DNA of 64,000 nt from Candidatus Multivoradales bacterium (lineage in GTDB: Bacteria > Acidobacteriota > Thermoanaerobaculia > Multivoradales > Multivoraceae), in assembly GCA_965223325.1 (NCBI GenBank), contig CBDCWI010000002.1:1056001-1120000 (forward strand). Reading direction: 5' to 3'. Below the pieces are notes generated by a model that saw only the letters and a list, made by a program, of their open reading frames with translations, searched no databases and was not told the DNA's origin. The position numbers and the translations under genes are program-made. Shown in pieces: positions 1 through 64,000 of this stretch. Position 1 is the first letter of the stretch. Each line of letters begins with the position of its first letter.

Positions 1-86
1 AGGACCGCCGGAGAGATCGTCGGCAACATCACCATCGCCGGAAGGAGAGGGCAGCTGAATCGAGGCCGCAGGGCAGAAAGTCTCAT
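1..86 (-). CDS. Possible N-terminus (signal-peptide-like) of a gene running off the left edge
   Basis: ATG at 86 on - strand reads MRLSALRPRFSCPLLPAMVMLPTISPAV..., basic then hydrophobic; divergent from the next gene. Too short to identify. Confidence 0.3.
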   Translation of the reverse strand, partial: MRLSALRPRFSCPLLPAMVMLPTISPAV

Positions 87-279
87 CACCACGAATCCTA
101 ACGTTTCTCGGGTGCTCCGATTCCACCTACCCCCAGTTCCGACAAACATTGACCGCGCAGCAGCGATCTGGTTTCCTTAGTCGTATTCCCCAATGCTCGA
201 ACGACGGTTCTGCTCGCACCCGCCTCGCGGCCAAGGGCCGATCCGGAACTTTCCGCTCCGTACCTGGAGGGCCCGCGCC

Positions 280-1677
280 ATGCCTCGATCTCCCCGCAAG
301 ACCCCGGAAAACACCAATGGGCAGGTCGCCTCAGGAACCACAGGTCTCAGTCGCCGCCGCGTCCTGCAGACCGCCGCCACCGCCGCCGCCGGCTGGACGA
401 TCGTTCCCCGCCACGTGCTCGGCCGGGGCTACCAGGCCCCGAGCGATACCGTTCTGGTGGCAGGGATCGGGGTCGGCGGCCGGGGCTTCAGCGACATCAA
501 CGGCTGTGCGCCACACGCAGAGATCGTCGCGCTGGCCGACGTCGACTACCAGCGCGCCGCACCGGCGTTCCGGCGCTACCCTGAGGCGCCGCGCTATCGC
601 GACTTTCGCGACATGCTCGAGAAGCACCCGGAAATCGACGCGGTCACCATCGGCACCCCCGACCACACTCACGCCTACATCGCGGTCACCGCGATGGAAT
701 CCGGCAAACACGTCTACTGCGAGAAGCCGCTCACCCGCACCATCCACGAGGCACGGGTGCTCGCAGATGTTGCGACGAAGAGCGGCGTGGCAACACAGAT
801 GGGCAACCAGGGGCACGCCGGAGCCGGCACCCGCCAGATTCGCGAATGGATCGAAGCCGGGGTCATCGGCAAGGTCGAAAGTGTCGAATTCTGGACCAAC
901 CGGCCGATCTGGCCACAGGCCATCGAGCGCCCGACCGACCTCCATCACATACCTGACACGTTGAGCTGGGACCTTTGGCTGGGACCCGCCCCCGAGCGCC
1001 CCTTCCACCCCGCCTACGTGCCGTTCCGGTGGCGCGGCTGGTGGGACTACGGTACCGGCGCTCTCGGCGATATTGCCTGTCACGCGATGGACGCATCGTT
1101 CTGGGCTCTCGACCTGCGCGAGCCCACCCGCATTCACGCCGAAAGCACCTTGCTCTTCGAAGAAACCGCCCCGGCCTCGAGTCGCATCGTCTACGAGTTC
1201 CCGGAACGCAACGGACGGCCAGCTCTCAATGCCACCTGGCGCGACGGTGGACTGCTGCCACCGCGGCGCCCCGAGTTCCCGGCCGATCAACCGTGGCCCG
1301 GCGGAACCTCAGGCCAGCTGATCGTCGGCAGAGAGGGCATCATCATGGCCGACATGTACGCCACCGCCCCGCGCCTCTATCCCGAGTCGCTAGCCGAAGA
1401 GATCGCCGCCAACCCGGTCGACGAGAAATATCCGCGCACCGAAGGTGTTTACAAGGAGTGGATCGATGCCTGCGCCGGCAAAGGCACGGCGGGCTCGAAC
1501 TTTCCCGACCATGCCACTCCACTCACCGAAATGTGCCTGCTCGGCAACCTCGCACTGCGCTCAGGCCAGACCATCGAATGGGATTCGAAAAAGGGCATGG
1601 TCGCCAACGTCAAGTCAGCCAACCAGTGGATCAAGGAGCCAGCCCGCAAGGGCTGGAAGCTCGACGCCCTGGCCTAG
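280..1677 (+). CDS. Tat-exported Gfo/Idh/MocA family oxidoreductase
   Basis: Twin-arginine SRRRVL signal; Rossmann GIGVGGRG; TPDHTH and HVYCEKP motifs; GGAGG RBS before ATG 280 (ORF track starts at 193). Confidence 0.92.
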   Translation: MPRSPRKTPENTNGQVASGTTGLSRRRVLQTAATAAAGWTIVPRHVLGRGYQAPSDTVLVAGIGVGGRGFSDINGCAPHAEIVALADVDYQRAAPAFRRYPEAPRYRDFRDMLEKHPEIDAVTIGTPDHTHAYIAVTAMESGKHVYCEKPLTRTIHEARVLADVATKSGVATQMGNQGHAGAGTRQIREWIEAGVIGKVESVEFWTNRPIWPQAIERPTDLHHIPDTLSWDLWLGPAPERPFHPAYVPFRWRGWWDYGTGALGDIACHAMDASFWALDLREPTRIHAESTLLFEETAPASSRIVYEFPERNGRPALNATWRDGGLLPPRRPEFPADQPWPGGTSGQLIVGREGIIMADMYATAPRLYPESLAEEIAANPVDEKYPRTEGVYKEWIDACAGKGTAGSNFPDHATPLTEMCLLGNLALRSGQTIEWDSKKGMVANVKSANQWIKEPARKGWKLDALA

Positions 1678-1698
1678 CACGCTCTTACCCCCTCCTCT

Positions 1699-1983
1699 AT
1701 GACTGAAACCGTCCTCTGCAGCCGCTACGGCGATCGCCTCCCGGCGCTCGAGAACCCTCCAATGCCGGGCGCGCTCGGAAAGCGCATCAAGGAAGCGGTC
1801 TCCGCCAGGGCCTGGGCTGAATGGACCGAGGAGGAGGTGCTGGTGATCAACCACTACGCCCTGAGCCTCGTCGACCCAGAGCATCAGCGGTTCCTGATGG
1901 AGCGCATGAACGCCTGGCTGTTCGAGCAGGCACCGGGAGTCGACACCTCCAAGCCACCGGTCGACGGCCCGCCACGCTCTTGA
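1699..1983 (+). CDS. yggX: Fe(II)-trafficking / oxidative damage protection protein YggX
   Basis: V-x-C near N-terminus, PPMPGALGKRI, AWAEW, INHYAL, FLMERMNAWLF; 94 aa fits the family. Confidence 0.88.
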   Translation: MTETVLCSRYGDRLPALENPPMPGALGKRIKEAVSARAWAEWTEEEVLVINHYALSLVDPEHQRFLMERMNAWLFEQAPGVDTSKPPVDGPPRS

Positions 1984-3509
1984 CGAGTCGAACGGCGCCG
2001 GCTCTAGGCGCTACAGGTCCGGCTCCGGCGCTGCCCACCGCGGCTCTGCTGGCGGTCTTCTCGTTCGGAGCGCTCTTCTTGCCGCAACCCGTAAAGGGAG
2101 CCGAGTCTGGCGGGCCGCTCGCCCAACCGGAGCTGCCAGCCAGCGCACGCGCGCTCGCCTGCTGTTCGCTCGACCAGGAAACGCTCGACGACTCACCGCC
2201 GGGCACGGTCCTGGTTCTCGAACCTGGCACCTGGTTCCTCGACCGCCAGCTCACAATCCCCGCCGGTGTCGAGGTCGTTGGGCGAGATGACTACGTCGAG
2301 ATCACCGGCTCGCGGGTGACGGTGTTTCAGAAGGTGGGCAACCTCTGGGCCGCCGCCGGCCAGACTCAGGAGACGACCAACCACTACCCCTACTGCCCCG
2401 AAGACGGTTACTGCCGTCCGGAGCAGGTGTGGTTGGACTCGGTGGCCCTCGAGCAGGTCGAACACCAGAGAGACCTCTCGGCCGGTCACTTCTGGTTCGA
2501 CTACAAGGGCGACACGATCTACCTTGCCGACGATCCCAGCGACCACGAGGTGCACGTCTCCTGGACACGCAAAGCCTTCGTGCTCGAAGAAGGCGCAACC
2601 CTGCGCAATGTGCACATAACGCGGTTTCGAACCTTGGCAGCCATGCCGGCGGAGCTCCACGCCACCGTCATCGCGGGTGCGCGTGCCGAGCTCCAGGACG
2701 TCACCATCAGCGACGCCCCAGGTGCGTGCCTCCGCCTCGAAGGCCCCGGCAGCCGCGCCCTCAGAACGCGCCTTCTGCGCTGCGGTCGTCTCGGTCTGGC
2801 CATCGGGCGCGAAGCGCACGGGGCCGAGTTCTCACATGGCGAGATCGGCTGGGGCAACCACGCCGGCTACAACACCGGTCACGAGGCCGCCTGTGCAAAG
2901 ACGGTGGGCACCAACGGCGTCACCTTCGACTCGAACTGGGTCCACGACTGCGACGGGCCGGGCCTATGGACCGACATCGGCGTGCGGGGCGCGGTGATTC
3001 GAAACAACACCATCGCACGTACCGAGTTCGGCGTCTTCCACGAGATCAGCTACGACGCCCGCATCGAAGGCAACACCCTCACCGACAACCGGCACGGCAT
3101 CAAGGTCGTCAACGGCGGCGAAGGAAAGCCGGTTGAAATCAAGGGCAACCAGGTCACTTATTTCGATCCCGACGGCACCGGCATTACCGTGCAGTGGGAT
3201 TGTCGCGAAGACCCGCGGCAGTGGATCGGTGGCCGGGTGGTGGTGGAGAGGAACCACATCAGCGGGCCGGGGCGCGTCAAGGGTTGGTGGGCCAACGGTC
3301 ACCAGGCCGGCCAACGGGTCGACACGGACTGCGAGTTCCTGATGCAGGAGCGACCGTTGGCCGACTGGTACGAGCTGGTGGAGTGGAAAGACAACACCGT
3401 CGACGCTGTCGGTGAAGAGGCTTGGGTCTGGTGGAGCGCCGGAAGCGGCCAGGTCAAGATCTCGGGCGAAGAGTGGCGGAGCGCCCAACGGGCGATGCGT
3501 GAGCGCTAG
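1984..3509 (+). CDS. Secreted right-handed parallel beta-helix (pectin-lyase-like) protein; start uncertain
   Basis: PbH1-like repeats (FDSNWVHDCDGPGLWTD, IRNNTI, GVFHEISYDARIEGNTL) after a hydrophobic signal-like stretch. The ORF from 1821 overlaps yggX, so the true start is probably after 1983. Confidence 0.75.
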
Positions 3510-3542
3510 GGCTGAACCCGAGAGTCTCGAGAGAAAGTAAGT

Positions 3543-5564
3543 CTACGAGGCCTCGACGGCTTGCGCTTTGGTCCGGTCGCGGCGGCTGGTCACGTTCTGC
3601 TCGAGCCAGGCGATCAGCTCGTCGGGCTGAAACGGTTTGACCAGCTCGGGTAGGCCGCAATCGGGCCGATGCTGCCCGACGCGGAAGCCGGAACACAGGA
3701 GCACGGGAAGCTCCGGGCGTACCGATCGCACATGCACCAGGAGATCGGTTCCGGTTCCATCCGGCAGTCGATGATCAGAGACCACGACGTCGAAGTCATC
3801 GATCCTGGTTTCGACAAGCTTCCAGGCTTCGCGAAACGATGACGCTCGCGTGACGCGGTGCGATGCGCCGGCTAGTAGATGCTCGATGAGATCGAGTGCC
3901 TGCAAGTCGTCGTCGACGAGCAGAATGGCGAGCGAGCGTTGCGGGCGCTCCTCAGCCGCCGCCGGAACGACTTCCGGTTCGGGCAGAAGAACCCTGAACG
4001 TCGACCCGTCGCGACCGGAATCGAGCAACAGCGCTCCACGCTCGCCGGTGACGATGCCGGCGACCGCCGCAAGACCGAGCCCGCTGCGATGTTCCCAGTC
4101 TCCTCGATACGGTTCGAGAATATAGGAGCGCGCCCGCCGACCGACGCCTGAGCCCTGGTCGCGCACTTCGATCTCGACGTAGCGGCCCGGCTCGGGCTTG
4201 CCGTCTTCGATAAGGCTCGCTTTCAGTTCCTTCCGCGTCACCGAACGGCGTCGGACCGACACCTGGACGTTGCCCCGCACCGCGGCGCTGGCACGCACCG
4301 CGTTCGAGAGGATGTTCAGGATCACCTGCTGCAAACGACCGGGGTCGACGATCAGCCGGGCCTCGGGATCGACCTCGCCGAGGGTGATCTCGACCCCAGA
4401 CGCAGCGGCTCGGCGATGGATCAGGCGGAGCGCCTCCGAAACGGAGTCGCCAACCTGGAGGGATTCCCTGAAGACCACACCGCGACCGGAATATGCAAGC
4501 AACTGCTTGACGAGACTCGAGGCCTCGACGGCGGCTGATCGCACCGATCGAAGCATCGACAACGAGTCTTCCGGATCCGCCGTTCGGGCCTCCATCGAGT
4601 CGATCAACAGCTCCGAGTTCGCCAACACCGTGGTCAAAAGATTGTTGAAGTCGTGAGCGATACCGCCGGTCAGATGACCGACGAGCTCGAGTCGCTGTGA
4701 CCGCCCCAAACGCAGTTCTCGTTCGAGCCGCTCGGACTCGGCCTGGGCGCGCTCGGTCTCGTCGACGACGGTGATGAGCTCGGAGTCGCGGCCTAGAAAC
4801 TGGATCGGCTGGCGCTCGATGCGCACTGTACGGCCGGCTCCTCCAATCGCCACCTCCAGCGAGTCGTGGGTAGCCGCCGCAGCGACTGGCAGGAGATCCT
4901 CTAGAGGCTTACCGACCAGGTCGTGAGGGTGCCGCTCGAACAACAACGCCGCCTCGGCATTCCCGAAGTCGATGCGACCCTCGGTGACGACCAGGGTGCC
5001 CACCGGTTGACGATCCACCAAGTCCTCGAAGCCTGCTCCCATCGCCGCCAGCGCATCGAGCGAACGTCGTCGCCAGACGAAATAGAAGGCGCTCATTCCG
5101 CCCATCGCCAACATGACCAGCGAGAGGTTGCTGACGATCTGGGCGCTGGTCGACGTCACGCCGGTGCGCGAGGCGATCCAGGCGGCTCCGGCGAGTGCCA
5201 CCACGCTGGCGCCAACCGCAACGGGCATCGAGCCCGCGAGGGTGGCGAGCACCGGAACGATGGCAATCCAGAACAGAGTCGCCGGCGGATGCGACCCGGT
5301 GTCGACCGACCAACCGACGGCCAGAAGCGAAACTGCGGTCAGAAGCAGTAGCAGGCGGTCCGGTCGACCGCCAAGCCGAAGGGCAACCAGGGTCACTGCC
5401 GCGGCCCCGGCCGTCACCAGGTTGGCGGCGCCCGGACCACTGACCGCCAGGTCGATCGCTGCGATGGCGAGACAACCCCACCCGAAGAACCACACGAGCG
5501 CGGTGCGCAGGTCGCTGAAAAGCACTCTGGGTACGGCTGCGGAAGGCGAACTGGTCAAGGACAC
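3543..5564 (-). CDS. Membrane-bound hybrid sensor histidine kinase (TM-PAS-HisKA-HATPase-REC)
   Basis: Several TM helices; H-box GGIAHDFNNLL; N-box NILSNA; G1 RDQGSG; G2 SGLGLA; receiver ILLVDDD...VVSD...LVKPF. Confidence 0.92.
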   Translation of the reverse strand: MSLTSSPSAAVPRVLFSDLRTALVWFFGWGCLAIAAIDLAVSGPGAANLVTAGAAAVTLVALRLGGRPDRLLLLLTAVSLLAVGWSVDTGSHPPATLFWIAIVPVLATLAGSMPVAVGASVVALAGAAWIASRTGVTSTSAQIVSNLSLVMLAMGGMSAFYFVWRRRSLDALAAMGAGFEDLVDRQPVGTLVVTEGRIDFGNAEAALLFERHPHDLVGKPLEDLLPVAAAATHDSLEVAIGGAGRTVRIERQPIQFLGRDSELITVVDETERAQAESERLERELRLGRSQRLELVGHLTGGIAHDFNNLLTTVLANSELLIDSMEARTADPEDSLSMLRSVRSAAVEASSLVKQLLAYSGRGVVFRESLQVGDSVSEALRLIHRRAAASGVEITLGEVDPEARLIVDPGRLQQVILNILSNAVRASAAVRGNVQVSVRRRSVTRKELKASLIEDGKPEPGRYVEIEVRDQGSGVGRRARSYILEPYRGDWEHRSGLGLAAVAGIVTGERGALLLDSGRDGSTFRVLLPEPEVVPAAAEERPQRSLAILLVDDDLQALDLIEHLLAGASHRVTRASSFREAWKLVETRIDDFDVVVSDHRLPDGTGTDLLVHVRSVRPELPVLLCSGFRVGQHRPDCGLPELVKPFQPDELIAWLEQNVTSRRDRTKAQAVEAS

Positions 5565-5796
5565 GATGAATGAGCTCGAAATAGAAGCGGCCCTGTCGAA
5601 CGATCGGACCCACCTCGAATACGTCCCGCAACCGGCGACAGTTCCGGACGATCGCGACAGGCCATGGATGCGGGAAGCGGTGGGCTCGACGAGGCCGCCC
5701 GGATCCGCGGAAACCGGAGAATAAATGCGCCTATGCGCAAGTTATAACTATACCAGCGAGCTGTCGGGATCGGCAGCCTTTCGGCCCTCGTTCGGC

Positions 5797-6067
5797 TCAG
5801 CCTGCCCGCTCGAGGTCACCAACCTCGAGGATCCTGGAGACGATGCGCCCGGCTCGCGGGACTCGGCCGGCGCGCTGGGCGGTGTCGCTGCGCTCGCCGC
5901 GCGGAGTCGCCACCTCGAGCGTCATCGTGTCGCCCTCGACCGTGGCGGAGTATTCGAGCGCGACCACCATGCCCTGGGACTCGGTCGTGCGCGTGAAAGA
6001 GAGCGTTGCGTCCGAGAAGGTGACGTTCTCGAGGGCCTCCTCACCGTCGCGCCCGGTGAAGGTACCG
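5797..6067 (-). pseudogene. 5'-truncated remnant of a small beta-rich protein
   Basis: Frame reads GTFTGRDGEEALENVTFSDATLSFTRTTESQGMVVALEYSATVEGDTMTLEVATPRGER with gene-like codon usage, but has no plausible in-frame start or N-terminal half. Confidence 0.35.
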
Positions 6068-6229
6068 CAGCAAGGACCCGGGAGGCGCCGGACGCGGCTC
6101 GAAGACCCATGGTCTATTCTTTCGTCTAGGCCTTCACCCGCGCTCCGCTTGCGCACGGCACTCAGCGAGATACAGATCTCAGCAAAGATGCAGAGCGCAG
6201 ATGCCACAAGCTCGCAAGGTAAACCAACG

Positions 6230-6892
6230 ATGCCCAACCCTCTCGCCCGCCTCCTTCCCACCGTCACCTTACGGGCGTTCGGCATCCCAGCCTTCCTTGC
6301 CGTCGTGCTGCTCGCGCCCTTCGCCGCCGCCGTCGCCCAGGAGACCGAAGGCGCCAACGATAGCGCCACCAGCGAGGCGAGCACCGAGGACGAGACGCCT
6401 CCACCGCCTCGCCGCCCCGACGACGGAGAGACGACGCAGCTCGAACTCGACGGCCAGAAAGTCTCGCTCCAGTACATGCCCCTCGAGACCGGGTCGATCG
6501 AGCACGAACGATTCCAGAGCACCGGTGACGGCGACGTCTTCTGGTTCGACGCGGCGCGCTGCTTCAAGTTCAAGACCGACGTGACGCTCCGACACGCCAG
6601 CGGAGCCACCATCGAGGCCCACAACGTCCATCCCGAATACCCGGGAATCTACTGTCTCTGGCTGGTGCGGGACGACGGTTGGCAGCTGCTCTTCAACGAG
6701 CAGGCTGACGTCTGGGGCAGCATGCACGACAGCAGGTTCGATCGCGCGCGGGTGCCGCTCACCTGGGGTGAGGCCGAAGAGAATGCTCCCGAACTCGACA
6801 TACGGTTGAGCAAGGACAACAACGGGTCCGTCGCCCTCGAGTTGGCCTGGGGGCGCGACCGGGGCCACGCCACGTTCACCGTCGACCGTTGA
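6230..6892 (+). CDS. Secreted DUF2911-like protein
   Basis: Signal peptide (AFLAVVLLAPFAAAVAQ); GIYCLWL...WQLLFNEQADVWGS.HD...ARVPL...LELAWG matches the DUF2911 pattern. Confidence 0.7.
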   Translation: MPNPLARLLPTVTLRAFGIPAFLAVVLLAPFAAAVAQETEGANDSATSEASTEDETPPPPRRPDDGETTQLELDGQKVSLQYMPLETGSIEHERFQSTGDGDVFWFDAARCFKFKTDVTLRHASGATIEAHNVHPEYPGIYCLWLVRDDGWQLLFNEQADVWGSMHDSRFDRARVPLTWGEAEENAPELDIRLSKDNNGSVALELAWGRDRGHATFTVDR

Positions 6893-6912
6893 GTCCGGCG
6901 AGTCAGAGCGGT

Positions 6913-8334
6913 CTAGCGCGACACCGAGGGCGCCTCGGGCCACACCGTCGTATGAGGAAAGAACCCATACCAGGCAAACCAGAGCGATAGATGCCCCGGT
7001 AGGCGCAACAAGCGGTCGCCGCCCTCCGACACCAACGCATCTTCTTCTCGGCGCCATTCGATTCCGGCCTCGTCGACCAGTCCCCCGCTCCCCACCAGAC
7101 GCCTGAAGCGCTGCCCGTCGCGTTCGTAGATTCGCACCTCGCCGCTCTCTGGATCGTGGATCAGGACAATCTCTTCTTTACCGATGCGGTCGTTGAGCAC
7201 CGGTCGTCGTGCCAGCGCCTCGATCAGCCACGCTCGGGCGTGTTCGCCACGTCGCAGGGCGTAGACCTCGGCGCCGCGCTCCAGGAGGGAGCTCTTCTTC
7301 CAGATCGGAAACGACACGCCGCGCCGCGCGCGGTTGGCCTCATCGGGAAGGTAGCGAAAGTTCCAGCGGGCACCGTAGTCGCGGTCGAGGACCATGACCG
7401 TCGTTTCGGGGTGTGCTGCCCGCCAGGCGCCCCAGGTGGTGAGGGTCATCGGCAGAATCTCGAGCTCGGCAGTGGTGGCCGCGAGACGCCCCAACACCGG
7501 TGTGCCGGTGAGATTGCTCCACAGGGTCATTGAAGAGCGATCCCACATCAGCTTGTTCGACCGATAGAGGAGCCCGGAAGTCCCGAAGGTCCTCGTGCCG
7601 CCGTTGGCGGTGCGGCCGGAGTACACGACCCCGGAGTCACACAGCGTTCAGTAACTGACCGTGAGCGGCCTGCCTCCAACCGTGTCGTTGACCATCTCGT
7701 GCCAGCTGACATAGCGCAGTGGCCAGGCGCGCGACTCACCACCGAGCGCGATGGCAAAGACCAGCTCGTCGTCGGTCAGGCCACGTGCCTGCTGCGCGGC
7801 CACGTGCGGTGGCGCCTCGAGCGGCGGGATGCCATCGAGAGGTACGCCGCCCCACACCACTTCCTCGAGACGGATCCGTTGCGGCATCCCGGGATAGAGG
7901 ATCTGGCCGTAGCGTGGATCGATGCGCGAGAACAGCTCGACCTTCCAGGCTACGTAACCAGGCGGAGCGACGAGTTCCTGTCTCCGCCCCACCAACTCGA
8001 CCCAGTCGTAGTAGTCACGCCCCACCGTTTCTCCGGCCAGCCCTTCGAGCACTTCGACGAGCCGGCGACGCTCGATCACCGGAGTGAAAAAGAGCGCATC
8101 CACCAGCGGCGGAATCCAGTGCGGATTGCCCGAAGCCATGAGCATCTCGGCGGCCGCCCGCTGCTGGCGGCGCTTACCGTCCATCAGATCGCGAATCGCC
8201 TGGTAACCGTCGATGGGAGGGAGGGCCAGGAGAACCTGGGGTGAAAGAACCACGGGTAACAGAAGGATCCCCAAGGCCAACGCGACCCCGAACGGCTGCC
8301 AGCGAGAAGAGCCAAGCTTGGTGAGACGACGCAT
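6913..8334 (-). CDS. DUF3179 family protein, probable selenoprotein (TGA at 7648-7650 read as Sec, UxxC motif)
   Basis: Two in-frame ORFs join across one TGA: WHEMVNDTVGGRPLTVSY*TLCDSGVVY...FGTSGLLYRSNKLMWDR. The stop sits where the family has the first Cys of YCxLC. GGAGG RBS and signal peptide at 8334. Confidence 0.85.
7616..7634 (-). promoter_or_regulatory. Putative bacterial SECIS hairpin
   Basis: CCGGGGU-CGUGU-ACUCCGG: 7-bp stem (one G-U) with a G-containing 5-nt loop, starting 13 nt after the UGA. Confidence 0.6.
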
Positions 8335-8475
8335 CGTCTGACGATAGCCTCCAGAGTTCACGAATCTGTCACAGCCCTGGGAGTCCGCCAGCGGGTCGCG
8401 CGGGCGCAGAGCCTTGCGCCGGCAACCGGAGCCGCCCGACCAACTCCTGCCAGCGGCGTGCGGTAGGTTGCAGGC

Positions 8476-9213
8476 ATGCCAACCACTCCCGCTCAACGGG
8501 TCCTCGACTCCACACGTCGTCTCGGCGAGGCGCTCGACTTCCCGATCGACGGCCCGGCGTATGTCTACAACCCGCTGCAGTATGCATGGGCACCCTGGAA
8601 ACAGTACGTCGAGCGAAACGCTGCTCCGCCGCGGGACGAGCGCATCCTCTTGGTGGGCATGAATCCAGGCCCCTGGGGAATGGCACAGACCGGCGTACCG
8701 TTCGGTGCGGTTTCCGTGGTGCGCGACTGGTTGGGCATCGAAGAAGAGGTCGGTAAACCGGAGAACGAGCATCCCAAGCGACCCGTCGAAGGCTTCTTGT
8801 GCAGTCGCGAGGAAGTCAGCGGTGCCCGACTCTGGGGCTGGGCCGAAGAGCGCTTCAAGACACCAGAGCGTTTCTTCGAGCGCTTCTTCGTCGCCAACTA
8901 CTGCCCGCTTCTCTTCCTCGAAGAAAGCGGCCGCAACCTGACGCCCGACAAACTTCCCGCGGAAACCAGAAGGCGCGTGCTTGCCCCTTGCGATGCGGCG
9001 CTGCTGGAAGTGGCCGAGGCGGTGGGCACTACACGCGTCGTGGCGATCGGTGTCTGGGCCGAGAAACAGGCACGCTCGGCCCTCGCCGACACCGGCCTCG
9101 TTGTCGACCGCATCCTGCACCCGTCGCCCGCCTCACCCGCCGCCAACCGCGGATGGGCCGACCAGGCCGAGCGCCAACTCGAGGCTCTCGGAATCGATCC
9201 ATGGCCCGCCTGA
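8476..9213 (+). CDS. smug1: SMUG1-type (family 3) uracil-DNA glycosylase
   Basis: VYNPLQYA, GMNPGPWGMAQTGVPFG, EVSGARLW, NYCPL, ILHPSPASP motifs. Confidence 0.93.
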   Translation: MPTTPAQRVLDSTRRLGEALDFPIDGPAYVYNPLQYAWAPWKQYVERNAAPPRDERILLVGMNPGPWGMAQTGVPFGAVSVVRDWLGIEEEVGKPENEHPKRPVEGFLCSREEVSGARLWGWAEERFKTPERFFERFFVANYCPLLFLEESGRNLTPDKLPAETRRRVLAPCDAALLEVAEAVGTTRVVAIGVWAEKQARSALADTGLVVDRILHPSPASPAANRGWADQAERQLEALGIDPWPA

Positions 9214-10019
9214 ACCTCTTCGAATTCAACGACGCCCCCTGGTTTCCCCGCCTCCTGCGGCGCTACGAAGTCGACTACCTCGAAACCCTCTTCCGCCTCA
9301 CCGGCGCCTACGAACCCGCCGTACGAGTGCTCGCTTCGATGCTCGAGGAGATCAACAACGCGGGCACGAAGACGCGCATCGTCGACCTCGGCTCTGGCGG
9401 CGGCGGCCCCCTACCTTCGATCTTGCCTCAGCTACGCGAGAAGGCAGGCACCCTGGACGTCGTCCTGACCGACCTCCACCCCCAGCCCGAAAGTTGGCAA
9501 GACCTCATCTCTCGCGACCACGGCATTTCCTACAACGCCGCGCCCGTCGATGCCGCCGACCCCATGGCGACCCTCAGAGAGCCGAGCGATACCCCAACCC
9601 TTTACACGATGTTCGAAGTCTTCCACCACTTCCGCCGCCCGCTCGCCAAGAAGATCCTCGTCAGCGCCGTAGCCGACCAACGCCCCCTCGCCATCTTCGA
9701 CGCCGTGAGCCGCACCCCCCGCTTCATCCTCGGCTCGATCTTCATTCCCCTGGCAGTTCTTCTGATGACCCCAAGAATACGCCCCTTCCGGTGGACCCGC
9801 CTGCTCTTTACCTACCTCATCCCCATCCTCCCCATTGTCATCGGCTGGGACGGCCTGGTCTCCCACCTGAGAGCCTGGAAACAGGAAGAACTCGCCGACC
9901 TCGCGAGCGAACTCGCCGCCCCCGGCTGGACCTGGACTGCCAACGTCCTCAAAGAAGGCCAACTGGAAATCACCACCCTCTTCGGCCGCCCGGACAAAGC
10001 AGCCCCAAGGGCCCCCTGA
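9201..10019 (+). CDS. Class I SAM-dependent methyltransferase
   Basis: MARLNLFEFNDAPWFP start overlapping the SMUG1 end; VDLGSGGGGP motif I; LTDLHP; FHHF. Confidence 0.85.
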   Translation: MARLNLFEFNDAPWFPRLLRRYEVDYLETLFRLTGAYEPAVRVLASMLEEINNAGTKTRIVDLGSGGGGPLPSILPQLREKAGTLDVVLTDLHPQPESWQDLISRDHGISYNAAPVDAADPMATLREPSDTPTLYTMFEVFHHFRRPLAKKILVSAVADQRPLAIFDAVSRTPRFILGSIFIPLAVLLMTPRIRPFRWTRLLFTYLIPILPIVIGWDGLVSHLRAWKQEELADLASELAAPGWTWTANVLKEGQLEITTLFGRPDKAAPRAP

Positions 10020-10023
10020 AGTC

Positions 10024-10395
10024 ATGAGCCAGAAAAACCCTTTAGACCGCATCCGCCAGATCATCGCCCGCTGGCCCGAAACAGACGAACGCCTCTCCCA
10101 CGGCGCTCCCACCTGGTGGGGCGGCAAAAGGACCTTCGCCAACTTCCACGACAACCACCACGGCGACGGCCGCCTCGCCCTATGGTGCAAAGCCACTCTC
10201 GACCAGCAGGAGATGCTCATCGAGACCAACCCCGAAGCCTTCTTCAAGCCGCCCTACGTAGGCCATAAGGGCTGGGTGGGAATCAACCTCGATCGCGGCC
10301 TCGACTGGGATCTGGTCGAGGACCTTCTGGAAGAGGGCTACCGCTCTGTGGCTCCACAGCGCGCTATCAAACTGCTGGACGAAGGCGAAGCCTGA
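10024..10395 (+). CDS. MmcQ/YjbR family DNA-binding protein
   Basis: SHGAPTW..GKRTFA, DNHHGDGRLALWC, FFKPPYVGHKGWVG, YRSVAP. Confidence 0.88.
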   Translation: MSQKNPLDRIRQIIARWPETDERLSHGAPTWWGGKRTFANFHDNHHGDGRLALWCKATLDQQEMLIETNPEAFFKPPYVGHKGWVGINLDRGLDWDLVEDLLEEGYRSVAPQRAIKLLDEGEA

Positions 10396-10540
10396 CGAGC
10401 GAGTGACGCTGCGTTCTCGCGGGACGCGGCATCTTGACGGGCAGTGATCTCGCTCAAGGCGGGGGACCGAGGAGGTTGGCAAAGGCCGTGAGTCTGGGGT
10501 GCCATTCACCCACGAGTGGAACGGGAGTGCGACTAACGTA

Positions 10541-10653
10541 GCGCGATGTGCGAAGCACGAGCGAGCAAGACCACCATCCGGCTCCGAAACCGATCACTCC
10601 GCGCAAGTCGCCGAAGGCGCGCGCATGAATGCGCGATGTGCGAAGCACGAGCG
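10541..10653. repeat. 23-bp direct repeat, 2 copies 90 bp apart
   Basis: GCGCGATGTGCGAAGCACGAGCG at 10541 and 10631. Confidence 0.85.
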
Positions 10654-10694
10654 TGCACCCCCCTCACCAAACCTGTTGTGCGCAAACTCCGATA

Positions 10695-10983
10695 GGGCGG
10701 GAGGTGGAGCTTCGGGACTGCCCGCGGAGCAGTCAGACGGTAAAGGCGCAGGATCCAGCTTAGGGGTGCACGGGGTGCGGGGCGGATCAGGGTGGGCAAG
10801 TGTTTGAGCGGAGCGCCCACCCGAAGACCGGGCCGCAGAGGGCGTGATGGACCGTCGAAGTCCACCTCACTCCCGGCGAAGCGCAGCGAGTTTTACCCAC
10901 CCCCGCCCCGCGCCGCGGGCACCCCTTAGCTGGATGCGCCGGCCGTCGCGGAGCGGGCAGTCCCGAAGCTCCACCTCCCGCCC
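10695..10983. mobile_element. ~290-bp fold-back element (MITE/REPIN-like) with long inverted arms
   Basis: Perfect 31-bp inverted repeat, 10695-10725 vs 10953-10983, plus an imperfect ~40-bp inner pair (10745-10785 vs 10901-10940). No credible ORF; lies between convergent genes. Confidence 0.65.
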
Positions 10984-11027
10984 GGCGCCCTGGCACACCC
11001 TCACAATCCCGCTCTCCCCCGCATACC

Positions 11028-11090
11028 CGCCAAGCGCGAAACGCCAAGCGCCAAGCGCCAAGCGCCAAGCGCCAAGCGCCGAGCGCCGAT
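11028..11090. repeat. Heptamer tandem repeat (CGCCAAG)x9, 6 perfect
   Basis: Read directly; abuts the stop codon of the SLC13 gene at 11091. Confidence 0.92.
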
Positions 11091-13430
11091 TCAGAACGGA
11101 AAGAAGACCGGAATGATCAGAACCATCAACGCCAACAAAACGATCGTGAGTGGAGTACCAACCCGCAAGTAGTCAACACTGCGATACCCGCCAGAACCCA
11201 TCACCAACAGATTCGCCTTGTGACTAAACGGCGTCATGAAAGCAGCAGATGCGGCAACCGAAACACCCATCATCAAGGGATAAGGACTAACTCCCAACCC
11301 CTCAGCAGCCTCTAAGACCACCGGCGTCAAGAGAACGACAGCCGGCGCCCCGTCGAGCCCCTGACTGAGAGCAGAAGAAAGAACCACCAACGCTGCAAGC
11401 ACAACCGTAGGCCCCATCGGCCCAGCGCCGTCGATAATCCCACTCGCCATCAAACTCGCCGCCCCGCTCGACTCCATCGCCGAACCCACCGGCAACACCG
11501 CAGCGACGAGAAAAATCGCCCGCCACTCGATCGCCAGGTACGCCTCGTTCATCGTGAGCGCGCCCGACAGGAGCACTAACGACGCGGCAGTGAAAGCAGC
11601 CACCTGAATCGGTTGGATCCCGAAGATCACCAGACCGATCATCAAGAACAGGCCCCCGATCGCCCACACCGCCTTTCCCGAGCGGCGCTGCCCCACTGCA
11701 TCAGAGAGCACGACAAAGTCGCGATCAGAGCTGAACAACGCCAGGCGGTCGTGCGGCCCGCGCAACAGAAGGGCATCGCCAACGGCCAGCTTGAGGTCGG
11801 AGAGGCCCTCACGAATCGGTCGCCCCTCGCGCCAGAGGCCGAGAACGTGCAGGCCATGGCGCTCGCGAAAACCGATGTCGGAAAGGGTCCTGCCGTTGAC
11901 CGTCGAGCGCGGCGCAACGGTTGCTTCGAGAACCCCGATCTCACCCGTCTGCAAGCGCGTATCGGGCACACCATCCTCCAGGCGCACGTCACCGAGAGCC
12001 AGGAGGCCGGTCACCCGCGGGCGCTCGCCCGAAACCAGCAGCCGATCGCCGGCCTCGAGCACCTCTTCGGGAAGGGCTGGGATCGGCGGCGCCTGACCGC
12101 GCATGATAGCGACCACCGTCAGGCCCATCAGCTCGCCCATGCGACTTCGGCCGACCGAACTGCCGACCAACGGCGACGCTTCCGGCAGGCGCAACACAAA
12201 GAACGGTTGACCCGGGGTGCGACGGACCGACTGCACTCCGGTTTCGAGAACCTCGACGTCCGGCATGCGGACCAACGCCTCGACCCGGCGCTCGGTACCC
12301 AGTCCGACGATGACATCGCCGAGCTCGAGATCGACCTGCGCCAGGCTGTCGCGAAAGACCTGTTCGCCGCGCTCGATCGCCACCACAATGACCCCGAAGC
12401 GCTCGCGAAAGCCGACTTCGCGCAGAGACCTGCCGACGAACCATGAGCCTTCCGGAAGGCGCGCGCGCAGACCACTGATGCCCGGCGGGGGCCGTAGGTC
12501 GCGCGTGATCGGATCTTCCACGTCAATGCCCTGAATCGCCAGCAGCTCGCGCAACTCTGCCAGGCCACCTTGCAAGAGAAGCTCGTCGTTTGCCTGCAGG
12601 GCGGTCTCCCGCGACGGTGCGATCTCGTCCTTGCCGTCCCGCAGAATGGAAACAATCTGAATGCCCAGCGAGTTCCCGAGTCGACTCTCGCCCAGGGTCA
12701 TGCCATCGAGCCGTGACGATGGCGGCACCGTGATCCGAAACAGGCTTTCCTGGAGCTGGTAGATGTCCGAAAGGTTGGGCCCTCCGTCTTCGCCCACTTC
12801 GATCCCGGCCGCAGTTTGTTCGCCTGGCAGGAGCTTGCGACCGATGGTGATCATGTAGAGGATGCCTACCGCCAGCAGCGAGAGCCCTACCGGTGCGAAG
12901 TCGAACAGCGCGAACGGCTCCATGCCACGCTCTTCGAGCATTGCACCAGCGAGGATGTTCGGCGGCGTGCCAACCAGGGTCGTGGTACCGCCGAGAATGG
13001 CGCCAAAGGCGAGGGGCATGAAGAGTCGCGAAGGAGGCAGGCCGGCACGGCGGCCGAGAGCTGCGACCGCCGGCATCAGCACCGCCGTCGCGGCGATGTT
13101 GTTCATGAAGGCCGACAACACCCCCGCCGCCAACATGACGGTGACCGAGAGCGTGATCTCCTTGCTCCCCACCCAACGATGGATTCGCGAGCCGAGTGCG
13201 TCGGCCACCCCGGTCTCTAGCAACGCTGCACTGATCACGAAGATCGACAGCATGGTGATCACCGCCGGCGAGGCAAAACCCTGAAAGGCGTCTGCCGGGG
13301 TGACGTAGCCGGCAAAGATCAACACCACGAGCCCAAGGAAAGCCGTCAGGTCGATCGGTAGCCACTCGGTCAGGAAGAGAATGACCATCGCGGCAAGCAC
13401 GGCGAACAGAAAACCGATCTCGAAAGTCAT
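11091..13430 (-). CDS. SLC13/CitM-type permease with four TrkA-C (RCK_C) domains
   Basis: SAFMNNIA, GGTTTLVGTPPNIL, four SxxxGxxL RCK_C units, AAFMTPFSH, GGYRSVDYLRVG; start MTFEIGFLF. Confidence 0.92.
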   Translation of the reverse strand: MTFEIGFLFAVLAAMVILFLTEWLPIDLTAFLGLVVLIFAGYVTPADAFQGFASPAVITMLSIFVISAALLETGVADALGSRIHRWVGSKEITLSVTVMLAAGVLSAFMNNIAATAVLMPAVAALGRRAGLPPSRLFMPLAFGAILGGTTTLVGTPPNILAGAMLEERGMEPFALFDFAPVGLSLLAVGILYMITIGRKLLPGEQTAAGIEVGEDGGPNLSDIYQLQESLFRITVPPSSRLDGMTLGESRLGNSLGIQIVSILRDGKDEIAPSRETALQANDELLLQGGLAELRELLAIQGIDVEDPITRDLRPPPGISGLRARLPEGSWFVGRSLREVGFRERFGVIVVAIERGEQVFRDSLAQVDLELGDVIVGLGTERRVEALVRMPDVEVLETGVQSVRRTPGQPFFVLRLPEASPLVGSSVGRSRMGELMGLTVVAIMRGQAPPIPALPEEVLEAGDRLLVSGERPRVTGLLALGDVRLEDGVPDTRLQTGEIGVLEATVAPRSTVNGRTLSDIGFRERHGLHVLGLWREGRPIREGLSDLKLAVGDALLLRGPHDRLALFSSDRDFVVLSDAVGQRRSGKAVWAIGGLFLMIGLVIFGIQPIQVAAFTAASLVLLSGALTMNEAYLAIEWRAIFLVAAVLPVGSAMESSGAASLMASGIIDGAGPMGPTVVLAALVVLSSALSQGLDGAPAVVLLTPVVLEAAEGLGVSPYPLMMGVSVAASAAFMTPFSHKANLLVMGSGGYRSVDYLRVGTPLTIVLLALMVLIIPVFFPF

Positions 13431-13529
13431 GACTGGCCTGAGGGTTCTGTGGGGCGAGGCACGCAACGACGCCACGTGAGCGCCGACTGAGGCCGTCGCT
13501 GCACGGGCGCGATTGTAGTATGCGTTGCC

Positions 13530-15528
13530 ATGCACACTCTCCGGGTCCTCTTTTCGGCGTTCTACATCGTCTGCCTCGCAGGTGCTCCAGCGACCTCCCA
13601 GTCCAGCGCGGCCGTGGACCAGGAAGGGCGCGCGCCGTTCATCTACAGGCTTTCGTTCCCCGACCGCGCCCACCATCTGGCCGAGATCGAAGCGGTCTTC
13701 CAAGATCTTGCTCCCGGCACCCTCGAAGTCCGTATGAGCCGCACCTCACCGGGCCGCTATGCGCTGCACGAGTTCGCCAAGAACATCCAGGACGTCCGGA
13801 TCACCAACAACCTGGGAACGGCGCTTTCGTTCGACCGTCCAGACCCTCACCAATGGACCATCACCCACCAGGGGACAGTGCGCTTTCGTTACCGCCTCTA
13901 TGGCGACCGCACCGATGGTACCTACACCGCCATCGACCGCAGCCACGCTCACCTGAACATTCCGGCGACCCTGGTCTGGGTGCGCGGTCATGACAACCGG
14001 CGAATCGAAGTCCACGTCGACGCCCCCGACGGCTGGCGAATCGCGACCCAGCTTCCGCCGGTTGGCGACGACCCGCTGGTTCGGGAGGCCCCAGACCTCG
14101 CCATTCTCATGGACAGCCCGATCGAGATCTCCGAGCACCGCCTGTACGCGTTCGAGGTCGCGTCTTTCGGGCCAACCCAGACCATCGAAGTCGCCCTGCA
14201 TCACGCTGGCGACGAGAACCACGCCGAGGCCTGGGTCGCCCGAGTCGAGCGCATCGTCCTCGAGACCGCGGCCATCTTTGGCGAGCTGCCAGCCTTCGAC
14301 TACGGTCGCTACACGTTTCTGGCCGACTATCTGCCAGCCGCCTCGGGCGACGGCATGGAGCATCGCAACTCGACGATTCTCACCAGCTCGAGCGGTCTCG
14401 AAGAGAACAGTCTCGGTCTCCTCGGAACCGTCGCTCACGAGTTCGTCCACGCCTGGAACATCGAACGCCTGAGACCGCGCTCGCTCGAACCCTTCGACTT
14501 CGAAGACGCCGATATGTCCGATGCCCTCTGGTTTGGCGAAGGCTTCACCAGCTACCTCGATGATCTGATCTTGAAACGCGCCGGCATCCTCAACCTCGAC
14601 CAGTTCGCCGGCCGTCTCGGCCGCACCATTGACGCGATCGAGAACTCAAGCGGCCCCGATCATCGTTCGCCGGTCGAGATGAGCCGTCGCGCACCGTTCG
14701 TCGATGCCGCCACCTGGGTCGACCCGACCTCGTTCTCCAACACCTTCCTGTCGTACTACACCTGGGGCGCCGGCCTCGGTGCAGCACTCGATCTCGAACT
14801 ACGTCGCGATCACGACTCGAGCCTCGACGCCTATTTACAGAAACTCTGGCGCGACTTCGGTGCTAACGAAGAACCGTACGAGCTGACCGACCTCGAGGGC
14901 GCCCTTGCCGCTCTGGTTTCCAACCCACGGTGGGCCAACCAGTGGTTCGAGCGCCATGTATACGGGCAGGAGCGACCGAACTGGCCAGCACTCCTCGCAC
15001 CCGCCGGCATGACCCTACGAAAAGCGAAGCCCTCCGGGGCATGGATTGGCACCAGCGGCATCGGCGCGCCGCAACTCATGTGCAAACCAGAGGGCTGCCA
15101 GCTCACCAGCTCGCCACGTAAGGGATCACCACTCTGGACCGCAGGCCTCGATCGCGGCGACACCCTCGTCGCCCTCGAAGGAGCGGCGCTGGGTAGCAAG
15201 AACGACGTGCAAGAAGCAGTGGCCACACTGACGCCAGAAACCACCGCGATGGCCATCGTGCGCTGGCGCCACGAAGAAAGAAAACCGCCAGGTCGACCTG
15301 GCAGTCCAGGGAGACCCTCTCCTAGAGGTCGTGCCGTCGGAACACCTGGGAGAGAAGGTCACCGCAGAAGCAGCAGCTTTTCGTCGGGCATGGCTAGCCA
15401 CTCGCGCACCAGCAGCGAAGCCCCTACAGCGCTACTGCCCAACTGGCACACGCAGCTACCCCGAAGGCACCAGCTATTGCCCCATTCACGGCGACAAGCT
15501 CACCATCGCCCCCCCAACAAGGCCGTGA
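13530..15528 (+). CDS. M61 glycyl aminopeptidase with PDZ domain; +1 frameshift near 15280
   Basis: Signal peptide; GMEHRNST; HEFVHAWN; WFGEGFTSY; AGLDRGD PDZ. The family-like tail DPLLEVVPSEHLGEKVTAEAAAFRRAWL continues in the next frame after GAAGAAAGAAAACC. Confidence 0.88.
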
Positions 15529-15609
15529 GACCGGCTGCTCCACGCACGCGCGATCGAAGTTCGAAATCCGCCCAACGCGACCGCCACGGAGAGTTCCGCA
15601 GAGCAGATC

Positions 15610-16626
15610 ACCGTCCCGAATCGAAAGAACAGGTCCATCGAAGGCACGAATCCGCGGCGCGCGACGGAACAACGAAGTCCAAGATCGCCACTGCAGGGCG
15701 ACCACCCGAAAAAGGCGGCCCACGCAACGGACCGCTTGCGCCGCAAATGTGACGACTAGTTATCCCCGTGGTAAACGACGAATCAACATCGCGACGCCAC
15801 AACTACCCTGCACACCCCATCCGAAGAGGACGCCCGACCGACTAACGGTTGAGGCCGGAGTTGCAGTCCTGAACCGAACGAACCGTTCCATCGAAGGCAC
15901 GAATCCGCGGCGCGCGAAGGAACAACGAAGTCCAAGATCGCCACTCCAGGGCGACCACCCGAAAAAGGCGGCCCACGCAACGGACCGCTTGCGCCGCAAA
16001 TGTGACGACTAGTTATCCCCGTGGTAAACGACGAATCAACATCGCGACGCCACCACTCCGTGCACACCCCTTCCAACGAAGCACGCCCGCCACCGCCCAA
16101 CAGTTGAGGCGAGAGTCGCAGTCTTGAACCGAACGAACCGTTCCATCGAAGGCACGAATCCGCGGCGCGCGAAGGAACAACGAAGTCCAAGATCGCCACT
16201 CCAGGGCGACCACCCGAAAAAGGCGGCCCACGCAACGGACCGCTTGCGCCGCAAATGTGACGACTAGTTATCCCCGTGGTAAACGACGAATCAACATCGC
16301 GACGCCATAACTACCCTGCACACCCCATCCGAAGAGGCACGCCCGACCACCTAACGGTTGAGGCCGGAGTTGCAGTACTGAACCGAACGAACCGTTCCAT
16401 CGAAGGCACGAATCCGCGGCGCGCGAAGGAACAACGAAGTCCAAGATCGCCACTGCAGGGCGACCACCCGAAAAAGGCGGCCCACGCAACGGACCGCTTG
16501 CGCCGCAAATGTGAGGACTAGTTATCCCCGTGGTAAACGACCAACCAGCCTCGCGACGCCACCACTCTGTGCACACCCCTTCCAACGAGGCACGCCCACA
16601 AAGGCGTTAACCACGGGGATAACTAG
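15610..16626. repeat. Tandem array 1: ~4 x 254-bp units (A-B-A-B variants) ending in an inverted CTAG arm
   Basis: CTAGTTATCCCCGTGG at 15756, 16009, 16264 and 16518; its reverse complement CCACGGGGATAACTAG at 16611-16626. Confidence 0.95.
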
Positions 16627-17189
16627 TTCGTGAGCGCCGTCACATCATGTGACATCACGACCAGATCATGGGTGTTCCCCTGGCGATCAATGACCCAATC
16701 CGTCAGGAGCGCCTCGGCATTGAACCCCAGCGAGCGGAACATCTCCTGTGCCGCGACCTGCTCACGCGCCATCCTCGCGATGACCTTGACCAGCCCCAGC
16801 GATTCGGCGACCTGGAAGACCTCACGCGCCATGCGCGTCCCGAGGCCCTGCCCTCGACCACCGGCAGCCACGACGACCCGCACCTCGCCCAGGTGGCGCA
16901 TCCACGGTAGACCCTGCCGGTTGACGCTGGCATAGGCCAGCACTGCACCGCTGTCGTCACACGCCAGGAGGGTGACCTTCTGGTTCTCGGCCTGTTCCTC
17001 GATCAGGTTCTGAACGACGCCCGCCTGGGTGATATCGACCCGCAGGAACATCAGGTCATCGGGCTCGAGGCCGCGCGCGAAGTCGAGGAAGGCGTCCTTG
17101 GTCTCGGGACCAAGGCGCGTGATCTGGACCGAGCCTTTGCCGGTCTTGAGTTTGCGCGGGTACTGGCGATCGAGTGCAACGGACTTCAT
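16623..17189 (-). CDS. GNAT N-acetyltransferase (paralog 1)
   Basis: Acetyl-CoA motif RGQGLG; FRSLGF; DLVVM; clearly similar to 22300-22908. Confidence 0.9.
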   Translation of the reverse strand: MKSVALDRQYPRKLKTGKGSVQITRLGPETKDAFLDFARGLEPDDLMFLRVDITQAGVVQNLIEEQAENQKVTLLACDDSGAVLAYASVNRQGLPWMRHLGEVRVVVAAGGRGQGLGTRMAREVFQVAESLGLVKVIARMAREQVAAQEMFRSLGFNAEALLTDWVIDRQGNTHDLVVMSHDVTALTN

Positions 17190-17441
17190 GGTGTTCTTCC
17201 TCGCTTGGAGATATGGCCGTCACTGTCTCGAAAGCCGCGACTCGAACGTCGCTCGCGAGTTGATTGGCCGACACGTGTTGCTAAAACCTGAGAAGCAGTA
17301 TAGCCCTCTGTGATACCTTCGCGGCCCGCAAATCGAGGAGGTTGGCGGGCGCCCTTCGGCCAGGAACTCCACCCGGGAACCTACCCACGGTCTGCCTCTG
17401 ACCCGTCGCCCGACCTCCCCCACTCCAGAGAGAAAGACGTT

Positions 17442-19100
17442 TTGTCGCACCCGCGCCACCACGGTCGTCTCACCTCGACCGACGCCTCGTTCCTGTACCT
17501 CGAGCGCGATGAAGCGCCCATGCACATTGGCGCCGTCTGCCGTCTCGACGGCGAGGTTCCCTATGAGGCCTACAAAGCTAGCGTTGAGGCGAAGCTGGCG
17601 CGCCTGCCGCGCTTTCGCGAGCGCGTCGTCCAGGCGCCGCTCTTCCTCGGGCACCCCACCTGGGAGACCGATCACGACTTCGACATCTCGAACCACGTGC
17701 TGCTCCACGAGGTGCCGGCGCCGGGAAACGAGAAGGCGATGTCGGCCGTCATCAACGAGATCATCGCGACGCCACTCGACCGCAGTCGACCGCTCTGGGA
17801 GCTCCACATTCTTCACGGACTACGCGACGGTACGTCGACCATCGTGTCGAAAGTGCACCACGCGATGGTCGACGGTGTGGGCGGAAACGCCATCCTGACG
17901 ACCATTCTCGATCTCAACCCGCGGGCCGAGATTCCACAGTACGAAGACGACTACGAGCCCTCCGAACCGGGTTCGACTGGCACCCGCGTCCTCGACGCCC
18001 TGTGGGACTCCGCCCGCTCGGCCCTCGACTCGATGTACGAGTACCAGACGGCCACCTTCGAGGGTCTGCGCTCGTTTGACCGTCACCGCCTCACCAACAC
18101 CCTCGAGTTGATCCGCGAGGCGGCTCCCGAGCTCGCCCGACCGCCACGGCGCTTGCCGTTCAACGGGCGCTGCAAGGGAGAGCGCTCCCTGGTGTGGACC
18201 GAGTTCTCGTTTGCCGAAGCGCGCGCCGTTCGCAGCGCACTAGGCGGCACGGTCAACGACCTGATTCTCTCGTGCCTGGCCGGCGCGGTCGGGCGCTACT
18301 CTGAGGAGCACGGGGTCAAGACTCGCGGCCGAACCATGCGCGTCATGGTCCCGGTCAATGTGCGACCCGCCGACGCGGATGCCGATCTCGGCAACCTGGT
18401 TTCGGTGCTGCCCGTCGATCTGCCGCTCGACGTGAAAGATGTGCGCCATCGCATTGGGCTTATCCGCGAACGCACCCGCGTGCTCAAGCGCGGCCGCGTG
18501 GCGGAGGGCGTCAACGTCATGACCAGTCTGCTCGGTGCAGTTCCACCACCGCTGCAGGCGGGAGCCGGCGCCCTCGCCGCTTCACCCTTCCCGGTCTTCA
18601 ACATCGTCTGCACGAATGTTCCGGGCCCCCAGATTCCGCTCTACGCCCTCGGCCACCGCCTGCTGGCCTACTACCCGTATGTGCCCGTCGGCTTCGACAT
18701 GGGCGTCGGCTGCGCCATCTTCAGTTACGACCAGACGCTGCACGTCGGCTTCAACAGCGATACCAATGCCTGTCCCGATGTCGAGGTGCTGCGCGATGCC
18801 TTCGACGCCGAGCTAGAAAACGTTCGCCAGACTGCCGGCGTGCAGGCAATCCCCAAGATCGTGATCGGCAAGACCGCGCCGAAGACCGGCTCCTCGAGAA
18901 AGAACGCTCGCCCAGCCACAAGAAAGGCCAAGACCGGATCGACCGCTGCTAAGAAAGTCGCCAAAAAGGCCAAAAAGAAGGCAGCGAAAAAGAACGCTCG
19001 TAAGAAGCCGGCGAAGAAGCCAGCCAGAAAAAGCGGCGGCAAGAAGACGACGAAGAAGCGCACCAGGAAGAAGACGGCGGCGCGCAAGAAGCGCGCCTGA
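17442..19100 (+). CDS. Wax ester synthase/diacylglycerol acyltransferase (WS/DGAT) with C-terminal Lys/Ala-rich tail
   Basis: DASFLYLE...PMHIG; PLDRSRPLWE; catalytic HHAMVDG; TVNDL; TNVPGP. Tail reads KKVAKKAKKKAAKK... TTG start at 17442 inferred (ORF track 17310). Confidence 0.92.
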   Translation: MSHPRHHGRLTSTDASFLYLERDEAPMHIGAVCRLDGEVPYEAYKASVEAKLARLPRFRERVVQAPLFLGHPTWETDHDFDISNHVLLHEVPAPGNEKAMSAVINEIIATPLDRSRPLWELHILHGLRDGTSTIVSKVHHAMVDGVGGNAILTTILDLNPRAEIPQYEDDYEPSEPGSTGTRVLDALWDSARSALDSMYEYQTATFEGLRSFDRHRLTNTLELIREAAPELARPPRRLPFNGRCKGERSLVWTEFSFAEARAVRSALGGTVNDLILSCLAGAVGRYSEEHGVKTRGRTMRVMVPVNVRPADADADLGNLVSVLPVDLPLDVKDVRHRIGLIRERTRVLKRGRVAEGVNVMTSLLGAVPPPLQAGAGALAASPFPVFNIVCTNVPGPQIPLYALGHRLLAYYPYVPVGFDMGVGCAIFSYDQTLHVGFNSDTNACPDVEVLRDAFDAELENVRQTAGVQAIPKIVIGKTAPKTGSSRKNARPATRKAKTGSTAAKKVAKKAKKKAAKKNARKKPAKKPARKSGGKKTTKKRTRKKTAARKKRA

Positions 19101-19163
19101 AGCGAAGTCTCCCGGGCCCGGCTTCTCTTCGGACCGAGGCCCGTCGGGAGCAGCGACCTAGCA

Positions 19164-19718
19164 CTAACCTTCGCGCAGCCGATCTTCGATTTCTTCGAGC
19201 CGCCGACGTAGCTCCGCCAACTCGAGCGCCGCGTCGTTCACCTGCTCCTCAGGAGTCATCGGCTCTGCCTCGCTGGGTTTCGGAGGCGCCGGCCGGCGCG
19301 CGGCGCGAGTTGCCTTCATGAAGCCCCGCGCAGCGCCCAGCGGGTCGAGCATGCGCATCCACAGTTCTTGTTGACTGGCGGCCGCGGCCTGCGGACCTGC
19401 CTTCCAGCCCTCGCGAATTTTCTCCCATACCTCCGAAGCCGTACCCAGATACCACTCGAGAAAGTCGCGCTGGCCGGAACCCGCACGCACGAAGTCGCGC
19501 AGAAAGTCGACCGACGGCCCCTGGCCGCCGGCTTTGGATTCCTCGACGATGATCTGGGTGAGTACGTGGCGGGTGATGTCTTCCTCGGTCGCTCGGTCGA
19601 TCACCTGGACCTCTTCACCGTCGCGAACCAGCTGCGCCACACCCTCGAGGTTGATGTAGCTGCTGGTTTCGGTGTCGTAAAGGCGCCGATTCTCGTACTT
19701 CTTGATGACACGTGCCAT
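19164..19718 (-). CDS. phaR: PHA synthesis regulator PhaR
   Basis: MARVIKKYENRRLYDTETSSYINL...EDITRHVLTQII is the PhaR N-terminal DNA-binding signature. Confidence 0.92.
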   Translation of the reverse strand: MARVIKKYENRRLYDTETSSYINLEGVAQLVRDGEEVQVIDRATEEDITRHVLTQIIVEESKAGGQGPSVDFLRDFVRAGSGQRDFLEWYLGTASEVWEKIREGWKAGPQAAAASQQELWMRMLDPLGAARGFMKATRAARRPAPPKPSEAEPMTPEEQVNDAALELAELRRRLEEIEDRLREG

Positions 19719-19759
19719 AGGGGGGCCCTTTGTTGCGCCGCACACACGGGAGGTTGGTG

Positions 19760-19895
19760 CTGCGATGCAAAAAATATCAGAATCTCGCCGAAAAGTGCTT
19801 GACAAGTCATTCAGGGGTCCATACGATAATGCTGCATCGCAACATTGCTGCCTCAGAAGGCCTCTGATTCTGCAGCGCAGCATACTGCACCGCAA
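19760..19895 (+). promoter_or_regulatory. Sigma70-like promoter of the phasin gene with four PhaR-type boxes
   Basis: TTGACA (19799)-17 nt-TACGAT (19822); CTGC-N3-GCA(G/A) at 19760, 19832, 19870 and 19885 in the phaR/phasin divergent spacer. Confidence 0.7.
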
Positions 19896-19989
19896 AACGC
19901 CTCGGTCAACCGAGGCTGTGGCCCCGGACCAGACCTCCGGACCCGTGATCTAGAACCCAACCAAACCCCATTTCAAGGAGACCTCCACC

Positions 19990-20316
19990 ATGGCCAAGAA
20001 GACCACCACCAAGAAGAGCACCAAGAAGACCGCCAAGCCGGCCACCAGCAAGGCAGTCGAGTTCCAGCAGAAGCTCCTCGAACGCCAGCAGAACGCCTTC
20101 GATCGCACCTTCGAGGCGATCACCAACCTGCAGGAGCGCTCGGAAGACCGCGTCAATGGTTGGCTCGAGGACTCGAAGTACGTCCCCGAAGAGATCGCCG
20201 AGATGGCTGGCGTGTGGACCACCACTGCCCGCACGGCGCGCACCCACTACCGCAACAGCGTCGTCAAGAGCTACGAGCTCGCCGGCGAGATGGTGGGCAA
20301 CTTCGGTCGCTCATGA
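19990..20316 (+). CDS. Phasin-like granule protein with Lys-rich N-terminus
   Basis: Strong AAGGAG RBS; small amphipathic helical protein divergent from phaR; begins MAKKTTTKKSTKKTAKP; own terminator. Confidence 0.65.
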   Translation: MAKKTTTKKSTKKTAKPATSKAVEFQQKLLERQQNAFDRTFEAITNLQERSEDRVNGWLEDSKYVPEEIAEMAGVWTTTARTARTHYRNSVVKSYELAGEMVGNFGRS

Positions 20317-20372
20317 AGACCGCCGGGCGCACTTCGTAGACCTTGTCGCGATGTGAGCCTTGTTCGTCTCTT

Positions 20373-20405
20373 CAAAGCCCCCGCCTGAGGTGGGGGCTTT
20401 GTTTT
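20373..20405 (+). terminator. Rho-independent terminator
   Basis: CAAAGCCCCCGCC-TGA-GGTGGGGGCTTTG followed by TTTT. Confidence 0.85.
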
Positions 20406-20542
20406 ACCTACTGGTTGACGTCCTGGCGACCCTAACCCAGCAAGAAAGCGTGTTGCCGTTGCTAGAGCGGAGCGGTAGCCTGACGTTCAACCAGCAACAC
20501 GAACAGAAGAGTCCCCGTTGGGGCAAGAAGAGGAGTCACCTG

Positions 20543-21088
20543 ATGGCAAGTCGCCGATCGAATGACCCGTTCCAAGCCTTCCGTGATTGGATGGACGGAG
20601 CCGAGCGCCAGCTCAACACGATGATGAACGACGTGATGGAGGGCGAGTCTTTCACTCGTGCCCAGAGTCGCGTGACCGAAACCATGCTCGGCCTTCAAGG
20701 CCAGCTGAACCAGGCGGCACACCGCTACTTCTCGACCCTCAACCTACCGACGAGGACGGACTATCTGAGCCTCGCAGAGCGAGTCGGCGGCATCGAAGAA
20801 CAGCTCGCCACCATCGAGCGCCTGTTGCGTGAACGCGAAGCCGGCGGCGCGAAGACGGGAGCGCGTCCGGCACGCACTCGCAAGGCCCCGTCCGCCAGGA
20901 AGAAGTCGACCAGGAGAAAGCCAGCGGCCAAGAAGAAGGCAGCGAAGAAGAAGACCGCCAAGAAGAAGGCGAAGAAGAAGGCCGCCAAGAAGAAAGTGAA
21001 AAAGAAGGCCGCCAAGAAAAAGACTGCAAGGAAAACGAAGAAGAAGGCCGCAAGAAAGAAAACCGCGCGCAAGTCGTCGCGGCGTTAG
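20543..21088 (+). CDS. phaE: PhaE-like PHA synthase subunit with histone-H1-like C-terminal tail
   Basis: DPFQAFRDW...LNLPTRTD...LAERVGGIEEQL matches short PhaE proteins; directly upstream of phaC; long (KKKAAKKK)n tail; GAGGAG RBS. Confidence 0.72.
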   Translation: MASRRSNDPFQAFRDWMDGAERQLNTMMNDVMEGESFTRAQSRVTETMLGLQGQLNQAAHRYFSTLNLPTRTDYLSLAERVGGIEEQLATIERLLREREAGGAKTGARPARTRKAPSARKKSTRRKPAAKKKAAKKKTAKKKAKKKAAKKKVKKKAAKKKTARKTKKKAARKKTARKSSRR

Positions 21089-21150
21089 GCAGTACCGGAG
21101 ACCTGTTTCACTGGAACTGGTCAACGAGCGAATAGAGCTCGGAGCCTCCC

Positions 21151-22236
21151 ATGAGCGTAGAAGCACCCAGCACCCAGACCGAAGCCCTCGGCGACGTCGT
21201 CCGCCGCGAGATCGAGCGTACCTTGATGCGCGCGCGCGGTGGCCTGCAGTACCTGACGACCGGCGACCCGGTGGTCGGCGCCACCCCCCGCGACGTCATC
21301 TGGAAGCGCGGCACGCTGCAGCTGTACCACTACCACGCACGCACCGACGAGGTGTACCGCACGCCCCTCCTGCTCGTGATGTCGCTGATCAGCAAGCCCT
21401 ACATCCTCGACCTTGCACCGGGCCAGAGCCTGGTCGAGTTCCTGCTCGACTCCGGCTTCGACGTCTACATGATCGACTGGGGCGTACCCCGCCCGGAAGA
21501 CAAGCGCCTGACGCTCGAGAGTTACATCCTCGAGCGCATTCCCGAAGCCATCGAACACGTCCAGGAGCACAGTGGCGAAGAAGACATCTCGATCGCCGGC
21601 TACTGCATGGGCGGCATGCTCTCGGCGATGTACGCCTCGCTGCACCCCGAAGGGCCACTGCGCAACCTCGCCTGCTTCACAACCCCAGTCGACATGGACG
21701 GCATGGGGCTCTTCAAGTCGTGGACCGACCCAAAGCACTTCGACGTCGATCGCATCGCCGATCGCCTGGGCAACGTGCCTCCGGCTCTCCTCTACGCCTC
21801 GTTCAACGCCCTGCGGCCGGCTTCACAGGCGGCCGGCCGCATCAGGCTGTGGGACAACATGTGGAACGACGAGTTCGTCACCTCCTACCGCCGCTTTGAT
21901 CGCTGGGCAGCCGACCAGATCCCCTTCCCCGGCGAGTGCTTTCGCCAGACCACCAAGGAGCTGCAGCAGGAGAACCGCTGGTTCAAGGGCGAGTTCAAGC
22001 TCGATGGTCGTCCGGTGCTGCTCGAGGACATCAAAGTTCCCCTCCTCCACGTCATGGCCGAGCACGATCACATCGTGCCCTATGAGGCCGGCAAACCCCT
22101 GGTACCGCACGCCGGAAGCGACGACAAGGAAGACATCGTGATGAAAGGTGGGCATGTGAGTCTGGTGGCCGGACCGCGTGCCAAGGGTCGCCTGTGGCCG
22201 ACCCTCGAACAGTGGCTCGGGGAACGCTCCGAGTAG
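21151..22236 (+). CDS. phaC: Class III polyhydroxyalkanoate synthase
   Basis: 361 aa; TP..VIW, PYILDL, YMIDWG, lipase box GYCMGG, catalytic Asp (EHDHIVP) and His (GGHVSL). Confidence 0.92.
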   Translation: MSVEAPSTQTEALGDVVRREIERTLMRARGGLQYLTTGDPVVGATPRDVIWKRGTLQLYHYHARTDEVYRTPLLLVMSLISKPYILDLAPGQSLVEFLLDSGFDVYMIDWGVPRPEDKRLTLESYILERIPEAIEHVQEHSGEEDISIAGYCMGGMLSAMYASLHPEGPLRNLACFTTPVDMDGMGLFKSWTDPKHFDVDRIADRLGNVPPALLYASFNALRPASQAAGRIRLWDNMWNDEFVTSYRRFDRWAADQIPFPGECFRQTTKELQQENRWFKGEFKLDGRPVLLEDIKVPLLHVMAEHDHIVPYEAGKPLVPHAGSDDKEDIVMKGGHVSLVAGPRAKGRLWPTLEQWLGERSE

Positions 22237-22299
22237 CCTTGGCACCAAGCAACGAGCACACTGAGAACGTTGGCAACATTTTCGAACGAGAGGCATGGA

Positions 22300-22908
22300 A
22301 TGAGTAGCGGCACCCAGCAGACCAGCGACCTTCCGCGACGCGTTGAAGTCGGCAGCGAGGAGGTCGAGTTCCGCCTGATGACGCGCCAGGACAAGGACGC
22401 AATGCTCGAGTTCGCGCGCGCCCTCCCCCGCCACGACCTGCTCTTCCTGCGCCGTGACATCACCCAGCCGGAGGTCGTCGAAGCCTGGGGAGACGAGATC
22501 GAGCAGGGAATCCTGTCGACCATTCTGGCGGTCGCCGGAGACGGCTCGCGGGTTCTCGGCTACGCCACACTGCACCGCTCCGACCTACGATGGTCGGCGC
22601 ACGTCGCAGAACTGCGGATCGCGGTAGCCGAGGAAACTCGGCGCAGTGGCCTCGGCCGACTGCTCACCCAGGAGATCTTCCGCCGCGCCCTCGAGCTCGG
22701 CGTCGAGAAGATGGTCGCCCGCATGACGCTCGACCAAAAGGGTGCGATCTCGGTGTTCGAGAGCCTTGGCTTTCGCCCGGAGGCACTGATGCGCGACCAC
22801 GTCAAGGATCTCGACGGCCGCGCCCACGACCTGGTGGTGATGAGCCTGGCGGTCGCCGAGTTTCACAACACGCTCGACGCCTACGGGGTTTCGGAGGCTC
22901 TGACCTAG
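22300..22908 (+). CDS. GNAT N-acetyltransferase (paralog 2)
   Basis: RRSGLG; FESLGF; shares DLxFLRxDITQ and HDLVVMS with the GNAT at 16623. Confidence 0.9.
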   Translation: MSSGTQQTSDLPRRVEVGSEEVEFRLMTRQDKDAMLEFARALPRHDLLFLRRDITQPEVVEAWGDEIEQGILSTILAVAGDGSRVLGYATLHRSDLRWSAHVAELRIAVAEETRRSGLGRLLTQEIFRRALELGVEKMVARMTLDQKGAISVFESLGFRPEALMRDHVKDLDGRAHDLVVMSLAVAEFHNTLDAYGVSEALT

Positions 22909-23173
22909 GTTCGAAAGCCGGGCAAATTACAAGTTTTGCTAGAATATTGATGTGCGATGCGATCGAAATCGCAATCTCGCAGAACGGCGCAGAATCCATG
23001 CACAGTGGGCTCGAACGCCCAAACGGCCCCCACCTATCGAGGCTCATCGATTGACCCTCACCGAGGAGCCCCGGTACCTTTCGGCCCAGATCCCCACCCC
23101 TAGAAGGCCTCCACAGACCGTACGACCGATTCGCTTTCGATACCCCTTCGGCTCCGCGCAGAAAGGCCACCCC

Positions 23174-24049
23174 TTGACCGACAACCCAGAGAAACCGGCT
23201 GAGGCTGGACCGACTCCTCCGTCTCGGCTGCTGGCGCTCTCGGAAGGCCGCGCGCTCCTCGAACTAGGGTGGTTCTTCCAGAACTTGCCCCTTCTCGGGA
23301 CCGCCCCCAAGGGTAACGGTCATCCGGTTCTGGTCCTGCCTGGCTTCCTCGCCTCGGATCTGTCGACGGCTCTCATGCGGCGCTATCTCAAGAGCCGCGG
23401 CTACCGGGTGCACGCCTGGAAACTGGGGCGCAACCTCGGTCTACGACCGGGTGTCGAAACCCGGCTGGTCCGTCGCCTGCGCTCGACCTACTGGCAGTCG
23501 GGCGAGAGGGTCAGCATCGTCGGCTGGAGCCTCGGCGGCATCTATGCCCGCGAGCTTGCCCGCCGTCACCCCGAGATGGTGCGCCAGGTCATCACCCTGG
23601 GCAGCCCATTCAATCTCTCTTCAGAGGCGAACCACGCCTTCGCGCTCTACAAGATGTTGCAGCGCCCGACGGATATCGCCGTCCACGAAGAAATGTTCCG
23701 CCGCCTGCGCGACCCGCTTCCGGTTCCAGCCACCGCCGTCTACAGCCGTACCGACGGCGTGGTGGCGTGGGAGTGCTGCCTCGACACCGCCAGCGCCATC
23801 GCCGAGAACGTCGAGGTCTTCGGCAGCCACTGTGGCCTGGGCCACAACCCCATGGCGCTGTGGGTGGTCGCCGACCGCCTCGCACAAAGCCAGGAGAACT
23901 GGCAGCCCTTCGAGCGCCGCGGCGTCTTGAGCCTGCTCTACCGCGAAGCTCCAGCGAGTGCCGAAGAGGCCCTCGAAGCGCCTCATGAGTCGACCCTCGG
24001 CTGGCTGCGCGATCGGCTCGAAGCAACCCGCGTGGCTCTTGCCAGCTAG
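23174..24049 (+). CDS. Alpha/beta hydrolase (lipase/esterase)
   Basis: PVLVLPGF, GWSLGG nucleophile elbow, SRTDGVV, SHCGL; TTG start after GAAAGG. Confidence 0.88.
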   Translation: MTDNPEKPAEAGPTPPSRLLALSEGRALLELGWFFQNLPLLGTAPKGNGHPVLVLPGFLASDLSTALMRRYLKSRGYRVHAWKLGRNLGLRPGVETRLVRRLRSTYWQSGERVSIVGWSLGGIYARELARRHPEMVRQVITLGSPFNLSSEANHAFALYKMLQRPTDIAVHEEMFRRLRDPLPVPATAVYSRTDGVVAWECCLDTASAIAENVEVFGSHCGLGHNPMALWVVADRLAQSQENWQPFERRGVLSLLYREAPASAEEALEAPHESTLGWLRDRLEATRVALAS

Positions 24050-24198
24050 GGCCGCCACCGCGCGGCCGTCTAGAGAACCTGGCGCATAACGACCGACGAG
24101 CCGTGACCGCCCACGGCGGAGGACCGGCGCCGCGCCATCTGGCAGCGCCGGGAACCGAACCCGCACCTCGCCAGTCTGAAGGCGATGGAGGACCCACC

Positions 24199-25539
24199 AT
24201 GGCCAGACTGCGCCCGAAGCACATCGCACTTCTCGTAGCGCTTCCTTACTTCGTCCTTTTCCTTCCCGCCCCGCTTGCGAGTCAAGATCTCGAAATCACC
24301 GGTGCCACTCTGCTGGATCCGGCGACCCAGCTGGAGACCGAGGCAACCCTGTGGATCCGTGCCGGCAAGATCGTCGCTGTGGGCGGGCCCACACCGGCGG
24401 ACTGGAGAGGCGCAACGCTTGACGCCCGTGGTAAGTGGGTGATTCCCGGGCTTCGTGACTTTCACGTGCACACGCTCTCGAACCGCGCCTTCGACGAACG
24501 CGAGCACCCCAACACGACTGGCATCGCCAAGCGCGCTCTATATGCCGGCGTGTTCGGTTTTCTCGATCTGATGCACACCGAAAAGTACGTCCTGGACCTC
24601 CGAGACCAACAGCGCGAGAACCCCAATGAGGTTCCGGGTGCCGAAATCTTCGCAGCAGGCTCGGCCTTCACGGCACCAGATGGCAGCCGGCGCCAGAACT
24701 ACCGGCCCGTACGCCTGGTGACGACCCCCGACGAGGCACACGCCGCGGTGGTCGAATACGCCGTGAAGAATCCCGATGTCATCAAGGTCATCTACCAGCC
24801 GATGACCGACGAAGAGCGAGAGAAGAGTTGGCGACCGCCGCCGCCCTCGATCGACAAGCGGAGCCTCGCGGCACTTCTAGCGGCAGCCCAGGAGCATGAC
24901 CTTCGCACCGTCGTGCACGTGCGTACCTGGGGGAACGTGGCCGATGCCGTCGAAGCGGGAGCGTCGGCAATCACGCATGTGCCCGATGCCGGGGTCGTCC
25001 CGGCACCGGTCCTGGCTGCGATGCGCGCGCAGGAGACCGCAGTCATACCGACGCTATCCGTGGCAGACCCGGCGCTCATCATCCAACCCGAGCTGCTGAA
25101 CTCGCCCCTTGCACGAGCCGTCACCAGTGGCGAGATTCTCGACTCCTACAAGAGCCAGGACCCTGGAGGACCGCTCGCTCGGGGACTCTCCCGAGCGCAG
25201 GCAACGCGCTTCGAGACGATCCGCCAGTTTAGAGAAGCCGGAGTGCCGATCGTTGCTGGGACCGACGCCGGAAACCCGCTCACCCTGCACGGCTACTCGC
25301 TACACCGAGAGCTCGAGCTCTACGTCGAGGCAGGCCTCTCCACGTGGGAGGCGCTGGCAACCGCAACCGTCAACGCCGGACGATTCGTCGGACGCAGGTG
25401 GGGACTGTCGGTCGGCGACGAGGGATCCGTACTGGTGCTCAACAGTTCGCCGGTAGAGAGGATCACCAACACGCAGGACATCGCGGCCATCGTGCAACGC
25501 GGTGAACTCGTAGCGCGCGAAGAGCTTCTCGACCAGTAG
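24199..25539 (+). CDS. Secreted amidohydrolase family protein
   Basis: Signal peptide; PGLRDFHVH; VIK; VVH; ITH; AGTDAG; ATATVNAG. Confidence 0.9.
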   Translation: MARLRPKHIALLVALPYFVLFLPAPLASQDLEITGATLLDPATQLETEATLWIRAGKIVAVGGPTPADWRGATLDARGKWVIPGLRDFHVHTLSNRAFDEREHPNTTGIAKRALYAGVFGFLDLMHTEKYVLDLRDQQRENPNEVPGAEIFAAGSAFTAPDGSRRQNYRPVRLVTTPDEAHAAVVEYAVKNPDVIKVIYQPMTDEEREKSWRPPPPSIDKRSLAALLAAAQEHDLRTVVHVRTWGNVADAVEAGASAITHVPDAGVVPAPVLAAMRAQETAVIPTLSVADPALIIQPELLNSPLARAVTSGEILDSYKSQDPGGPLARGLSRAQATRFETIRQFREAGVPIVAGTDAGNPLTLHGYSLHRELELYVEAGLSTWEALATATVNAGRFVGRRWGLSVGDEGSVLVLNSSPVERITNTQDIAAIVQRGELVAREELLDQ

Positions 25540-25631
25540 CCGTCGCGAAGCGCCAGCCAGGCTTGCTTAGACGCCAAACGAACGGTGGGTCCCGGGCCCG
25601 GGACTCGAGCGAGCGAAGCGAGCAAGCGACT

Positions 25632-27012
25632 CCTGCCCAACCGGATCGCGCTCGGCATAGGCCGCAGAAACACCCCAAGCGCTAGACAAGGGTTCCAACG
25701 AAGCCTAGAATCCGCCGCGCGCGACGAAACGTCGCAGGCCGATGACACGACTGCAGGGCGGCCGCGCCGGAATACGGCCCGCGCAGCGGACCGCTTGCGC
25801 GGCAGATGTAACGTCTAGCGACCCCGTGGTAACGACGTCACCCGGACACGACGCCACAACCCCGACACTAGATCCCGCCCAACCCGATCGCGCCCCACAT
25901 AGGCCGCAGAAACACCCCAAGCGCTAGACAAGGGTTCCAACGAAGCCTAGAATCCGCCGCGCGCGACGAAACGTCGCAGGCCGATGACACGACTGCAGGG
26001 CGGCCGCGCCGGAATACGGCCCGCGCAGCGGACCGCTTGCGCGGCAGATGTGACGTCTAGCGACCCCGTGGTAACGACGTCACCCGGACACGACGCCACA
26101 ACCCCGACACTAGATCCCGCCCAACCCGATCGCGCCCCACAAAGGCCGCTGAAACAACCGCAAGCGCTAGACAAGGGTTCCAACGAAGCCTAGAATCCGC
26201 CGCGCGCGACGAAACGTCGCAGGCCGATGACACGACTGCAGGGCGGCCGCGCCGGAATACGGCCCGCGCAGCGGACCGCTTGCGCGGCAGATGTGACGTC
26301 TAGCGACCCCGTGGTAACGACGTCACCCGGACACGACGCCACAACCCCGACACTAGATCCCGCCCAACCCGATCGCGCCCCACAAAGGCCGCTGAAACAA
26401 CCGCAAGCGCTAGACAAGGGTTCCAACGAAGCCTAGAATCCGCCGCGCGCGACGAAACGTCGCAGGCCGATGACACGACTGCAGGGCGGCCGCGCCGGAA
26501 TACGGCCCGCGCAGCGGACCGCTTGCGCGGCAGATGTGACGTCTAGCGACCCCGTGGTAACGACGTCACCCGGACACGACGCCACAACCCCGACACTAGA
26601 TCCCGCCCAACCCGATCGCGCCCCACAAAGGCCGCAGAAACAACCGGTTCCAACGGAGCCTAGAATACGGCCCGCGCAATCGTCACCCGGACACGACGCC
26701 ACAACCCCGACACTAGATCCCGCCCAACCCGATCGCGCCCCACAAAGGCCGCTGAAACAACCGCAAGCGCTAGACAAGGGTTCCAACGGAGCCTAGAATC
26801 CGCCGCGCGCGACGAAACGTCGCAGGCCGATGACACGACTGCAGGGCGGCCGCGCCGGAATACGGCCCGCGCAGCGGACCGCTTGCGCGGCAGATGTGAC
26901 GTCTAGCGACCCCGTGGTAACGACGTCACCCGGACACGACGCCACAACCCCGACACTAGATCCCGCCCAACCCGATCGCGCCCCACAAAGGCCGCAACCA
27001 CGGGGTCGCTAG
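25632..27012. repeat. Tandem array 2: ~5 x 243-bp units plus a 117-bp deleted unit, ending in an inverted CTAG arm
   Basis: CTAGAATCCGCC at 25705, 25947, 26190, 26433 and 26793; CTAGCGACCCCGTGG in each full unit; reverse complement CCACGGGGTCGCTAG at 26998-27012. Confidence 0.95.
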
Positions 27013-27788
27013 ACAATGGTCCAGCCGCCGTCGACGGCGATTGTCTGGCCGGTGACGTAGCTCGACGCATCCGAAGCGAGAAAAAGGAGGGCACCGTTGA
27101 GCTCGTGGGGCTCGCCGGCGCGCCCCATGGGAGTGCGCTTTCGTATCCAGGTTTTGCCGGTGTCGCTGTCGAACATCTCGCTGGTCATCTCGGAACGAAA
27201 CCAGCCGGGAGCGATCGAGTTCACCCGGATTCCACGCCGCGCCCATTGGGCCGCAAGCTCACGGGTCATGTTGACGACACCCGCCTTCGAGGCCGTGTAG
27301 GACGCCTGGGGAATCTGCCCAGCGCCAACGAAACCGAGAATCGAAGCGATGTTGATGATCGAGCCCGTCCGGGCGTCTTCTGCATACTGGCGCAACATCT
27401 CCTGCGCTGCCCGCCTCACGCACAAGAAGACCCCGGTGAGGTTGACGCCCACCACATGCTCGAAGGTCTCGCGGGTCTCGAGCTCAGCGGGCATTGGCGC
27501 CGAGACGCCGGCGTTGCTGACCAATACGTCGAGTCGGCCCCAGGTGTCGATGGTTTGCCGAACCATCGCATCGATCTGCTCTTCGTCGACGACGTCGCAG
27601 GCGATGGCCATGACCTCCGCGCCGCCCTCCCGCAGGCGACCGGCCAGTTGCTCGAGGCGATCCAGGCGGCGCGCTGCCACCACCACCCGAGCTCCCGCGC
27701 CGGCGAGCGTCTCGGCGAAGGCCACTCCGAGGCCCGAGGAAGCGCCCGTCACGATGGCGACGCGCTCGTCGAGCCGAAAGTTGTCCAC
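27009..27788 (-). CDS. Short-chain dehydrogenase/reductase
   Basis: TGASSGLG, SNAG, YTASK, NSIAPG, VDGG. Confidence 0.95.
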   Translation of the reverse strand: MDNFRLDERVAIVTGASSGLGVAFAETLAGAGARVVVAARRLDRLEQLAGRLREGGAEVMAIACDVVDEEQIDAMVRQTIDTWGRLDVLVSNAGVSAPMPAELETRETFEHVVGVNLTGVFLCVRRAAQEMLRQYAEDARTGSIINIASILGFVGAGQIPQASYTASKAGVVNMTRELAAQWARRGIRVNSIAPGWFRSEMTSEMFDSDTGKTWIRKRTPMGRAGEPHELNGALLFLASDASSYVTGQTIAVDGGWTIV

Positions 27789-28474
27789 TAGCGCTGTTCA
27801 GGAGGTGAGGGGAAGGCGAACCGCACCAGGGTCGCCCCGGTTTGGCTCTCGACAATCGAAACCTCCGCGCCACTGGCGCGCGCCGCACCAACCGAGGCCG
27901 CCAGCTCGGGAACCGTGTCGACGTCGGCACCGGCGCGCAGACCGCCGTCGACCAGCGGCAGGGGGGCCGCGATGTCGATTGCCGCACCCTCGCTACCATC
28001 CGCCGTTTCGATGTCCCCGACCTGCACGAACAAGGCGTGGTTCTCGGGAGCTGTCTCGACTGCTTGACGACAAAGGCTCATGACCGCTCGAAAGAGCGGA
28101 GCCGAGGCCCCCCAGGCCAACCGGACCTGTGGCGGGTACTGCGCGTTGATCACCACCCCGTCGGCGAACAACACTTCACGGCGTTTCTGCAACCCCTTGA
28201 CGAGATACTTGAGGTCGATCACGACGCGCTCACCGACGCCCGAGGTGCTCTGCTGACTGAGCACGTCCACGACGTTGATGGCGGTGTGCGTACCCTGGAC
28301 GATCGAATCGAGCATTCCGATCGCCGTTTCATCCAGACGACTGCGGTCGAGCAGCTCAGCGTTGAGCAGTACCTGGGCAAAGATGTTGTTGAGGTGATGA
28401 GCGGCGCCAGCGACCTGAAGGCCAAACGATTCGCGGTCGTCCTCGAGGTTCTGGGCTTGCGGCTGGTCGGTCAT
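27788..28474 (-). CDS. Degenerate histidine-kinase-fold protein (possible phosphotransferase)
   Basis: H-box-like GAAHHLNNIF, then a HATPase-like fold lacking N, G1 and G2 boxes; stop overlaps the SDR start. Confidence 0.6.
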   Translation of the reverse strand: MTDQPQAQNLEDDRESFGLQVAGAAHHLNNIFAQVLLNAELLDRSRLDETAIGMLDSIVQGTHTAINVVDVLSQQSTSGVGERVVIDLKYLVKGLQKRREVLFADGVVINAQYPPQVRLAWGASAPLFRAVMSLCRQAVETAPENHALFVQVGDIETADGSEGAAIDIAAPLPLVDGGLRAGADVDTVPELAASVGAARASGAEVSIVESQTGATLVRFAFPSPPEQR

Positions 28475-28666
28475 GGGGCTCCCATCCGATTTCGGCGCGG
28501 CATCTCAGTCCGATCCAACTCCAGGAGAACAACCCGAAATGGTTGATTTCCCAGGCGAGGTAGACACCCACCGTGTGCGCCGATCAAAGATTCAGTGGAC
28601 TTCGAACATATTACAAAAACTCCCTCTTCAACACTTTTTGGGCCACTGTCCCAGGCAGAGGGACCC

Positions 28667-29136
28667 TCAGGGCTTCCGCGGTGACCGTAGGCGAACGACG
28701 CGCGCACCCCGGCCACCGAGCCGCTTCGGCGCTTCGACGTGCTCGGCAACGAGGCCATGTCGGTCGAGAATCGCCTCCACACTCCGCGCCAAGACGGCAG
28801 TGCCCTTGCCGTGTACCACCAACAGGTCCCGGAGGTCGTCGCTCTTCGCGCTCTCGAGAAAGCGCAGGAGGGCGTCTCGCGCTTCTTGGCGGGTTTTCCC
28901 ATGCAGATCGATCGTGGCGGCGACTGTGAAATCGCGGCGGCGAATGTGCTTATCGAGTCTTGGACCCCCGCGCTCGCCCGCTTCCCTTCGGCCGCCACGC
29001 CGCGCGCCTGGCGGCTCGCCGCCCTCGAACTTCTGCTTGCGGGCGGCCGATCTGGAAGCACCGAGGGACTCGACGCCCGCTCGAAAAACTCGCGCTCGCT
29101 CAACTCCTCGGGTTCATCTGAACCTGCTGCGCTCAA
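28667..29136 (-). CDS. Smr/MutS2 C-terminal domain endonuclease; 1-nt frameshift near 29075 (not in ORF track)
   Basis: Manual translation gives TIDLHGKTRQEARDALLRFLESAKSDDLRDLLVVHGKGTAVL...APKRLGGRGARVVRL. The N-terminus SEREFFERA joins VESLG if one G is restored. Confidence 0.82.
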
Positions 29137-29166
29137 GAGCGCCCGCCTGGCCCGCCAGGGATCATC

Positions 29167-31209
29167 TCAGGGCTCGCGAACCTTGATCACCGCGAACGTG
29201 ACGTCGTCGGAGGGAGAATCCTCCGCCGAGAATCGCTCGACCTCGGCAGCCAGCTCTTCAATCGTTGCCTGCGGTGACGACGCGTGTGTCCCGCGCAGTA
29301 GGTCGTAGATCTTCTGGTAGCCGTAGACCTCACCGTCGGGACTGCGTAGCTCGGGGAAGCCGTCGCTCATCACCAGGAGACAGTCGCCAGGAGCGACTGT
29401 CAGCTCGCGCTGCTGGTAGACGGAATCTCGCATCGCCCCCAGGGGCATGCCGGGCAAGACGATCTCTTCGAGATCGTCGGCCGTGCCGCGATGGATGACG
29501 ACCGGTGGCATTCCCGCCGAGGCGATCACCACCGGGCGCGACCCGTCGGGCGCTGGCGCTTTGATGTGCACCATCACCAGGCTCATGGACATTCTTCTAA
29601 GGCCCATCGAATGAATCGTGCGCGAAGCGCGGGCAAGAAACTCGGCCAGGCTACGACCGCGGCCCGCGGGTGCCGAGCGCGCCGCGAAGAGACTCTTGAC
29701 TGCGGTCACCATGGTGCCCGCCATCGCACCATGGCCGGTGGCGTCGCCAACCACCACCAGGAGTTCATCCGCCTTGTCGGATTGGCGAAAGTCGTAGTAG
29801 TCACCGCCGACCTCGGCGGCCGTGCGCATGAAGAAGGCGACGTCGAGTCCGGCGATGGTCGGCAGCCGATCAGGCAACAGCGACAGCTGAAACTGGCGCG
29901 CGGCTTCGAGCTCGGCACTCTTTCGCTGATTGTCCTTCTCGAGCAGACGCTGCTGCAGCTGCTGCTCGACGATCTGATCCTGATTCGCCTGCAGCTCATC
30001 CGCCATGCGGTTGAAGGTCAGGGCGAGGGTCGCGACTTCGTCACGGCCCTTGATGCCGTCCGCGCGGGCATCGAGATCGCCGCCGCCGAGGCGCTCGGCG
30101 GAGGCAGTGAGTACGTTCAAGCGCCGCGACAGCCGGCCCGAGAGCGGCAACATGCCCAAGAGCGCCAAACCGATTCCACCCATGCCGACGAAAAAGTTCT
30201 TGATCGCCGCACTCTGGATCGCGGCCAGCGGTGCGCCGACCGGACGCGCAACTCCAAAGAGCAAGTCGGACTCGGGGTCCTTGCGGGTTGCGATCAGCCA
30301 ATCACCGACCACCGAAACCTGGCGATCGTCACCGCTGACCTGGCAAGCCTCGAAGAACTCAGACAGATCGCTGAGCTCCGGCGCCAGCGCCGGATCGGGC
30401 GTCAAGATGCGGCCGTCAGGATCGACTGCGAAAGGTACGTCACCGACCTTCATCCGGGTTTTCTGAAGAACCTCCCGCAAGAAGGCCTCTGGCCGAACGG
30501 CCGCACGCACCCTGCCCACCGGCATGCCGTTCTCCATCACCCGTGATTCGAAGGACTCACCGAGCAAGTGGAGGATCTGGGCGCGTTCGGCGGCCAGCTC
30601 GCTGAGTTGCTCAGTGAGCACCTCGGTCTCGAGGGCGTGGTCGATGGCAGAGTGGCTGTCGAGGTCCAACTCGCCCGAAGAAACCTGAGCCTTGATGCGA
30701 TGGACCTCGGCCAGGCGCCCGGCGACGCGGTTGATGCGCTCATCGACCCGGCGTGACTCGTGCTCGAGAATCGCTTGCGGTGCCTCCTCACCCTCGGCCG
30801 GCACGCCGGGCGGCAGCGGCGCCTCGGGCGCCTCGAGCTCGATGAACAGGCGGTCGCCGTCGCTAGCCCGCGATTCGTCAGGCAGCCACTCGACGCCGGC
30901 CAGGATTTCGGCCTGATCGCCCAACTGCGCTTCGATCTCACGCAGCAAAGCGAGTCGCTCCCCCGGACCGAGTTCAGAAGTCGCCAGCTCGGCGATCGGT
31001 AGACTTCTCAGCGAGTTGACGCGGCGCCTGAGGGCGCCCCGCATGGACCCCATGCGGCTGGCGATGTCGTCGGTGAGCTCGCGCGCTTCCGCCTCCACCG
31101 CAGTCTGGAATGCCGCGGTCGAGGACTGGTAAGAATAGACGACGATACCCGCCAGCGGTAATACCGAAAGCAGCAAGAAGCTGAGGATGAGCTGCGTGCG
31201 AATCTTCAT
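29167..31209 (-). CDS. Membrane HAMP + SpoIIE/PP2C (RsbU-like) phosphatase
   Basis: Two TMs; HAMP (RDEVATLALTFNRM); VGGDYYD; GDATGHG; SDGF; DDVT. Confidence 0.92.
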   Translation of the reverse strand: MKIRTQLILSFLLLSVLPLAGIVVYSYQSSTAAFQTAVEAEARELTDDIASRMGSMRGALRRRVNSLRSLPIAELATSELGPGERLALLREIEAQLGDQAEILAGVEWLPDESRASDGDRLFIELEAPEAPLPPGVPAEGEEAPQAILEHESRRVDERINRVAGRLAEVHRIKAQVSSGELDLDSHSAIDHALETEVLTEQLSELAAERAQILHLLGESFESRVMENGMPVGRVRAAVRPEAFLREVLQKTRMKVGDVPFAVDPDGRILTPDPALAPELSDLSEFFEACQVSGDDRQVSVVGDWLIATRKDPESDLLFGVARPVGAPLAAIQSAAIKNFFVGMGGIGLALLGMLPLSGRLSRRLNVLTASAERLGGGDLDARADGIKGRDEVATLALTFNRMADELQANQDQIVEQQLQQRLLEKDNQRKSAELEAARQFQLSLLPDRLPTIAGLDVAFFMRTAAEVGGDYYDFRQSDKADELLVVVGDATGHGAMAGTMVTAVKSLFAARSAPAGRGRSLAEFLARASRTIHSMGLRRMSMSLVMVHIKAPAPDGSRPVVIASAGMPPVVIHRGTADDLEEIVLPGMPLGAMRDSVYQQRELTVAPGDCLLVMSDGFPELRSPDGEVYGYQKIYDLLRGTHASSPQATIEELAAEVERFSAEDSPSDDVTFAVIKVREP

Positions 31210-31333
31210 GGGTGGGTCGCCAGGGGAGTCGGGCCGGGCAATGGCAGGGTCGGACCAGAGGCCGAACAAGCGGAACCCTAGCGGAACCGACCTCGAGTAG
31301 GCGGGTGGGTGCCTGGCACGGCCTCTTGACTCT

Positions 31334-31822
31334 CTAACGCTCTAGCGGGCTGAGAGTTTCCCGGGCATCACTGGCGATGGCGAGCCAATCGACCAGGCTG
31401 CCTGGGGCAACCACCTCGACTCCGGCATGCGGCGAGCGCAACAACCGCGGATCGGTGGTGGCCAGGAAGCGCGCTCCGGAAACCGCCGCAGCAAGGAAGT
31501 ACTCGTCATCAATTGTCGAGCCAGAAGAGGCCGAGCCTGGGAGCGGCACACCGGTTGGGTCTACCAACACCGCGACTCCCGCCAAGGCGGCGATCAACTC
31601 GCCTGGATCACCGTCGAGATGGCGCCGGATCGTGCGCTGCCGAAGGGTGTTTTCGATCTCCTCGAGAATCGCCGGGGTGAGCACCGCGGCGAGCAGCTCA
31701 CCGCGAAGGCAGGCGCGCAGCAAGAGACCGCTGGGACCATCTGGCCGTAGGAGTCCACTGACCACGACGGCCGGGTCGAGAACGACGCTTTCAACCTGCA
31801 CGGCGCCCAGACCTCTTTGCAC
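31334..31822 (-). CDS. PIN-domain toxin (VapC-like)
   Basis: VVLDPAVVVSGLL, ILEEI, DDEYFLAAA, LATTD; downstream of a Phd antitoxin. Confidence 0.8.
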   Translation of the reverse strand: MQRGLGAVQVESVVLDPAVVVSGLLRPDGPSGLLLRACLRGELLAAVLTPAILEEIENTLRQRTIRRHLDGDPGELIAALAGVAVLVDPTGVPLPGSASSGSTIDDEYFLAAAVSGARFLATTDPRLLRSPHAGVEVVAPGSLVDWLAIASDARETLSPLER

Positions 31823-31852
31823 CGTCTAGGCGACAGGGCAAAGCGCTACGCG

Positions 31853-32122
31853 TCACGAGCGCCCTTGGCGGCTTTTCTTCTTCGCCTTTTGCGCAACCTG
31901 ATCGACCTGTTCGAGCGCCAGCTTGCGCGCTTGTCGGTCGAGCGCTTCCAAGAGCCTCAGTTCGGACGCCTTCTCCATACGCGCCAGGCGCTCGACTGAG
32001 ACGATCGCCGCTAACGGCTTGCCGCGCCGTTCGATCACGTACTCGTCACCGTGTTCTGAAACGCGGTCGAGCAGGTCCCCGAGTTGGGATCTGACGTCGG
32101 CTGTCTTGACGGTCTTCTTCAT
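31853..32122 (-). CDS. Phd/YefM family antitoxin
   Basis: MKKTVKTADVRSQLGDLLDRV...YVIERRGKPLAAIVS. Confidence 0.88.
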   Translation of the reverse strand: MKKTVKTADVRSQLGDLLDRVSEHGDEYVIERRGKPLAAIVSVERLARMEKASELRLLEALDRQARKLALEQVDQVAQKAKKKSRQGRS

Positions 32123-32444
32123 GAATCGTTCTTGCCACAGAGCGTTGATCAGCAAGGAATCGAAACACCGCGAAACGAGCACTTCGGATTCGCGATCAAG
32201 CCGCGAACCAGTAGGTTTTCCAGGCATTTAGAGCCACGCGGAATCGAACTGGTGGACTCACGATTATAGCCCGACCCCGCCCGATTCAGGGCTTCGGCGA
32301 AGCTCGAGTCGGCGGCTCTCGAGAGGCGGGACGAACGATCCAGGAGGGGCAGCGGTTTGCGGCTGCCGGCACCGCCCCGCGTCACCGGAAATCCTCCTCG
32401 CGCGACGCCGCCGTCGGCGGTGAACCGACTCGAAATACTAGTTT

Positions 32445-33281
32445 TCAGCCAGGGCCATCTTCTGTCGAAGACCCCCCACGCGGCCCGCCTCCGCCGTCTT
32501 TGCGATGGCCAACGAGGTAGGTCACCACCCCGTGTAGGGCGCGCACTTCGCGCTCGCTCAGGACGGCACGCTGGAAGACGTTTCGAATGTTGCGCACCAT
32601 GACCGGACGCTTCTCCGGCACGCGAAGAAAGCCACTCGCGTCGAGCTCCTGCTCGAGGTGCTCGAAGAAGTTCGCCATCTCTGCCGCCGTGGCGGGCTGT
32701 TCGCCGTCACCAAACCGCGCCAACGCTTCACGAGCGGTGCGCGCACCCTCATCGACGACGCCGATCCGGTGCCACTCCCAGGTCACGAGCAGAACCGCCT
32801 GCGCCAGATTGAGCGACATGAACTCAGGATTGAGTGGTACGTGCAGAATCTTGTGCGCCATGGTGACTTCATCGTTGTCGAGCCCCGTACGTTCGGGCCC
32901 AAAGAGCACGCCGCTGGTTGTGCCGTTCTGCGCCATGGCGCGCATTTCGCGCGCGGCCTCCATCGGAGTCACCGCCAGCTTCGACATGTCGCGACCACGG
33001 GCAGTGGTGGCGTAGAGGTGTCCGAGGTCGGCGACCGCCGCGGCCGTCGTTTCGAAGACCTCTGCCTGGTCGACGACGGGGACTGCAGTGCGAGCCATGG
33101 CGCGCGCCTTCTCATTGGGCCAGCCGTCTCGCGGCGCAACGATACGCAGCCGGTCGAAGCCGCAATTCCACATCGCGCGCGCTGCCGCGCCGATGTTTTC
33201 GCCCATCTGCGGCCTCACCAGCACGATGACCGGCACAGGGTCCTTCTCACTCTTCGATTCCAGGGGCTGCTCGCTCTCCAT
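32445..33281 (-). CDS. trmJ: TrmJ/LasT SPOUT RNA 2'-O-methyltransferase
   Basis: LVRPQMGENIGAAARAM, ATTAR, FGPERTGL, SLNLAQAV. Confidence 0.9.
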   Translation of the reverse strand: MESEQPLESKSEKDPVPVIVLVRPQMGENIGAAARAMWNCGFDRLRIVAPRDGWPNEKARAMARTAVPVVDQAEVFETTAAAVADLGHLYATTARGRDMSKLAVTPMEAAREMRAMAQNGTTSGVLFGPERTGLDNDEVTMAHKILHVPLNPEFMSLNLAQAVLLVTWEWHRIGVVDEGARTAREALARFGDGEQPATAAEMANFFEHLEQELDASGFLRVPEKRPVMVRNIRNVFQRAVLSEREVRALHGVVTYLVGHRKDGGGGPRGGSSTEDGPG

Positions 33282-33379
33282 AGCTTGAGAGTCTACGGCT
33301 CACGCGAGCAGGGGCAAGAGCCTCGCCAGCGGGCTTCGTGGCAGGATGCACCCAGCCAGCTCCCGGCTCGCAAACGTTC

Positions 33380-36004
33380 ATGTCCCAGGCGCCAACAACC
33401 GATCCCCAACCAAGAACGCCCGCCCTGGCGGCGCGTCTTGCCCAGCTCAGCGACAGTGACGGGCCTGACGCCTACCTCGACCACTTCCTCGACTGGGTGA
33501 TCGAACTGGGCTTCGACCTCTTTCCTGCCCAGGAAGAGGCCCTGCTCGAGCTGATGGCCGACCGCCATGTGATTCTCAACACCCCCACCGGGTCGGGAAA
33601 ATCACTGGTGGCAGCCGGGCAACACTGGAAGACACTTGCCGAGGGCGGAACCAGCTTCTACACCGCTCCGATCAAGGCATTGGTGAGCGAGAAGTTCTTC
33701 GCGCTCTGCGACACCTTCGGCGCCGACAAAGTCGGCATGTTGACTGGCGACGCCTCGATCAACGCCGATGCGCCGATCCTCTGCTGCACCGCCGAGGTGC
33801 TCTCGAACATGGCGCTCCGTCACGGAGGAGACCTGCGTGCCGACTCGGTGGTGATGGACGAGTTCCACTACTACGGCGACCGCGACCGCGGCGTCGCCTG
33901 GCAGATACCGCTCATCACCCTCTCCCGCACCCAGTTTCTGCTCATGTCGGCAACGCTGGGCAATCCCGCCCCGATCGCCGAGCGCCTGGACCATGACACG
34001 ACGCGCACCACCGCCACCGTCAAGAGCGCGGAGCGGCCGGTACCGCTCGAGTTCGAGTACCTCGAAACCCCAATCCACGAAACCGTCGAGACCCTGCACG
34101 ACAAAGGCCGCGCACCGATCTATATCGTCAGCTTCACGCAGCGCGAATGCGCCGAACTCGCGGGCGCACTCACCAGCCTCCAGATCACCACCCGCGAAGA
34201 GCGCATGGCGATTCGCGAAGCGATTGGTGACTTTCGTTTCGACACCGCCTACGGCAAGGAGATGAAACGCTATCTCTCCTTTGGCCTCGGAATCCATCAC
34301 GCCGGGCTGCTGCCGAAGTATCGCCTGTTGGTCGAGCGGCTGGCGCAGCAGGGACTGCTCAAAGCCGTGTGCGGCACCGACACCCTGGGGGTCGGCGTCA
34401 ACATTCCGCTGCGCACGGTGGTCTTTCAGAAGCTGTGCAAATACGACGGCGAGAAGGTCGGCATTCTGGCGGTGCGCGACTTTCAGCAGATCAGCGGCCG
34501 CGCGGGTCGCAAGGGATTCGACGATCAGGGCTGGGTGGTGTGTCAGGCGCCGGAGCATGAGATCGAGAACAAGCGGCTGGCGATGAAGGTCGCCGGTGAT
34601 CCGAAGAAGGCCAAGAAGCTCCGAAAGAAGAAGCCACCGACGCGCGGCTACGTTCACTGGGACCAGGCCACCTTCGAGCGCCTGGTGAGTGGAAACCCGG
34701 AGACCCTGGAGTCGCGCTTTCATCTCTCGCACGGGATGATTCTCGATCTCATTCAACGAGACGCCGATCGCGATGACCCCAACGCTTCGAACTTCGCAGC
34801 GATCCGAAAGCTACTCGCCGACTGCCACGAGCCGCCCGAGAAGAAAGCTGAGCTCCTCTCGGAGGCCGCTCTCAGGGTGCGATCACTGGGTCGTGCCGGC
34901 ATTCTGCGGATGACCCGCGATACCCAGAACAACTATCTCTGGGTCACCGTAGACCCCGACCTGCAGATCGATTTCTCGCTCCATCGGGGCCTGTCGCTGT
35001 TTCTGGTGGAGCTGGTCGAACGGCTCGACCCGGAGGCTCCTGACTACGGCTTGCGGCTCCTGAGCTTCACCGAGGCCATCCTCGAAGATCCGCGGGTGGT
35101 GCTCTATCGCCAGATCGACAAACAAAAAGACGAGCTGGTCGCCCGCATGAAGGCCGAAGGCATCGACTACGACGAGCGCATGGCGAAACTCGAGGAAGTC
35201 ACCCACCCCAAGCCCGAAGCCGAGTTCCTCTACGGCGCCTACAGCGCCTTTCGCAACATCCACCCGTGGCTCGGCGAAGACAACGTGCGCCCGAAGTCGA
35301 TCGGTCGCGAGATGTTCGAGGGCTACATGTCGTTCGAAGACTTCATCCGCCACTACGGCCTGCAGCGCTCCGAAGGCGTCGTCCTGCGCTACTTGAGCCA
35401 GCTGTACAAGGCGCTGACCCAGAACATCCCCGACGAACTCAAGACCGAAGAGGTCTACGACGTTCTCGGCTTCTTCCGCGCCATGCTCACCCGCGTCGAC
35501 ACCAGCCTGCTCGAAGAGTGGGAGAACATGCTCGATCCCGAGCGTGGCCTGAGCAAACGCGCCGGCACCGAAGCCGGCGAGCAGGAGATCGAGCACTACG
35601 AGCTCCTGCATGACCCACGTGCCCTGCGCGCCCGCATCCGCGCCGAGGTGCACCAGCTGGTGCGGGCCCTCGCGGCGCGGGACTGGGAGGAAGCCGAGCG
35701 CCTGGTACGGCCCGCCGATCCCGAGCGCCCCGACGAAAGAGGCTCGCTCGGCAGACAGGCCATCGAAGAAGCAATCGCCCCCTACTTCGAGAGCTACGAC
35801 CACATCGACTTCACGCCCCGGGCGCGCGAAGCCAAGTGGACCCGGGTGGAAGAACCGGAACCTCGCTTCTACCGGGTCACCCAGGTTCTGGTTGATCCCG
35901 AAGACGACAACTTCTGGTATCTCGAAGGCATCGTCGACCTGCGCGACCGCCAGCGCATCGACCCCGACCAGCCCTTGTTCATGCTGACCGGCATTCGCTC
36001 GTAG
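33380..36004 (+). CDS. Ski2/HelY-like DExH helicase with DUF3516
   Basis: TPTGSGKS, APIKAL, DEFH, MSAT, HHAGLLP, QISGRAGR; EGVVLRYLS. Confidence 0.92.
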   Translation: MSQAPTTDPQPRTPALAARLAQLSDSDGPDAYLDHFLDWVIELGFDLFPAQEEALLELMADRHVILNTPTGSGKSLVAAGQHWKTLAEGGTSFYTAPIKALVSEKFFALCDTFGADKVGMLTGDASINADAPILCCTAEVLSNMALRHGGDLRADSVVMDEFHYYGDRDRGVAWQIPLITLSRTQFLLMSATLGNPAPIAERLDHDTTRTTATVKSAERPVPLEFEYLETPIHETVETLHDKGRAPIYIVSFTQRECAELAGALTSLQITTREERMAIREAIGDFRFDTAYGKEMKRYLSFGLGIHHAGLLPKYRLLVERLAQQGLLKAVCGTDTLGVGVNIPLRTVVFQKLCKYDGEKVGILAVRDFQQISGRAGRKGFDDQGWVVCQAPEHEIENKRLAMKVAGDPKKAKKLRKKKPPTRGYVHWDQATFERLVSGNPETLESRFHLSHGMILDLIQRDADRDDPNASNFAAIRKLLADCHEPPEKKAELLSEAALRVRSLGRAGILRMTRDTQNNYLWVTVDPDLQIDFSLHRGLSLFLVELVERLDPEAPDYGLRLLSFTEAILEDPRVVLYRQIDKQKDELVARMKAEGIDYDERMAKLEEVTHPKPEAEFLYGAYSAFRNIHPWLGEDNVRPKSIGREMFEGYMSFEDFIRHYGLQRSEGVVLRYLSQLYKALTQNIPDELKTEEVYDVLGFFRAMLTRVDTSLLEEWENMLDPERGLSKRAGTEAGEQEIEHYELLHDPRALRARIRAEVHQLVRALAARDWEEAERLVRPADPERPDERGSLGRQAIEEAIAPYFESYDHIDFTPRAREAKWTRVEEPEPRFYRVTQVLVDPEDDNFWYLEGIVDLRDRQRIDPDQPLFMLTGIRS

Positions 36005-36179
36005 CTCCCGAGGGGAGTGGAGAGCCAACAAAGACGGGGGATTGACGACGAATTGAGGGTCGCCTGTTGATTCGCTTGTAACAAACCTGGTTCCTTGCGG
36101 AAGGAGTGAAGGACAGACGTTCTACCGGCCCGACGCCGCAATGGCAGGGGCCGCAACCTGACCTTCGAAAGGAACCCTC

Positions 36180-36752
36180 ATGAACATTTCAGCAATCACC
36201 CGTCCTTCCACAATCACCAAGACGATCTTGCTCGCCTCCGCCGTCCTTCTGTTCGGTGCCGCCATCCTGACGGCAGAGGACGACGCCAGCTCCGCCGCAA
36301 TCACCTTCGAGGAACTGCGTGCCGAAACCAGCCTCGAGACTCGGAACGCTGACCTCGACTCCATGACGTCGACCGTAAAGTTGGAGCCCGGCACGACTGC
36401 GCCTTGCATTCCGCGAAAGGGGTTCTTCTGCGCATGGGATCGGCGATTCGAAGTCCAGATGATCTGGGCCGACCCGCGGGACCGGACATTCAAGCACATG
36501 GACTGGCTGGAATACTCCGACGTTGCTGTACTGGCCAACTATGGCAACGCAGCGAACGTTGAGGTCATGGTCAAAGTCCTCCCGGCTTGCAACCTGAACA
36601 ACCATTTCTGGGTCTTTGCCGGCGGCGTGACGGACCGCTACGTGGCCATCATCATCCGCGACACCTGGACCGGGCGCCGAGTGGGCTACGAGAACCTGGC
36701 GGGCAATGCCTTCAGGACGGTCAACGATACGACCGCGATTCGCTGCAACTAG
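36180..36752 (+). CDS. Secreted protein with a Thermoanaerobaculia-type Cys-containing domain
   Basis: Signal peptide; C...RFEV..W...NVEVMVKVLPACNLNNHFWVFAGGVTD...DTWTG...YEN. I recognise this module from secreted proteins of that class (recall, not searched). Confidence 0.7.
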   Translation: MNISAITRPSTITKTILLASAVLLFGAAILTAEDDASSAAITFEELRAETSLETRNADLDSMTSTVKLEPGTTAPCIPRKGFFCAWDRRFEVQMIWADPRDRTFKHMDWLEYSDVAVLANYGNAANVEVMVKVLPACNLNNHFWVFAGGVTDRYVAIIIRDTWTGRRVGYENLAGNAFRTVNDTTAIRCN

Positions 36753-36778
36753 CGTTCGGAGCACCACAAAAGAAGATG

Positions 36779-36810
36779 AAGCCCGGCCGAGGAATCGGCC
36801 GGGCTTTCTT
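36779..36810 (+). terminator. Rho-independent terminator
   Basis: AAGCCCGGCCGA-GGAA-TCGGCCGGGCTT followed by TCTT. Confidence 0.88.
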
Positions 36811-36900
36811 GCGTTAACAGGGTCCTGATGAAACATCTCAGCCCTATGAACGTCCCATGAGTACAGCCACGACGATTCGTTCTCTACCGCGGAGCCCCCG

Positions 36901-39372
36901 ATGCCCAGAATCCCTGGCGGTCTCGCCATGCGTCGTCTCCTACGCACGCGCTCCTTCAGCACCACAGCGATCATCACCCTCGCCCTTGGTATCGCGGCGA
37001 ACGTCGCGGTCTTCTCGGTCGTGCGCACCGTGCTGCTCGAGCCGCTCCCCTACGCCGAGCCCGAGAATCTGGTGGCGATCCTCTACAGCGCCCCGGGAAT
37101 CGGCATGGACGAGGTCCCTCAGGCAGCGGCCCTGCACCTGACCTACCTCGATCAGTCCGAGGCGTTCGAAACGGTGGCGATGTGGGACAGCTGGCGCGCC
37201 GCGGCGACCGGCAACGGCCCGCCCGAGGAGATTCCGGTGCACGATGTGACCATCGAACTGCTGCCGCTCCTGGGCGTCGATCCCGTTCTCGGTCGGGGGT
37301 TCGCTACCGAAGACGCCCGGCCCAACGCTCCGCGCACCGCGATGCTCACCCACGAGTACTGGCAGCGTCGCTACAGCGGCGACCCATCGATTCTTGGCCA
37401 GGGGATCACCCTCCAGGGTCTCGATCGCACCATCATTGGGGTCCTTCCACCCGGCTTTCGCCTGCTCGATCGCGAGAGCGCTGTCCTCATGCCACTCCAG
37501 CTGGCGCGCGACGAGCTCTTCGTTGGCATGTTCAACTACGCCGGTGTCGGCCGTCTAAAAGACGGTGTCACGCTCGAGCAGGCGAGCGCCGACCTCAACC
37601 GCCTGCTACCCATCGCGGTCGACAACTTTCCCGGCGGCCTGACCAGGCAGGTCCTTTCCGAAGCCCAGTTGGCTGCGAACCTGCACCCGCTCCACGAGCG
37701 GTTGGTCGGCGACGTCTCGCAGTTCTTGTGGATCTTGTTCGCTGCGGTCGGCGTCGTCATGCTGATTGCTTGTGCCAACGTCGCCAACCTGTTTCTGGTG
37801 CGTTCAGAGGCGCGGCACCAGGAGCTAGCAGTTCGTTCCGCTCTCGGCGCCAGCCGTCCGGCCATTCTCGGTGAGCTCTTGAGCGAAAGCCTGTGGCTGG
37901 GTCTGTTCGCCGGCTTCGTCGGCATTCCTCTGGGATGGGCCCTGGTTCGGCTGCTGCGCTTCCTGGCTCCCGAGCCGCTTCCGAGAGTCGAACAGGTCGC
38001 GATCACACCGAGCGTCGTGGTGTTCGGCCTGGCCGTTTCGGTTCTGGCCGGGCTCATGTTTGGGCTCCTGCCTGCACTTCGTCAGGCGATCGCCCTCAGC
38101 CGCGGGCTCGTTCGCTCCCTCAAAGAGGGTGGCCGCGGCGACACCGGCGGCCGTAGTCCGGCGCGCGCCCTTCTGGTCATCGCCCAGATCGCCCTCGGTC
38201 TTGTGCTGTTGGTTGGCGGCGGTCTTCTCCTGCGCAGCTTCGACGCCATGAAGAGCGTCGACCCGGGCTTTTCTGAGCCGCGCTCGGTGATGACCTTCAG
38301 GGTCGGCATTCCCGGCGCATCGCTCGAGCAAGAGATCGATGCGCTCGCCATCCAGCGACAGATCCTGGACAACCTCAGAGCCATTCCGGGAGTTTCTTCG
38401 GTGGGTGCGACAACGGCGCTTCCGATGTCTGGCCGTCAGTCGGCCGATGCCACCAACATCGAAGATTTCCCAGTCGAGGAGGGCTCGTTTCCTCCCGTCG
38501 AACGTTTCAAGTTCGTCACCCCCGGCCTCTTCGAGACCCTTGGGCAATCTCTCCTGGCAGGCCGAACGCTGGCGTGGACCGACCTGCTCGAGCGCCGGCC
38601 GGTGGTCGTCGTCGACGAAGCGTTCGCTCGTAAGTATTGGGGTGAGCCGACGGCGGCTCTCGGCAAACGAGTCGCGCCGGCAGTGGTGTCTTCCAATGCC
38701 CTGCACTGGCGGGAGATCGTCGGCGTTGTCAAAACGGTGCACGACAACGGACCGGCACAGCCCGCCGAATCGACCCTCTACTTCCCCACCGTGATGAACG
38801 ACTTCTGGGGCAATGAACTCTTCGTGCAACGCTCGCTGAGCTTTGCGCTGCGTACCGAGAGAACCTCTGACCCGAGCCTTCTGACCCAGATTCAGCAGGC
38901 GGTCTGGTCACAGCGGCCCGATCTGGCAATCGCCCAGGTCGAAACCATGGACGAGATCTACCAACGATCGATGTCGCAAGCATCGTTTGCGATGCTGATG
39001 CTGCTACTTGCCGCCGGAGCCGCGCTCCTCATTGGTTCGGTGGGCATCTACGGTGTCGTCGCCTACATCGTCGCGCAGAGAACGCGCGAGTTCGGCGTGC
39101 GCATGGCGCTCGGCGCGACAGCGGCCCAGATCACTAGCGCGGTCCTGCGCTACGGGATGGTCATGGCGAGCATTGGCGTGGCGGTGGGGCTCATCGCTGC
39201 CGCCCTCTTGTCGGGAACCATGGCGCGGTTGCTCTTCGGCGTCGAGCCACGTGATCCACTGACGTTTGGGGTCGTTGCCCTGGTGCTTGCTGCAATCACT
39301 CTCCTGGCCAGCGCTCTGGCCAGCCGGCGCGCCGCCCAGGTCGACCCAGTCACCGCGCTGCGCGCTGACTGA
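36901..39372 (+). CDS. ADOP-type duplicated MacB/FtsX ABC permease
   Basis: TLALGIAAN..VFSVV, LIACANVANL, ELAVRSALGA, QRTREFGVRMALGA, VDPVTALRAD; no adjacent ATPase. Confidence 0.92.
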   Translation: MPRIPGGLAMRRLLRTRSFSTTAIITLALGIAANVAVFSVVRTVLLEPLPYAEPENLVAILYSAPGIGMDEVPQAAALHLTYLDQSEAFETVAMWDSWRAAATGNGPPEEIPVHDVTIELLPLLGVDPVLGRGFATEDARPNAPRTAMLTHEYWQRRYSGDPSILGQGITLQGLDRTIIGVLPPGFRLLDRESAVLMPLQLARDELFVGMFNYAGVGRLKDGVTLEQASADLNRLLPIAVDNFPGGLTRQVLSEAQLAANLHPLHERLVGDVSQFLWILFAAVGVVMLIACANVANLFLVRSEARHQELAVRSALGASRPAILGELLSESLWLGLFAGFVGIPLGWALVRLLRFLAPEPLPRVEQVAITPSVVVFGLAVSVLAGLMFGLLPALRQAIALSRGLVRSLKEGGRGDTGGRSPARALLVIAQIALGLVLLVGGGLLLRSFDAMKSVDPGFSEPRSVMTFRVGIPGASLEQEIDALAIQRQILDNLRAIPGVSSVGATTALPMSGRQSADATNIEDFPVEEGSFPPVERFKFVTPGLFETLGQSLLAGRTLAWTDLLERRPVVVVDEAFARKYWGEPTAALGKRVAPAVVSSNALHWREIVGVVKTVHDNGPAQPAESTLYFPTVMNDFWGNELFVQRSLSFALRTERTSDPSLLTQIQQAVWSQRPDLAIAQVETMDEIYQRSMSQASFAMLMLLLAAGAALLIGSVGIYGVVAYIVAQRTREFGVRMALGATAAQITSAVLRYGMVMASIGVAVGLIAAALLSGTMARLLFGVEPRDPLTFGVVALVLAAITLLASALASRRAAQVDPVTALRAD

Positions 39373-39440
39373 CCGGTAGCAGCGGGGAGGAGAACCGCAG
39401 CTCACGGCGAGCGTCTCGAGTAGGGCCGAGTATCGCGGGC

Positions 39441-40460
39441 TTACTCGAGATCTTCGACGATAGGCTTGAGTCTGGCGACACGACGGCATCGTGAGCCGGT
39501 TTCTCCCTGGTCTTGGGACGACTCGAGGGGTGTGCAGTAGTAGCTGGAGAAGTACGAGTGAATGAGTCCTCGCTCGAGAAGGAACGTCTCGAGATCGAGT
39601 GCGTCTTGAATGAGCTTGTGCACCCGCGAATCCTCGTGGCTGTGCTTCTTGAGACTGGCCACGAGCGGCACAACTACGTTTCCACCGTGGGGCCAGTACC
39701 GATCAACCGAGAACCAGCGCTCCAAGAGCGTTTCGATCTCTGACGAACGAATCATCTCGGTCGGGTCTTCGATCGCCAGCGGCGGCAGGACGCGCGGGAC
39801 ACGGTAGTACTCCTTCGGTGCCCGATCGTAGAGCTGTTGAGCCCAGCCGAGGTCCGCCTTTGTCCACTCTTCTCTCGAGGGCCCGACGTACTCAAAAGCG
39901 TAGAGGAATCCGTCGGGCCTGAGCGCGCGTCGGGCTAGTTCCAGAAAGGACTCGAGCTCACCGAGGTGGTGTAAGACGCCATGACAGAGGATGCCATCCA
40001 GCGGCGGATCTTCTCGGCGCACGCGGTCCTCGAGGTACGACACTGCATCGATCTCTTCGTAGGTAATCGTATTGTGACCGGCTGCCGCGGCCCGGTATCG
40101 AGCCTTTTCGAGGCATGCGGCACTCACGTCGATACCGTGAATCTCGCACGCGGGAAGCCGCTGGGCCGTCTTGCGCTCGAGGTCTCCAGCGCCACAGCCG
40201 ACCGAGAGCACCCGCAAAGGTGGCTCGCGCCACTCCTCCAGTAGGTCGTAGAAGATGTCGATGTAGTCGGAGCAGGAACCCGGCAGCATCCGCGCGTTGA
40301 AGGTTGCACGCACAATGGGGATCTCTAGCCAGTAGTTCGGCTCATCAGAAGAGGGAGAGCCTGTCGACCAGCGATCCCAGTAGGCACCGCTTCGAGCTGC
40401 CTGGGCGGCCGCCTCAGACCTTCGGCGACGCCACCTCCATGTTCGAAGTCGCTCTCTCAT
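39441..40460 (-). CDS. Class I SAM-dependent methyltransferase
   Basis: VLSVGCGAG, GIDVS, VLHHL, EYVGP. Confidence 0.85.
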   Translation of the reverse strand: MRERLRTWRWRRRRSEAAAQAARSGAYWDRWSTGSPSSDEPNYWLEIPIVRATFNARMLPGSCSDYIDIFYDLLEEWREPPLRVLSVGCGAGDLERKTAQRLPACEIHGIDVSAACLEKARYRAAAAGHNTITYEEIDAVSYLEDRVRREDPPLDGILCHGVLHHLGELESFLELARRALRPDGFLYAFEYVGPSREEWTKADLGWAQQLYDRAPKEYYRVPRVLPPLAIEDPTEMIRSSEIETLLERWFSVDRYWPHGGNVVVPLVASLKKHSHEDSRVHKLIQDALDLETFLLERGLIHSYFSSYYCTPLESSQDQGETGSRCRRVARLKPIVEDLE

Positions 40461-40760
40461 ACCTTCTTGACCCGTGGGCGCCTCGCCCACCTTCGCACAA
40501 GTGCTCCCTGCACCGGAACAACCAAGTGTAGTGAATCGCTCCGGTTTTCTCGGAGGCCGCAAACCTTGGAAGGGCGGAATCTTACTCCCGACCCTGCACG
40601 GCATCGCCGCGCGATATGTGTCCCCACCGATGCGAGCGGTTGGTGTCTCGCGTCAACCAGATTGGCCGGTGGCACGACAACCTGTCTGGCCGGTCGTCGC
40701 GGCTTGCCAATGCTGGCGTAGCGGTCGAGAGATACCGATCCTCAGATGGTCGGTGCTGGT

Positions 40761-41099
40761 GAACCCCCATCAGTATCGCTCAACGAACCCAGCTGCGCCT
40801 CTCGAGCGATCGAAGTCCGACCGAGTACGCGCCTCACGCCCTTAGGGCCCCCAACCAACAGAAACTTCCACTCAAGCCCAGGAATCCGCGGCGCGCGACC
40901 AGCGATCGAAGTCCGAGGACGCCAAAGCAGGGCGAGCGCCTCCGAAAACGGCACCCACCGCGGACCGCTTGCGCCGCAAGAGTGACACTAGAGCGGCGCG
41001 TGGTAACGACAAACCGGCGCCAAAAGGTCGAACCTCCATCAGTATCGCTCTCCAAACCACCTGCACCCACAAAAGGCCGTAAACCACGCGCCGCTCTAG
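40761..41099. repeat. Third locus (~1.3 units) of the same ~250-bp repeat family
   Basis: GAATCCGCGGCGCGCGA, CGGACCGCTTGCGCCGCAA, CTAGAGCGGCGCGTGG (40988) and its reverse complement ending at 41099; CCATCAGTATCGCTC repeated 269 bp apart. Confidence 0.85.
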
Positions 41100-41186
41100 T
41101 ACGCTTCTGCCCTCCATGCGTATGCTGACTTCCCTGGCCTGGGACCACTCGAGCGAGCGGTCACCACGCGGCATCAGGACCGCCCG

Positions 41187-42785
41187 ATGAGGTTTGCCGA
41201 TCTGGTTGCGACCTCTGAGGAGGTGGCGGCGCGTGGCGCTCGTCTGGCCAAGGTCCAAGCCCTCACCGAGCTGCTCAATAGCCTTCCTGACAGCGGGCTC
41301 GAACTCAAAGGCATCGAGGCTGTGGTGACGATGCTCGCTGGCGAGCTACCGTTCGGCAAGATCGGCGTTGGCTGGAAGACGGCTCAGAAGGCCCTGCCAG
41401 AAGCCGCGGCGCAACAGGCGAGCTTGACCTTGGACGAGGTGCTCGAGGCCTTCCAGGCAATCGCCGCCACCTCGGGTAGAGGCTCGCAGGCGAAGCGGCT
41501 TGAGCTTTTGGTCGAGCTGTTTGAGCGCGCCACGAAAGCCGAGCAGAGCTTCTTGGCTCGGCTCTTGATTGGGGAGCTCCGCCAGGGCGCCCTTGATGGC
41601 GTGATGCTGGAGGCCTTGGCCGGAACATCGGGCGTTGCGCTGGCCGATCTGCGTCGAGCCGCGATGCTGGCAGGCGATACCGCAACCGTTGCCCGCGCCC
41701 TCCTGGTGCGCGGCGCTTCGGCGCTTGCTGAGTTTCGCCTACAGATCTTTCGCCCGGTACGACCCATGCTCGCCCAGCCCGCCGAAGAGGTCGCCGACGC
41801 CCTCTCCCGGCTCGGCCAGAAGCCCGTCGCCGTCGAGCTGAAAGTCGACGGTGCGAGGGTTCAGATACATCGCAAGGGCTCTGAGGTGCGCATCTACTCG
41901 CGCGCTCTACGTGAAGTCACCGAGGCGCTACCCGAGGTAGAAGCAAGCGCGCTCGCGCTGCCGGCCGAGGAGCTGATTCTCGATGGCGAAGCCTATGCGG
42001 TGACGCCCAACGGACATGTGCAGCCGTTTCAGACCACCATGCGGCGCTTCGGCCGTAAGCAGGACGCCTCGGAAGTGCGTGCCCGCCTACCGGTCGAGGT
42101 TCTGTTCTTCGATGGCCTGATGATCGACGGCGAGGAGCTGATCGATCAACCGGCGCGCGCTCGCTTCGCCCGACTCGAGGCCCTCCTACCTCGTGAGCTC
42201 CGCATGCCGCGTCTTCTCGATGCGGGCGAGCAAGCGGCGGCCGACTTTCTGCACCAGGCAACCGCCGACGGTCACGAAGGGATCATGATCAAGGACCTCT
42301 CATCGACCTATCAGGCCGGCGCGCGCGGGACCTCCTGGATCAAGGTCAAACCCGTCCACACGCTCGACCTCGTCGTCCTGGCGGCCGAATGGGGCAGCGG
42401 ACGGCGACGCGGCAAGCTGTCGAACCTCCACCTCGGCGCCCGCGACACCGAGAGAGAAGGCTTCGCCATGCTCGGCAAGACCTTCAAGGGTCTTACGGAT
42501 GCGCTGCTCGCCTGGCAGACCGAGCGCCTGCTGGTTCTCGAGACCCATCGCGAGGGGCACGTGGTTTTCGTTCGCCCCGAGCTGGTGGTCGAGATTGCCT
42601 TCAACGACGTGCAGAGAAGCCCCACCTACCCTTCGGGATTGGCACTGCGCTTCGCACGCGTCAAGCGCTACCGCGAGGACAAACGCGCTGCCGACGCCGA
42701 TACTCTGGCGCGCGTGCGCGAGATCCACCACGCTGGCCTTCCCACCACGGCTGCTTCGGCTAGCGGCCAGAAGACCAACGCATGA
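41187..42785 (+). CDS. ATP-dependent DNA ligase
   Basis: PMLA, ELKVDGARVQIH (adenylated Lys), LDGE, EGIMIK, WIKVK, LRFAR. Confidence 0.95.
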   Translation: MRFADLVATSEEVAARGARLAKVQALTELLNSLPDSGLELKGIEAVVTMLAGELPFGKIGVGWKTAQKALPEAAAQQASLTLDEVLEAFQAIAATSGRGSQAKRLELLVELFERATKAEQSFLARLLIGELRQGALDGVMLEALAGTSGVALADLRRAAMLAGDTATVARALLVRGASALAEFRLQIFRPVRPMLAQPAEEVADALSRLGQKPVAVELKVDGARVQIHRKGSEVRIYSRALREVTEALPEVEASALALPAEELILDGEAYAVTPNGHVQPFQTTMRRFGRKQDASEVRARLPVEVLFFDGLMIDGEELIDQPARARFARLEALLPRELRMPRLLDAGEQAAADFLHQATADGHEGIMIKDLSSTYQAGARGTSWIKVKPVHTLDLVVLAAEWGSGRRRGKLSNLHLGARDTEREGFAMLGKTFKGLTDALLAWQTERLLVLETHREGHVVFVRPELVVEIAFNDVQRSPTYPSGLALRFARVKRYREDKRAADADTLARVREIHHAGLPTTAASASGQKTNA

Positions 42786-43861
42786 GACTGTCGACCACCG
42801 ACCAGGGACCGATGGGACTGGTTCGGCGCTATGTGCGCCGTTCGTTGACCGTGCCGGGCTGGATTCTCGCCTTCCTCGCCTGCCTGGTCCTGGCGCCGTT
42901 CGTGCTGCCTATCCTGGCGATCATCGACATCGCGAGGAAGAGTGACTTCGTTCTCGTCCGCATGGCCACCTGGGGTATCTGCTACTTCGCCTTCGAGGTC
43001 TATGCGCTCATCGTGGCGCTCCTTCAGTGGCTCGGGTCGGGCTTCGGGTTGAACCAGAGACTGCTCGGCAACTGGAGTTTCGCGATACAGCTCTCGTGGA
43101 TCAACGCACTGGCGGCGATCGCATTTCGCCTGTTCGGAGTCAGGATCTCGGTCGAGGGCCTCGAGCGGGTCGAAGCCCTCGCCGGGCGACCGATTCTTCT
43201 GCTTCTTCGCCACGCCTCGATGGCTGATGTCGCCCTGGCGATCATGACCCTGCAACGACCGACGCGCTATCGCCTGCGCTATGTGCTCAAAGAGGAGCTG
43301 CTCTGGGACCCGTCGATGGACATCGTCGGCAACCGGCTACTCAACTGGTTCGTCCGAAGAAAAGGCAAGAACCGCGACCAGGAGATCGAGCGAGTGGCCG
43401 ATCTCGCGAACGGCCTGGGGCCCTACGAGGGCGTTCTCCTCTACCCGGAAGGCACACGATTCACTCCCACCAGGCAAGCGCGCGCCCTCGCCAGCATCGA
43501 AAAACACGGCAACCTCGAAAGACTCGAGCGTGCAAGACAGTACGTTCACGTTCTGCCACCCCGCCCCGGCGGCACGATCTCGGTCATCGAGAGAATCCGG
43601 GAGCAGGGAACCCCGGCGACCGTCGTCATCGGCGCGCACACCGGTTTTGAAGGGGCGGCGCGCCTCAAGGAGATTCTCGGCGGTGATTTGCACTACCGAG
43701 ACGTCTTGTTGCGCTACTGGACGGTTCCCCTCGAAGATCTTCCCGAGTCGACCGAGGGGCTCGAGCACTGGCTGTTCGACCAGTGGAGCGAAGTCGACCG
43801 GTTTGTCGACCAGCACGAGCCCGCGACCCGTGTGCGCGCGCAGCGACGCCGCAGTCGCTAG
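42782..43861 (+). CDS. Lysophospholipid (PlsC-family) acyltransferase
   Basis: RHASMAD (HX4D), KEEL, FVRR, YPEGTR. Confidence 0.88.
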   Translation: MRLSTTDQGPMGLVRRYVRRSLTVPGWILAFLACLVLAPFVLPILAIIDIARKSDFVLVRMATWGICYFAFEVYALIVALLQWLGSGFGLNQRLLGNWSFAIQLSWINALAAIAFRLFGVRISVEGLERVEALAGRPILLLLRHASMADVALAIMTLQRPTRYRLRYVLKEELLWDPSMDIVGNRLLNWFVRRKGKNRDQEIERVADLANGLGPYEGVLLYPEGTRFTPTRQARALASIEKHGNLERLERARQYVHVLPPRPGGTISVIERIREQGTPATVVIGAHTGFEGAARLKEILGGDLHYRDVLLRYWTVPLEDLPESTEGLEHWLFDQWSEVDRFVDQHEPATRVRAQRRRSR

Positions 43862-43888
43862 TCGCCATTCTAGAGGTCGACACAGGTC

Positions 43889-44695
43889 ATGAGTAGCGCC
43901 CTACTGGGAACCGCCCTCGCCACCGCCGTCGCCATGGTCAGCCTCTGGGCCTTTACCGTCTGGCGTCGCGACGCCAGTCTCGTTGACCGCTACTGGGGGG
44001 CCGGGTTCGTGGTGATCGCGGCCGCGGCCTACCTGTTGGCTTCGGGCTATCCCACGCGCAAGCTGTTCGTGCTCTCCATGGTGGCACTCTGGGGCCTCCG
44101 GCTTGCGGCCTATCTTTCGTATCGCAACTGGGGCGGCGGCGAAGACCCGCGCTACCGGAAGATGCGGGCCAACTGGGGGACCCGTTTCTGGTGGGTCTCG
44201 CTGTTTACGGTCTTCCTGCTGCAGGGAGTCCTGATGTGGATCGTGTCGCTCCCCGTGCAGGTGGCGATGTCGCAGCCGCGGCCCTCGATGCTCACCTGGA
44301 TCGACGCGCTGGGCGTCGTGGTCTTCTCGATCGGCCTCTTTTTCGAAGTGGTCGGCGACTGGCAACTGCACCGATTCATCAGCAACCGCGAGAGCCCGAA
44401 TGAGCTGCTCGACACCGGGCTATGGCGCTACACGCGACACCCCAACTACTTCGGCGATGCGACCGTGTGGTGGGGTCTCTGGCTCGTGAGTGCTCAGACC
44501 ATGGCCGGTCTGGCGACCATCTTCGCGCCACTCCTGATGACGTTCCTGCTCCTGCGAGTCTCAGGGGTCGCCATGACCGAGAAGCGGCTCGTGAACAACA
44601 AACGCGGCTACGAGGCTTACCGAGAGAGAACCAGCGCCTTCCTTCCACTTCCTCCCAAGCCACTCCCCAGAGATCACGTGCGCGATCGGAGGTGA
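43889..44695 (+). CDS. DUF1295 (steroid 5-alpha-reductase-like) membrane protein
   Basis: WGLRLA, EDPRY, DWQL, GLWRYTRHPNYFG, YRERTSAFLP. Confidence 0.92.
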   Translation: MSSALLGTALATAVAMVSLWAFTVWRRDASLVDRYWGAGFVVIAAAAYLLASGYPTRKLFVLSMVALWGLRLAAYLSYRNWGGGEDPRYRKMRANWGTRFWWVSLFTVFLLQGVLMWIVSLPVQVAMSQPRPSMLTWIDALGVVVFSIGLFFEVVGDWQLHRFISNRESPNELLDTGLWRYTRHPNYFGDATVWWGLWLVSAQTMAGLATIFAPLLMTFLLLRVSGVAMTEKRLVNNKRGYEAYRERTSAFLPLPPKPLPRDHVRDRR

Positions 44696-44825
44696 GGTGA
44701 GGTGAGGTGAGGCGAAGCAAGAAACACGTTTCCTCAGACCGTTGCTAGACTCGGTGCCACGAAACGCGAGCTACGCTTGGTCCCTGCCGAGGTCCTCGCG
44801 ACGCCCACCGCAGGTCTCCAATGCA

Positions 44826-45968
44826 ATGAAGGAAGATGCCCAGAAACGAATGCTGCGCGAGTCGCTCCGACGGCTCATCGACGAGGAGATCAATCCGCAC
44901 GTCGATGCCTGGGAGGCCGAAGGCATGTTCCCCGCCCACGAGGTGTTCGGCAAGCTCGGCGAGGCCGGCTATCTGGGGCTCCAGAAGCCCGAGGAGTACG
45001 GCGGCCTCGGCCTTTCCTACGACTACGCCGTGATGATGGCCGAGCAGCTCGGCTGGATCGATTGCGGTGGCATCCCGATGGCGATCGGCGTACAAACCGA
45101 CATGGCAACCCCGGCCCTCGCCCGCTTCGGCTCTGACGCTCTGCGTGAGCAGTACCTGCGCCCGGTAATCGAGGGCACGCAGGTAGCGTGCATTGGGGTC
45201 AGTGAGCCGCACGCCGGTTCAGACGTCGCCAACATCAAAACCACTGCAAAACGCGACGGCGACGACTACGTCATCAGCGGCACCAAGATGTGGATCACCA
45301 ACGGCATGCAGGCCGACTGGATGTGCTGCCTTGCCAGCACCGGTGGTGACGACAAGCATCGCGACAAGTCACTCATCATCGTGCCCCTCGACGCCAAGGG
45401 CGTCGAACGGGCCCGCAAGCTCGACAAGCTGGGCATGCGCTCCTCCGACACCGCCCAGATTTTTCTCGACGGCGTCCGCGTGCCGCAAACCAATCGCATT
45501 GGCGAGGAGGGCATGGGCTTCTCCTACCAGATGCAGCAGTTTCAGGAGGAACGCCTCTGGGCTGCTGCTCAGGTGCTGATACGCCTCGAGCGCACGCTTC
45601 GCGAAACCGCCGACTACACCGAGGGGCGGGAAGCGTTCGGGAAACCGCTCCTGGCCAACCAGGTCATTCACTTCCGTCTCGCAGAGCTGCAAACCGAAAT
45701 CGAGGCCCTAAGAGCGCTGGTCTATCGCGCCACCGATCAACTCGTCGCCGGCGAAGAGGTGACCTATCTGGCCTCGATGGCGAAACTCAAGGCCGGTCGT
45801 CTCGCGCGTGAAGTCGTCGACAGCTGCCTGCAGTACTGGGGCGGTCAGGGATACATGTGGGAGTCGCGCATCGCGCGCGAGTTCCGCGACATGCGCCTGT
45901 GGTCGATTGGCGGCGGTGCCGACGAAATCATGCTGCGCATCATCGCCAAATACATGTCCCTGGTCTAG
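44826..45968 (+). CDS. Acyl-CoA dehydrogenase (AtuD/citronellyl-CoA-like)
   Basis: AIGVQTDMATPAL, VSEPHAGSD, GTKMWITNG, FQEERL, CLQYWGG, IGGGADEIM. Confidence 0.92.
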   Translation: MKEDAQKRMLRESLRRLIDEEINPHVDAWEAEGMFPAHEVFGKLGEAGYLGLQKPEEYGGLGLSYDYAVMMAEQLGWIDCGGIPMAIGVQTDMATPALARFGSDALREQYLRPVIEGTQVACIGVSEPHAGSDVANIKTTAKRDGDDYVISGTKMWITNGMQADWMCCLASTGGDDKHRDKSLIIVPLDAKGVERARKLDKLGMRSSDTAQIFLDGVRVPQTNRIGEEGMGFSYQMQQFQEERLWAAAQVLIRLERTLRETADYTEGREAFGKPLLANQVIHFRLAELQTEIEALRALVYRATDQLVAGEEVTYLASMAKLKAGRLAREVVDSCLQYWGGQGYMWESRIAREFRDMRLWSIGGGADEIMLRIIAKYMSLV

Positions 45969-45997
45969 GCCACTCGTTTACCCGGCAGCCCGTCTGA

Positions 45998-46894
45998 ATG
46001 TCCGCGTCTTCCAAGCCCCCGCCCGAGGGCTTCGTTCGGCAGTCGCTGGTGAGCTGGCTCGAGGCCTGCCCCGCCTGCAGTGAAACCCGCCTGTTTCACT
46101 ACTGTCGCGTACCGTCGAAATTCAACGACGGCGAGTTCATCCACTACGAACGTTGCGGTGGGTGCTCGGTGGTCATGCGCAACCCGCGCATGCCAGACGT
46201 CGCCCGTCTCGATGCCTACGAAGAAGATGAGCTCAAGCCGCAGCAGACCGTCGTAACCGAGAAGAACCGGCGGCACTATCGGGTTATGTTGAAGCGCTTG
46301 GCGCGGCTCCCCGGTTGCCACCACGAGCGTGGCGACGAGAGACGGCTCTTCGACTTCGGCTGCGGGGCTGGTGGATTGCTCACCGAAGCGAGCGCTGCGG
46401 GCTGGAAGGTGATGGGCCTCGAGCTCAGCCGCCCCCTGGCCGAGTTCGTCGAGAAGACGCACGGCATTGAAGTCTTCCAGGGTCTGGCGACAGATCCGGC
46501 TCTCGCTTCCGAGCGCTTCGACGCGGTGGTCTCGACCCAGGTGTTCGAGCACCTCACCGACCCGCGTCAGACGTTGCGGGCTCTGGGCCGGATCCTGCGA
46601 CCCGGCGGCCTGATGTTGATCGAGGTTCCCAACCTCGACCATCTTCGCGAACGCCTACGCCGCGGGGCCACCATGGACGACTCGCACATCTTCTGCTGGA
46701 GCTCGAAGAGCCTGCCGGCGCTCCTCGAGCGCGAAGGCTTCGAAGTCATTCGCACCGAGGAAGGCATTCGCACCTTCCACTTCGCTGCCCTTCGAGCTCT
46801 TCCAGACGGCGTCCACCGCGTTCTCGAGCGCCTCCTGGCACTCGTAGGCCTGCGCAGCGGCCTGACGGTCATGGCGCGCAAGTCAGCCCGGTAG
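45998..46894 (+). CDS. Class I SAM-dependent methyltransferase with N-terminal CxxC pairs
   Basis: CPAC...CGGC; FDFGCGAG; VFEHL.DP; IEVPN. Confidence 0.88.
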   Translation: MSASSKPPPEGFVRQSLVSWLEACPACSETRLFHYCRVPSKFNDGEFIHYERCGGCSVVMRNPRMPDVARLDAYEEDELKPQQTVVTEKNRRHYRVMLKRLARLPGCHHERGDERRLFDFGCGAGGLLTEASAAGWKVMGLELSRPLAEFVEKTHGIEVFQGLATDPALASERFDAVVSTQVFEHLTDPRQTLRALGRILRPGGLMLIEVPNLDHLRERLRRGATMDDSHIFCWSSKSLPALLEREGFEVIRTEEGIRTFHFAALRALPDGVHRVLERLLALVGLRSGLTVMARKSAR

Positions 46895-46918
46895 AGCTCG
46901 CTGCCGAACAGCGTTTCG

Positions 46919-47368
46919 TCAACCGCTGGCGGCGGGTCCCAGATGTTCTCGGAGAAGCGCCAGCAGGTGTTCCCGGTCAGCCTCGGAGAGGCCGTTCAGG
47001 CCGAGATCGCGCTCTACCCCCTCACCGTCAAAGACAACCCGCTCGCCGGAGAGCCGCCAGGCTCCCAGGCCAGACCAGGGGACGCCATACATATCGGCGC
47101 TGCTGTAGCGGCGGAAGGCCACTGCCTTGTCGCTCCAGCGCACCAGCGGTTCGCGTTCGGCAAGGCGCATGGCACGCAACTGACCCGCGGCCGCGAACAT
47201 CATGACCAGCCCCACAAACCCGGCCAGGAACCCGAGCAGCGGGCGAGGCCCGAGGTTGCGCAGCATCAGGTAGCCCATCAGCGCCCAGTTGACGACCAGG
47301 AGCGCCACCATCCAGCGGCTCCGCCCCAGGAGTGCCCGATCGACCCAGAATTCATTGTCACCCTTCAC
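46919..47368 (-). CDS. Hypothetical membrane protein
   Basis: Two TM helices and a small beta-rich C-terminus; fills the gap between flanking genes. Confidence 0.6.
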   Translation of the reverse strand: MKGDNEFWVDRALLGRSRWMVALLVVNWALMGYLMLRNLGPRPLLGFLAGFVGLVMMFAAAGQLRAMRLAEREPLVRWSDKAVAFRRYSSADMYGVPWSGLGAWRLSGERVVFDGEGVERDLGLNGLSEADREHLLALLREHLGPAASG

Positions 47369-47475
47369 TCGAGCTCTCCCATCGAACGATCGACCTCGTT
47401 CTCCTCGACCCTGCCATCAGCGAGGAGAACGGAGGCCTTGCCAGCGTAGCGCAGAGCTCCTGCGGGTGACTGAAA

Positions 47476-47865
47476 TCAGCCGATCCCGTATTGGAATTCT
47501 TCCTGGACGATCTTGCCGTCCTTGACGGTGTAGAGCGCCACCTCGGACATTTTCATCCGCTGGCCGCTCGGCTTGTTGGTGACATCGAGGTCGAAGAGCA
47601 CCGAGAACTGCTCAGGGTTGTGGCCGAGGAACGGCCCAGTAGCCTTCATCTCATGGATCTCGTGGTTGTCGTACCACCACTGGTTCTTTCCCTTGATGGC
47701 TTCGATCCCTTCCATCCGCGCCGGCATCTCGTCGCTCCCCTGCGCTTCGATACTGACGATGTTGTCGCCATACAGAGTGTTGACGGCTTCGGTGCCCTTG
47801 CCGTCGTTGCACAGCGAGACCAGGCGAGTGGCGATTTCAGCGGCGGGGTGTTGGTTTTCGGTCAT
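47476..47865 (-). CDS. SnoaL/NTF2-like protein
   Basis: EIATRLVSLC, LYGDNIVSIEA, GIEAIKGK.QWW, EVALYTVKDGKIVQEEF; AAGGAG RBS. Confidence 0.85.
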   Translation of the reverse strand: MTENQHPAAEIATRLVSLCNDGKGTEAVNTLYGDNIVSIEAQGSDEMPARMEGIEAIKGKNQWWYDNHEIHEMKATGPFLGHNPEQFSVLFDLDVTNKPSGQRMKMSEVALYTVKDGKIVQEEFQYGIG

Positions 47866-48242
47866 GGTCTTTCTCTCCTTGGTTCGTAGGTATGCGGCGG
47901 CGAGCGAAGCCCACCGTCTCGGGGCCCTTTCGTACGTCTCACGAGGAACAGGGAAGTGAAGATACGCCAGCCAGCTCAGCCAATCGATTCGGAAAAGCGC
48001 CATGGAGAGCCGGCGTCTCCGTTGGTTCTTCGAGAAGCTCGTTCTTCGAGAAGCGTAAATGAGACGGTAACACAGGAGGTCGCTTCGCGGCAAGACGGCT
48101 GGGACGGATTTCCGGTGCCCCCGACCTTGGCGTCCCGGAGGCTTGGCCATTCCTTGCCACCAGGCTCATTCGCCGTGAGAATTGGCGGGCAGCCGCCACA
48201 TCGCGCCCAGGCGCGCCACACGACCTCAACAGAGACCGCGCC

Positions 48243-48986
48243 ATGGAACCGCAGGATCCCCACCAGCCACCGACCCCGCCGGCGCCGCCGAACCCGATCG
48301 ACCCCTACCGTCCACCAGAGGCGGCCCTCGAAGGGGCGGTTTCCCAGCTGGGCGACGTAGCTCTCCTCCCCTGGGAAGAGCGCAGTCGCCTCGGCTGGTG
48401 GCCCGGCCTTTTCGAGACCATCAAGCTCCTACTTCGTGCGCCGACCGAAGCGTTCGCCCGCGCGCGGCGTACCGGTGACCTGGCGAGTCCGATCACCTTT
48501 GCCTTCATCCTCGGTGCCTTCGGCCAGATCCTGTCGACGATCTATCAGAACGCCCTACCGCTCTCGGTCGCCAGCCTGCTGGGCCAACCGACCACCTTCG
48601 ATCAGCTGGGCGTTCTCGGCGTCGTGATCACGCTGGTGATCACGCTCGTGATGATTCCCGTCGGGCTCTTTGTCCTAGCGGGGATCTACCACCTGATGCT
48701 GATGCTCGTTGGTGGACTACGCGATTCCACGACCGGCTTCGAGGGCAGTGTGCGCGTCGTCTGCTATTCGTACGCTCCGATGTGCCTGATGATCATCCCG
48801 TTGGTTGGCATCGCAGTCGCGAGCGTGTGGTCGCTGGTGCTCTACATCGTCGGCTTCTCCGAGGTTCACCAAACGACAATTGGCAAGTCCGTGATCGCGG
48901 TGCTTCTGCCCATCGTCTTCTGCTGCGGCCTGATGGTCCTCGGCGTCCTCGCCATCGGTGGCCTGGCGGCGTTCAGCGGCTCCTGA
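48243..48986 (+). CDS. YIP1 family membrane protein
   Basis: LPWE, LLRAPTEAF, GFEGSVRVVCYS, VHQTTIGKS...VLLP; about 5 TMs. Confidence 0.82.
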   Translation: MEPQDPHQPPTPPAPPNPIDPYRPPEAALEGAVSQLGDVALLPWEERSRLGWWPGLFETIKLLLRAPTEAFARARRTGDLASPITFAFILGAFGQILSTIYQNALPLSVASLLGQPTTFDQLGVLGVVITLVITLVMIPVGLFVLAGIYHLMLMLVGGLRDSTTGFEGSVRVVCYSYAPMCLMIIPLVGIAVASVWSLVLYIVGFSEVHQTTIGKSVIAVLLPIVFCCGLMVLGVLAIGGLAAFSGS

Positions 48987-48989
48987 GGC

Positions 48990-49433
48990 TTGTCGGTGCA
49001 ACTTCTGAGTTCAACCCCAGAGCGAGAACGAGTCCCTGGCCCGGCGCAGCAGCTCGGGCTCTACTGGGGCACGGCGGCACTTGTTCTGCTCGCTCTTTCG
49101 CCCTGGGCGAGCTTCATTGCTGCGCGGGTTCCGGCATGCCTTTGGAAGAGCGCAACCGGCATCCCCTGCCCGGCCTGCGGCACGACCCGCGCCGCTCTCC
49201 ACCTGGCGCACTTCGAGATTGCCGAGGCGTTCTCGGCCTACCCACTGGCGTCTCTCGGTTGGACGCTCCTGATCGCCGGTGGACTCGTCGCTGGTATCGG
49301 CGCGCTAGCAGGCTACGGAGTTCCGAGTCTCCGCCGTCTTCTTCGTCGACCGGGCTCAGCCGGAACACTCAGAGTCGCCATCGGGCTGGCGTTACTGGCG
49401 AACTGGGCGTGGCTGATCGTAAGCGGCGCGTAG
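48990..49433 (+). CDS. DUF2752 family membrane protein
   Basis: CLWKSATGIPCPACGTTRA...AFSAYPL...ANW. Confidence 0.85.
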   Translation: MSVQLLSSTPERERVPGPAQQLGLYWGTAALVLLALSPWASFIAARVPACLWKSATGIPCPACGTTRAALHLAHFEIAEAFSAYPLASLGWTLLIAGGLVAGIGALAGYGVPSLRRLLRRPGSAGTLRVAIGLALLANWAWLIVSGA

Positions 49434-49467
49434 TATCCCGCCGCGCTGCCACCGGGGAAGTGCCGGT

Positions 49468-51675
49468 TCAGTCGCCGATCGGCCTTCCACTCCACTCACC
49501 CGGCCGCCGGTCTGCGGACTGAAAGCGCCCGCTCATGAGGCTTCGTTCGGCGACGCCTTCGAGCACCAACTGCCCGACCGGTTCACCGAAGTCCATCACC
49601 AGCGAAACGCGAGGCGGTGAGCCGGCGGTGTAGCGACCGCTGACCTTTGTCTGGTAGTCGCGCAGGAAAAGAATGTCGTCTTCGAAAGAAATCGAGGCGC
49701 GTCCGAGAACCGCACCGCCACGATGCTCGAGGTCGAGTCGCAGCCGTACCTGAATGTCATCGCTGGGATAGAACACGTTGGCCAGCGAAATGTCCCAGGC
49801 ACCGGACAGGTCACCGAAATCCGAAGGCGGCGACATCAGGACTCCGCGCAGAATGGCAAGGTCGTCGGCGTCGAGCCGCTCGAGATCGGCCGGCTCGGGT
49901 CGCCCGTAGCCGCCATTCTCGCGATTGATCTCGATCAGTCGATGCAGCACCTGGTGGTAGCGCGGCGCGTCGGCCGAGAGCTCCGGCGGTCGCGCGCGCG
50001 CAAACGTATCGAGAAACCGGTTCCACACCGTGCTCTGCCAAAAGACGAAGAGATCGGCCGGCAACCGCGTGCCACCGGCGAGGAAGGTCGCTTCGAAGTC
50101 TGCCTCGTCGAGGCGCGCCAGGAGGCGACCTTCTTCGTAGCTCGGGCCGACCGCGCGCACTTCCCAGCCACCTTCGACACCGCGCTCCGCGAAGGGCTGC
50201 ACCTCGACCCGCAGCTCGGAATCGTCGGTGGCAAGGCGAAAGAGCTCGTCGAGTGCCTCGACCGATGCGCGCACCTCATCGGGCCAGTCAGCAGCCGAGG
50301 TCATCGGCTCATCCGGCGGCGGCGGCGGCCCGTCGACCCTCAGATAGAACGCCGAGCCGAGAGGCGACCGAATGTGCCAGGCATCGAGTCCTGGAACGTA
50401 GGCAGCCGAGAAGGCAACACTGACCGGCGCGACAATACGCGGCATGACCTCCAACCGCTCGCGCGCCACAATCTCGGTGCCTTCCGTTTCGATCGCCACC
50501 TCGACGTTGCGATTGCCCTCGCGCGTCACCATCGGCACGGTGGCCGTCACCCGACCCGAGCTTGCCAGGGCGACGCGACCGTAGTGCGATCCAAACCTCA
50601 CCCGAGTGCCGCGCACGCTGGTGGGGAGACCGTCGCCGATGATCGCCACTTGCTCGCCGACCCGCACGCGCTGCGGTTCGATGGCTCGGATTTCGGTGAT
50701 CGTGCCGTACTGCAGGGTGGTTTCAAAGAGCAAAAAGCCCGCTGACTCGATGCGTAGCGGCAGCGCCTCGTCACCGGCGTTCAGACCGCGTACCGCAGGC
50801 ACGTGGAACAAGAGTCGCCCCGAGAGCAGTTCGTACGACGGCACCGGCACTTCACCGATGGTGATCTCGAGTTCCTGGTCGGGATCGATACTGGCACTCT
50901 GCAACATCACCTCATGTCCCTCTGCAACACGCCCGGGGTTCACCGAGACAGCCTCCCAGAGGACAGGTCGATCGGTGAACGCACGCCACATCAAGAGCGC
51001 CGAAGTGACCACCAGAAGAGCCAGCCCGATGACGGCCGCCGGTGGCAGCGCCGGCTTGCGTTTCTCCTTCTTCCTCTTGGCTGCAGAACGAGAGCCGGCA
51101 GCGGACTCTCCAGCGTCGTCGTCGGCGAGCTCGGGTTTCGCCACGTGCCGAGACGGGTCGAAGGGCTCGGCGACCGAGGGCTGCTCCGCCTCCTCGGCGG
51201 GCGGCTGTGACGGCTCGACTTCGGCGAGGGTCGGCCGATTCTCCTCCGGTACGACCTCCTGCGGTTTGGTGGGTCGGTCCTGGTCGAGCAGGTCCATCTC
51301 GGCCAGGAGCTCGGCAGCCGGATCGCTGAACCAGAACAGGCTCGCCTCCTGGGGCTCGGTCTCGTCGGTTCCGAAGCCGATCAGCTGGCCGTGATGGAGG
51401 GCCGTGACTTCGGTGACGAAGACACCGTTGAGAAAGGTGCCGTTGGTCGAAGCGAGGTCTTCTAAGAACACCCGCCCCTCGCGCACGAACAACAGGGCGT
51501 GAGCCTTCGAAACGATCGGATCTTCAATGCACAGATCGTTCTCGGGGCTGCGTCCGATGGTCAGGACGCCGCAGTCCGGAACCTCGAAGCAGCGCTCGGT
51601 CTCTCCCGTTGGTCCGAGAAGACAAAGAGCCGCCCGCGGCGCGTTCACCGCGGCATCGCCCGGAGACCGACTCAC
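49468..51675 (-). CDS. FHA-TM-IPT/TIG membrane protein, last gene of the T3SS operon
   Basis: Canonical FHA (IGRS, VSKAH, STNGT); acidic linker; TM; Ig-like IPT repeats (IRAIEPQRVRVGEQVAIIGDGL); GTGA overlap with the upstream gene. Confidence 0.8.
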   Translation of the reverse strand: MSRSPGDAAVNAPRAALCLLGPTGETERCFEVPDCGVLTIGRSPENDLCIEDPIVSKAHALLFVREGRVFLEDLASTNGTFLNGVFVTEVTALHHGQLIGFGTDETEPQEASLFWFSDPAAELLAEMDLLDQDRPTKPQEVVPEENRPTLAEVEPSQPPAEEAEQPSVAEPFDPSRHVAKPELADDDAGESAAGSRSAAKRKKEKRKPALPPAAVIGLALLVVTSALLMWRAFTDRPVLWEAVSVNPGRVAEGHEVMLQSASIDPDQELEITIGEVPVPSYELLSGRLLFHVPAVRGLNAGDEALPLRIESAGFLLFETTLQYGTITEIRAIEPQRVRVGEQVAIIGDGLPTSVRGTRVRFGSHYGRVALASSGRVTATVPMVTREGNRNVEVAIETEGTEIVARERLEVMPRIVAPVSVAFSAAYVPGLDAWHIRSPLGSAFYLRVDGPPPPPDEPMTSAADWPDEVRASVEALDELFRLATDDSELRVEVQPFAERGVEGGWEVRAVGPSYEEGRLLARLDEADFEATFLAGGTRLPADLFVFWQSTVWNRFLDTFARARPPELSADAPRYHQVLHRLIEINRENGGYGRPEPADLERLDADDLAILRGVLMSPPSDFGDLSGAWDISLANVFYPSDDIQVRLRLDLEHRGGAVLGRASISFEDDILFLRDYQTKVSGRYTAGSPPRVSLVMDFGEPVGQLVLEGVAERSLMSGRFQSADRRPGEWSGRPIGD

Positions 51676-52874
51676 AGCGCCATCTCCATCAGCATGGCCA
51701 GGAGAATCGCAGCCGACATCGAAAGCGCCACCAGGCCGACGGTCTTGAGAAGCAGGCCCCACGGAATCGCCCAGAACCAACGTTCGGCTTGCGGAACCGG
51801 CGCTTCCTCCCAGGCAGCCGGCTCGGGCGGCACGACGGAAGCAGCCGGGCGGCCCATGATGCGCTGCTCGAATCCCGCCCGGCCCGTACCAGCCGGTCCC
51901 GAAGACGGTTCGGGGTCCGCCTCAGAGCGAATCTGCCAAGCGGGCGGCGCACCGCCGCGCGGCGCTCTTGGTGCGTCTTTCCAGGGCGTGCTCTCCCTGC
52001 CGCGCGGGTCGGCGCTCGCCTGTCCTGGGTCAAGAGAGAGTCCGGAAGCGGGGTCACCGAAGGGCGCCAGCTGGGGCTCATCGTGGTCCTGGGGGTCATC
52101 GGGCACCGAAGGCAGAAGCGGCCGGCGCGGCACCCTGAGGGTGACATCGATTCTGCTGTGCTCAGAACGCTCCACCCGCGCTTCGACCGCCGCAACACCG
52201 GGCCCACCGGGACGCACCAGAGTGTCGGCCTGGCCGAACGCCTGCGACTCCAAAGCTCCGGACTCGCCGCTAGCGCCCCGCGTCACAACTCGTGTCTGTT
52301 CGAGTGACACCTGCACCTCGGCGTCACTATCGACACCGGTCAAACGATCGAGGAGGTTGGCAAACGCAGGAACGGGCTCCCCCTCCGGCGCCGCCTCGGT
52401 GCCACCGACCGAAAGCACTTCGGGGACTCGAATCTCGATATCGGGCGGCGCCACGGCTGCAGGTGGTACCGGGGCGACTTCGCCGACTGGAAGAGCAGGA
52501 GACGCAACATCGTCGAAATCGAACTCCCCGCTCGCGGAATCAGCGACCCACACGGCGGTCTCAGAGAGCGGCGCGTCGGACGGCTGGACGACCACCCGGA
52601 AGCCACCCACGATGACCGGCTCCCCGAAGGCCAGCGGCACCGCCGATTCACGCAGAAGTGGTGCACCCTGGTACTCGGAGCCGGTACTCGAGCCGACATC
52701 TTCGACCAGTACCCCCGAGCCGCTGCGACGCAACAACAGATGGCGCCATGAGAAAGCCTGAGAGCGCACCCGAACGTCACTGTTCGGTGCCCTGCCCACG
52801 GTCGCAACGCCGCCGGTAAACGGAAACGCCAGGAGGCGTCCGTCCGGGGCATGAATCTCGATACGCATTCTCAT
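51672..52874 (-). CDS. FHA-domain protein with Pro/acidic linker and C-terminal TM anchor
   Basis: VGRAPNSD, SWRH, VEDVGS; C-terminal LLLKTVGLVALSMSAAILLAML. Confidence 0.8.
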   Translation of the reverse strand: MRMRIEIHAPDGRLLAFPFTGGVATVGRAPNSDVRVRSQAFSWRHLLLRRSGSGVLVEDVGSSTGSEYQGAPLLRESAVPLAFGEPVIVGGFRVVVQPSDAPLSETAVWVADSASGEFDFDDVASPALPVGEVAPVPPAAVAPPDIEIRVPEVLSVGGTEAAPEGEPVPAFANLLDRLTGVDSDAEVQVSLEQTRVVTRGASGESGALESQAFGQADTLVRPGGPGVAAVEARVERSEHSRIDVTLRVPRRPLLPSVPDDPQDHDEPQLAPFGDPASGLSLDPGQASADPRGRESTPWKDAPRAPRGGAPPAWQIRSEADPEPSSGPAGTGRAGFEQRIMGRPAASVVPPEPAAWEEAPVPQAERWFWAIPWGLLLKTVGLVALSMSAAILLAMLMEMAL

Positions 52875-52880
52875 CTCGCT

Positions 52881-55079
52881 CTAGGCCCCGGCCGGATCTC
52901 CGGCGCCGACCAGGCCACTCGCCATCTGCACGCGACCGACGGGTTGGATCTGGAGATCGGATGGAAGTTCCTGAAAGGACAGCACCGTGAGATTGCGGAA
53001 CTGATGACGGAGGAGCTTGCCGAGGAAGTAGCGCACTTCCATCTGGGTGAGCACCACCGCGTCTCCATTGACGCCGCTGAGGGCGGCACGGAATCCATTG
53101 ATCACCGCCTGGCTGGTGGACGGATCGAGCTCCAGTGAACTACCCGAGGCGGACTGCCTGATGCCAGCTTCCAGAGCCTGCTCGATCTCGGGATCGAGCA
53201 CCCAGGCCGAAAGCAGCGGCCGGCCTTCGGTGACTTTGTAGGCGATGTAGTTCTTGAGTCCCATGCGCACATACTCGGTGAGGTACACCGGATCGTTCTC
53301 GAACGGTGCCCACTGGGCAAGAGCCTCGAGGATCAAACGCATATTGCGGATCGAAATGTCCTCGTGCAGGAGGCGCTTGAGCACGTCGGTCAGGCGCTGC
53401 ACTGACACCAGCTTCGGCACCACCGCGCTGACCAGCGTCTCGAAGCCCTGCTGTTCGAGCAGATCGAGAATGTTCTGGGTGTCCTGAATACCGATCAACT
53501 GATCGACGTTGCGACGCAGGACGTTGGCCAGATGAATCGCCATGTACTCGTCTGGCTGCATCAGCTGGATGCCCACAGCGCCGGCACGCTCGGCATCGGT
53601 GGCTGGAATCCACAGCCCTTCTTGTTCGAGCGACGGGTGGTCACCCGGGATGCCGCGGATTCCGAGCTGCGCAAGGTAGCCGCCGTCGGCGTTGGCGTAG
53701 ACGTGGCCGGGATAAGCCTCGCCGGTCGCCGCCGGCACTTCGTTGACGTGGATGGTGTAGCTGTTCTCGTCGAGGTAGGCCGCATCGCCTCGCACCTTGA
53801 CTCCTGGGAAGTGCACCCCCAGATCCTGGAACATCCAGTCACGCATCTCCGGAATCAGCTGCTGGACGAAGCGCGGATCACGGTTGGCATCGACCAGCTG
53901 AGTGACCTGGGGCGAAGCCTCGAGAATGACCGGTTGGGAGACCGGTAGGCGGGCGCGATCGGAGTCTCCGCCATTGCCGCCACCAGCTGGAAGCGCTCCG
54001 CCGCCACCATCGACAATTCTCGCCTGCAGCGGGTCGGCCTCCTGCTGTTGCTTGCTGCGATGAAGGCTCCACACCAGACCCCAGCCACCTGCAGCGAGCG
54101 CCAAGAACGGAACCGTGGGCAAGCCGGGAATCAGACCGAGGAAGAGAAGCGTCGTCGCGGCGATACCGATGGCGCGTGGCTGCGCCAGAATCTGCTCACC
54201 GATCTCCTGCCCGAGAGGCTGACCGGCGTCTTCGTCGCCCCCGGTGGCAACGCGGGTGGTGATGATGCCGGCAGTGGTCGCGATCACCAGCGACGGGATC
54301 TGCGAGACCAGACCGTCACCGACAGTCAAGAGGATGTACTTGCTGGCCGCGGCGCTGAACTCGAGGCCTTTACTCACCACTCCGATCGACACACCGGCTG
54401 CGATGTTGACAAGGGACACCACGATGCCGACGATCGCGTCACCTTTGACGAACTTCATCGCCCCGTCCATGGCGCCATAGAACTGCGACTCGCGCCCGAG
54501 GTACTCACGCCGCGCCTTGGCCTCGTGCACATCGATGAGCCCGGCCCGCAAGTCCGCGTCGATGCTCATCTGCTTGCCCGGCAAGGCGTCGAGGGTGAAG
54601 CGGGCCGCGACCTCCGAGACACGCTCGGCACCTTTGGCAATGACGATGAACTGCACCAGGGTAATCACCAGGAAGATCACGAAGCCGACCCCGAACTGCC
54701 CCTGGACGACGAACTTGCCAAACGACTCAATGACCTCGCCGGCATAGCCGTTGAGCAGGATCAGGCGGGTCGATGAAACATTGAGCGCCAACCGGAAGAC
54801 CGTGGCGATCAGCAGAATGCTCGGAAACGAGGCCAGCGAGAGCGCTCGCGGCACATAAAGCGAAACCATCAGGAGCGTCACCGCCAGGGTCATGTTGGCG
54901 GCCAGGAACAAGTCCAGGATGAACGTCGGCATGGGCACGAAGATCACCGCGATCATCGTGATCACCAGCGCCGCCAACGCCAGATCCGAGTAGCGGCGCA
55001 GCAACTGACTCAGGTTGCCGCCCAGAAGGCCTGAGAGAAGGTCGCGCGCCTGGTCCTGTTTGTTTCTGTTCTCGCTCAT
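52881..55079 (-). CDS. sctV: T3SS export gate SctV (LcrD/FlhA family)
   Basis: FRLALNVSSTRLIL, KGAERVSEVAARFTLDALPGKQMSIDADL, GAMDGAMKFVKGDA, GDGLVSQIP. Confidence 0.95.
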   Translation of the reverse strand: MSENRNKQDQARDLLSGLLGGNLSQLLRRYSDLALAALVITMIAVIFVPMPTFILDLFLAANMTLAVTLLMVSLYVPRALSLASFPSILLIATVFRLALNVSSTRLILLNGYAGEVIESFGKFVVQGQFGVGFVIFLVITLVQFIVIAKGAERVSEVAARFTLDALPGKQMSIDADLRAGLIDVHEAKARREYLGRESQFYGAMDGAMKFVKGDAIVGIVVSLVNIAAGVSIGVVSKGLEFSAAASKYILLTVGDGLVSQIPSLVIATTAGIITTRVATGGDEDAGQPLGQEIGEQILAQPRAIGIAATTLLFLGLIPGLPTVPFLALAAGGWGLVWSLHRSKQQQEADPLQARIVDGGGGALPAGGGNGGDSDRARLPVSQPVILEASPQVTQLVDANRDPRFVQQLIPEMRDWMFQDLGVHFPGVKVRGDAAYLDENSYTIHVNEVPAATGEAYPGHVYANADGGYLAQLGIRGIPGDHPSLEQEGLWIPATDAERAGAVGIQLMQPDEYMAIHLANVLRRNVDQLIGIQDTQNILDLLEQQGFETLVSAVVPKLVSVQRLTDVLKRLLHEDISIRNMRLILEALAQWAPFENDPVYLTEYVRMGLKNYIAYKVTEGRPLLSAWVLDPEIEQALEAGIRQSASGSSLELDPSTSQAVINGFRAALSGVNGDAVVLTQMEVRYFLGKLLRHQFRNLTVLSFQELPSDLQIQPVGRVQMASGLVGAGDPAGA

Positions 55080-55098
55080 GATCTTCTCGGGCCCCGTC

Positions 55099-56169
55099 TC
55101 AGCGGGCCGCCTCGAACTCGTCGCCGCCTTCGCGGCGGATCTTCCAGGCGAAGAGCAGAACCTGCGCCACCGCATCGAACAGCTCCGAGGGCACGAAGCG
55201 ATCGACGCGCACGTCGTAGAGCGCGTGCGCGAGCGGCACGTCGCGAAGGATCGGAACATTGCGGCGACGCGCCATGCGGATGATCATCTTGGCCTTCTTG
55301 TCGAGGCCCTTTGCGGTGACCTTCGGCGCCGCCATGTCTTTGTCGTTGTAGCGCAGGACAATCGCGTAGTGGGTGGGGTTGACCACCACTGCGTCGGCCT
55401 GGCGAACGGCGGTCTTGACGTCTTCGCTGAGAATCTCCTGATGAATCTGGCGGCGTTTGCCTTTGATCTGAGGATCGCCTTCTGAATCCTTGAACTCGCG
55501 CTTGATCTCGTCCTTGGTCATCATCAGGTCCTTCCTCCACTTCCAACGTTGGAACGCGAAGTCGAGAAGACCAATGGCCGCAAACACCGCCGCCACCGTC
55601 AGCAGGAACCGTCTGGCAATCGAGCCGGTGTGAAACGCGACACCCGCTGCGTCGACGTAGCCGAGTTGTAGAAGGACGCCCCGCGAACCCCAGATCGTCA
55701 CCCCTGCGATCAAGAACAGGAGCGTCAACTTGGCGAAGGTCTTCGCCAGTTCGAAGAGCCCTCGGGTAGAGAAGATGTTCTTCGCCTGCTTGAGCGGATC
55801 GAGTTTCTCGAGCTTGGGCTTCAGCTTCTCGGTCGAAACCACCGGACCGACCTGGATCCAGGCCGCGAGCGCTCCCAGAAGCGCCAGGGGTACGACGATC
55901 GGTAGGAGGAGTAGAAACGCCGTCCAGATCGCCTCGCGGAGCACCGCCGGCATGAGCATTGGGTCGAGCGCTTCGGCTTCGACCCTCGATACCGCGTCGC
56001 CATAGATCTCGGTGAACGACCGCTGGATGGCGCGCATCGAGACCGAGATCACCAACAGGCCACCGAGAAAGGTGGCCACCGAGTTCGCGTCTTTGCTGAA
56101 CGGCACATTGCCCTTCTTGCGCGCGTCGCGGAGCTTCTTGGGGGTGGGCTGTTCGGTCTTGTTCGACAT
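55099..56169 (-). CDS. sctU: T3SS substrate switch SctU
   Basis: KTEQPTPKKLRDARKKG, KDSEGDP, autocleavage motif NPTH. Confidence 0.95.
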   Translation of the reverse strand: MSNKTEQPTPKKLRDARKKGNVPFSKDANSVATFLGGLLVISVSMRAIQRSFTEIYGDAVSRVEAEALDPMLMPAVLREAIWTAFLLLLPIVVPLALLGALAAWIQVGPVVSTEKLKPKLEKLDPLKQAKNIFSTRGLFELAKTFAKLTLLFLIAGVTIWGSRGVLLQLGYVDAAGVAFHTGSIARRFLLTVAAVFAAIGLLDFAFQRWKWRKDLMMTKDEIKREFKDSEGDPQIKGKRRQIHQEILSEDVKTAVRQADAVVVNPTHYAIVLRYNDKDMAAPKVTAKGLDKKAKMIIRMARRRNVPILRDVPLAHALYDVRVDRFVPSELFDAVAQVLLFAWKIRREGGDEFEAAR

Positions 56170-56310
56170 GGTGCTGGTGCCGTGGTCCTTCGCCCCGCTC
56201 TACATAGAAGGGAGTCCGGAAAAAGCCAGGGTGTCCCTCACTTCTTCCCGGTTCCCGAGGATTCGTTACCGGCTGCGGAGAAAGAACCCAGAACTCCTTG
56301 AAATAGGGCC

Positions 56311-57258
56311 CTAGAGCGATGGCGGCTCCCCTGGGAGAGGGACATTCTGGGGCGCCGTCCCTGGTTCCTGGCGCCCTTCTCCTGGGTCCTCGCCCGGTGC
56401 GACCTCTGCGGCAACCGGATCGGGAGGCGTCCAGACTTCGACCGGAATCGCGCGGTGGAACTGCCCGCGGTACTCGAGCACCATCGAGCCGAAGATGTCC
56501 TGGACCCAGTAGAGCGAGAGACCGACCATCAGCGCCGCCAGGGTCGACTTGAGCGACAGGCTGATGAAGAACACGTCGAGCTGCGGTGCCATCCGGTTGG
56601 CGACTCCGAGCATCAAGTCGAGCAGGATGATCACCACCAGGGCTGGCGCGATGATGCGCAGCATCATGCTGAACAGTGATCCCACACCTTCCGCGAAACC
56701 AACGCCGATTGGCCCGGCGGCCCACGCGAAGTCGAGCGGCGGAAAAACGCGGTAGGAGTCGAAGACCGCGCCAAGAAACCAGAGGTGGCCGCCGCTGACC
56801 AGAAAGAGCACCACGAAGAGCTGGAAGTAGAAGCCTCCGAGGAGTGAACTCTGAACCTGCACCTGCGGCAGCAGGAGGTTCGCGGTCGTGGTGCCACGCA
56901 CATTGTCGAGAAACCGGCCGCCCATCTCGGCAGCCCAGAAGACCAGACTGGCGCCGAAGGCGAGCGTGAAGCCGATCACCACTTCCTTGATCAAGAGCGC
57001 CCACCATGTAACTTCTGAGATGCGCAAGGGAACCGGCGCCACCGCGCTCATGCCCGGCAACAGCCACAACGCCGTCGACACGGCCAGGGCCAGCTTGATC
57101 GGGTTGGGAACCAGCTTGCCACCCAGGAAAGGCGTGAGCGCAAACACCGGCGCCCAGCGCGCCATACCGAGCAGAAAGAGTTGCAGCGCACCGACCGGAT
57201 CGTGGCGAATGCCAAGCTCCCCGAAGACGGCGAGGAAGAACTCGTCGAGAGGGCCCAC
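56311..57258 (-). CDS. sctT: T3SS export apparatus SctT
   Basis: PFLG, KEVVIG, AEMGGRFLDNVRG, NRMAPQLDVFF.SLSLK. Confidence 0.92.
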   Translation of the reverse strand: MGPLDEFFLAVFGELGIRHDPVGALQLFLLGMARWAPVFALTPFLGGKLVPNPIKLALAVSTALWLLPGMSAVAPVPLRISEVTWWALLIKEVVIGFTLAFGASLVFWAAEMGGRFLDNVRGTTTANLLLPQVQVQSSLLGGFYFQLFVVLFLVSGGHLWFLGAVFDSYRVFPPLDFAWAAGPIGVGFAEGVGSLFSMMLRIIAPALVVIILLDLMLGVANRMAPQLDVFFISLSLKSTLAALMVGLSLYWVQDIFGSMVLEYRGQFHRAIPVEVWTPPDPVAAEVAPGEDPGEGRQEPGTAPQNVPLPGEPPSL

Positions 57259-57534
57259 TCATGTGCCTCCGGCCACGATCTGGGGAAACGACTCGAAGAT
57301 GGTGATCGCGAAGCGCAGCACCAGACCCGCCATCCAATAGCCGAGCAACATCACGATGCCGAAGATGGCAACGATGCGGCCGACCATCGAGAGGGTCTGC
57401 TCCTGCACCTGGGTCAAGGCTTGGAAAAGCGCCACCGACAAGCCAACGAACATCGCGCCCAGGACCGGCGGACCCGAAATCAAGACCACCAACATGATCG
57501 CCTGTTGGGCGAAGCGCAGGTACTCCTGACCCAT
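57259..57534 (-). CDS. sctS: T3SS export apparatus SctS
   Basis: VGLSVALFQALTQVQEQTL; 91 aa. Confidence 0.93.
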   Translation of the reverse strand: MGQEYLRFAQQAIMLVVLISGPPVLGAMFVGLSVALFQALTQVQEQTLSMVGRIVAIFGIVMLLGYWMAGLVLRFAITIFESFPQIVAGGT

Positions 57535-58238
57535 CAGAGGTATCCCTGCAGGAGCCCGCGAGTCAGCACCGTCCAGCCGTCGGTCATGATGAACAGGAGC
57601 AGCTTGAAGGGCAGTGAAACCACCACCGGCGAAAGCATGTGCATGCCCATCGCGAGCAGAATGTTCGAGATCACCATGTCGATGACCAGAAATGGCAGGA
57701 ACAGCAGAAAGCCGATCGCAAAGGCCTCGGTGAGCTCGCTGATCGCAAACGCCGGAATCAAGACGACGAGATTGTCGCGCTCCATCCCCGTGCGCCATGA
57801 CTCCGGTCCCATGCGCCGCGCCCACTCGAGAAAGAACTCGACTTCGTGCTCGTGCGCGTGGCGCGCCAGAAACGTGCGAATCGGCGGCTTGCTCTTCTCG
57901 AAGGTCTCGAGCAGAAGCGCCGCACCCTGCCCGGAGAGCGCCTCCGCGCTCACGTCGCCGGCGAGCTCGGGTTCGAGCTGCTCGTAGATCTCAGCTCCCA
58001 CGGGTGACATCACATACACCGAAAGCAGAACCGCCAGGCCCAGGATCACCGGGTTCGGCGGGATCTGCTGGGTGCCGAGAGCGTTGCGGAGAATCGAGAA
58101 GACCACCGAGAACTTGAGAAACGAGGTGGTCATCATCAAGAGGAACGGCAGCAACGAGAGCAGCCCAAGCAGGATCACCGAGTTGATCGGGTTGGCGCCG
58201 ATCTGACTCGCCTGCGCGACCGTGGTGAGAACGCTCAT
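57534..58238 (-). CDS. sctR: T3SS export apparatus SctR
   Basis: TSFLKFSVVFSILRNALGTQQIPPN (YscR-type), PAFAISEL, SLPFKLLLF..DGW. Confidence 0.95.
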   Translation of the reverse strand: MSVLTTVAQASQIGANPINSVILLGLLSLLPFLLMMTTSFLKFSVVFSILRNALGTQQIPPNPVILGLAVLLSVYVMSPVGAEIYEQLEPELAGDVSAEALSGQGAALLLETFEKSKPPIRTFLARHAHEHEVEFFLEWARRMGPESWRTGMERDNLVVLIPAFAISELTEAFAIGFLLFLPFLVIDMVISNILLAMGMHMLSPVVVSLPFKLLLFIMTDGWTVLTRGLLQGYL

Positions 58239-58588
58239 CAGGTCTCGCCCCCACCGGCAGCAGGCGGCTCTTCGAGCCGGCCCCTGAGCTGACGGTTCGC
58301 TTCGTCGGCGTCGTCCGCCAGCCACCCGTCGACCCGCTCGATTCCGCTCGGGCTGGTGCCGATGAGCCAGCGACGGCCCTCGTAGGCGACCACCAACAGC
58401 CGGTTGCGACTGTCGAGAACCTTCATGTCGAGAATCTCGATACCAACCCCGCCGCCAGCCAGACGACGGCGCTCAAGCGCCGGCAGCACCTTGCGCGCGA
58501 CGGCAGCCAGCACCAGGATGAGCGCCACGACGACCACCAGTGACGCCAGCATGCGAAAGCCATAGACCGCCAGTTCACCTTCAGCCAT
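58238..58588 (-). CDS. fliO: FliO-like export chaperone
   Basis: One TM (LASLVVVVALILVLA) then IEILD...LLVV.YEGRRWLIG; sits between SctQ and SctR, as in fliNOP. Confidence 0.75.
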   Translation of the reverse strand: MAEGELAVYGFRMLASLVVVVALILVLAAVARKVLPALERRRLAGGGVGIEILDMKVLDSRNRLLVVAYEGRRWLIGTSPSGIERVDGWLADDADEANRQLRGRLEEPPAAGGGET

Positions 58589-60290
58589 GCGGTGGGTCTC
58601 CCTTGGAACTCGCGAGCCAACGTTCGATGCGCACGCCGATCTGGTCATCGATCGTCACCACGCGCGCGTAGCCCACCAGGCGAGCGCCGCTGGCCTGGCG
58701 AAGGTAGATCTTGACGCTGTCGTCGGGGCGCATCTCGAGCGGTACCACCACTCCTTCGCGCCACGTCGAAAGCTCGCCAAGGGGAACGCTCAGCGAGCCG
58801 AGCTCGAAGGCGAGCGTGACTTCGAGCTCGTTCTCTAGGTCGATCGGAGCCTGGTCGGCAGCCGCTTGCTCCTCGCGACCCGGAGCCCCTCCCAGAGAGT
58901 CGTCTCCAGGATCACTCTCGAGGTCGACCTCGGGATCTCTAACCACATCAGGGTCGTTGTCCGGTTCGGTCACAGTCCACTCTCCTGGCGCCGCCACGCG
59001 CCACTCGTCGTCATGAATTTCGAGGTTCGGGTTCGGGTTTTCGTCGTCAGGCCATTGCAGTACGCCGCGGCGCCACCAGTTCTGGACGGTCACTGCGACG
59101 GGGGCGGGCGCTGCCCGTTGGTCTGCTCTTGGCGGCCCGGTGAGCCAGGCGTCGGGCAAGACGATGTCGCCGGCACCGAGCCCTTTGAGTTCTGGGAGTT
59201 CGAGCGTCACCCAACCCGCGAGCAGCGACACCTGGAAGCTCCGCGCCAGCGCCCAACCAGGAGCCTCGTCAGGGTCGGCATCTGAAAGCTCGGGAGCGGC
59301 CCAGACAGCCGCCATCTCGAAGGCCTGCCCGCCGATCGCACCCACGATCCGACTGCCAATGAAGGCGCCCGAGCCCATTTGGCGAGCGGCCGTCTCGGCG
59401 TCGAGGATCGACGAGATCTCGACGGTAAGAGCGCTCGCTTCGGCAAACTGCTGGCACACGAGATCGAGCAGATGAAGCAGTACGCCGCGCTCGACATCGG
59501 TCACGGCCCCCGACGGCGGCGACGCCGTCTCGCTCCACTGCCGGCCCTGGCGGTCCCAGGCGAAACGTAGCCAGGACGCCGGTACCGACAGCCACAACTC
59601 CTGGTTGCCTACCGCAACGCGCAGCCAGTGGCCCGCTTCTCCACCGATGACCTCGACCGGGCGGTCCAGGCGCAGGTCGAGCGTTCCACCGTGGGTGAGC
59701 GAGAACGGCGTCTGATCGGCACTCCGTCGATCGCCGATCGCCAGCACGAAGGAACCCACTTCGACCCGATCGCCGACGGTCACTGCCATGGCTTCCCTGA
59801 CGTTCGAACCGTTGATTGCCACCTCGGCACCTTCGGCGGGTACCAACCACACCGCCTGCTCGTCGATGCGTAGCTCGGCAACCAGAGGCGCGATGCCCTG
59901 CAGCCTGAGATCACACGCCGGATCCGCGCCGATCCTCACGCGCCTGCCATCGAAGAGCGCGGCATGACGCGACCCCTCCGGGGTCACCAACACCACTTCG
60001 AGTCCGGAGGCGCCTCGCCGATCCGGCTCGAGGACCCGCTCGATCGCCTCGAGGAGCGTCGACCGGTAGTCGGCGTCGAAACCGTCGACCGCATCGGCCA
60101 CCGCGCGCCTGACGCGACGATTGTCGCTCATGCGCCTCTTCGAGGAATCCGGCAACCACTCTGACCAACAGCGAGCCGGCATGACGACCGATTCGGTGTC
60201 TGCCCAGACCGAAGCGTCCGAGTCCTCTCGGCCACACGAACTCTCGGGCTCGGTAACGGACGGTGCGTCGGGATGACGGAGTTCATTCAT
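58581..60290 (-). CDS. sctQ: SctQ/FliM-FliN C-ring protein with inserted FHA/YscD-like domain
   Basis: Two SPOA-like segments (LPELKGLGAGDIV; LAFELGSLSVPLGEL...GVRI) and an internal RIGADPACDLRL...INGS...VGDRVEVG domain. Confidence 0.78.
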   Translation of the reverse strand: MNELRHPDAPSVTEPESSCGREDSDASVWADTESVVMPARCWSEWLPDSSKRRMSDNRRVRRAVADAVDGFDADYRSTLLEAIERVLEPDRRGASGLEVVLVTPEGSRHAALFDGRRVRIGADPACDLRLQGIAPLVAELRIDEQAVWLVPAEGAEVAINGSNVREAMAVTVGDRVEVGSFVLAIGDRRSADQTPFSLTHGGTLDLRLDRPVEVIGGEAGHWLRVAVGNQELWLSVPASWLRFAWDRQGRQWSETASPPSGAVTDVERGVLLHLLDLVCQQFAEASALTVEISSILDAETAARQMGSGAFIGSRIVGAIGGQAFEMAAVWAAPELSDADPDEAPGWALARSFQVSLLAGWVTLELPELKGLGAGDIVLPDAWLTGPPRADQRAAPAPVAVTVQNWWRRGVLQWPDDENPNPNLEIHDDEWRVAAPGEWTVTEPDNDPDVVRDPEVDLESDPGDDSLGGAPGREEQAAADQAPIDLENELEVTLAFELGSLSVPLGELSTWREGVVVPLEMRPDDSVKIYLRQASGARLVGYARVVTIDDQIGVRIERWLASSKGDPPHG

Positions 60291-60390
60291 GGTGAGGCGG
60301 TAGGAAGGCGACTGGCGGGGTTCCTGGAGATCGACGACCAGGGGAAGCGGTCATCGAGGTGGGTCAGGAGGGGGGTGGAGTTGGGCGGTG

Positions 60391-61452
60391 TCAGTTCTTT
60401 TTGGGAGTCGGGGTTCCTCGGCTGGAAAAGTCGTCGACGCCTTCGAGCTGCCAGAGTCCCCTGGAGCGTCGCTCTTCGGACTGGTCGCGCGATTCGCCGG
60501 TCGCCGAGCCACTGCCATCTGCGGTGGCGGCCTCCTCGGGGCGTTCAACGCGTAGATCACGAACCTCGAGCCCGCGCTCCCGCAGCCGGCTGGCGAGTTC
60601 GGGAAGGCGCACGTCGAGGGCCGCCTCTGCGGAGGCCTGTTCGACGACGAAGAGGACGCGGAGCGACTCCTGTCCGTCAACCCTAGATTCCTTCAAAACC
60701 TGCGCTTTTGCAAGTCCCAGCGCCCCAAGATCGAGGCTCAGGTCGACCCGCGGGCGATGAACGGAGAGGTGAACCTGTACTGCCTCGAGCACCTTGCGCG
60801 CCACTTCCTGGAGAACCGTCGGATCGATGGCCTGCGGTTCCGCAACGGCCGAGGCCTCCGAAACCCCCGTCAGACCTGGATTCCCGGTGCTTTGAAGACC
60901 GGACGGTACCTGCTGGATTGCGTTCTCCGGCGAGGCCTCAGCCGGCGAGCCAAGCGCCTCGTCGAGATTCGCGGTCGCTTTCGAGGAGCGCGATTTGTCA
61001 AGAGTTGCGCACTCTCCTTCTACCTCACCTGGAGGCGGTAGATGGCCCGAACAGACGACCGGCGGCTGGAACACTGGCGACGAGCCGCCGGGCTGGCCCA
61101 GCGAAACCTGCGGCAGCTCATGCATGTCTTCGAACGACTCTTCCTGGCGTGCCTGGCGCCCCCAACCACCGCGGCCGCGGACGGCATCGTCTCGGCCGGC
61201 CGTGGACGCGCGGTTCGTGGGCCGCGACGTTCTCGGAAGCGCTTTCCCTTGCCGCCCCTTCTTGTTCGACTGCTTCGGACCGACACGGCGAACTGAAGCG
61301 CGCAGGACCTGGTCACGGGCCCGACCGATGGCGTCGCCGCTACGAGCGGCATTGCTCGAGCGATCGAGGGCCTCTTCGAAGCCGTTGGAGGCCTCGTCGT
61401 GGCGCTGGTCGGTCGCTTCGCTTCGATGCTGATTGTCGATCTTGTTGGTCAT
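60391..61452 (-). CDS. sctP: SctP/FliK-like length ruler
   Basis: Long disordered N-terminus; C-terminal domain LDLGALG...LPELASRLRERGL; canonical position between sctO and sctQ. Confidence 0.65.
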   Translation of the reverse strand: MTNKIDNQHRSEATDQRHDEASNGFEEALDRSSNAARSGDAIGRARDQVLRASVRRVGPKQSNKKGRQGKALPRTSRPTNRASTAGRDDAVRGRGGWGRQARQEESFEDMHELPQVSLGQPGGSSPVFQPPVVCSGHLPPPGEVEGECATLDKSRSSKATANLDEALGSPAEASPENAIQQVPSGLQSTGNPGLTGVSEASAVAEPQAIDPTVLQEVARKVLEAVQVHLSVHRPRVDLSLDLGALGLAKAQVLKESRVDGQESLRVLFVVEQASAEAALDVRLPELASRLRERGLEVRDLRVERPEEAATADGSGSATGESRDQSEERRSRGLWQLEGVDDFSSRGTPTPKKN

Positions 61453-62051
61453 GACTCGTTCCCACGTTCAGACGAATAGGAGTCACTCGCCGAACCCTTT
61501 GCGCCAGAAGGCCTGCCTCGGGGATCGGTGGTCGAGGGGCGGCTTCTCGCTCTCCTTCCGGAACCATGAGTATTCGTTACGATCTCTTCCAAGGTTCTCG
61601 CTTCGCGGCGGCGCGCTTCCAGTCGCTGCTCTTCGATCCAATCCTCACGGTGTTTCTCGAGCACTTCGAGTTCGCGGCGTGCCTCGGCACAGGCAGCACG
61701 TGCCGCCTCGACGCGCTCGGAAGCGGCAACCAGCTCCTTCTCCTGAGCGTGGATCTCTAGATCGGTCTCGGCAATGCGGCTCCCCAGAAACTGCAGCGTG
61801 CCGCGCCGACGACTGATCTCGGCGATCTCGAGTCCACCGCCCGTATCAGGCTGATAGAGCTGCTGGCTTGCCTCTTCCAGCTCTTCGGCCAGGACCGAAC
61901 GACGAACTTCGAGCCGTCGCAACGCCTCTTCCTCCAGCGCCAGCTCGCGCTGACGCATGGCCAGGTCCTCGCGTGCCCGCTCGAGCGCTGTCTCCCGTAC
62001 CTTCATCGCCGCCCGCAGAGGGTAGGTCAGTTCGAGTTTGCGGCGGTTCAC
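61449..62051 (-). CDS. sctO: T3SS stalk SctO/FliJ
   Basis: YPLRA..KVRE; coiled coil; LEKHREDW; directly after the ATPase. Confidence 0.8.
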
Positions 62052-63403
62052 GAGAGCACCTCGCCGATCTCGTGCAGTTGGGCCAGCGTGTCCAGAGCGC
62101 CGGGCCGTTCATCGAGACCCTGGCGCAGGAATCCGTCAATTGTGGGCATGTGTTCGATCGCCAGGTCGACGGTGGGATCACTTCCCGACTGGTAGGCACC
62201 GAGCAGAATCAGGTCGCGACTCTCTTCGTAGGCAGCCAGGAGCTCGCGCAGGCGTCGTGCCGACTCGACATGCTCGGGAGCCGCCACGGCACCCATGACG
62301 CGGCTGGCGCTCGCCAGCACGTCGATCGCCGGATAGTGCCCCCGACCCGCCAGCTTGCGACTCAGAATCACATGCCCGTCGAGAATCGAACGCGTTTCGT
62401 CAGCCACCGGCTCGGTCATGTCGTCGCCTTCGACGAGCACGGTGTAGAAAGCAGTAATCGAACCCCGTGCTGAGTTCCCGGTGCGCTCCAAGAGCCGCGG
62501 CAGCGTGGCAAAAACCGAAGGTGGGAAACCGGCGCGCGCCGGTGGTTCGCCAACCGCCAGCCCCACCTCGCGTTGGGCACGGGCAAAGCGGGTCACCGAG
62601 TCCATCATCAACAGGACCTTCTTGCCTCGGTCGCGAAAGTACTCCGCAACTGCGGTGGCGACATAGGCCGACTTGAGACGCACCATCGAAGGTTGATCCG
62701 AGGTCGCCACGATCACCACCGAGCGCGCCAGGCCCTCTGGGCCGAGCGACTCTTCGAGAAAGTCGCGCACTTCGCGGCCACGCTCACCGATCAGGGAGAT
62801 GACATTGATCTCGGCCTCGGTGTTGCGCGCCAGCATGCCCAGGAGCGTCGACTTACCACCACCGGCGGCAGCGAAGATGCCGACGCGCTGCCCTTCGCCA
62901 ACCGTTAGACAACCGTCGAGGGCGCGCACGCCGGTCTCGAAGGGATCGAGAATGCGTTGGCGTTGCATCGGGTCGGGAGGAGCCGCATAGACCGGGTAGC
63001 GCTCGAGCTCGCTCTCTTCGATCGCTCCAAGGCCGTCGATGGGACGTCCTAAACCGTCGAGGACCCGCCCGAGAAGTCCGGGGCCGACCGGCACCTGCAA
63101 GACCTCGCCGGTGGCGCGCACCTCGGTATCGGGGCCGATGCCCTCGGTCTCACCAAGTGTCATCAGAAAGACTTCGCCACCCTCGAAGCCCACCACTTCG
63201 GCACGCACAGGAAACGACTTCTGATCGCCACGCGGCGGCGGTTCGAGCCAGCACAGCTCGCCCACCCGGACGCCCGGCATGCGAGCGCGCACGACCAGCC
63301 CGGTGACCTCGGTCACTCTGCCGCGCACCTCGAGGGCGTTGACCTCATCGAGACGCAGAGCGAGGTTCCCGAGACCGAAGGCGTCGCCCTTTGACGAGCT
63401 CAT
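62048..63403 (-). CDS. sctN: T3SS ATPase SctN
   Basis: [13 protein letters not shown] (YscN-type), [27 protein letters not shown]. Confidence 0.96.
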
Positions 63404-64000
63404 GACTCGGTTCCTTCATACGGATCGCGCGGTGACGGCGGTGCCAAGAGGTGCTCTTCGATGGCACGCAACTGCGACTCGACACTCGCATCGACGGTCC
63501 CGATCTCGCTTTCGATGCGACAGCCGCCACGCTCCATCGACTCCTCGGCCACCACCCGCAGGTGTTCCCAGCGCGGATCGGCGACCACCAGGTCGGCTCG
63601 CGCCGCGGCCAGGGCCGCGGCATCTTCGGGATGCACGTGGACTCGCACGTCGCGCCCCGATCGACCGAGAGTGCGCAACGCGCTTTCGATCGTCGGTACG
63701 ATGGACTCTGGTCGTGCCTCGAGCTCACGACGCAGGAGCTTGCGCGCCGTTTGCATCGCCAGGTGCACCACCTGATCACGCGCCTCGGCGACCCGTTCGT
63801 CGACCGCGCGGGTGGCTTCGAGAACCCGCGCTTCCCACGCCGCCAACCCCTCGGCCAGGCCGCGGTCGCGCGCTGCCGCCTGCATCTTGTTGGCCGAGTC
63901 CTTGGCCGCCTCTCGAATCTCGGCCGCCTCTCGTTCAGCCGCGGCCACTCGCTCTTCGGATGCCGCCCGTGCGGCCGCCACGATGCGCTCGGCTTCGCAC
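63400..64000 (-). CDS. sctL: T3SS stator SctL/FliH (5' end outside window)
   Basis: AxxxG helix ([10 protein letters not shown]), [22 protein letters not shown]. Confidence 0.88.

Follow-up and report, generated by a model that had tools for sequence, protein, structure and literature searches.

The window examined here is a 64-kb stretch of high-GC DNA that carries one non-coding repeat family at three intergenic sites, all in a single orientation (~15538-16626, ~25598-27012, and ~40698-41099; hereafter array 1, array 2, and locus 3). Ten units were recovered across these loci. A complete unit is ~235 nt long and consists of a short leader, a conserved ~107-nt core, and a fold-back that runs from one CTAG to another—in overall plan, a conserved folded module of ~130 bases on the left, then a hairpin of ~110 bases. 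Six-frame translation of the three loci yielded no ORF conserved between families. Below, units are described as read on the plus strand, and the strand given for each part is the predicted folded strand:

15538..16626, minus strand: array 1, a degenerate left remnant, then four units (profile matches at 15612-15821, 15864-16088, 16119-16342, and 16373-16626)
16410..16517, minus strand: core module of the array 1 terminal unit, with stem P1 around hairpin P2 and further stems
16518..16626, minus strand: terminal fold-back of array 1, 109 nt from CTAG to CTAG, with a perfect outer stem of 17 bp (107.5 bits)
25598..27012, minus strand: array 2, a degenerate left remnant, units (25678-25906, 25920-26157, 26163-26398, and 26406-26635), an internally deleted unit (about 26645-26760), and a terminal unit (26766-27012)
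26796..26902, minus strand: core module of the array 2 terminal unit, bearing a compensatory change in P1
26903..27012, minus strand: terminal fold-back of array 2, 110 nt from CTAG to CTAG, with a perfect outer stem of 16 bp (85.9 bits)
40698..40863, minus strand: older, degenerate unit of locus 3, remnants only
40864..41099, minus strand: intact unit of locus 3, with leader, core (40882-40987), and fold-back (40988-41099)
40988..41099, minus strand: fold-back of locus 3, 112 nt from CTAG to CTAG, with a perfect outer stem of 18 bp (110.4 bits)

The initial annotation had described shared sequence blocks, one orientation, CTAG motifs, fold-back spans, and complementary arms, and all of these statements hold. 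Its right-hand bounds for the loci also stand, but its left-hand bounds fall short of degenerate older units that reach ~15538, ~25598, and ~40698. Locus 3 likewise belongs to the repeat family as claimed, but actually comprises about 1.9 units: its older unit retains remnants of the core 3' end, the left arm, the fold-back interior, and a core 5'-half fragment (40805-40830), with 40761-40796 about 80% like 41030-41065 in the intact fold-back interior. Within the window, the family is confined to these sites. The motif CTAG-N6-9-GTGGTAA has 10 matches, all on the plus strand and all within the three loci (shuffling expectation 0.01), and AACCAC-N6-9-CTAG has three, each closing one of the loci on the right (16609-16626, 26996-27012, and 41082-41099; expectation 0.06). 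Two long conserved blocks occur exactly 10 times each, only at the three loci, and outside them three-mismatch matches number one and two, versus chance expectations of 1.66 and 2.95. The covariance-model check that had been proposed was run with filters off and, like a profile HMM, found no further copy in the 64 kb.

Array 1 takes up the greater part of the interval from the probable stop of an M61 peptidase gene (15526-15528) to the stop codon of a GNAT acetyltransferase gene (16623..17189, minus strand), and its terminal CTAG (16623-16626) includes the TAG stop of the latter. The M61 peptidase ORF itself runs into array 1. Array 2 sits between the stop of an amidohydrolase gene (25539) and that of an SDR gene (27009..27788, minus strand), whose TAG stop again lies within the terminal CTAG (27009-27012); this gene end is intact, because the Pfam domain of the protein reaches residue 257 of 259. 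Locus 3 is flanked by a diverging methyltransferase gene (39441..40604, minus strand) and an ATP-dependent DNA ligase gene (41187..42785, plus strand). The terminal CTAG therefore supplies the TAG stop of a converging gene at two of three loci, and at both of the loci that have such a gene, while 11 of 40 genes in the window end in CTAG. The arrays, at 1.0-1.4 kb, fill whole intergenic regions, and gene callers would probably miss or mis-annotate them. Elsewhere, the window encodes the type III secretion components SctV/N/Q with FHA-domain proteins, PhaR/PhaC, WS/DGAT, and a LigB-like ligase. For SctV, tblastn against plasmids reached an identity of 42% at most.

Within the fold-back, pairing rather than sequence is conserved, as had been proposed. 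The N7/8 segment differs between loci (TTATCCCC, CGACCCC, and AGCGGCGC), and at every locus the two arms are exact reverse complements of each other. The outer stem comprises 16-18 bp, perfectly Watson-Crick at all three loci with zero G.U pairs; in array 1, arms of 23 nt pair at 96%. Among 17 aligned pairs in the outer helix, six are changed on both sides between loci, with 100% of cells paired—a percentage paired and a covariation score that none of 500 shuffles matched, whereas slid controls paired only 38-54% of cells. These covariation statistics are weak, because the between-locus comparison has only three independent copies (n = 3), and perfectly complementary arms can also come from DNA-level templating with no need for selection. 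The arms (16-23 nt) are not self-complementary and pair only with each other across 65-75 nt, such that the whole 109-112 nt folds as one extended minus-strand hairpin with inverted arms and the CTAG tags outermost. An intact right arm is found only in the rightmost unit of each array; elsewhere this arm has degenerated. In array 2, the internal units carry a degenerate right arm ending in CTAG and form pseudo-fold-backs of 111-114 nt, which score 39-50 bits in the covariance model versus 86-110 bits for the three terminal fold-backs. No third partner for the variable N7/8 bases emerged: nothing else in the unit or its flanks matches or complements them consistently.

The core is more conserved in sequence, with identities between loci of 75-77%, compared to 60-64% for the fold-back interior and 52-61% for the leader, and its blocks of 17-18 nt are invariant save for one covarying position each. 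On the minus strand of array 1, stem P1 pairs AUUUGCGGCGC with GCGCCGCGGAU and encloses further stems and hairpin P2 (GCGGUCCG...UGGGCCGC, then CUUUUU). P1 is a second, long-range covarying stem, with GCCGCGC opposite GCGCGGC in array 2 versus GCGGCGC opposite GCGCCGC at the other two loci; including this GC-to-CG swap, 93% of cells in the core are paired. If the element is mobile and recognized by its structure, an almost invariant core beside compensated arms would separate a part read by sequence from a part read by shape.

Several features distinguish the two strands. Minimum-energy folds contain 11-18 G.U pairs on the minus strand versus 1-4 on the plus strand, P2 includes an invariant U.G pair on the minus strand, and P1 is lengthened by U.G-to-C-G changes at positions that are A.C mismatches on the plus strand. 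In addition, the T content of the plus strand is 9-11% in the arrays versus 16% for the window. The consensus fold has an energy of -72.1 kcal/mol on the minus strand versus -48.9 on the plus strand, but folding z-scores fail to separate the strands (-2.8 to -3.3 for minus, -3.0 to -4.0 for plus). Energies of mirrored structures, computed separately, are unreliable because non-canonical pairs are poorly penalized. We therefore dropped folding energies alone as a guide to strand; judged from wobble pairs and base composition, the minus strand is the likely folded strand, in the same orientation at all three loci. GC skew, which is negative across the whole window, indirectly suggests that the minus strand is also the lagging-strand template, the template that single-strand transposases are described as using (PMC3333891).

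Unequal recombination or segmental duplication, rather than rolling-circle copying, appears to have produced the arrays. Tandem Repeats Finder called periods of 253 (3.9 copies, 92% matches) and 243 (4.2 copies, 98% matches), as well as a higher-order period of 360 nt at 26321-26996 in array 2. Two array 2 units are 100% identical over their full length, another is an internally deleted derivative, and the units of array 1 are mosaic. The terminal unit of array 2 matches its internal counterparts at 100% over 300 nt, up to the junction of interior and right arm, where homology ends. The older and more degenerate units sit distal to the hairpin. We also compared the right flank with internal junctions, where similarity would mark repeated insertion or a long target duplication, and found no significant resemblance (scores of 13, 15, and 15 versus null means of 15.0-16.6); flank copies that had seemed suggestive by eye at internal junctions were dropped accordingly.

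Searches for a cognate enzyme and for relatives were negative within their scope. Pfam scans of the 49 ORFs in the window detected no transposase, integrase, reverse transcriptase, or HUH protein, in line with the earlier observation that the window lacks a cognate enzyme. The suggested Rfam check gave zero matches at gathering thresholds across the whole window and no RNA family associated with IS605 or HNH; the best match at E<=10 was Actino-pnp (22.6 bits versus a threshold of 47.7), at locus 3 only and not in arrays 1 and 2. A pattern scan for two exact core blocks 60-85 nt apart in 185,579 species genomes, among which the host genome was possibly absent or masked, returned 24 loci in unrelated taxa. 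We regard these as chance matches, given that BLASTN with the units produced nine alignments in six of the loci, covering only the 17-29-nt anchor and never extending past it. The high-copy relatives expected under the REP-like reading described below were thus not seen in this exact-block scan, which counts against that reading. BLASTN in distant mode found no relative of any of the three units in plasmids, and none of the array 1 or locus 3 unit in phages. For a 150-aa minus-strand ORF of array 1, a search of 5.8 billion proteins gave 79 word-sharing candidates, none of which scored, and HMMER against 1.84 billion representatives gave three weak matches (E 3.5e-10 to 4.8e-4) that we rejected because they are unrelated repetitive proteins with a composition unlike translated high-GC DNA. 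We found no CTAG-tagged fold-back repeat bearing these motifs in the literature searched. Finally, no promoter or terminator is common to the three loci, only family-specific sites: the sole promoter-like site, TAGACA-17-TAGAAT, is on the plus strand of five array 2 units and absent from array 1 and locus 3, and P2 with its CUUUUU tract is called as terminator-like in all four array 1 units. UUUU stands in place of this tract at locus 3, the U run of array 2 is degraded (UAUUCC), and the terminator scan was negative at both.

Among known systems, the closest resemblance is to the REP/BIME/REPIN repeats and their RAYT enzymes (TnpAREP, Y1-HUH), which are likewise extragenic and oriented and carry, at the base of a stem, a tetranucleotide tag whose last three letters are TAG. 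Our three copies are far more diverged from each other than those of typical REP populations. REPs number tens to hundreds per genome; the 64-kb window contains ten units at three loci. As described for REPs, termini often supply the TAG stop of a neighboring ORF, clusters recur as tandem copies together with adjoining DNA, and dimers arranged head to head, 20-100 bp apart, form a single long hairpin (PMC3733652); BIME copy number varies at a locus, and, in a figure legend, some stem positions differ between copies with complementarity kept (PMC3333891). The stop codons, tandem clusters, and pairing despite change of the present family are comparable, and the fold-back has the two inverted copies, outer tags, and single long hairpin of a REPIN or head-to-head dimer. 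In contrast to REPs as defined in PMC8266576, its arms are neither self-complementary nor short self-palindromes of 20-50 nt, and the tag is CTAG, not GTAG. CTAG is absent from the main text of PMC3733652, whose supplementary tables may list further tags, and appears in PMC8266576 only as a mutant with reduced cleavage; TnpAREP is reported to cleave single-stranded DNA at C|T and to require the tetranucleotide tag (PMC3333891, PMC8266576). The structured ~107-nt core also has no REP or BIME counterpart, and no cognate RAYT gene flanked by the repeats was found among the 49 ORFs of the 64-kb window, although this says little because RAYTs are typically single-copy (PMC5581495).

Other systems share fewer features. 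Like integron attC sites, the fold-back would be recognized as a folded single strand rather than as a sequence, and sites occur in arrays; attC sites are also of similar length (about 60-140 nt), with core sites RYYYAAC and GTTRRRY. However, the arms show no R''/R' motif, the units contain no conserved ORF and no ORF cassettes lie between sites, each array has a single intact fold-back, and the window encodes no integrase. IS200/IS605 elements and their non-autonomous derivatives resemble what is proposed here in single-strand, shape-read hairpins and a tetra- or pentanucleotide target: transposition is described as strand-specific, on the lagging-strand template, with insertion beside a fixed tetra- or pentanucleotide without duplication, hairpins read by shape, and cleavage sites set by guide-base pairing (PMC3333891, PMC8266576). 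We reason that a target of this type would survive insertion, so that repeated insertion could build head-to-tail arrays with the newest copy beside the target. These elements differ in having two short subterminal hairpins instead of one 110-nt fold-back, and the window contains neither a tnpA nor a tnpB gene. TIR-MITEs (Correia, RUP, ERIC, and IS630/IS5-derived elements), some possibly with a CTAG/TA target, are similarly small and intergenic with terminal inverted repeats, and the two CTAGs could be a target-site duplication, yet they form part of the stem. In the present family, however, repeat tips vary between copies and tandem amplification has been accompanied by loss of one arm, and ~130 nt of conserved sequence lies left of the left arm at all three loci, such that a plain TIR-MITE is inadequate, as the initial annotation had argued.

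We tentatively propose, as the best of the available explanations, that the units are lineage-restricted composite extragenic repeats of REP/BIME/REPIN-like character, whose folded single strand would be recognized by an enzyme with its gene elsewhere; the family resembles bacterial extragenic palindromic repeats and appears to be an undescribed relative of theirs, not a rolling-circle element. The unit would be, or have been, non-autonomous mobile DNA, handled as a folded single strand by a trans-encoded enzyme that recognizes the sequence of the invariant core blocks and the shape of the fold-back. Mobility, like the single-stranded DNA intermediate, the CTAG target, and the enzyme, is inferred; the 64-kb window contains no enzyme gene. 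Integration would occur at CTAG, often at gene ends in the host genome: given that 11 of 40 genes end in this tetranucleotide, a CTAG target together with selection against intragenic insertions would yield the observed overlap with stop codons. A resident copy would then grow into a tandem array by unequal recombination or slippage, with the outermost, gene-proximal right arm staying complementary to the left arms and internal right arms drifting. A bolder and rather improbable version is a new kind of non-autonomous mobile element that combines one folded strand, two recognition modules, and CTAG stop-codon targeting. In that case, the ~107-nt core would dock an unlinked recombinase or serve as an RNA cofactor resembling bridge or omega RNA, the fold-back would be attC-like and recognized by shape only, leaving the arms free to vary, and repeated insertion at a surviving target would generate polar arrays with the newest intact copy beside the gene.

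A purely RNA-level role is nearly as likely as the REP-like mobile reading, if itself doubtful. The minus-strand transcript would then either belong to the upstream gene as a 3'-UTR module or represent a family of small RNA genes. The long perfect hairpin directly after the stop codon would shield the mRNA 3' end or be a substrate for a double-strand RNase, the core would bear a terminator-like hairpin (P2 and its U run), and the loci would owe their spread to duplication instead of transposition. Substitutions compatible with wobble pairing, together with richness in G/U, favor a folded minus-strand RNA, and the fold-backs of arrays 1 and 2 begin inside the stop codon of a minus-strand gene and so would be co-transcribed with it; the restriction of the intact hairpin to the gene-proximal unit is also what selection on the transcribed first unit would give. 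The terminator-like signal of array 1 and the UUUU of locus 3 fit as well, but the U run is degraded in array 2, no terminator was called in array 2 or locus 3, and P2 is nested in P1, so that termination there would block formation of the covarying stem. Moreover, locus 3 lies downstream of no gene, no promoter is conserved, Rfam has no such family, and all-Watson-Crick stems of 16-18 bp are more regular than selection on RNA usually produces.

The remaining alternatives appear weaker. It is unlikely that two elements are superimposed, with the CTAG fold-back being a TIR-MITE inserted three times in the CTAG that ends an older core repeat. The 16-23-bp terminal inverted repeats, the CTAG on both sides, which as a palindrome could be a duplicated target, and the CTAG preference of IS630- and IS5-type transposases are compatible with this, and nesting of mobile elements in repeats has a precedent in ISPpu9, copies of which are described within REP sequences (PMC8450116). 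On the contrary, the outermost 7-8 nt of the arms differ wholly between copies, in a position where transposase-dependent TIRs normally conserve their tips; the fold-back and terminal core occur together in three of three cases with no solo copy in 64 kb; the conserved GTGAC-n-CTAG-N7/8-GTGGTAACGAC crosses the supposed boundary; and the window has no transposase gene. Rolling-circle replication of a Helitron-, IS91-, or ISCR-like element, which the initial annotation had raised, would make the hairpin a stop signal and the arrays products of read-through. We consider this very unlikely, though a Y1-HUH (RAYT-like) mechanism may apply. The hairpin at one array end only, the common polarity, and the older, degenerate units distal to the hairpin agree with it, but no Rep/HUH-helicase or IS91-type gene occurs in the window, a Helitron-type end signature was not seen in the element, and the 110-nt fold-back with CTAG at both feet is unlike the short hairpin inside one end that, with defined terminal nucleotides, marks such elements. 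Unequal recombination or segmental duplication accounts better for units that are identical, internally deleted, or mosaic and for the higher-order period, and the degenerate right arms carried within array 2 indicate that its internal units are complete elements rather than read-through products. Least likely of all is an assembly artefact, in which reads from a dispersed repeat were mis-joined or over-expanded: arrays of 1.0-1.4 kb with near-identical units of 243-255 bp are hard to resolve from short reads, but assemblers usually collapse such arrays rather than expand them, unit differences are ordered and locus-specific, the flanks are unique with intact converging genes, and locus 3 and the terminal units are independent of array copy number.

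If its role lies at the RNA level, the family would be a 3'-end module missing from annotation, one that determines the context of the stop codon and probably also where the transcripts of neighboring genes end. If it is instead mobile and recognized by structure, as in the REP-like reading that we prefer, the REP/REPIN idea would gain a new tag (CTAG) and a much larger composite unit, and would be extended beyond the well-studied gamma-proteobacteria to a high-GC lineage. A single-strand enzyme elsewhere in the genome would then be implied as well, and the three diverged copies would make the element a convenient substrate for biochemistry.

We found one non-coding repeat, in identical orientation, at three places in the window (G+C about 65%), with the following neighbours:

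15538-16626 (+), array 1, flanked by genes for a GNAT acetyltransferase and an M61 peptidase that converge on the array
25598-27012 (+), array 2, flanked by converging genes for an amidohydrolase and an SDR
40698-41099 (+), locus 3, flanked by diverging genes for a methyltransferase and an ATP-dependent DNA ligase

The complete unit is about 235 nt long and has four parts:

Leader: weakly conserved, GTTCCAnCGAAG-like
Core: about 107 nt, starting GAATCCGCsGCGCGCGA and ending CGGACCGCTTGCGCsGCA-nnn-GTGAC
Left arm and interior: CTAG-N7/8-GTGGTAACGAC, then the 65-75 nt interior, which ends in CCCACAAAGGC
Right arm: the last part of the unit

Identity between loci is 75-77% in the core, 60-64% in the interior, and 52-61% in the leader, and no reading frame conserved among the three families was found. 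All three loci fade leftward, with degenerate older units extending to about 15538, 25598, and 40698. The initial annotation had correctly recognized locus 3 as homologous; with the degenerate left unit included, about 1.9 units are counted there rather than one. The left-arm motif CTAG-N6-9-GTGGTAA occurs ten times, always on the plus strand and within the three loci (0.01 expected), and each locus ends on the right with its only copy of the right-arm motif AACCAC-N6-9-CTAG (three in all, 0.06 expected). Two long core blocks have 10 exact occurrences each, the remaining matches being three-mismatch hits at chance level, and Tandem Repeats Finder reported periods of 253 (3.9 copies) and 243 (4.2 copies) with a higher-order period of 360 nt. 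A profile HMM recovered 10 units and one fragment, with no further match in the window at E < 0.1. When a covariance model of the fold-back (the CTAG-to-CTAG segment) was run on both strands with filters off, the three terminal fold-backs scored 86-110 bits and internal pseudo-fold-backs 39-50 bits in array 2 and 17-26 bits in array 1, with no unrelated sequence in the window above 15 bits. The motif counts, profile HMM, and covariance model thus confirm the proposed family with pairing arms at three loci. Its variable seven- or eight-nucleotide segment (TTATCCCC, CGACCCC, or AGCGGCGC) also proved as described: at every locus the left and right arms are exact reverse complements of each other, with CTAG-to-CTAG spans of 109, 110, and 112 nt. 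The repeat family is real, unannotated, and structured.

Aligning the three fold-backs gives an outer helix of 17 pairs in which all cells are paired and six pairs have changed on both sides; 500 shuffles all fell short of the observed pairing and of the observed covariation score, and pairing dropped to 38-54% when the partner columns were slid. The core alignment has 93% of cells paired overall, and P1, the stem closing the core, carries a GC-to-CG swap in array 2. The minus strand is favoured as the folded strand by several features: an invariant U.G pair in P2, the hairpin enclosed by P1; U.G pairs in the P1 extension that become C-G in array 2 and that would be A.C mismatches on the plus strand; 11-18 G.U pairs in minimum-energy folds of the minus strand vs 1-4 for the plus strand; a plus-strand T content of 9-11% in the arrays vs 16% in the window; and a consensus fold of -72.1 kcal/mol, compared with -48.9 for the plus strand. 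The z-scores against shuffles are about equal for the two strands, so energy alone cannot decide the folded strand. From three independent copies only, the covariation and strand statistics are suggestive, short of conclusive, and the perfect complementarity of the arms could also stem from templating at the DNA level. GC skew is negative over the entire window; a negative skew usually marks the minus strand as lagging-strand template, and by this rule we take it as such here.

At both array 1 and array 2, the minus-strand gene has its TAG stop within the terminal CTAG; the SDR-gene stop at array 2 looks native, as the SDR domain is complete to its last residues. Stops of 40 window genes are TAG in 19, TGA in 20, and TAA in one, and 11 of the 40 end in CTAG. 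Such usage is apparently unusual for a 65% G+C genome, TAG being unusually frequent. A preference for CTAG, together with selection against insertions within genes, would be sufficient to put elements on stop codons. The M61 peptidase ORF (13530-15752) has an apparent frameshift around 15270-15290, either a sequencing error or the mark of a pseudogene: past residue ~580 its frame is R/P/S-rich nonsense running into array 1, and the +1 frame gives a plausible C-terminus with a stop at 15526-15528. Just upstream of the core in all five units of array 2 (25683-26799, +) lies a promoter-like TAGACA-17-TAGAAT (10/12 matches), with no match at the homologous positions of array 1 and locus 3.

Pfam scans of 49 window ORFs revealed no transposase, integrase, reverse transcriptase, or HUH enzyme, in keeping with the earlier statement that the window holds no cognate enzyme. 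Other features of the window are:

10694-10984, a separate MITE-like element, unrelated in sequence to the fold-back family and without a BLASTN match to plasmids; its terminal inverted repeats (10695-10725 and 10953-10983), 31 nt long and perfect, are separated by 227 nt
11028-11087, a heptamer array (CGCCAAG x 8.6) after the MITE-like element
18965-19081, 19977-20041, and 20908-21066, lysine/alanine-rich (AKKK-type) repeat tracts at the C-terminal ends of a WS/DGAT ORF and of two ORFs adjoining PhaR and PhaC
31334-32227 (-), a probable type II toxin-antitoxin pair of adjacent genes, coding for a PIN-domain protein and a Phd/YefM-type antitoxin
49468-63981 (-), a type III secretion cluster with SctV (above the injectisome-model cut-off, below the FlhA-model cut-off), SctU-like, SctT-like, SctR-like, SctN, and FliH/SctL-like proteins and an SctQ-like protein with an FHA/YscD-type domain, adjoined by two FHA-domain protein genes

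An intact right arm is present only in the rightmost unit of each locus. In array 2, two units match each other at 100% from end to end and another is an internally deleted derivative, and the terminal unit and an internal one share 300 nt at 100% identity, the similarity ending at the interior/right-arm junction; array 1 consists of mosaic units, of which units 1 and 3 are 97% alike. This is the expected pattern of unequal recombination and conversion within an old array, unlike that of read-through, and the rolling-circle replication suggested by the initial annotation is accordingly very improbable. Similarity to right-flank copies at internal junctions, a sign of repeated insertion, was not significant. 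The arm at the array edge would have escaped homogenization and has kept its complementarity to the left arms, and the internal right arms have drifted. That the arrays are an artefact of assembly is scarcely credible.

Searches for relatives yielded no Rfam match at gathering thresholds (weaker matches were inconsistent between loci), no BLASTN match in plasmid and phage collections, only chance matches (24) in one pattern scan of species genomes, and nothing related in two protein libraries queried with an array ORF. The family has some features in common with each of attC sites, IS200/IS605 ends, and TIR-MITEs but lacks at least one defining feature of each; a MITE nested within another repeat seems improbable. 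The closest described systems are REP, BIME, and REPIN elements. PMC3733652 describes REP termini that often supply the TAG stop of an adjacent ORF, head-to-head dimers that lie 20-100 bp apart and fold as one hairpin, and clusters repeated in tandem along with the DNA that flanks them; PMC3333891 and PMC8266576 describe a RAYT enzyme that binds the folded single strand, requires a tetranucleotide tag, and cleaves between C and T. Unlike REP, the present family has fold-back arms that are not short palindromes, CTAG as its tag, and a core conserved in structured form; in addition, its copies are far more diverged than those of typical REP populations. For these reasons, we do not file the family as REP; by analogy, it may at most work like REP.

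A role at the RNA level only, as a 3'-end hairpin with a terminator-like core, is possible and only a little less likely than the favoured reading. The reading we favour, tentatively, is a composite REP/BIME-like extragenic element: a resident of CTAG gene ends, amplified locally by recombination, whose minus strand would fold as a single strand and be handled by an enzyme encoded elsewhere.

Follow-up and report, generated by a model that had tools for sequence, protein, structure and literature searches.

The closest described systems are the Myxococcales 'long' non-flagellar type III secretion systems (NF-T3SS; T3SS*, MXAN_2434-2464; Abby and Rocha 2012; Herrou et al. 2025), which are the usual sister group of the locus reported here. 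In the published account of injectisome origin, the myxobacterial systems lost the needle and are without a secretin. The Myxococcus T3SS* acts in prey lysis, as stated in an extract of PMC12075869; Tad/Kil is needed for its recruitment in Myxococcus. FliO, described in an extract of PMC5542435 as stabilising the FliP-FliR core, has already been published in NF-T3SS of Myxococcota and of some Pseudomonadota (PMC12403147), and was therefore ruled out as the novel element of our locus. A FliO-bearing, needle-bearing, secretin-less stage has previously been proposed only as an ancestor.

Here we analysed a T3SS locus at the end of a 64,000-nucleotide stretch of DNA (the window) from a bacterium that had been taken for a probable acidobacterium from the sequence alone; the genome indeed belongs to the class Thermoanaerobaculia. 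The host phylum of this T3SS appears to be new, none having been reported for it in the literature searched.

Results

Organisation and distribution of the locus

Each gene of the run named in the sequence-only reading was found, on the minus strand and in the order claimed (Table 1). The operon extends 6.3 kb past the window end (position 64000), the start of sctL lying 143 bases beyond it. Inspection of this further region revealed sctJ and a needle-like gene, whereas sctC and a periplasmic SctD, also sought there, were not found. The core genes overlap and carry no internal stops; sctV is present in a single copy, and the locus is the sole T3SS of the genome (98.2% complete, 2 contigs).

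Table 1 Features of the T3SS locus. Plain numbers are window positions; those beyond the window are given on locus L001, whose position 1000 is window position 64000.
Feature	Position	Strand	Properties
sctL-N-O-P-Q-fliO-R-S-T-U-V-FHA-FHA run	49468..64000	-	all named genes in order
FHA1	49468..51675	-	~735 aa; Pfam FHA + TIG; longest ORF to 51780
FHA2	51672..52874	-	400 aa; Pfam FHA; low-complexity linker; C-terminal TM 378-396
sctV, export gate	52881..55079	-	732 aa; TIGR01399 748 bits, over cut-off
sctU, switch protein	55099..56169	-	NPTH site; TIGR01404 365 bits, over cut-off
sctT	56311..57258	-	PF01311; TIGR01401 150 vs fliR 121
sctS	57259..57534	-	91 aa; PF01313; ATG overlaps sctR stop
sctR	57534..58238	-	234 aa; TIGR01102 245 bits, over cut-off; ATG overlaps fliO stop
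fliO	58238..58588	-	116 aa; one TM helix; between sctQ and sctR; PF04347 23.5 bits
sctQ	58581..60290	-	FliMN_C + Yop-YscD_cpl; probable start 60128
sctP-like length ruler	60391..61452	-	weak FliK C-terminal match, E=5e-5; position
sctO, stalk	61449..62051	-	PF16789, YscO-like, 68 bits
sctN, ATPase	62048..63403	-	TIGR02546 619 bits, over cut-off
sctL, stator	63400..64000 (L001:400-1143)	-	247 aa; FliH/SctL families
sctK-position gene	L001:1176-2264	-	362 aa; assigned by position only
sctJ	L001:2270-3130	-	TIGR02544 126 bits vs fliF 21
sctI	L001:3207-3647	-	weak Pfam; hhalign to SctI references E=2.6e-4
YscG/CdsG-like TPR chaperone	L001:3680-4069	-	129 aa; CdsG E=1e-7; hhalign to YscG-type references E=1.2e-7
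SctF-family needle-like subunit	L001:4174-4380	-	68 aa; profile homology, position, chaperone model
Helical protein, YscE position	L001:4484-4708	-	74 aa; conserved; role by position only
SycD/LcrH-type chaperone	L001:4712-5287	-	191 aa; TIGR02552 E=5.5e-11, below cut-off
Candidate tip/filament extension	L001:5305-5901	-	198 aa; ends in second needle-like helix
Candidate translocator	L001:6006-7343	-	445 aa; two hydrophobic segments (hydropathy)

The full order SycD-E-F-G-I-J-K-L-N-O-P-Q-fliO-R-S-T-U-V-FHA-FHA is kept in three further genomes (G029, G021, G338) and, over the stretch compared, in loci L007 and L011; in G706 it is split in two pieces. The one-operon arrangement is conserved across Thermoanaerobaculia, with an unchanged gene order in members of several families. 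Its occurrence is patchy (6/401 genomes of the class), and the system was not found in the same-genus genome G001. Local synteny with G001 is broken next to the locus. Recent horizontal gain was considered and set aside for want of a compositional signal: both the GC content (64.6% vs 64.2 +/- 0.9) and the tetranucleotide distance, at the 66th percentile, are typical of the genome. The difference from G001 may reflect either gain or loss.

Non-flagellar identity and FliO

With NCBIfam models, SctV scored 748 as hrcV and 637 as FlhA, SctU 365 as SctU and 336 as FlhB, and SctR 245 as yscR and 198 as fliP, each passing the NF-T3SS cut-off and staying under the flagellar one. SctN reached 619 as III_secr_ATP (cut-off 605) against 606 as FliI clade 2 (cut-off 630). 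SctT favoured SctT over fliR (150 vs 121), below both cut-offs, and the SctS scores tie (75 non-flagellar, 77 flagellar). SctN and SctR each carry the injectisome motif that had been quoted for them, and SctU has its NPTH site. The statement that no flagellar genes follow sctV was borne out; genome-wide, tblastn gave no match to FliF, FliG, FliM, FlgE or MotA, and Pfam searches found no flagellin or rod domains (controls positive in 4/14 named genomes). Grouping with flagella, contrary to the non-flagellar claim, was rejected (AU p=0.005).

The claimed retention of FliO holds as well. The protein only just exceeds the Pfam PF04347 cut-off (23.5 vs 22 bits; TIGR03500 E=2.6e-9), a cut-off passed by 28/29 FliO candidates from related T3SS loci, and shows the features of the family: a TM helix, a cytoplasmic beta domain and a gene adjoining sctR. 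Related loci could be assessed for the position of fliO in 77 cases, and in 69 of these it immediately precedes sctR. By analogy with FliP-FliR, FliO would chaperone assembly of the SctR-SctT core.

Phylogenetic placement

Before tree building, 20 of the 67 assembled loci were removed as partial or redundant, and IQ-TREE was run on smaller subsets of 39, 29, 22 and 17, from which chlamydial sequences were absent. A Halomonas reference labelled flagellar (L156) turned out to be of NF-T3SS type, and its label was corrected; an SctR match of 38% in genome G006 was left out. In all trees the system fell outside the classical injectisome clade, itself 100% supported, and it formed a clade separate from the Myxo-long group, also with 100% support. 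It was sister to that group in most trees and to the classical systems in one; sisterhood with the latter was not rejected (AU p=0.079 and 0.083). The exact branch point varies with model and taxon set. The proposal of a deep branch is supported, the system lying outside both the flagellar and the classical clades in these trees. It is very likely an intact, early-branching NF-T3SS of the broad Myxo-type group.

Needle-like subunit, chaperones and late substrates

The family of the 68-aa needle-like subunit matches PDB 7y6c_F (profile E=2.6e-5) and, by hhalign, SctF references (E=1.6e-5), with no hhalign match to SctI, SseB or HrpA. A profile built without its own sequence ranked this gene first among the 78,905 ORFs of the genome (E=0.0013); taken as a single sequence it has no Pfam match, and a 3-sequence classical SctF profile fails to retrieve it. 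AlphaFold predicts one long helix for the protein alone (pLDDT 76.5). In complex models it occupied the groove of the TPR chaperone with a score of 0.82 (best control 0.02), the mark for such models being reached by 116/157 solved pairs and 2/215 mismatched pairs; runs agreed in at least 63% of contacts, with a partner pLDDT of 56-58. Since similar complexes have already been solved, this model shows likeness only. Homology and modelling together make this probably a real needle gene.

The sctK-position gene gave no informative Pfam match and a weak match (E=0.0015) to the gene in the same position in the Myxococcota genome G627; FliG and YscK were rejected as its identity after negative hhalign comparisons. 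The 74-aa gene was likewise rejected as YscE by homology, as it matched no YscE references. In the 198-aa protein the C-terminus aligns with SctF references (hhalign E=6.3e-5), and orthologues adjoin the SycD-type gene in relatives; PDB profile matches of this family were discarded, being mostly Gly-rich linker artefacts. For the 445-aa protein, Atlas offers SctE and NolX clusters (0.79-0.80), a lead only, being under 0.9. The protein has one homologue; a paralogue lies elsewhere in the genome, and no counterpart was found in the relatives' loci. Desulfovibrio translocon proteins gave no match in the genome or in hhalign comparison.

FHA proteins and SctQ

FHA1 consists of an FHA domain, a linker, one TM helix (245-263), two IPT/TIG domains, an alpha/beta domain and an 8-stranded avidin-like barrel. 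The part after the TM helix was modelled with a pLDDT of 89.6 (AlphaFold), its IPT and barrel folds matching at Z 12-14; the fold tests hardly extended to the middle domain (~residues 190-380 in that model). Orthologues follow sctV in G029, G021, G338, G399, G670, G706 and L007. By the tests applied, we rejected FHA1 as a cryptic SctD, given that no ring-domain profile matched and fold searches returned IPT and barrel and listed no SctD. FHA2 carries GR and SxxH motifs, and its orthologues in relatives are shorter. Overlooked by the sequence-only reading was an FHA/YscD-cytoplasmic-like domain at the N-terminus of SctQ, which recurs in 5/6 other acidobacterial SctQ tested and is absent from SctQ of the G627 long locus.

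Components not found

No dedicated SctC was found in the locus or the genome; the two secretins that the genome has belong to separate operons, one pilMNOPQ and one T2SS-like. With a 3-sequence profile for periplasmic SctD, the genome yielded no significant match (best E=0.046), though this profile does recover SctD of Hrp1, Rhizo, Granulosicoccus and Sphingomonas. SctW, a fast-evolving family, gave no tblastn match in the genome with two single queries; CesT was not found in the genome, and no effector was identified. The Tad/Kil markers RcpC and TadE were found in 0/4 Thermoanaerobaculia genomes (G000, G029, G021, G338) and are present in G627.

Comparison with known systems

With the Myxo-long group the system shares the lack of a secretin, FliO, SctJ/I/L/N/O/P/Q/R/S/T/U/V, LcrH-type chaperones and an FHA-TM gene, and the G627 long locus runs in the order F-like, G-like, I, J, K, L, N, O, P, Q, fliO, R, S, T, U. 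The acidobacterial needle-like subunit is of canonical size (68-93 aa, against 155-189 aa in G627), and the FHA fused to SctQ and the extra FHA-TM-IPT protein are additions. G627 has a sigma factor and FliG_C and FliM matches, none of which was found for the acidobacterial system, and no counterpart was found to the Tad (Kil) pilus partner of the Kil/T3SS* machine. Of the suggested Myxo-likeness, the sister relationship in most trees and the missing secretin stood; the published sense of the term, needle-less and Tad/Kil-partnered, does not fit a system that has a needle-family gene with its chaperone in a genome without Tad markers.

The needle-like profile also finds matches among Myxococcota, in 104 genomes out of 121. 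At 29 of the 30 best loci sctI/J or a TPR chaperone lies alongside, and both G627 T3SS loci contain the family. Because of its presence in Myxococcota loci, the published 'lacks SctF' criterion for the Myxo type looks doubtful, and these predicted homologues call the 'needleless' label of T3SS* into question.

Classical injectisomes (references Ysc, Desulfo, SPI-1, SPI-2, Hrp1, Hrp2, Rhizo) share with our system the export gate, ATPase complex, SctJ, SctI, a needle-family gene and YscG-type and SycD-type chaperones; the order E-F-G-I-J-K-L parallels Desulfovibrio and Yersinia loci, minus sctC-sctD. They differ in that FliO had no match in the seven reference loci, whereas SctC, periplasmic SctD, SctW and CesT were not detected in ours. 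Flagellar T3SS have in common the placing of fliO between a C-ring gene and fliP/sctR and the fliO-P-Q-R-flhB-flhA-type order, but the scores are of NF type and no flagellin, rod, hook, FliF, FliG, FliM or MotA was found. FliO is also shared with Pseudomonadota NF-T3SS (Andrianova et al. 2025; Sphingomonas-type L076, L081, L082, L084, L086); those Sphingomonas-type loci, however, have a secretin and SctD, branch with classical systems and carry fliO upstream of sctQ.

Discussion

At the sequence level the locus has an export gate that is complete, together with the ATPase complex, the SctJ ring, the inner rod, a needle-family gene paired with a TPR chaperone, a class II chaperone and FliO. We favour, with a probability of about 0.6, an intact early-branching NF-T3SS of the Myxo-type group that would build a needle-like filament without a secretin or SctD ring of its own. 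As in known families, SctG would hold the C-terminal helix of the needle subunit until export, and SctP together with SctU autocleavage would halt elongation of the needle and turn export over to late substrates. These would be the 198-aa and 445-aa proteins, with the SycD-type chaperone as their escort. More speculatively, the FHA-TM proteins and the SctQ FHA may replace the SctD cytoplasmic scaffold and couple assembly to Ser/Thr phosphorylation. To pass the outer membrane, the filament might borrow a secretin (PilQ or GspD) or cross directly where two cells touch, and it could deliver proteins to adjacent cells, other bacteria being the likeliest targets. Such contact-dependent delivery we hold only tentatively. 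That SctC, periplasmic SctD, SctW and CesT were not found counts against this reading, as it leaves the outer-membrane route unexplained; so do the missing Tad/Kil markers, a translocator candidate not conserved among relatives, the patchy distribution and the lack of an identified effector.

The same absences of a dedicated secretin, SctD ring and SctW would suit an exporter limited to the periplasm, which would build no more than a short rod or the stub of a needle and leave onward transport of the released proteins to T2SS, type IV pilus or vesicles; the genome has a T2SS-like operon and pilMNOPQ, and in excerpts of Abby and Rocha (PMC3459982) a periplasmic needle is brought up as a possibility for the ancestor. 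We consider this unlikely in view of the retained length ruler, class II chaperone and translocator-like gene, which usually serve contact-dependent delivery. Less probable still is an injectisome directed at eukaryotes (protists, fungi or a host) with PilQ or GspD borrowed as outer ring. The needle, chaperones and translocator-like gene do resemble classical systems, sisterhood with these was recovered once and not rejected, and several secretin recruitments are known (PMC3459982, excerpts); most trees, though, place the system with the Myxo-long group, whose one studied member targets bacteria, and SctW, CesT and effectors were not found. A decaying relic or flagellar remnant, suggested by the patchy distribution, FliO and the synteny break with G001, is already largely refuted and scarcely credible given the rejected flagellar grouping (p=0.005), intact reading frames, a gene order that is the same in several families and a genome without flagellar genes.

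It is conceivable, if still short of an even chance, that the basal, secretin-less branch of NF-T3SS is not needle-less, the SctF-family gene and its chaperone being ancestral and widespread, T3SS* included, with Thermoanaerobaculia representing a living FliO-positive, needle-positive, secretin-less stage without a Tad pilus. The acidobacterial variant would be the same machine without its Tad partner and poses the question of how the outer membrane is crossed without an own secretin. Models of Myxococcus predation assume a needle-less T3SS* with Kil pilus tips as substitutes, and the needle-family gene and YscG-like chaperone bear on that assumption.

A non-flagellar secretion locus in Thermoanaerobaculia

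The sequence-only reading had placed the window (G000:C2:1056001-1120000) in a probable acidobacterium, and the host indeed belongs to the class Thermoanaerobaculia (Acidobacteriota). Its genome (G000; 6.69 Mb, two contigs, 98.2% complete) carries on the minus strand the gene run which that reading had described, sctL-N-O-P-Q-fliO-R-S-T-U-V-FHA-FHA. Scores of SctV, SctU, SctR and SctN lie above the non-flagellar cut-offs and below the flagellar ones; SctT scores lean non-flagellar, SctS scores tie, and each export-gate gene is present in one copy. None of five carrier genomes showed a flagellin or rod domain, and tblastn of G000 with FliF, FliG, FliM, FlgE and MotA queries gave no match. These results, together with an AU test that rejected the flagellar grouping (p = 0.005), bear out the earlier view of an injectisome-type rather than flagellar system.

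Past the window end (locus L001, whose position 1000 is window position 64000), the operon continues with a gene at the sctK position, sctJ, sctI and a CdsG/YscG-like TPR protein, and further on with a 68-aa ORF, a 74-aa ORF, a SycD-type chaperone, and proteins of 198 and 445 aa. Among the genes that the sequence-only reading had suggested seeking there, sctJ and a needle-like gene were found; sctC and sctD were not, and none of the 51 protein-kinase matches in G000 falls within the locus. The order SycD-E-F-G-I-J-K-L-N-O-P-Q-fliO-R-S-T-U-V-FHA-FHA is shared by the related carriers G029 (listed under the same order as the host), G021 and G338 and, over the extent fetched, by loci L007 and L011. 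It lies in two pieces in G706 and is rearranged in G399; in G670 the contig breaks off after sctK, the 198-aa-type gene being the only one recovered besides. In the Desulfovibrio and Yersinia reference loci sctC-sctD is followed by E-F-G-(H)-I-J-K-L, whereas the G000 locus has the same block minus C and D.

The first FHA protein has the architecture FHA-TM-IPT-IPT-alpha/beta-barrel. GR and SxxH motifs, which we take to be phosphothreonine-binding, are kept in both FHA proteins and are absent from the FHA domain of G000 SctQ; the FHA-SctQ fusion was seen in five of six other acidobacterial SctQ tested.

Of 401 genomes sampled from the class, 6 had an SctV above the hrcV cut-off, against 20 of 401 for the phylum (both counts include G000); a search for SctR in the same-genus genome G001 gave no match. 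Records titled Pyrinomonadaceae, Nitrospira, Eisenbacteria, Deltaproteobacteria and Myxococcota also carry related SctR loci. The survey of Abby and Rocha (PMC3459982) detected non-flagellar systems only in Chlamydiae, Proteobacteria and Verrucomicrobia, and no T3SS of this sort was found described for Acidobacteria or Thermoanaerobaculia in the titles and abstract openings of the non-subscription papers searched.

Features noted beside the T3SS locus, elsewhere in G000 and in other genomes
Feature	Location	Remark
FG-GAP/ASPIC-UnbV protein cluster and TonB-dependent-type receptor	L001:10112-19454	just past the T3SS locus
Unlinked paralogue of the 445-aa translocator-like gene (about 810-856 aa)	G000:C2:4357751-4360321	same hydrophobic segment; candidate second substrate
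Weaker match to the 445-aa gene	G000:C2:3790338-3793115	
ORF near the translocator-like paralogue	G000:C2:4354006-4355571	presumably resembles group II intron reverse transcriptase
Rearranged counterpart of the G000 T3SS in G399	L103-L104 (G399:C1:429000-460000)	interrupted by an apparent two-component pair and large unrelated ORFs
Large ORF with repeated SctV/FlhA C-terminal-domain matches	L106 (G119:C8, about 43900-46200)	no further T3SS gene detected in the 20 kb covered
Large ORF with repeated SctV/FlhA C-terminal-domain matches	G667:C1:2516369-2518983	
Sigma-70-family factor, FliG_C at the sctK position, FliM domain in SctQ	L159:14158-18666, L160:4179-5600	also kept in the long locus of Myxococcota genome G627

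A needle-like protein and its predicted TPR partner

The 68-aa protein alone has no Pfam match, T3SS_needle_F is matched weakly by just 3 of 12 family members, and a three-sequence classical SctF profile missed the G000 ORF. A profile from the 12 members gave a single significant PDB match, the 43-aa chain 7y6c_F (E = 2.6e-5), labelled a co-chaperone in the PDB file; this chain, which we assume to be a needle fragment, resembles the C-terminus of an annotated Pantoea SctF. In profile-profile comparison three annotated SctF proteins matched the 68-aa family (E = 1.6e-5), whose comparison with SctI, SseB, HrpA, translocon and chaperone templates gave nothing; YscG-type chaperones matched the TPR family (E = 1.2e-7), and the 74-aa family had no match among YscE references. 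With a leave-own-out needle profile the G000 ORF ranked first among 78,905 ORFs (E = 0.0013), and the best reversed decoy for the full profile reached only E = 5.3. Residues 47-67 of the needle-like protein sit in the TPR groove of a predicted complex, scoring 0.82 versus 0.02 for the best control, on a scale whose mark is attained by 116 of 157 solved pairs and by 2 of 215 mismatched ones; model runs share at least 63% of contacts, with a partner pLDDT of 56-58. Since like complexes have already been solved, the model speaks for likeness to them, and binding is only predicted.

Myxobacterial systems are termed needle-less in the literature (PMC3459982, PMC12075869, PMC10433427, PMC12428579), and no report of an SctF or needle gene in them was found in the literature searched. 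The Myxococcota genome G627 (9.3 Mb) contains Tad genes and two T3SS loci, one long and one short; the long one, by its gene content, is apparently the counterpart of M. xanthus T3SS*. Both loci carry a needle-like gene: that of 189 aa precedes a TPR gene and sctI-J, and that of 155 aa stands immediately before sctI-J. The 189-aa protein matches T3SS_needle_F at E = 0.012, and one neighbouring Atlas cluster has this family in 11% of its members. Of 121 Myxococcota genomes sampled, 104 contain a match to the needle-like profile; 12 of the best 30 loci adjoin sctI/J and 17 a TPR gene. The needle-like C-terminal helix occurs in up to 17 copies per genome in Myxococcota (e.g. G459, G420, G449, G454), some in open frames above 700 aa, and these multi-copy helices are candidate T3SS* substrates or filament subunits.

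Two secretins are encoded in G000, one at the end of a pilMNOPQ-like operon and one within a T2SS-like operon (names assigned from translations). Secretin and periplasmic-SctD profiles matched classical references, Halomonas, and Sphingomonas- and Granulosicoccus-type loci, and nothing else among the fetched loci that were covered, besides PilQ/GspD-type loci. SctW and CesT queries had no match in G000. None of 4 Thermoanaerobaculia genomes yielded the Tad markers RcpC and TadE, both of which were present in the Myxococcota control G627.

FliO in non-flagellar systems

The proposed retention of FliO stands: the gene, encoding 116 aa and overlapping both sctQ and sctR, is present, with a Pfam score barely above cut-off. 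The accompanying premise that classical injectisomes lack FliO agrees with Fabiani et al. (PMC5542435). Among the best 80 SctR loci from GTDB genomes, 77 were assessable (three lay at contig edges), and a FliO-like gene stood immediately upstream of sctR in 68 of them, or 69 counting L010, which fell outside the distance rule owing to gene overlap. In five alphaproteobacterial loci of these 77 it preceded sctQ instead, and three Granulosicoccus-type loci had none; 28 of 29 candidates passed the Pfam cut-off. Sphingomonas-type loci (L076, L081, L082, L084, L086) possess secretin and SctD and also keep fliO, upstream of sctQ. L081 alone of these entered the IQ-TREE analysis, where it groups with the classical systems.

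FliO in non-flagellar systems is not new in kind, having already been published: Andrianova et al. (bioRxiv 10.1101/2025.05.06.652439) report it for some Pseudomonadota and for Myxococcota, both M. xanthus loci among them. Within the 19,466 rows listed from their Dataset S2 (PMC12403147), 'T3SS' entries begin at row 17711 (Myxococcota), well past the Acidobacteriota rows, and all 20 Thermoanaerobaculia rows listed hold zero; 25 of the 90 'T3SS' rows were examined.

Phylogenetic position

SctN, R, S, T, U and V were concatenated (1,996 columns), with 47 of 67 assembled loci retained and subsets thereafter; the trees contain no Chlamydiae, which we count as a real gap. Flagellar, classical and Thermoanaerobaculia-centred clades each received 100% support and were stable across trees. 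Under LG+G4 the last of these joined the Myxo-long-locus group, either as its sister or within one clade (SH-aLRT 98 for 39 taxa, 94/95 for 22), and C20 with 29 taxa gave the same grouping (support 94). C20 with 17 taxa placed it as sister to classical systems instead (support 90), a grouping that AU tests did not reject (p = 0.079 and 0.083). Of the description 'deep-branching, Myxo-like', the first part is upheld; the Myxo-long sister relation holds in most trees and fails in the 17-taxon one. A further, unannotated non-flagellar system on a Halomonas sp. PA16-9 replicon (L156) groups with the rhizobial family.

Proposed mechanism and significance

Judging from the assembly roles of known families, FliO would most likely serve as an export-gate chaperone, the needle subunit would be escorted by the SctG-type protein, and SctP with SctU would redirect export towards the proteins of 198 and 445 aa. 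To cross the outer membrane, the filament might use a borrowed secretin or pass directly where cells are in contact, and it may carry proteins into adjacent cells. The genes of this T3SS are directly observed, and the system's interest lies in the host phylum, in a needle-with-chaperone module without SctC, SctD and Tad, and in the challenge that the needle-like genes in Myxococcota loci pose to the 'needleless' label of Myxo systems.
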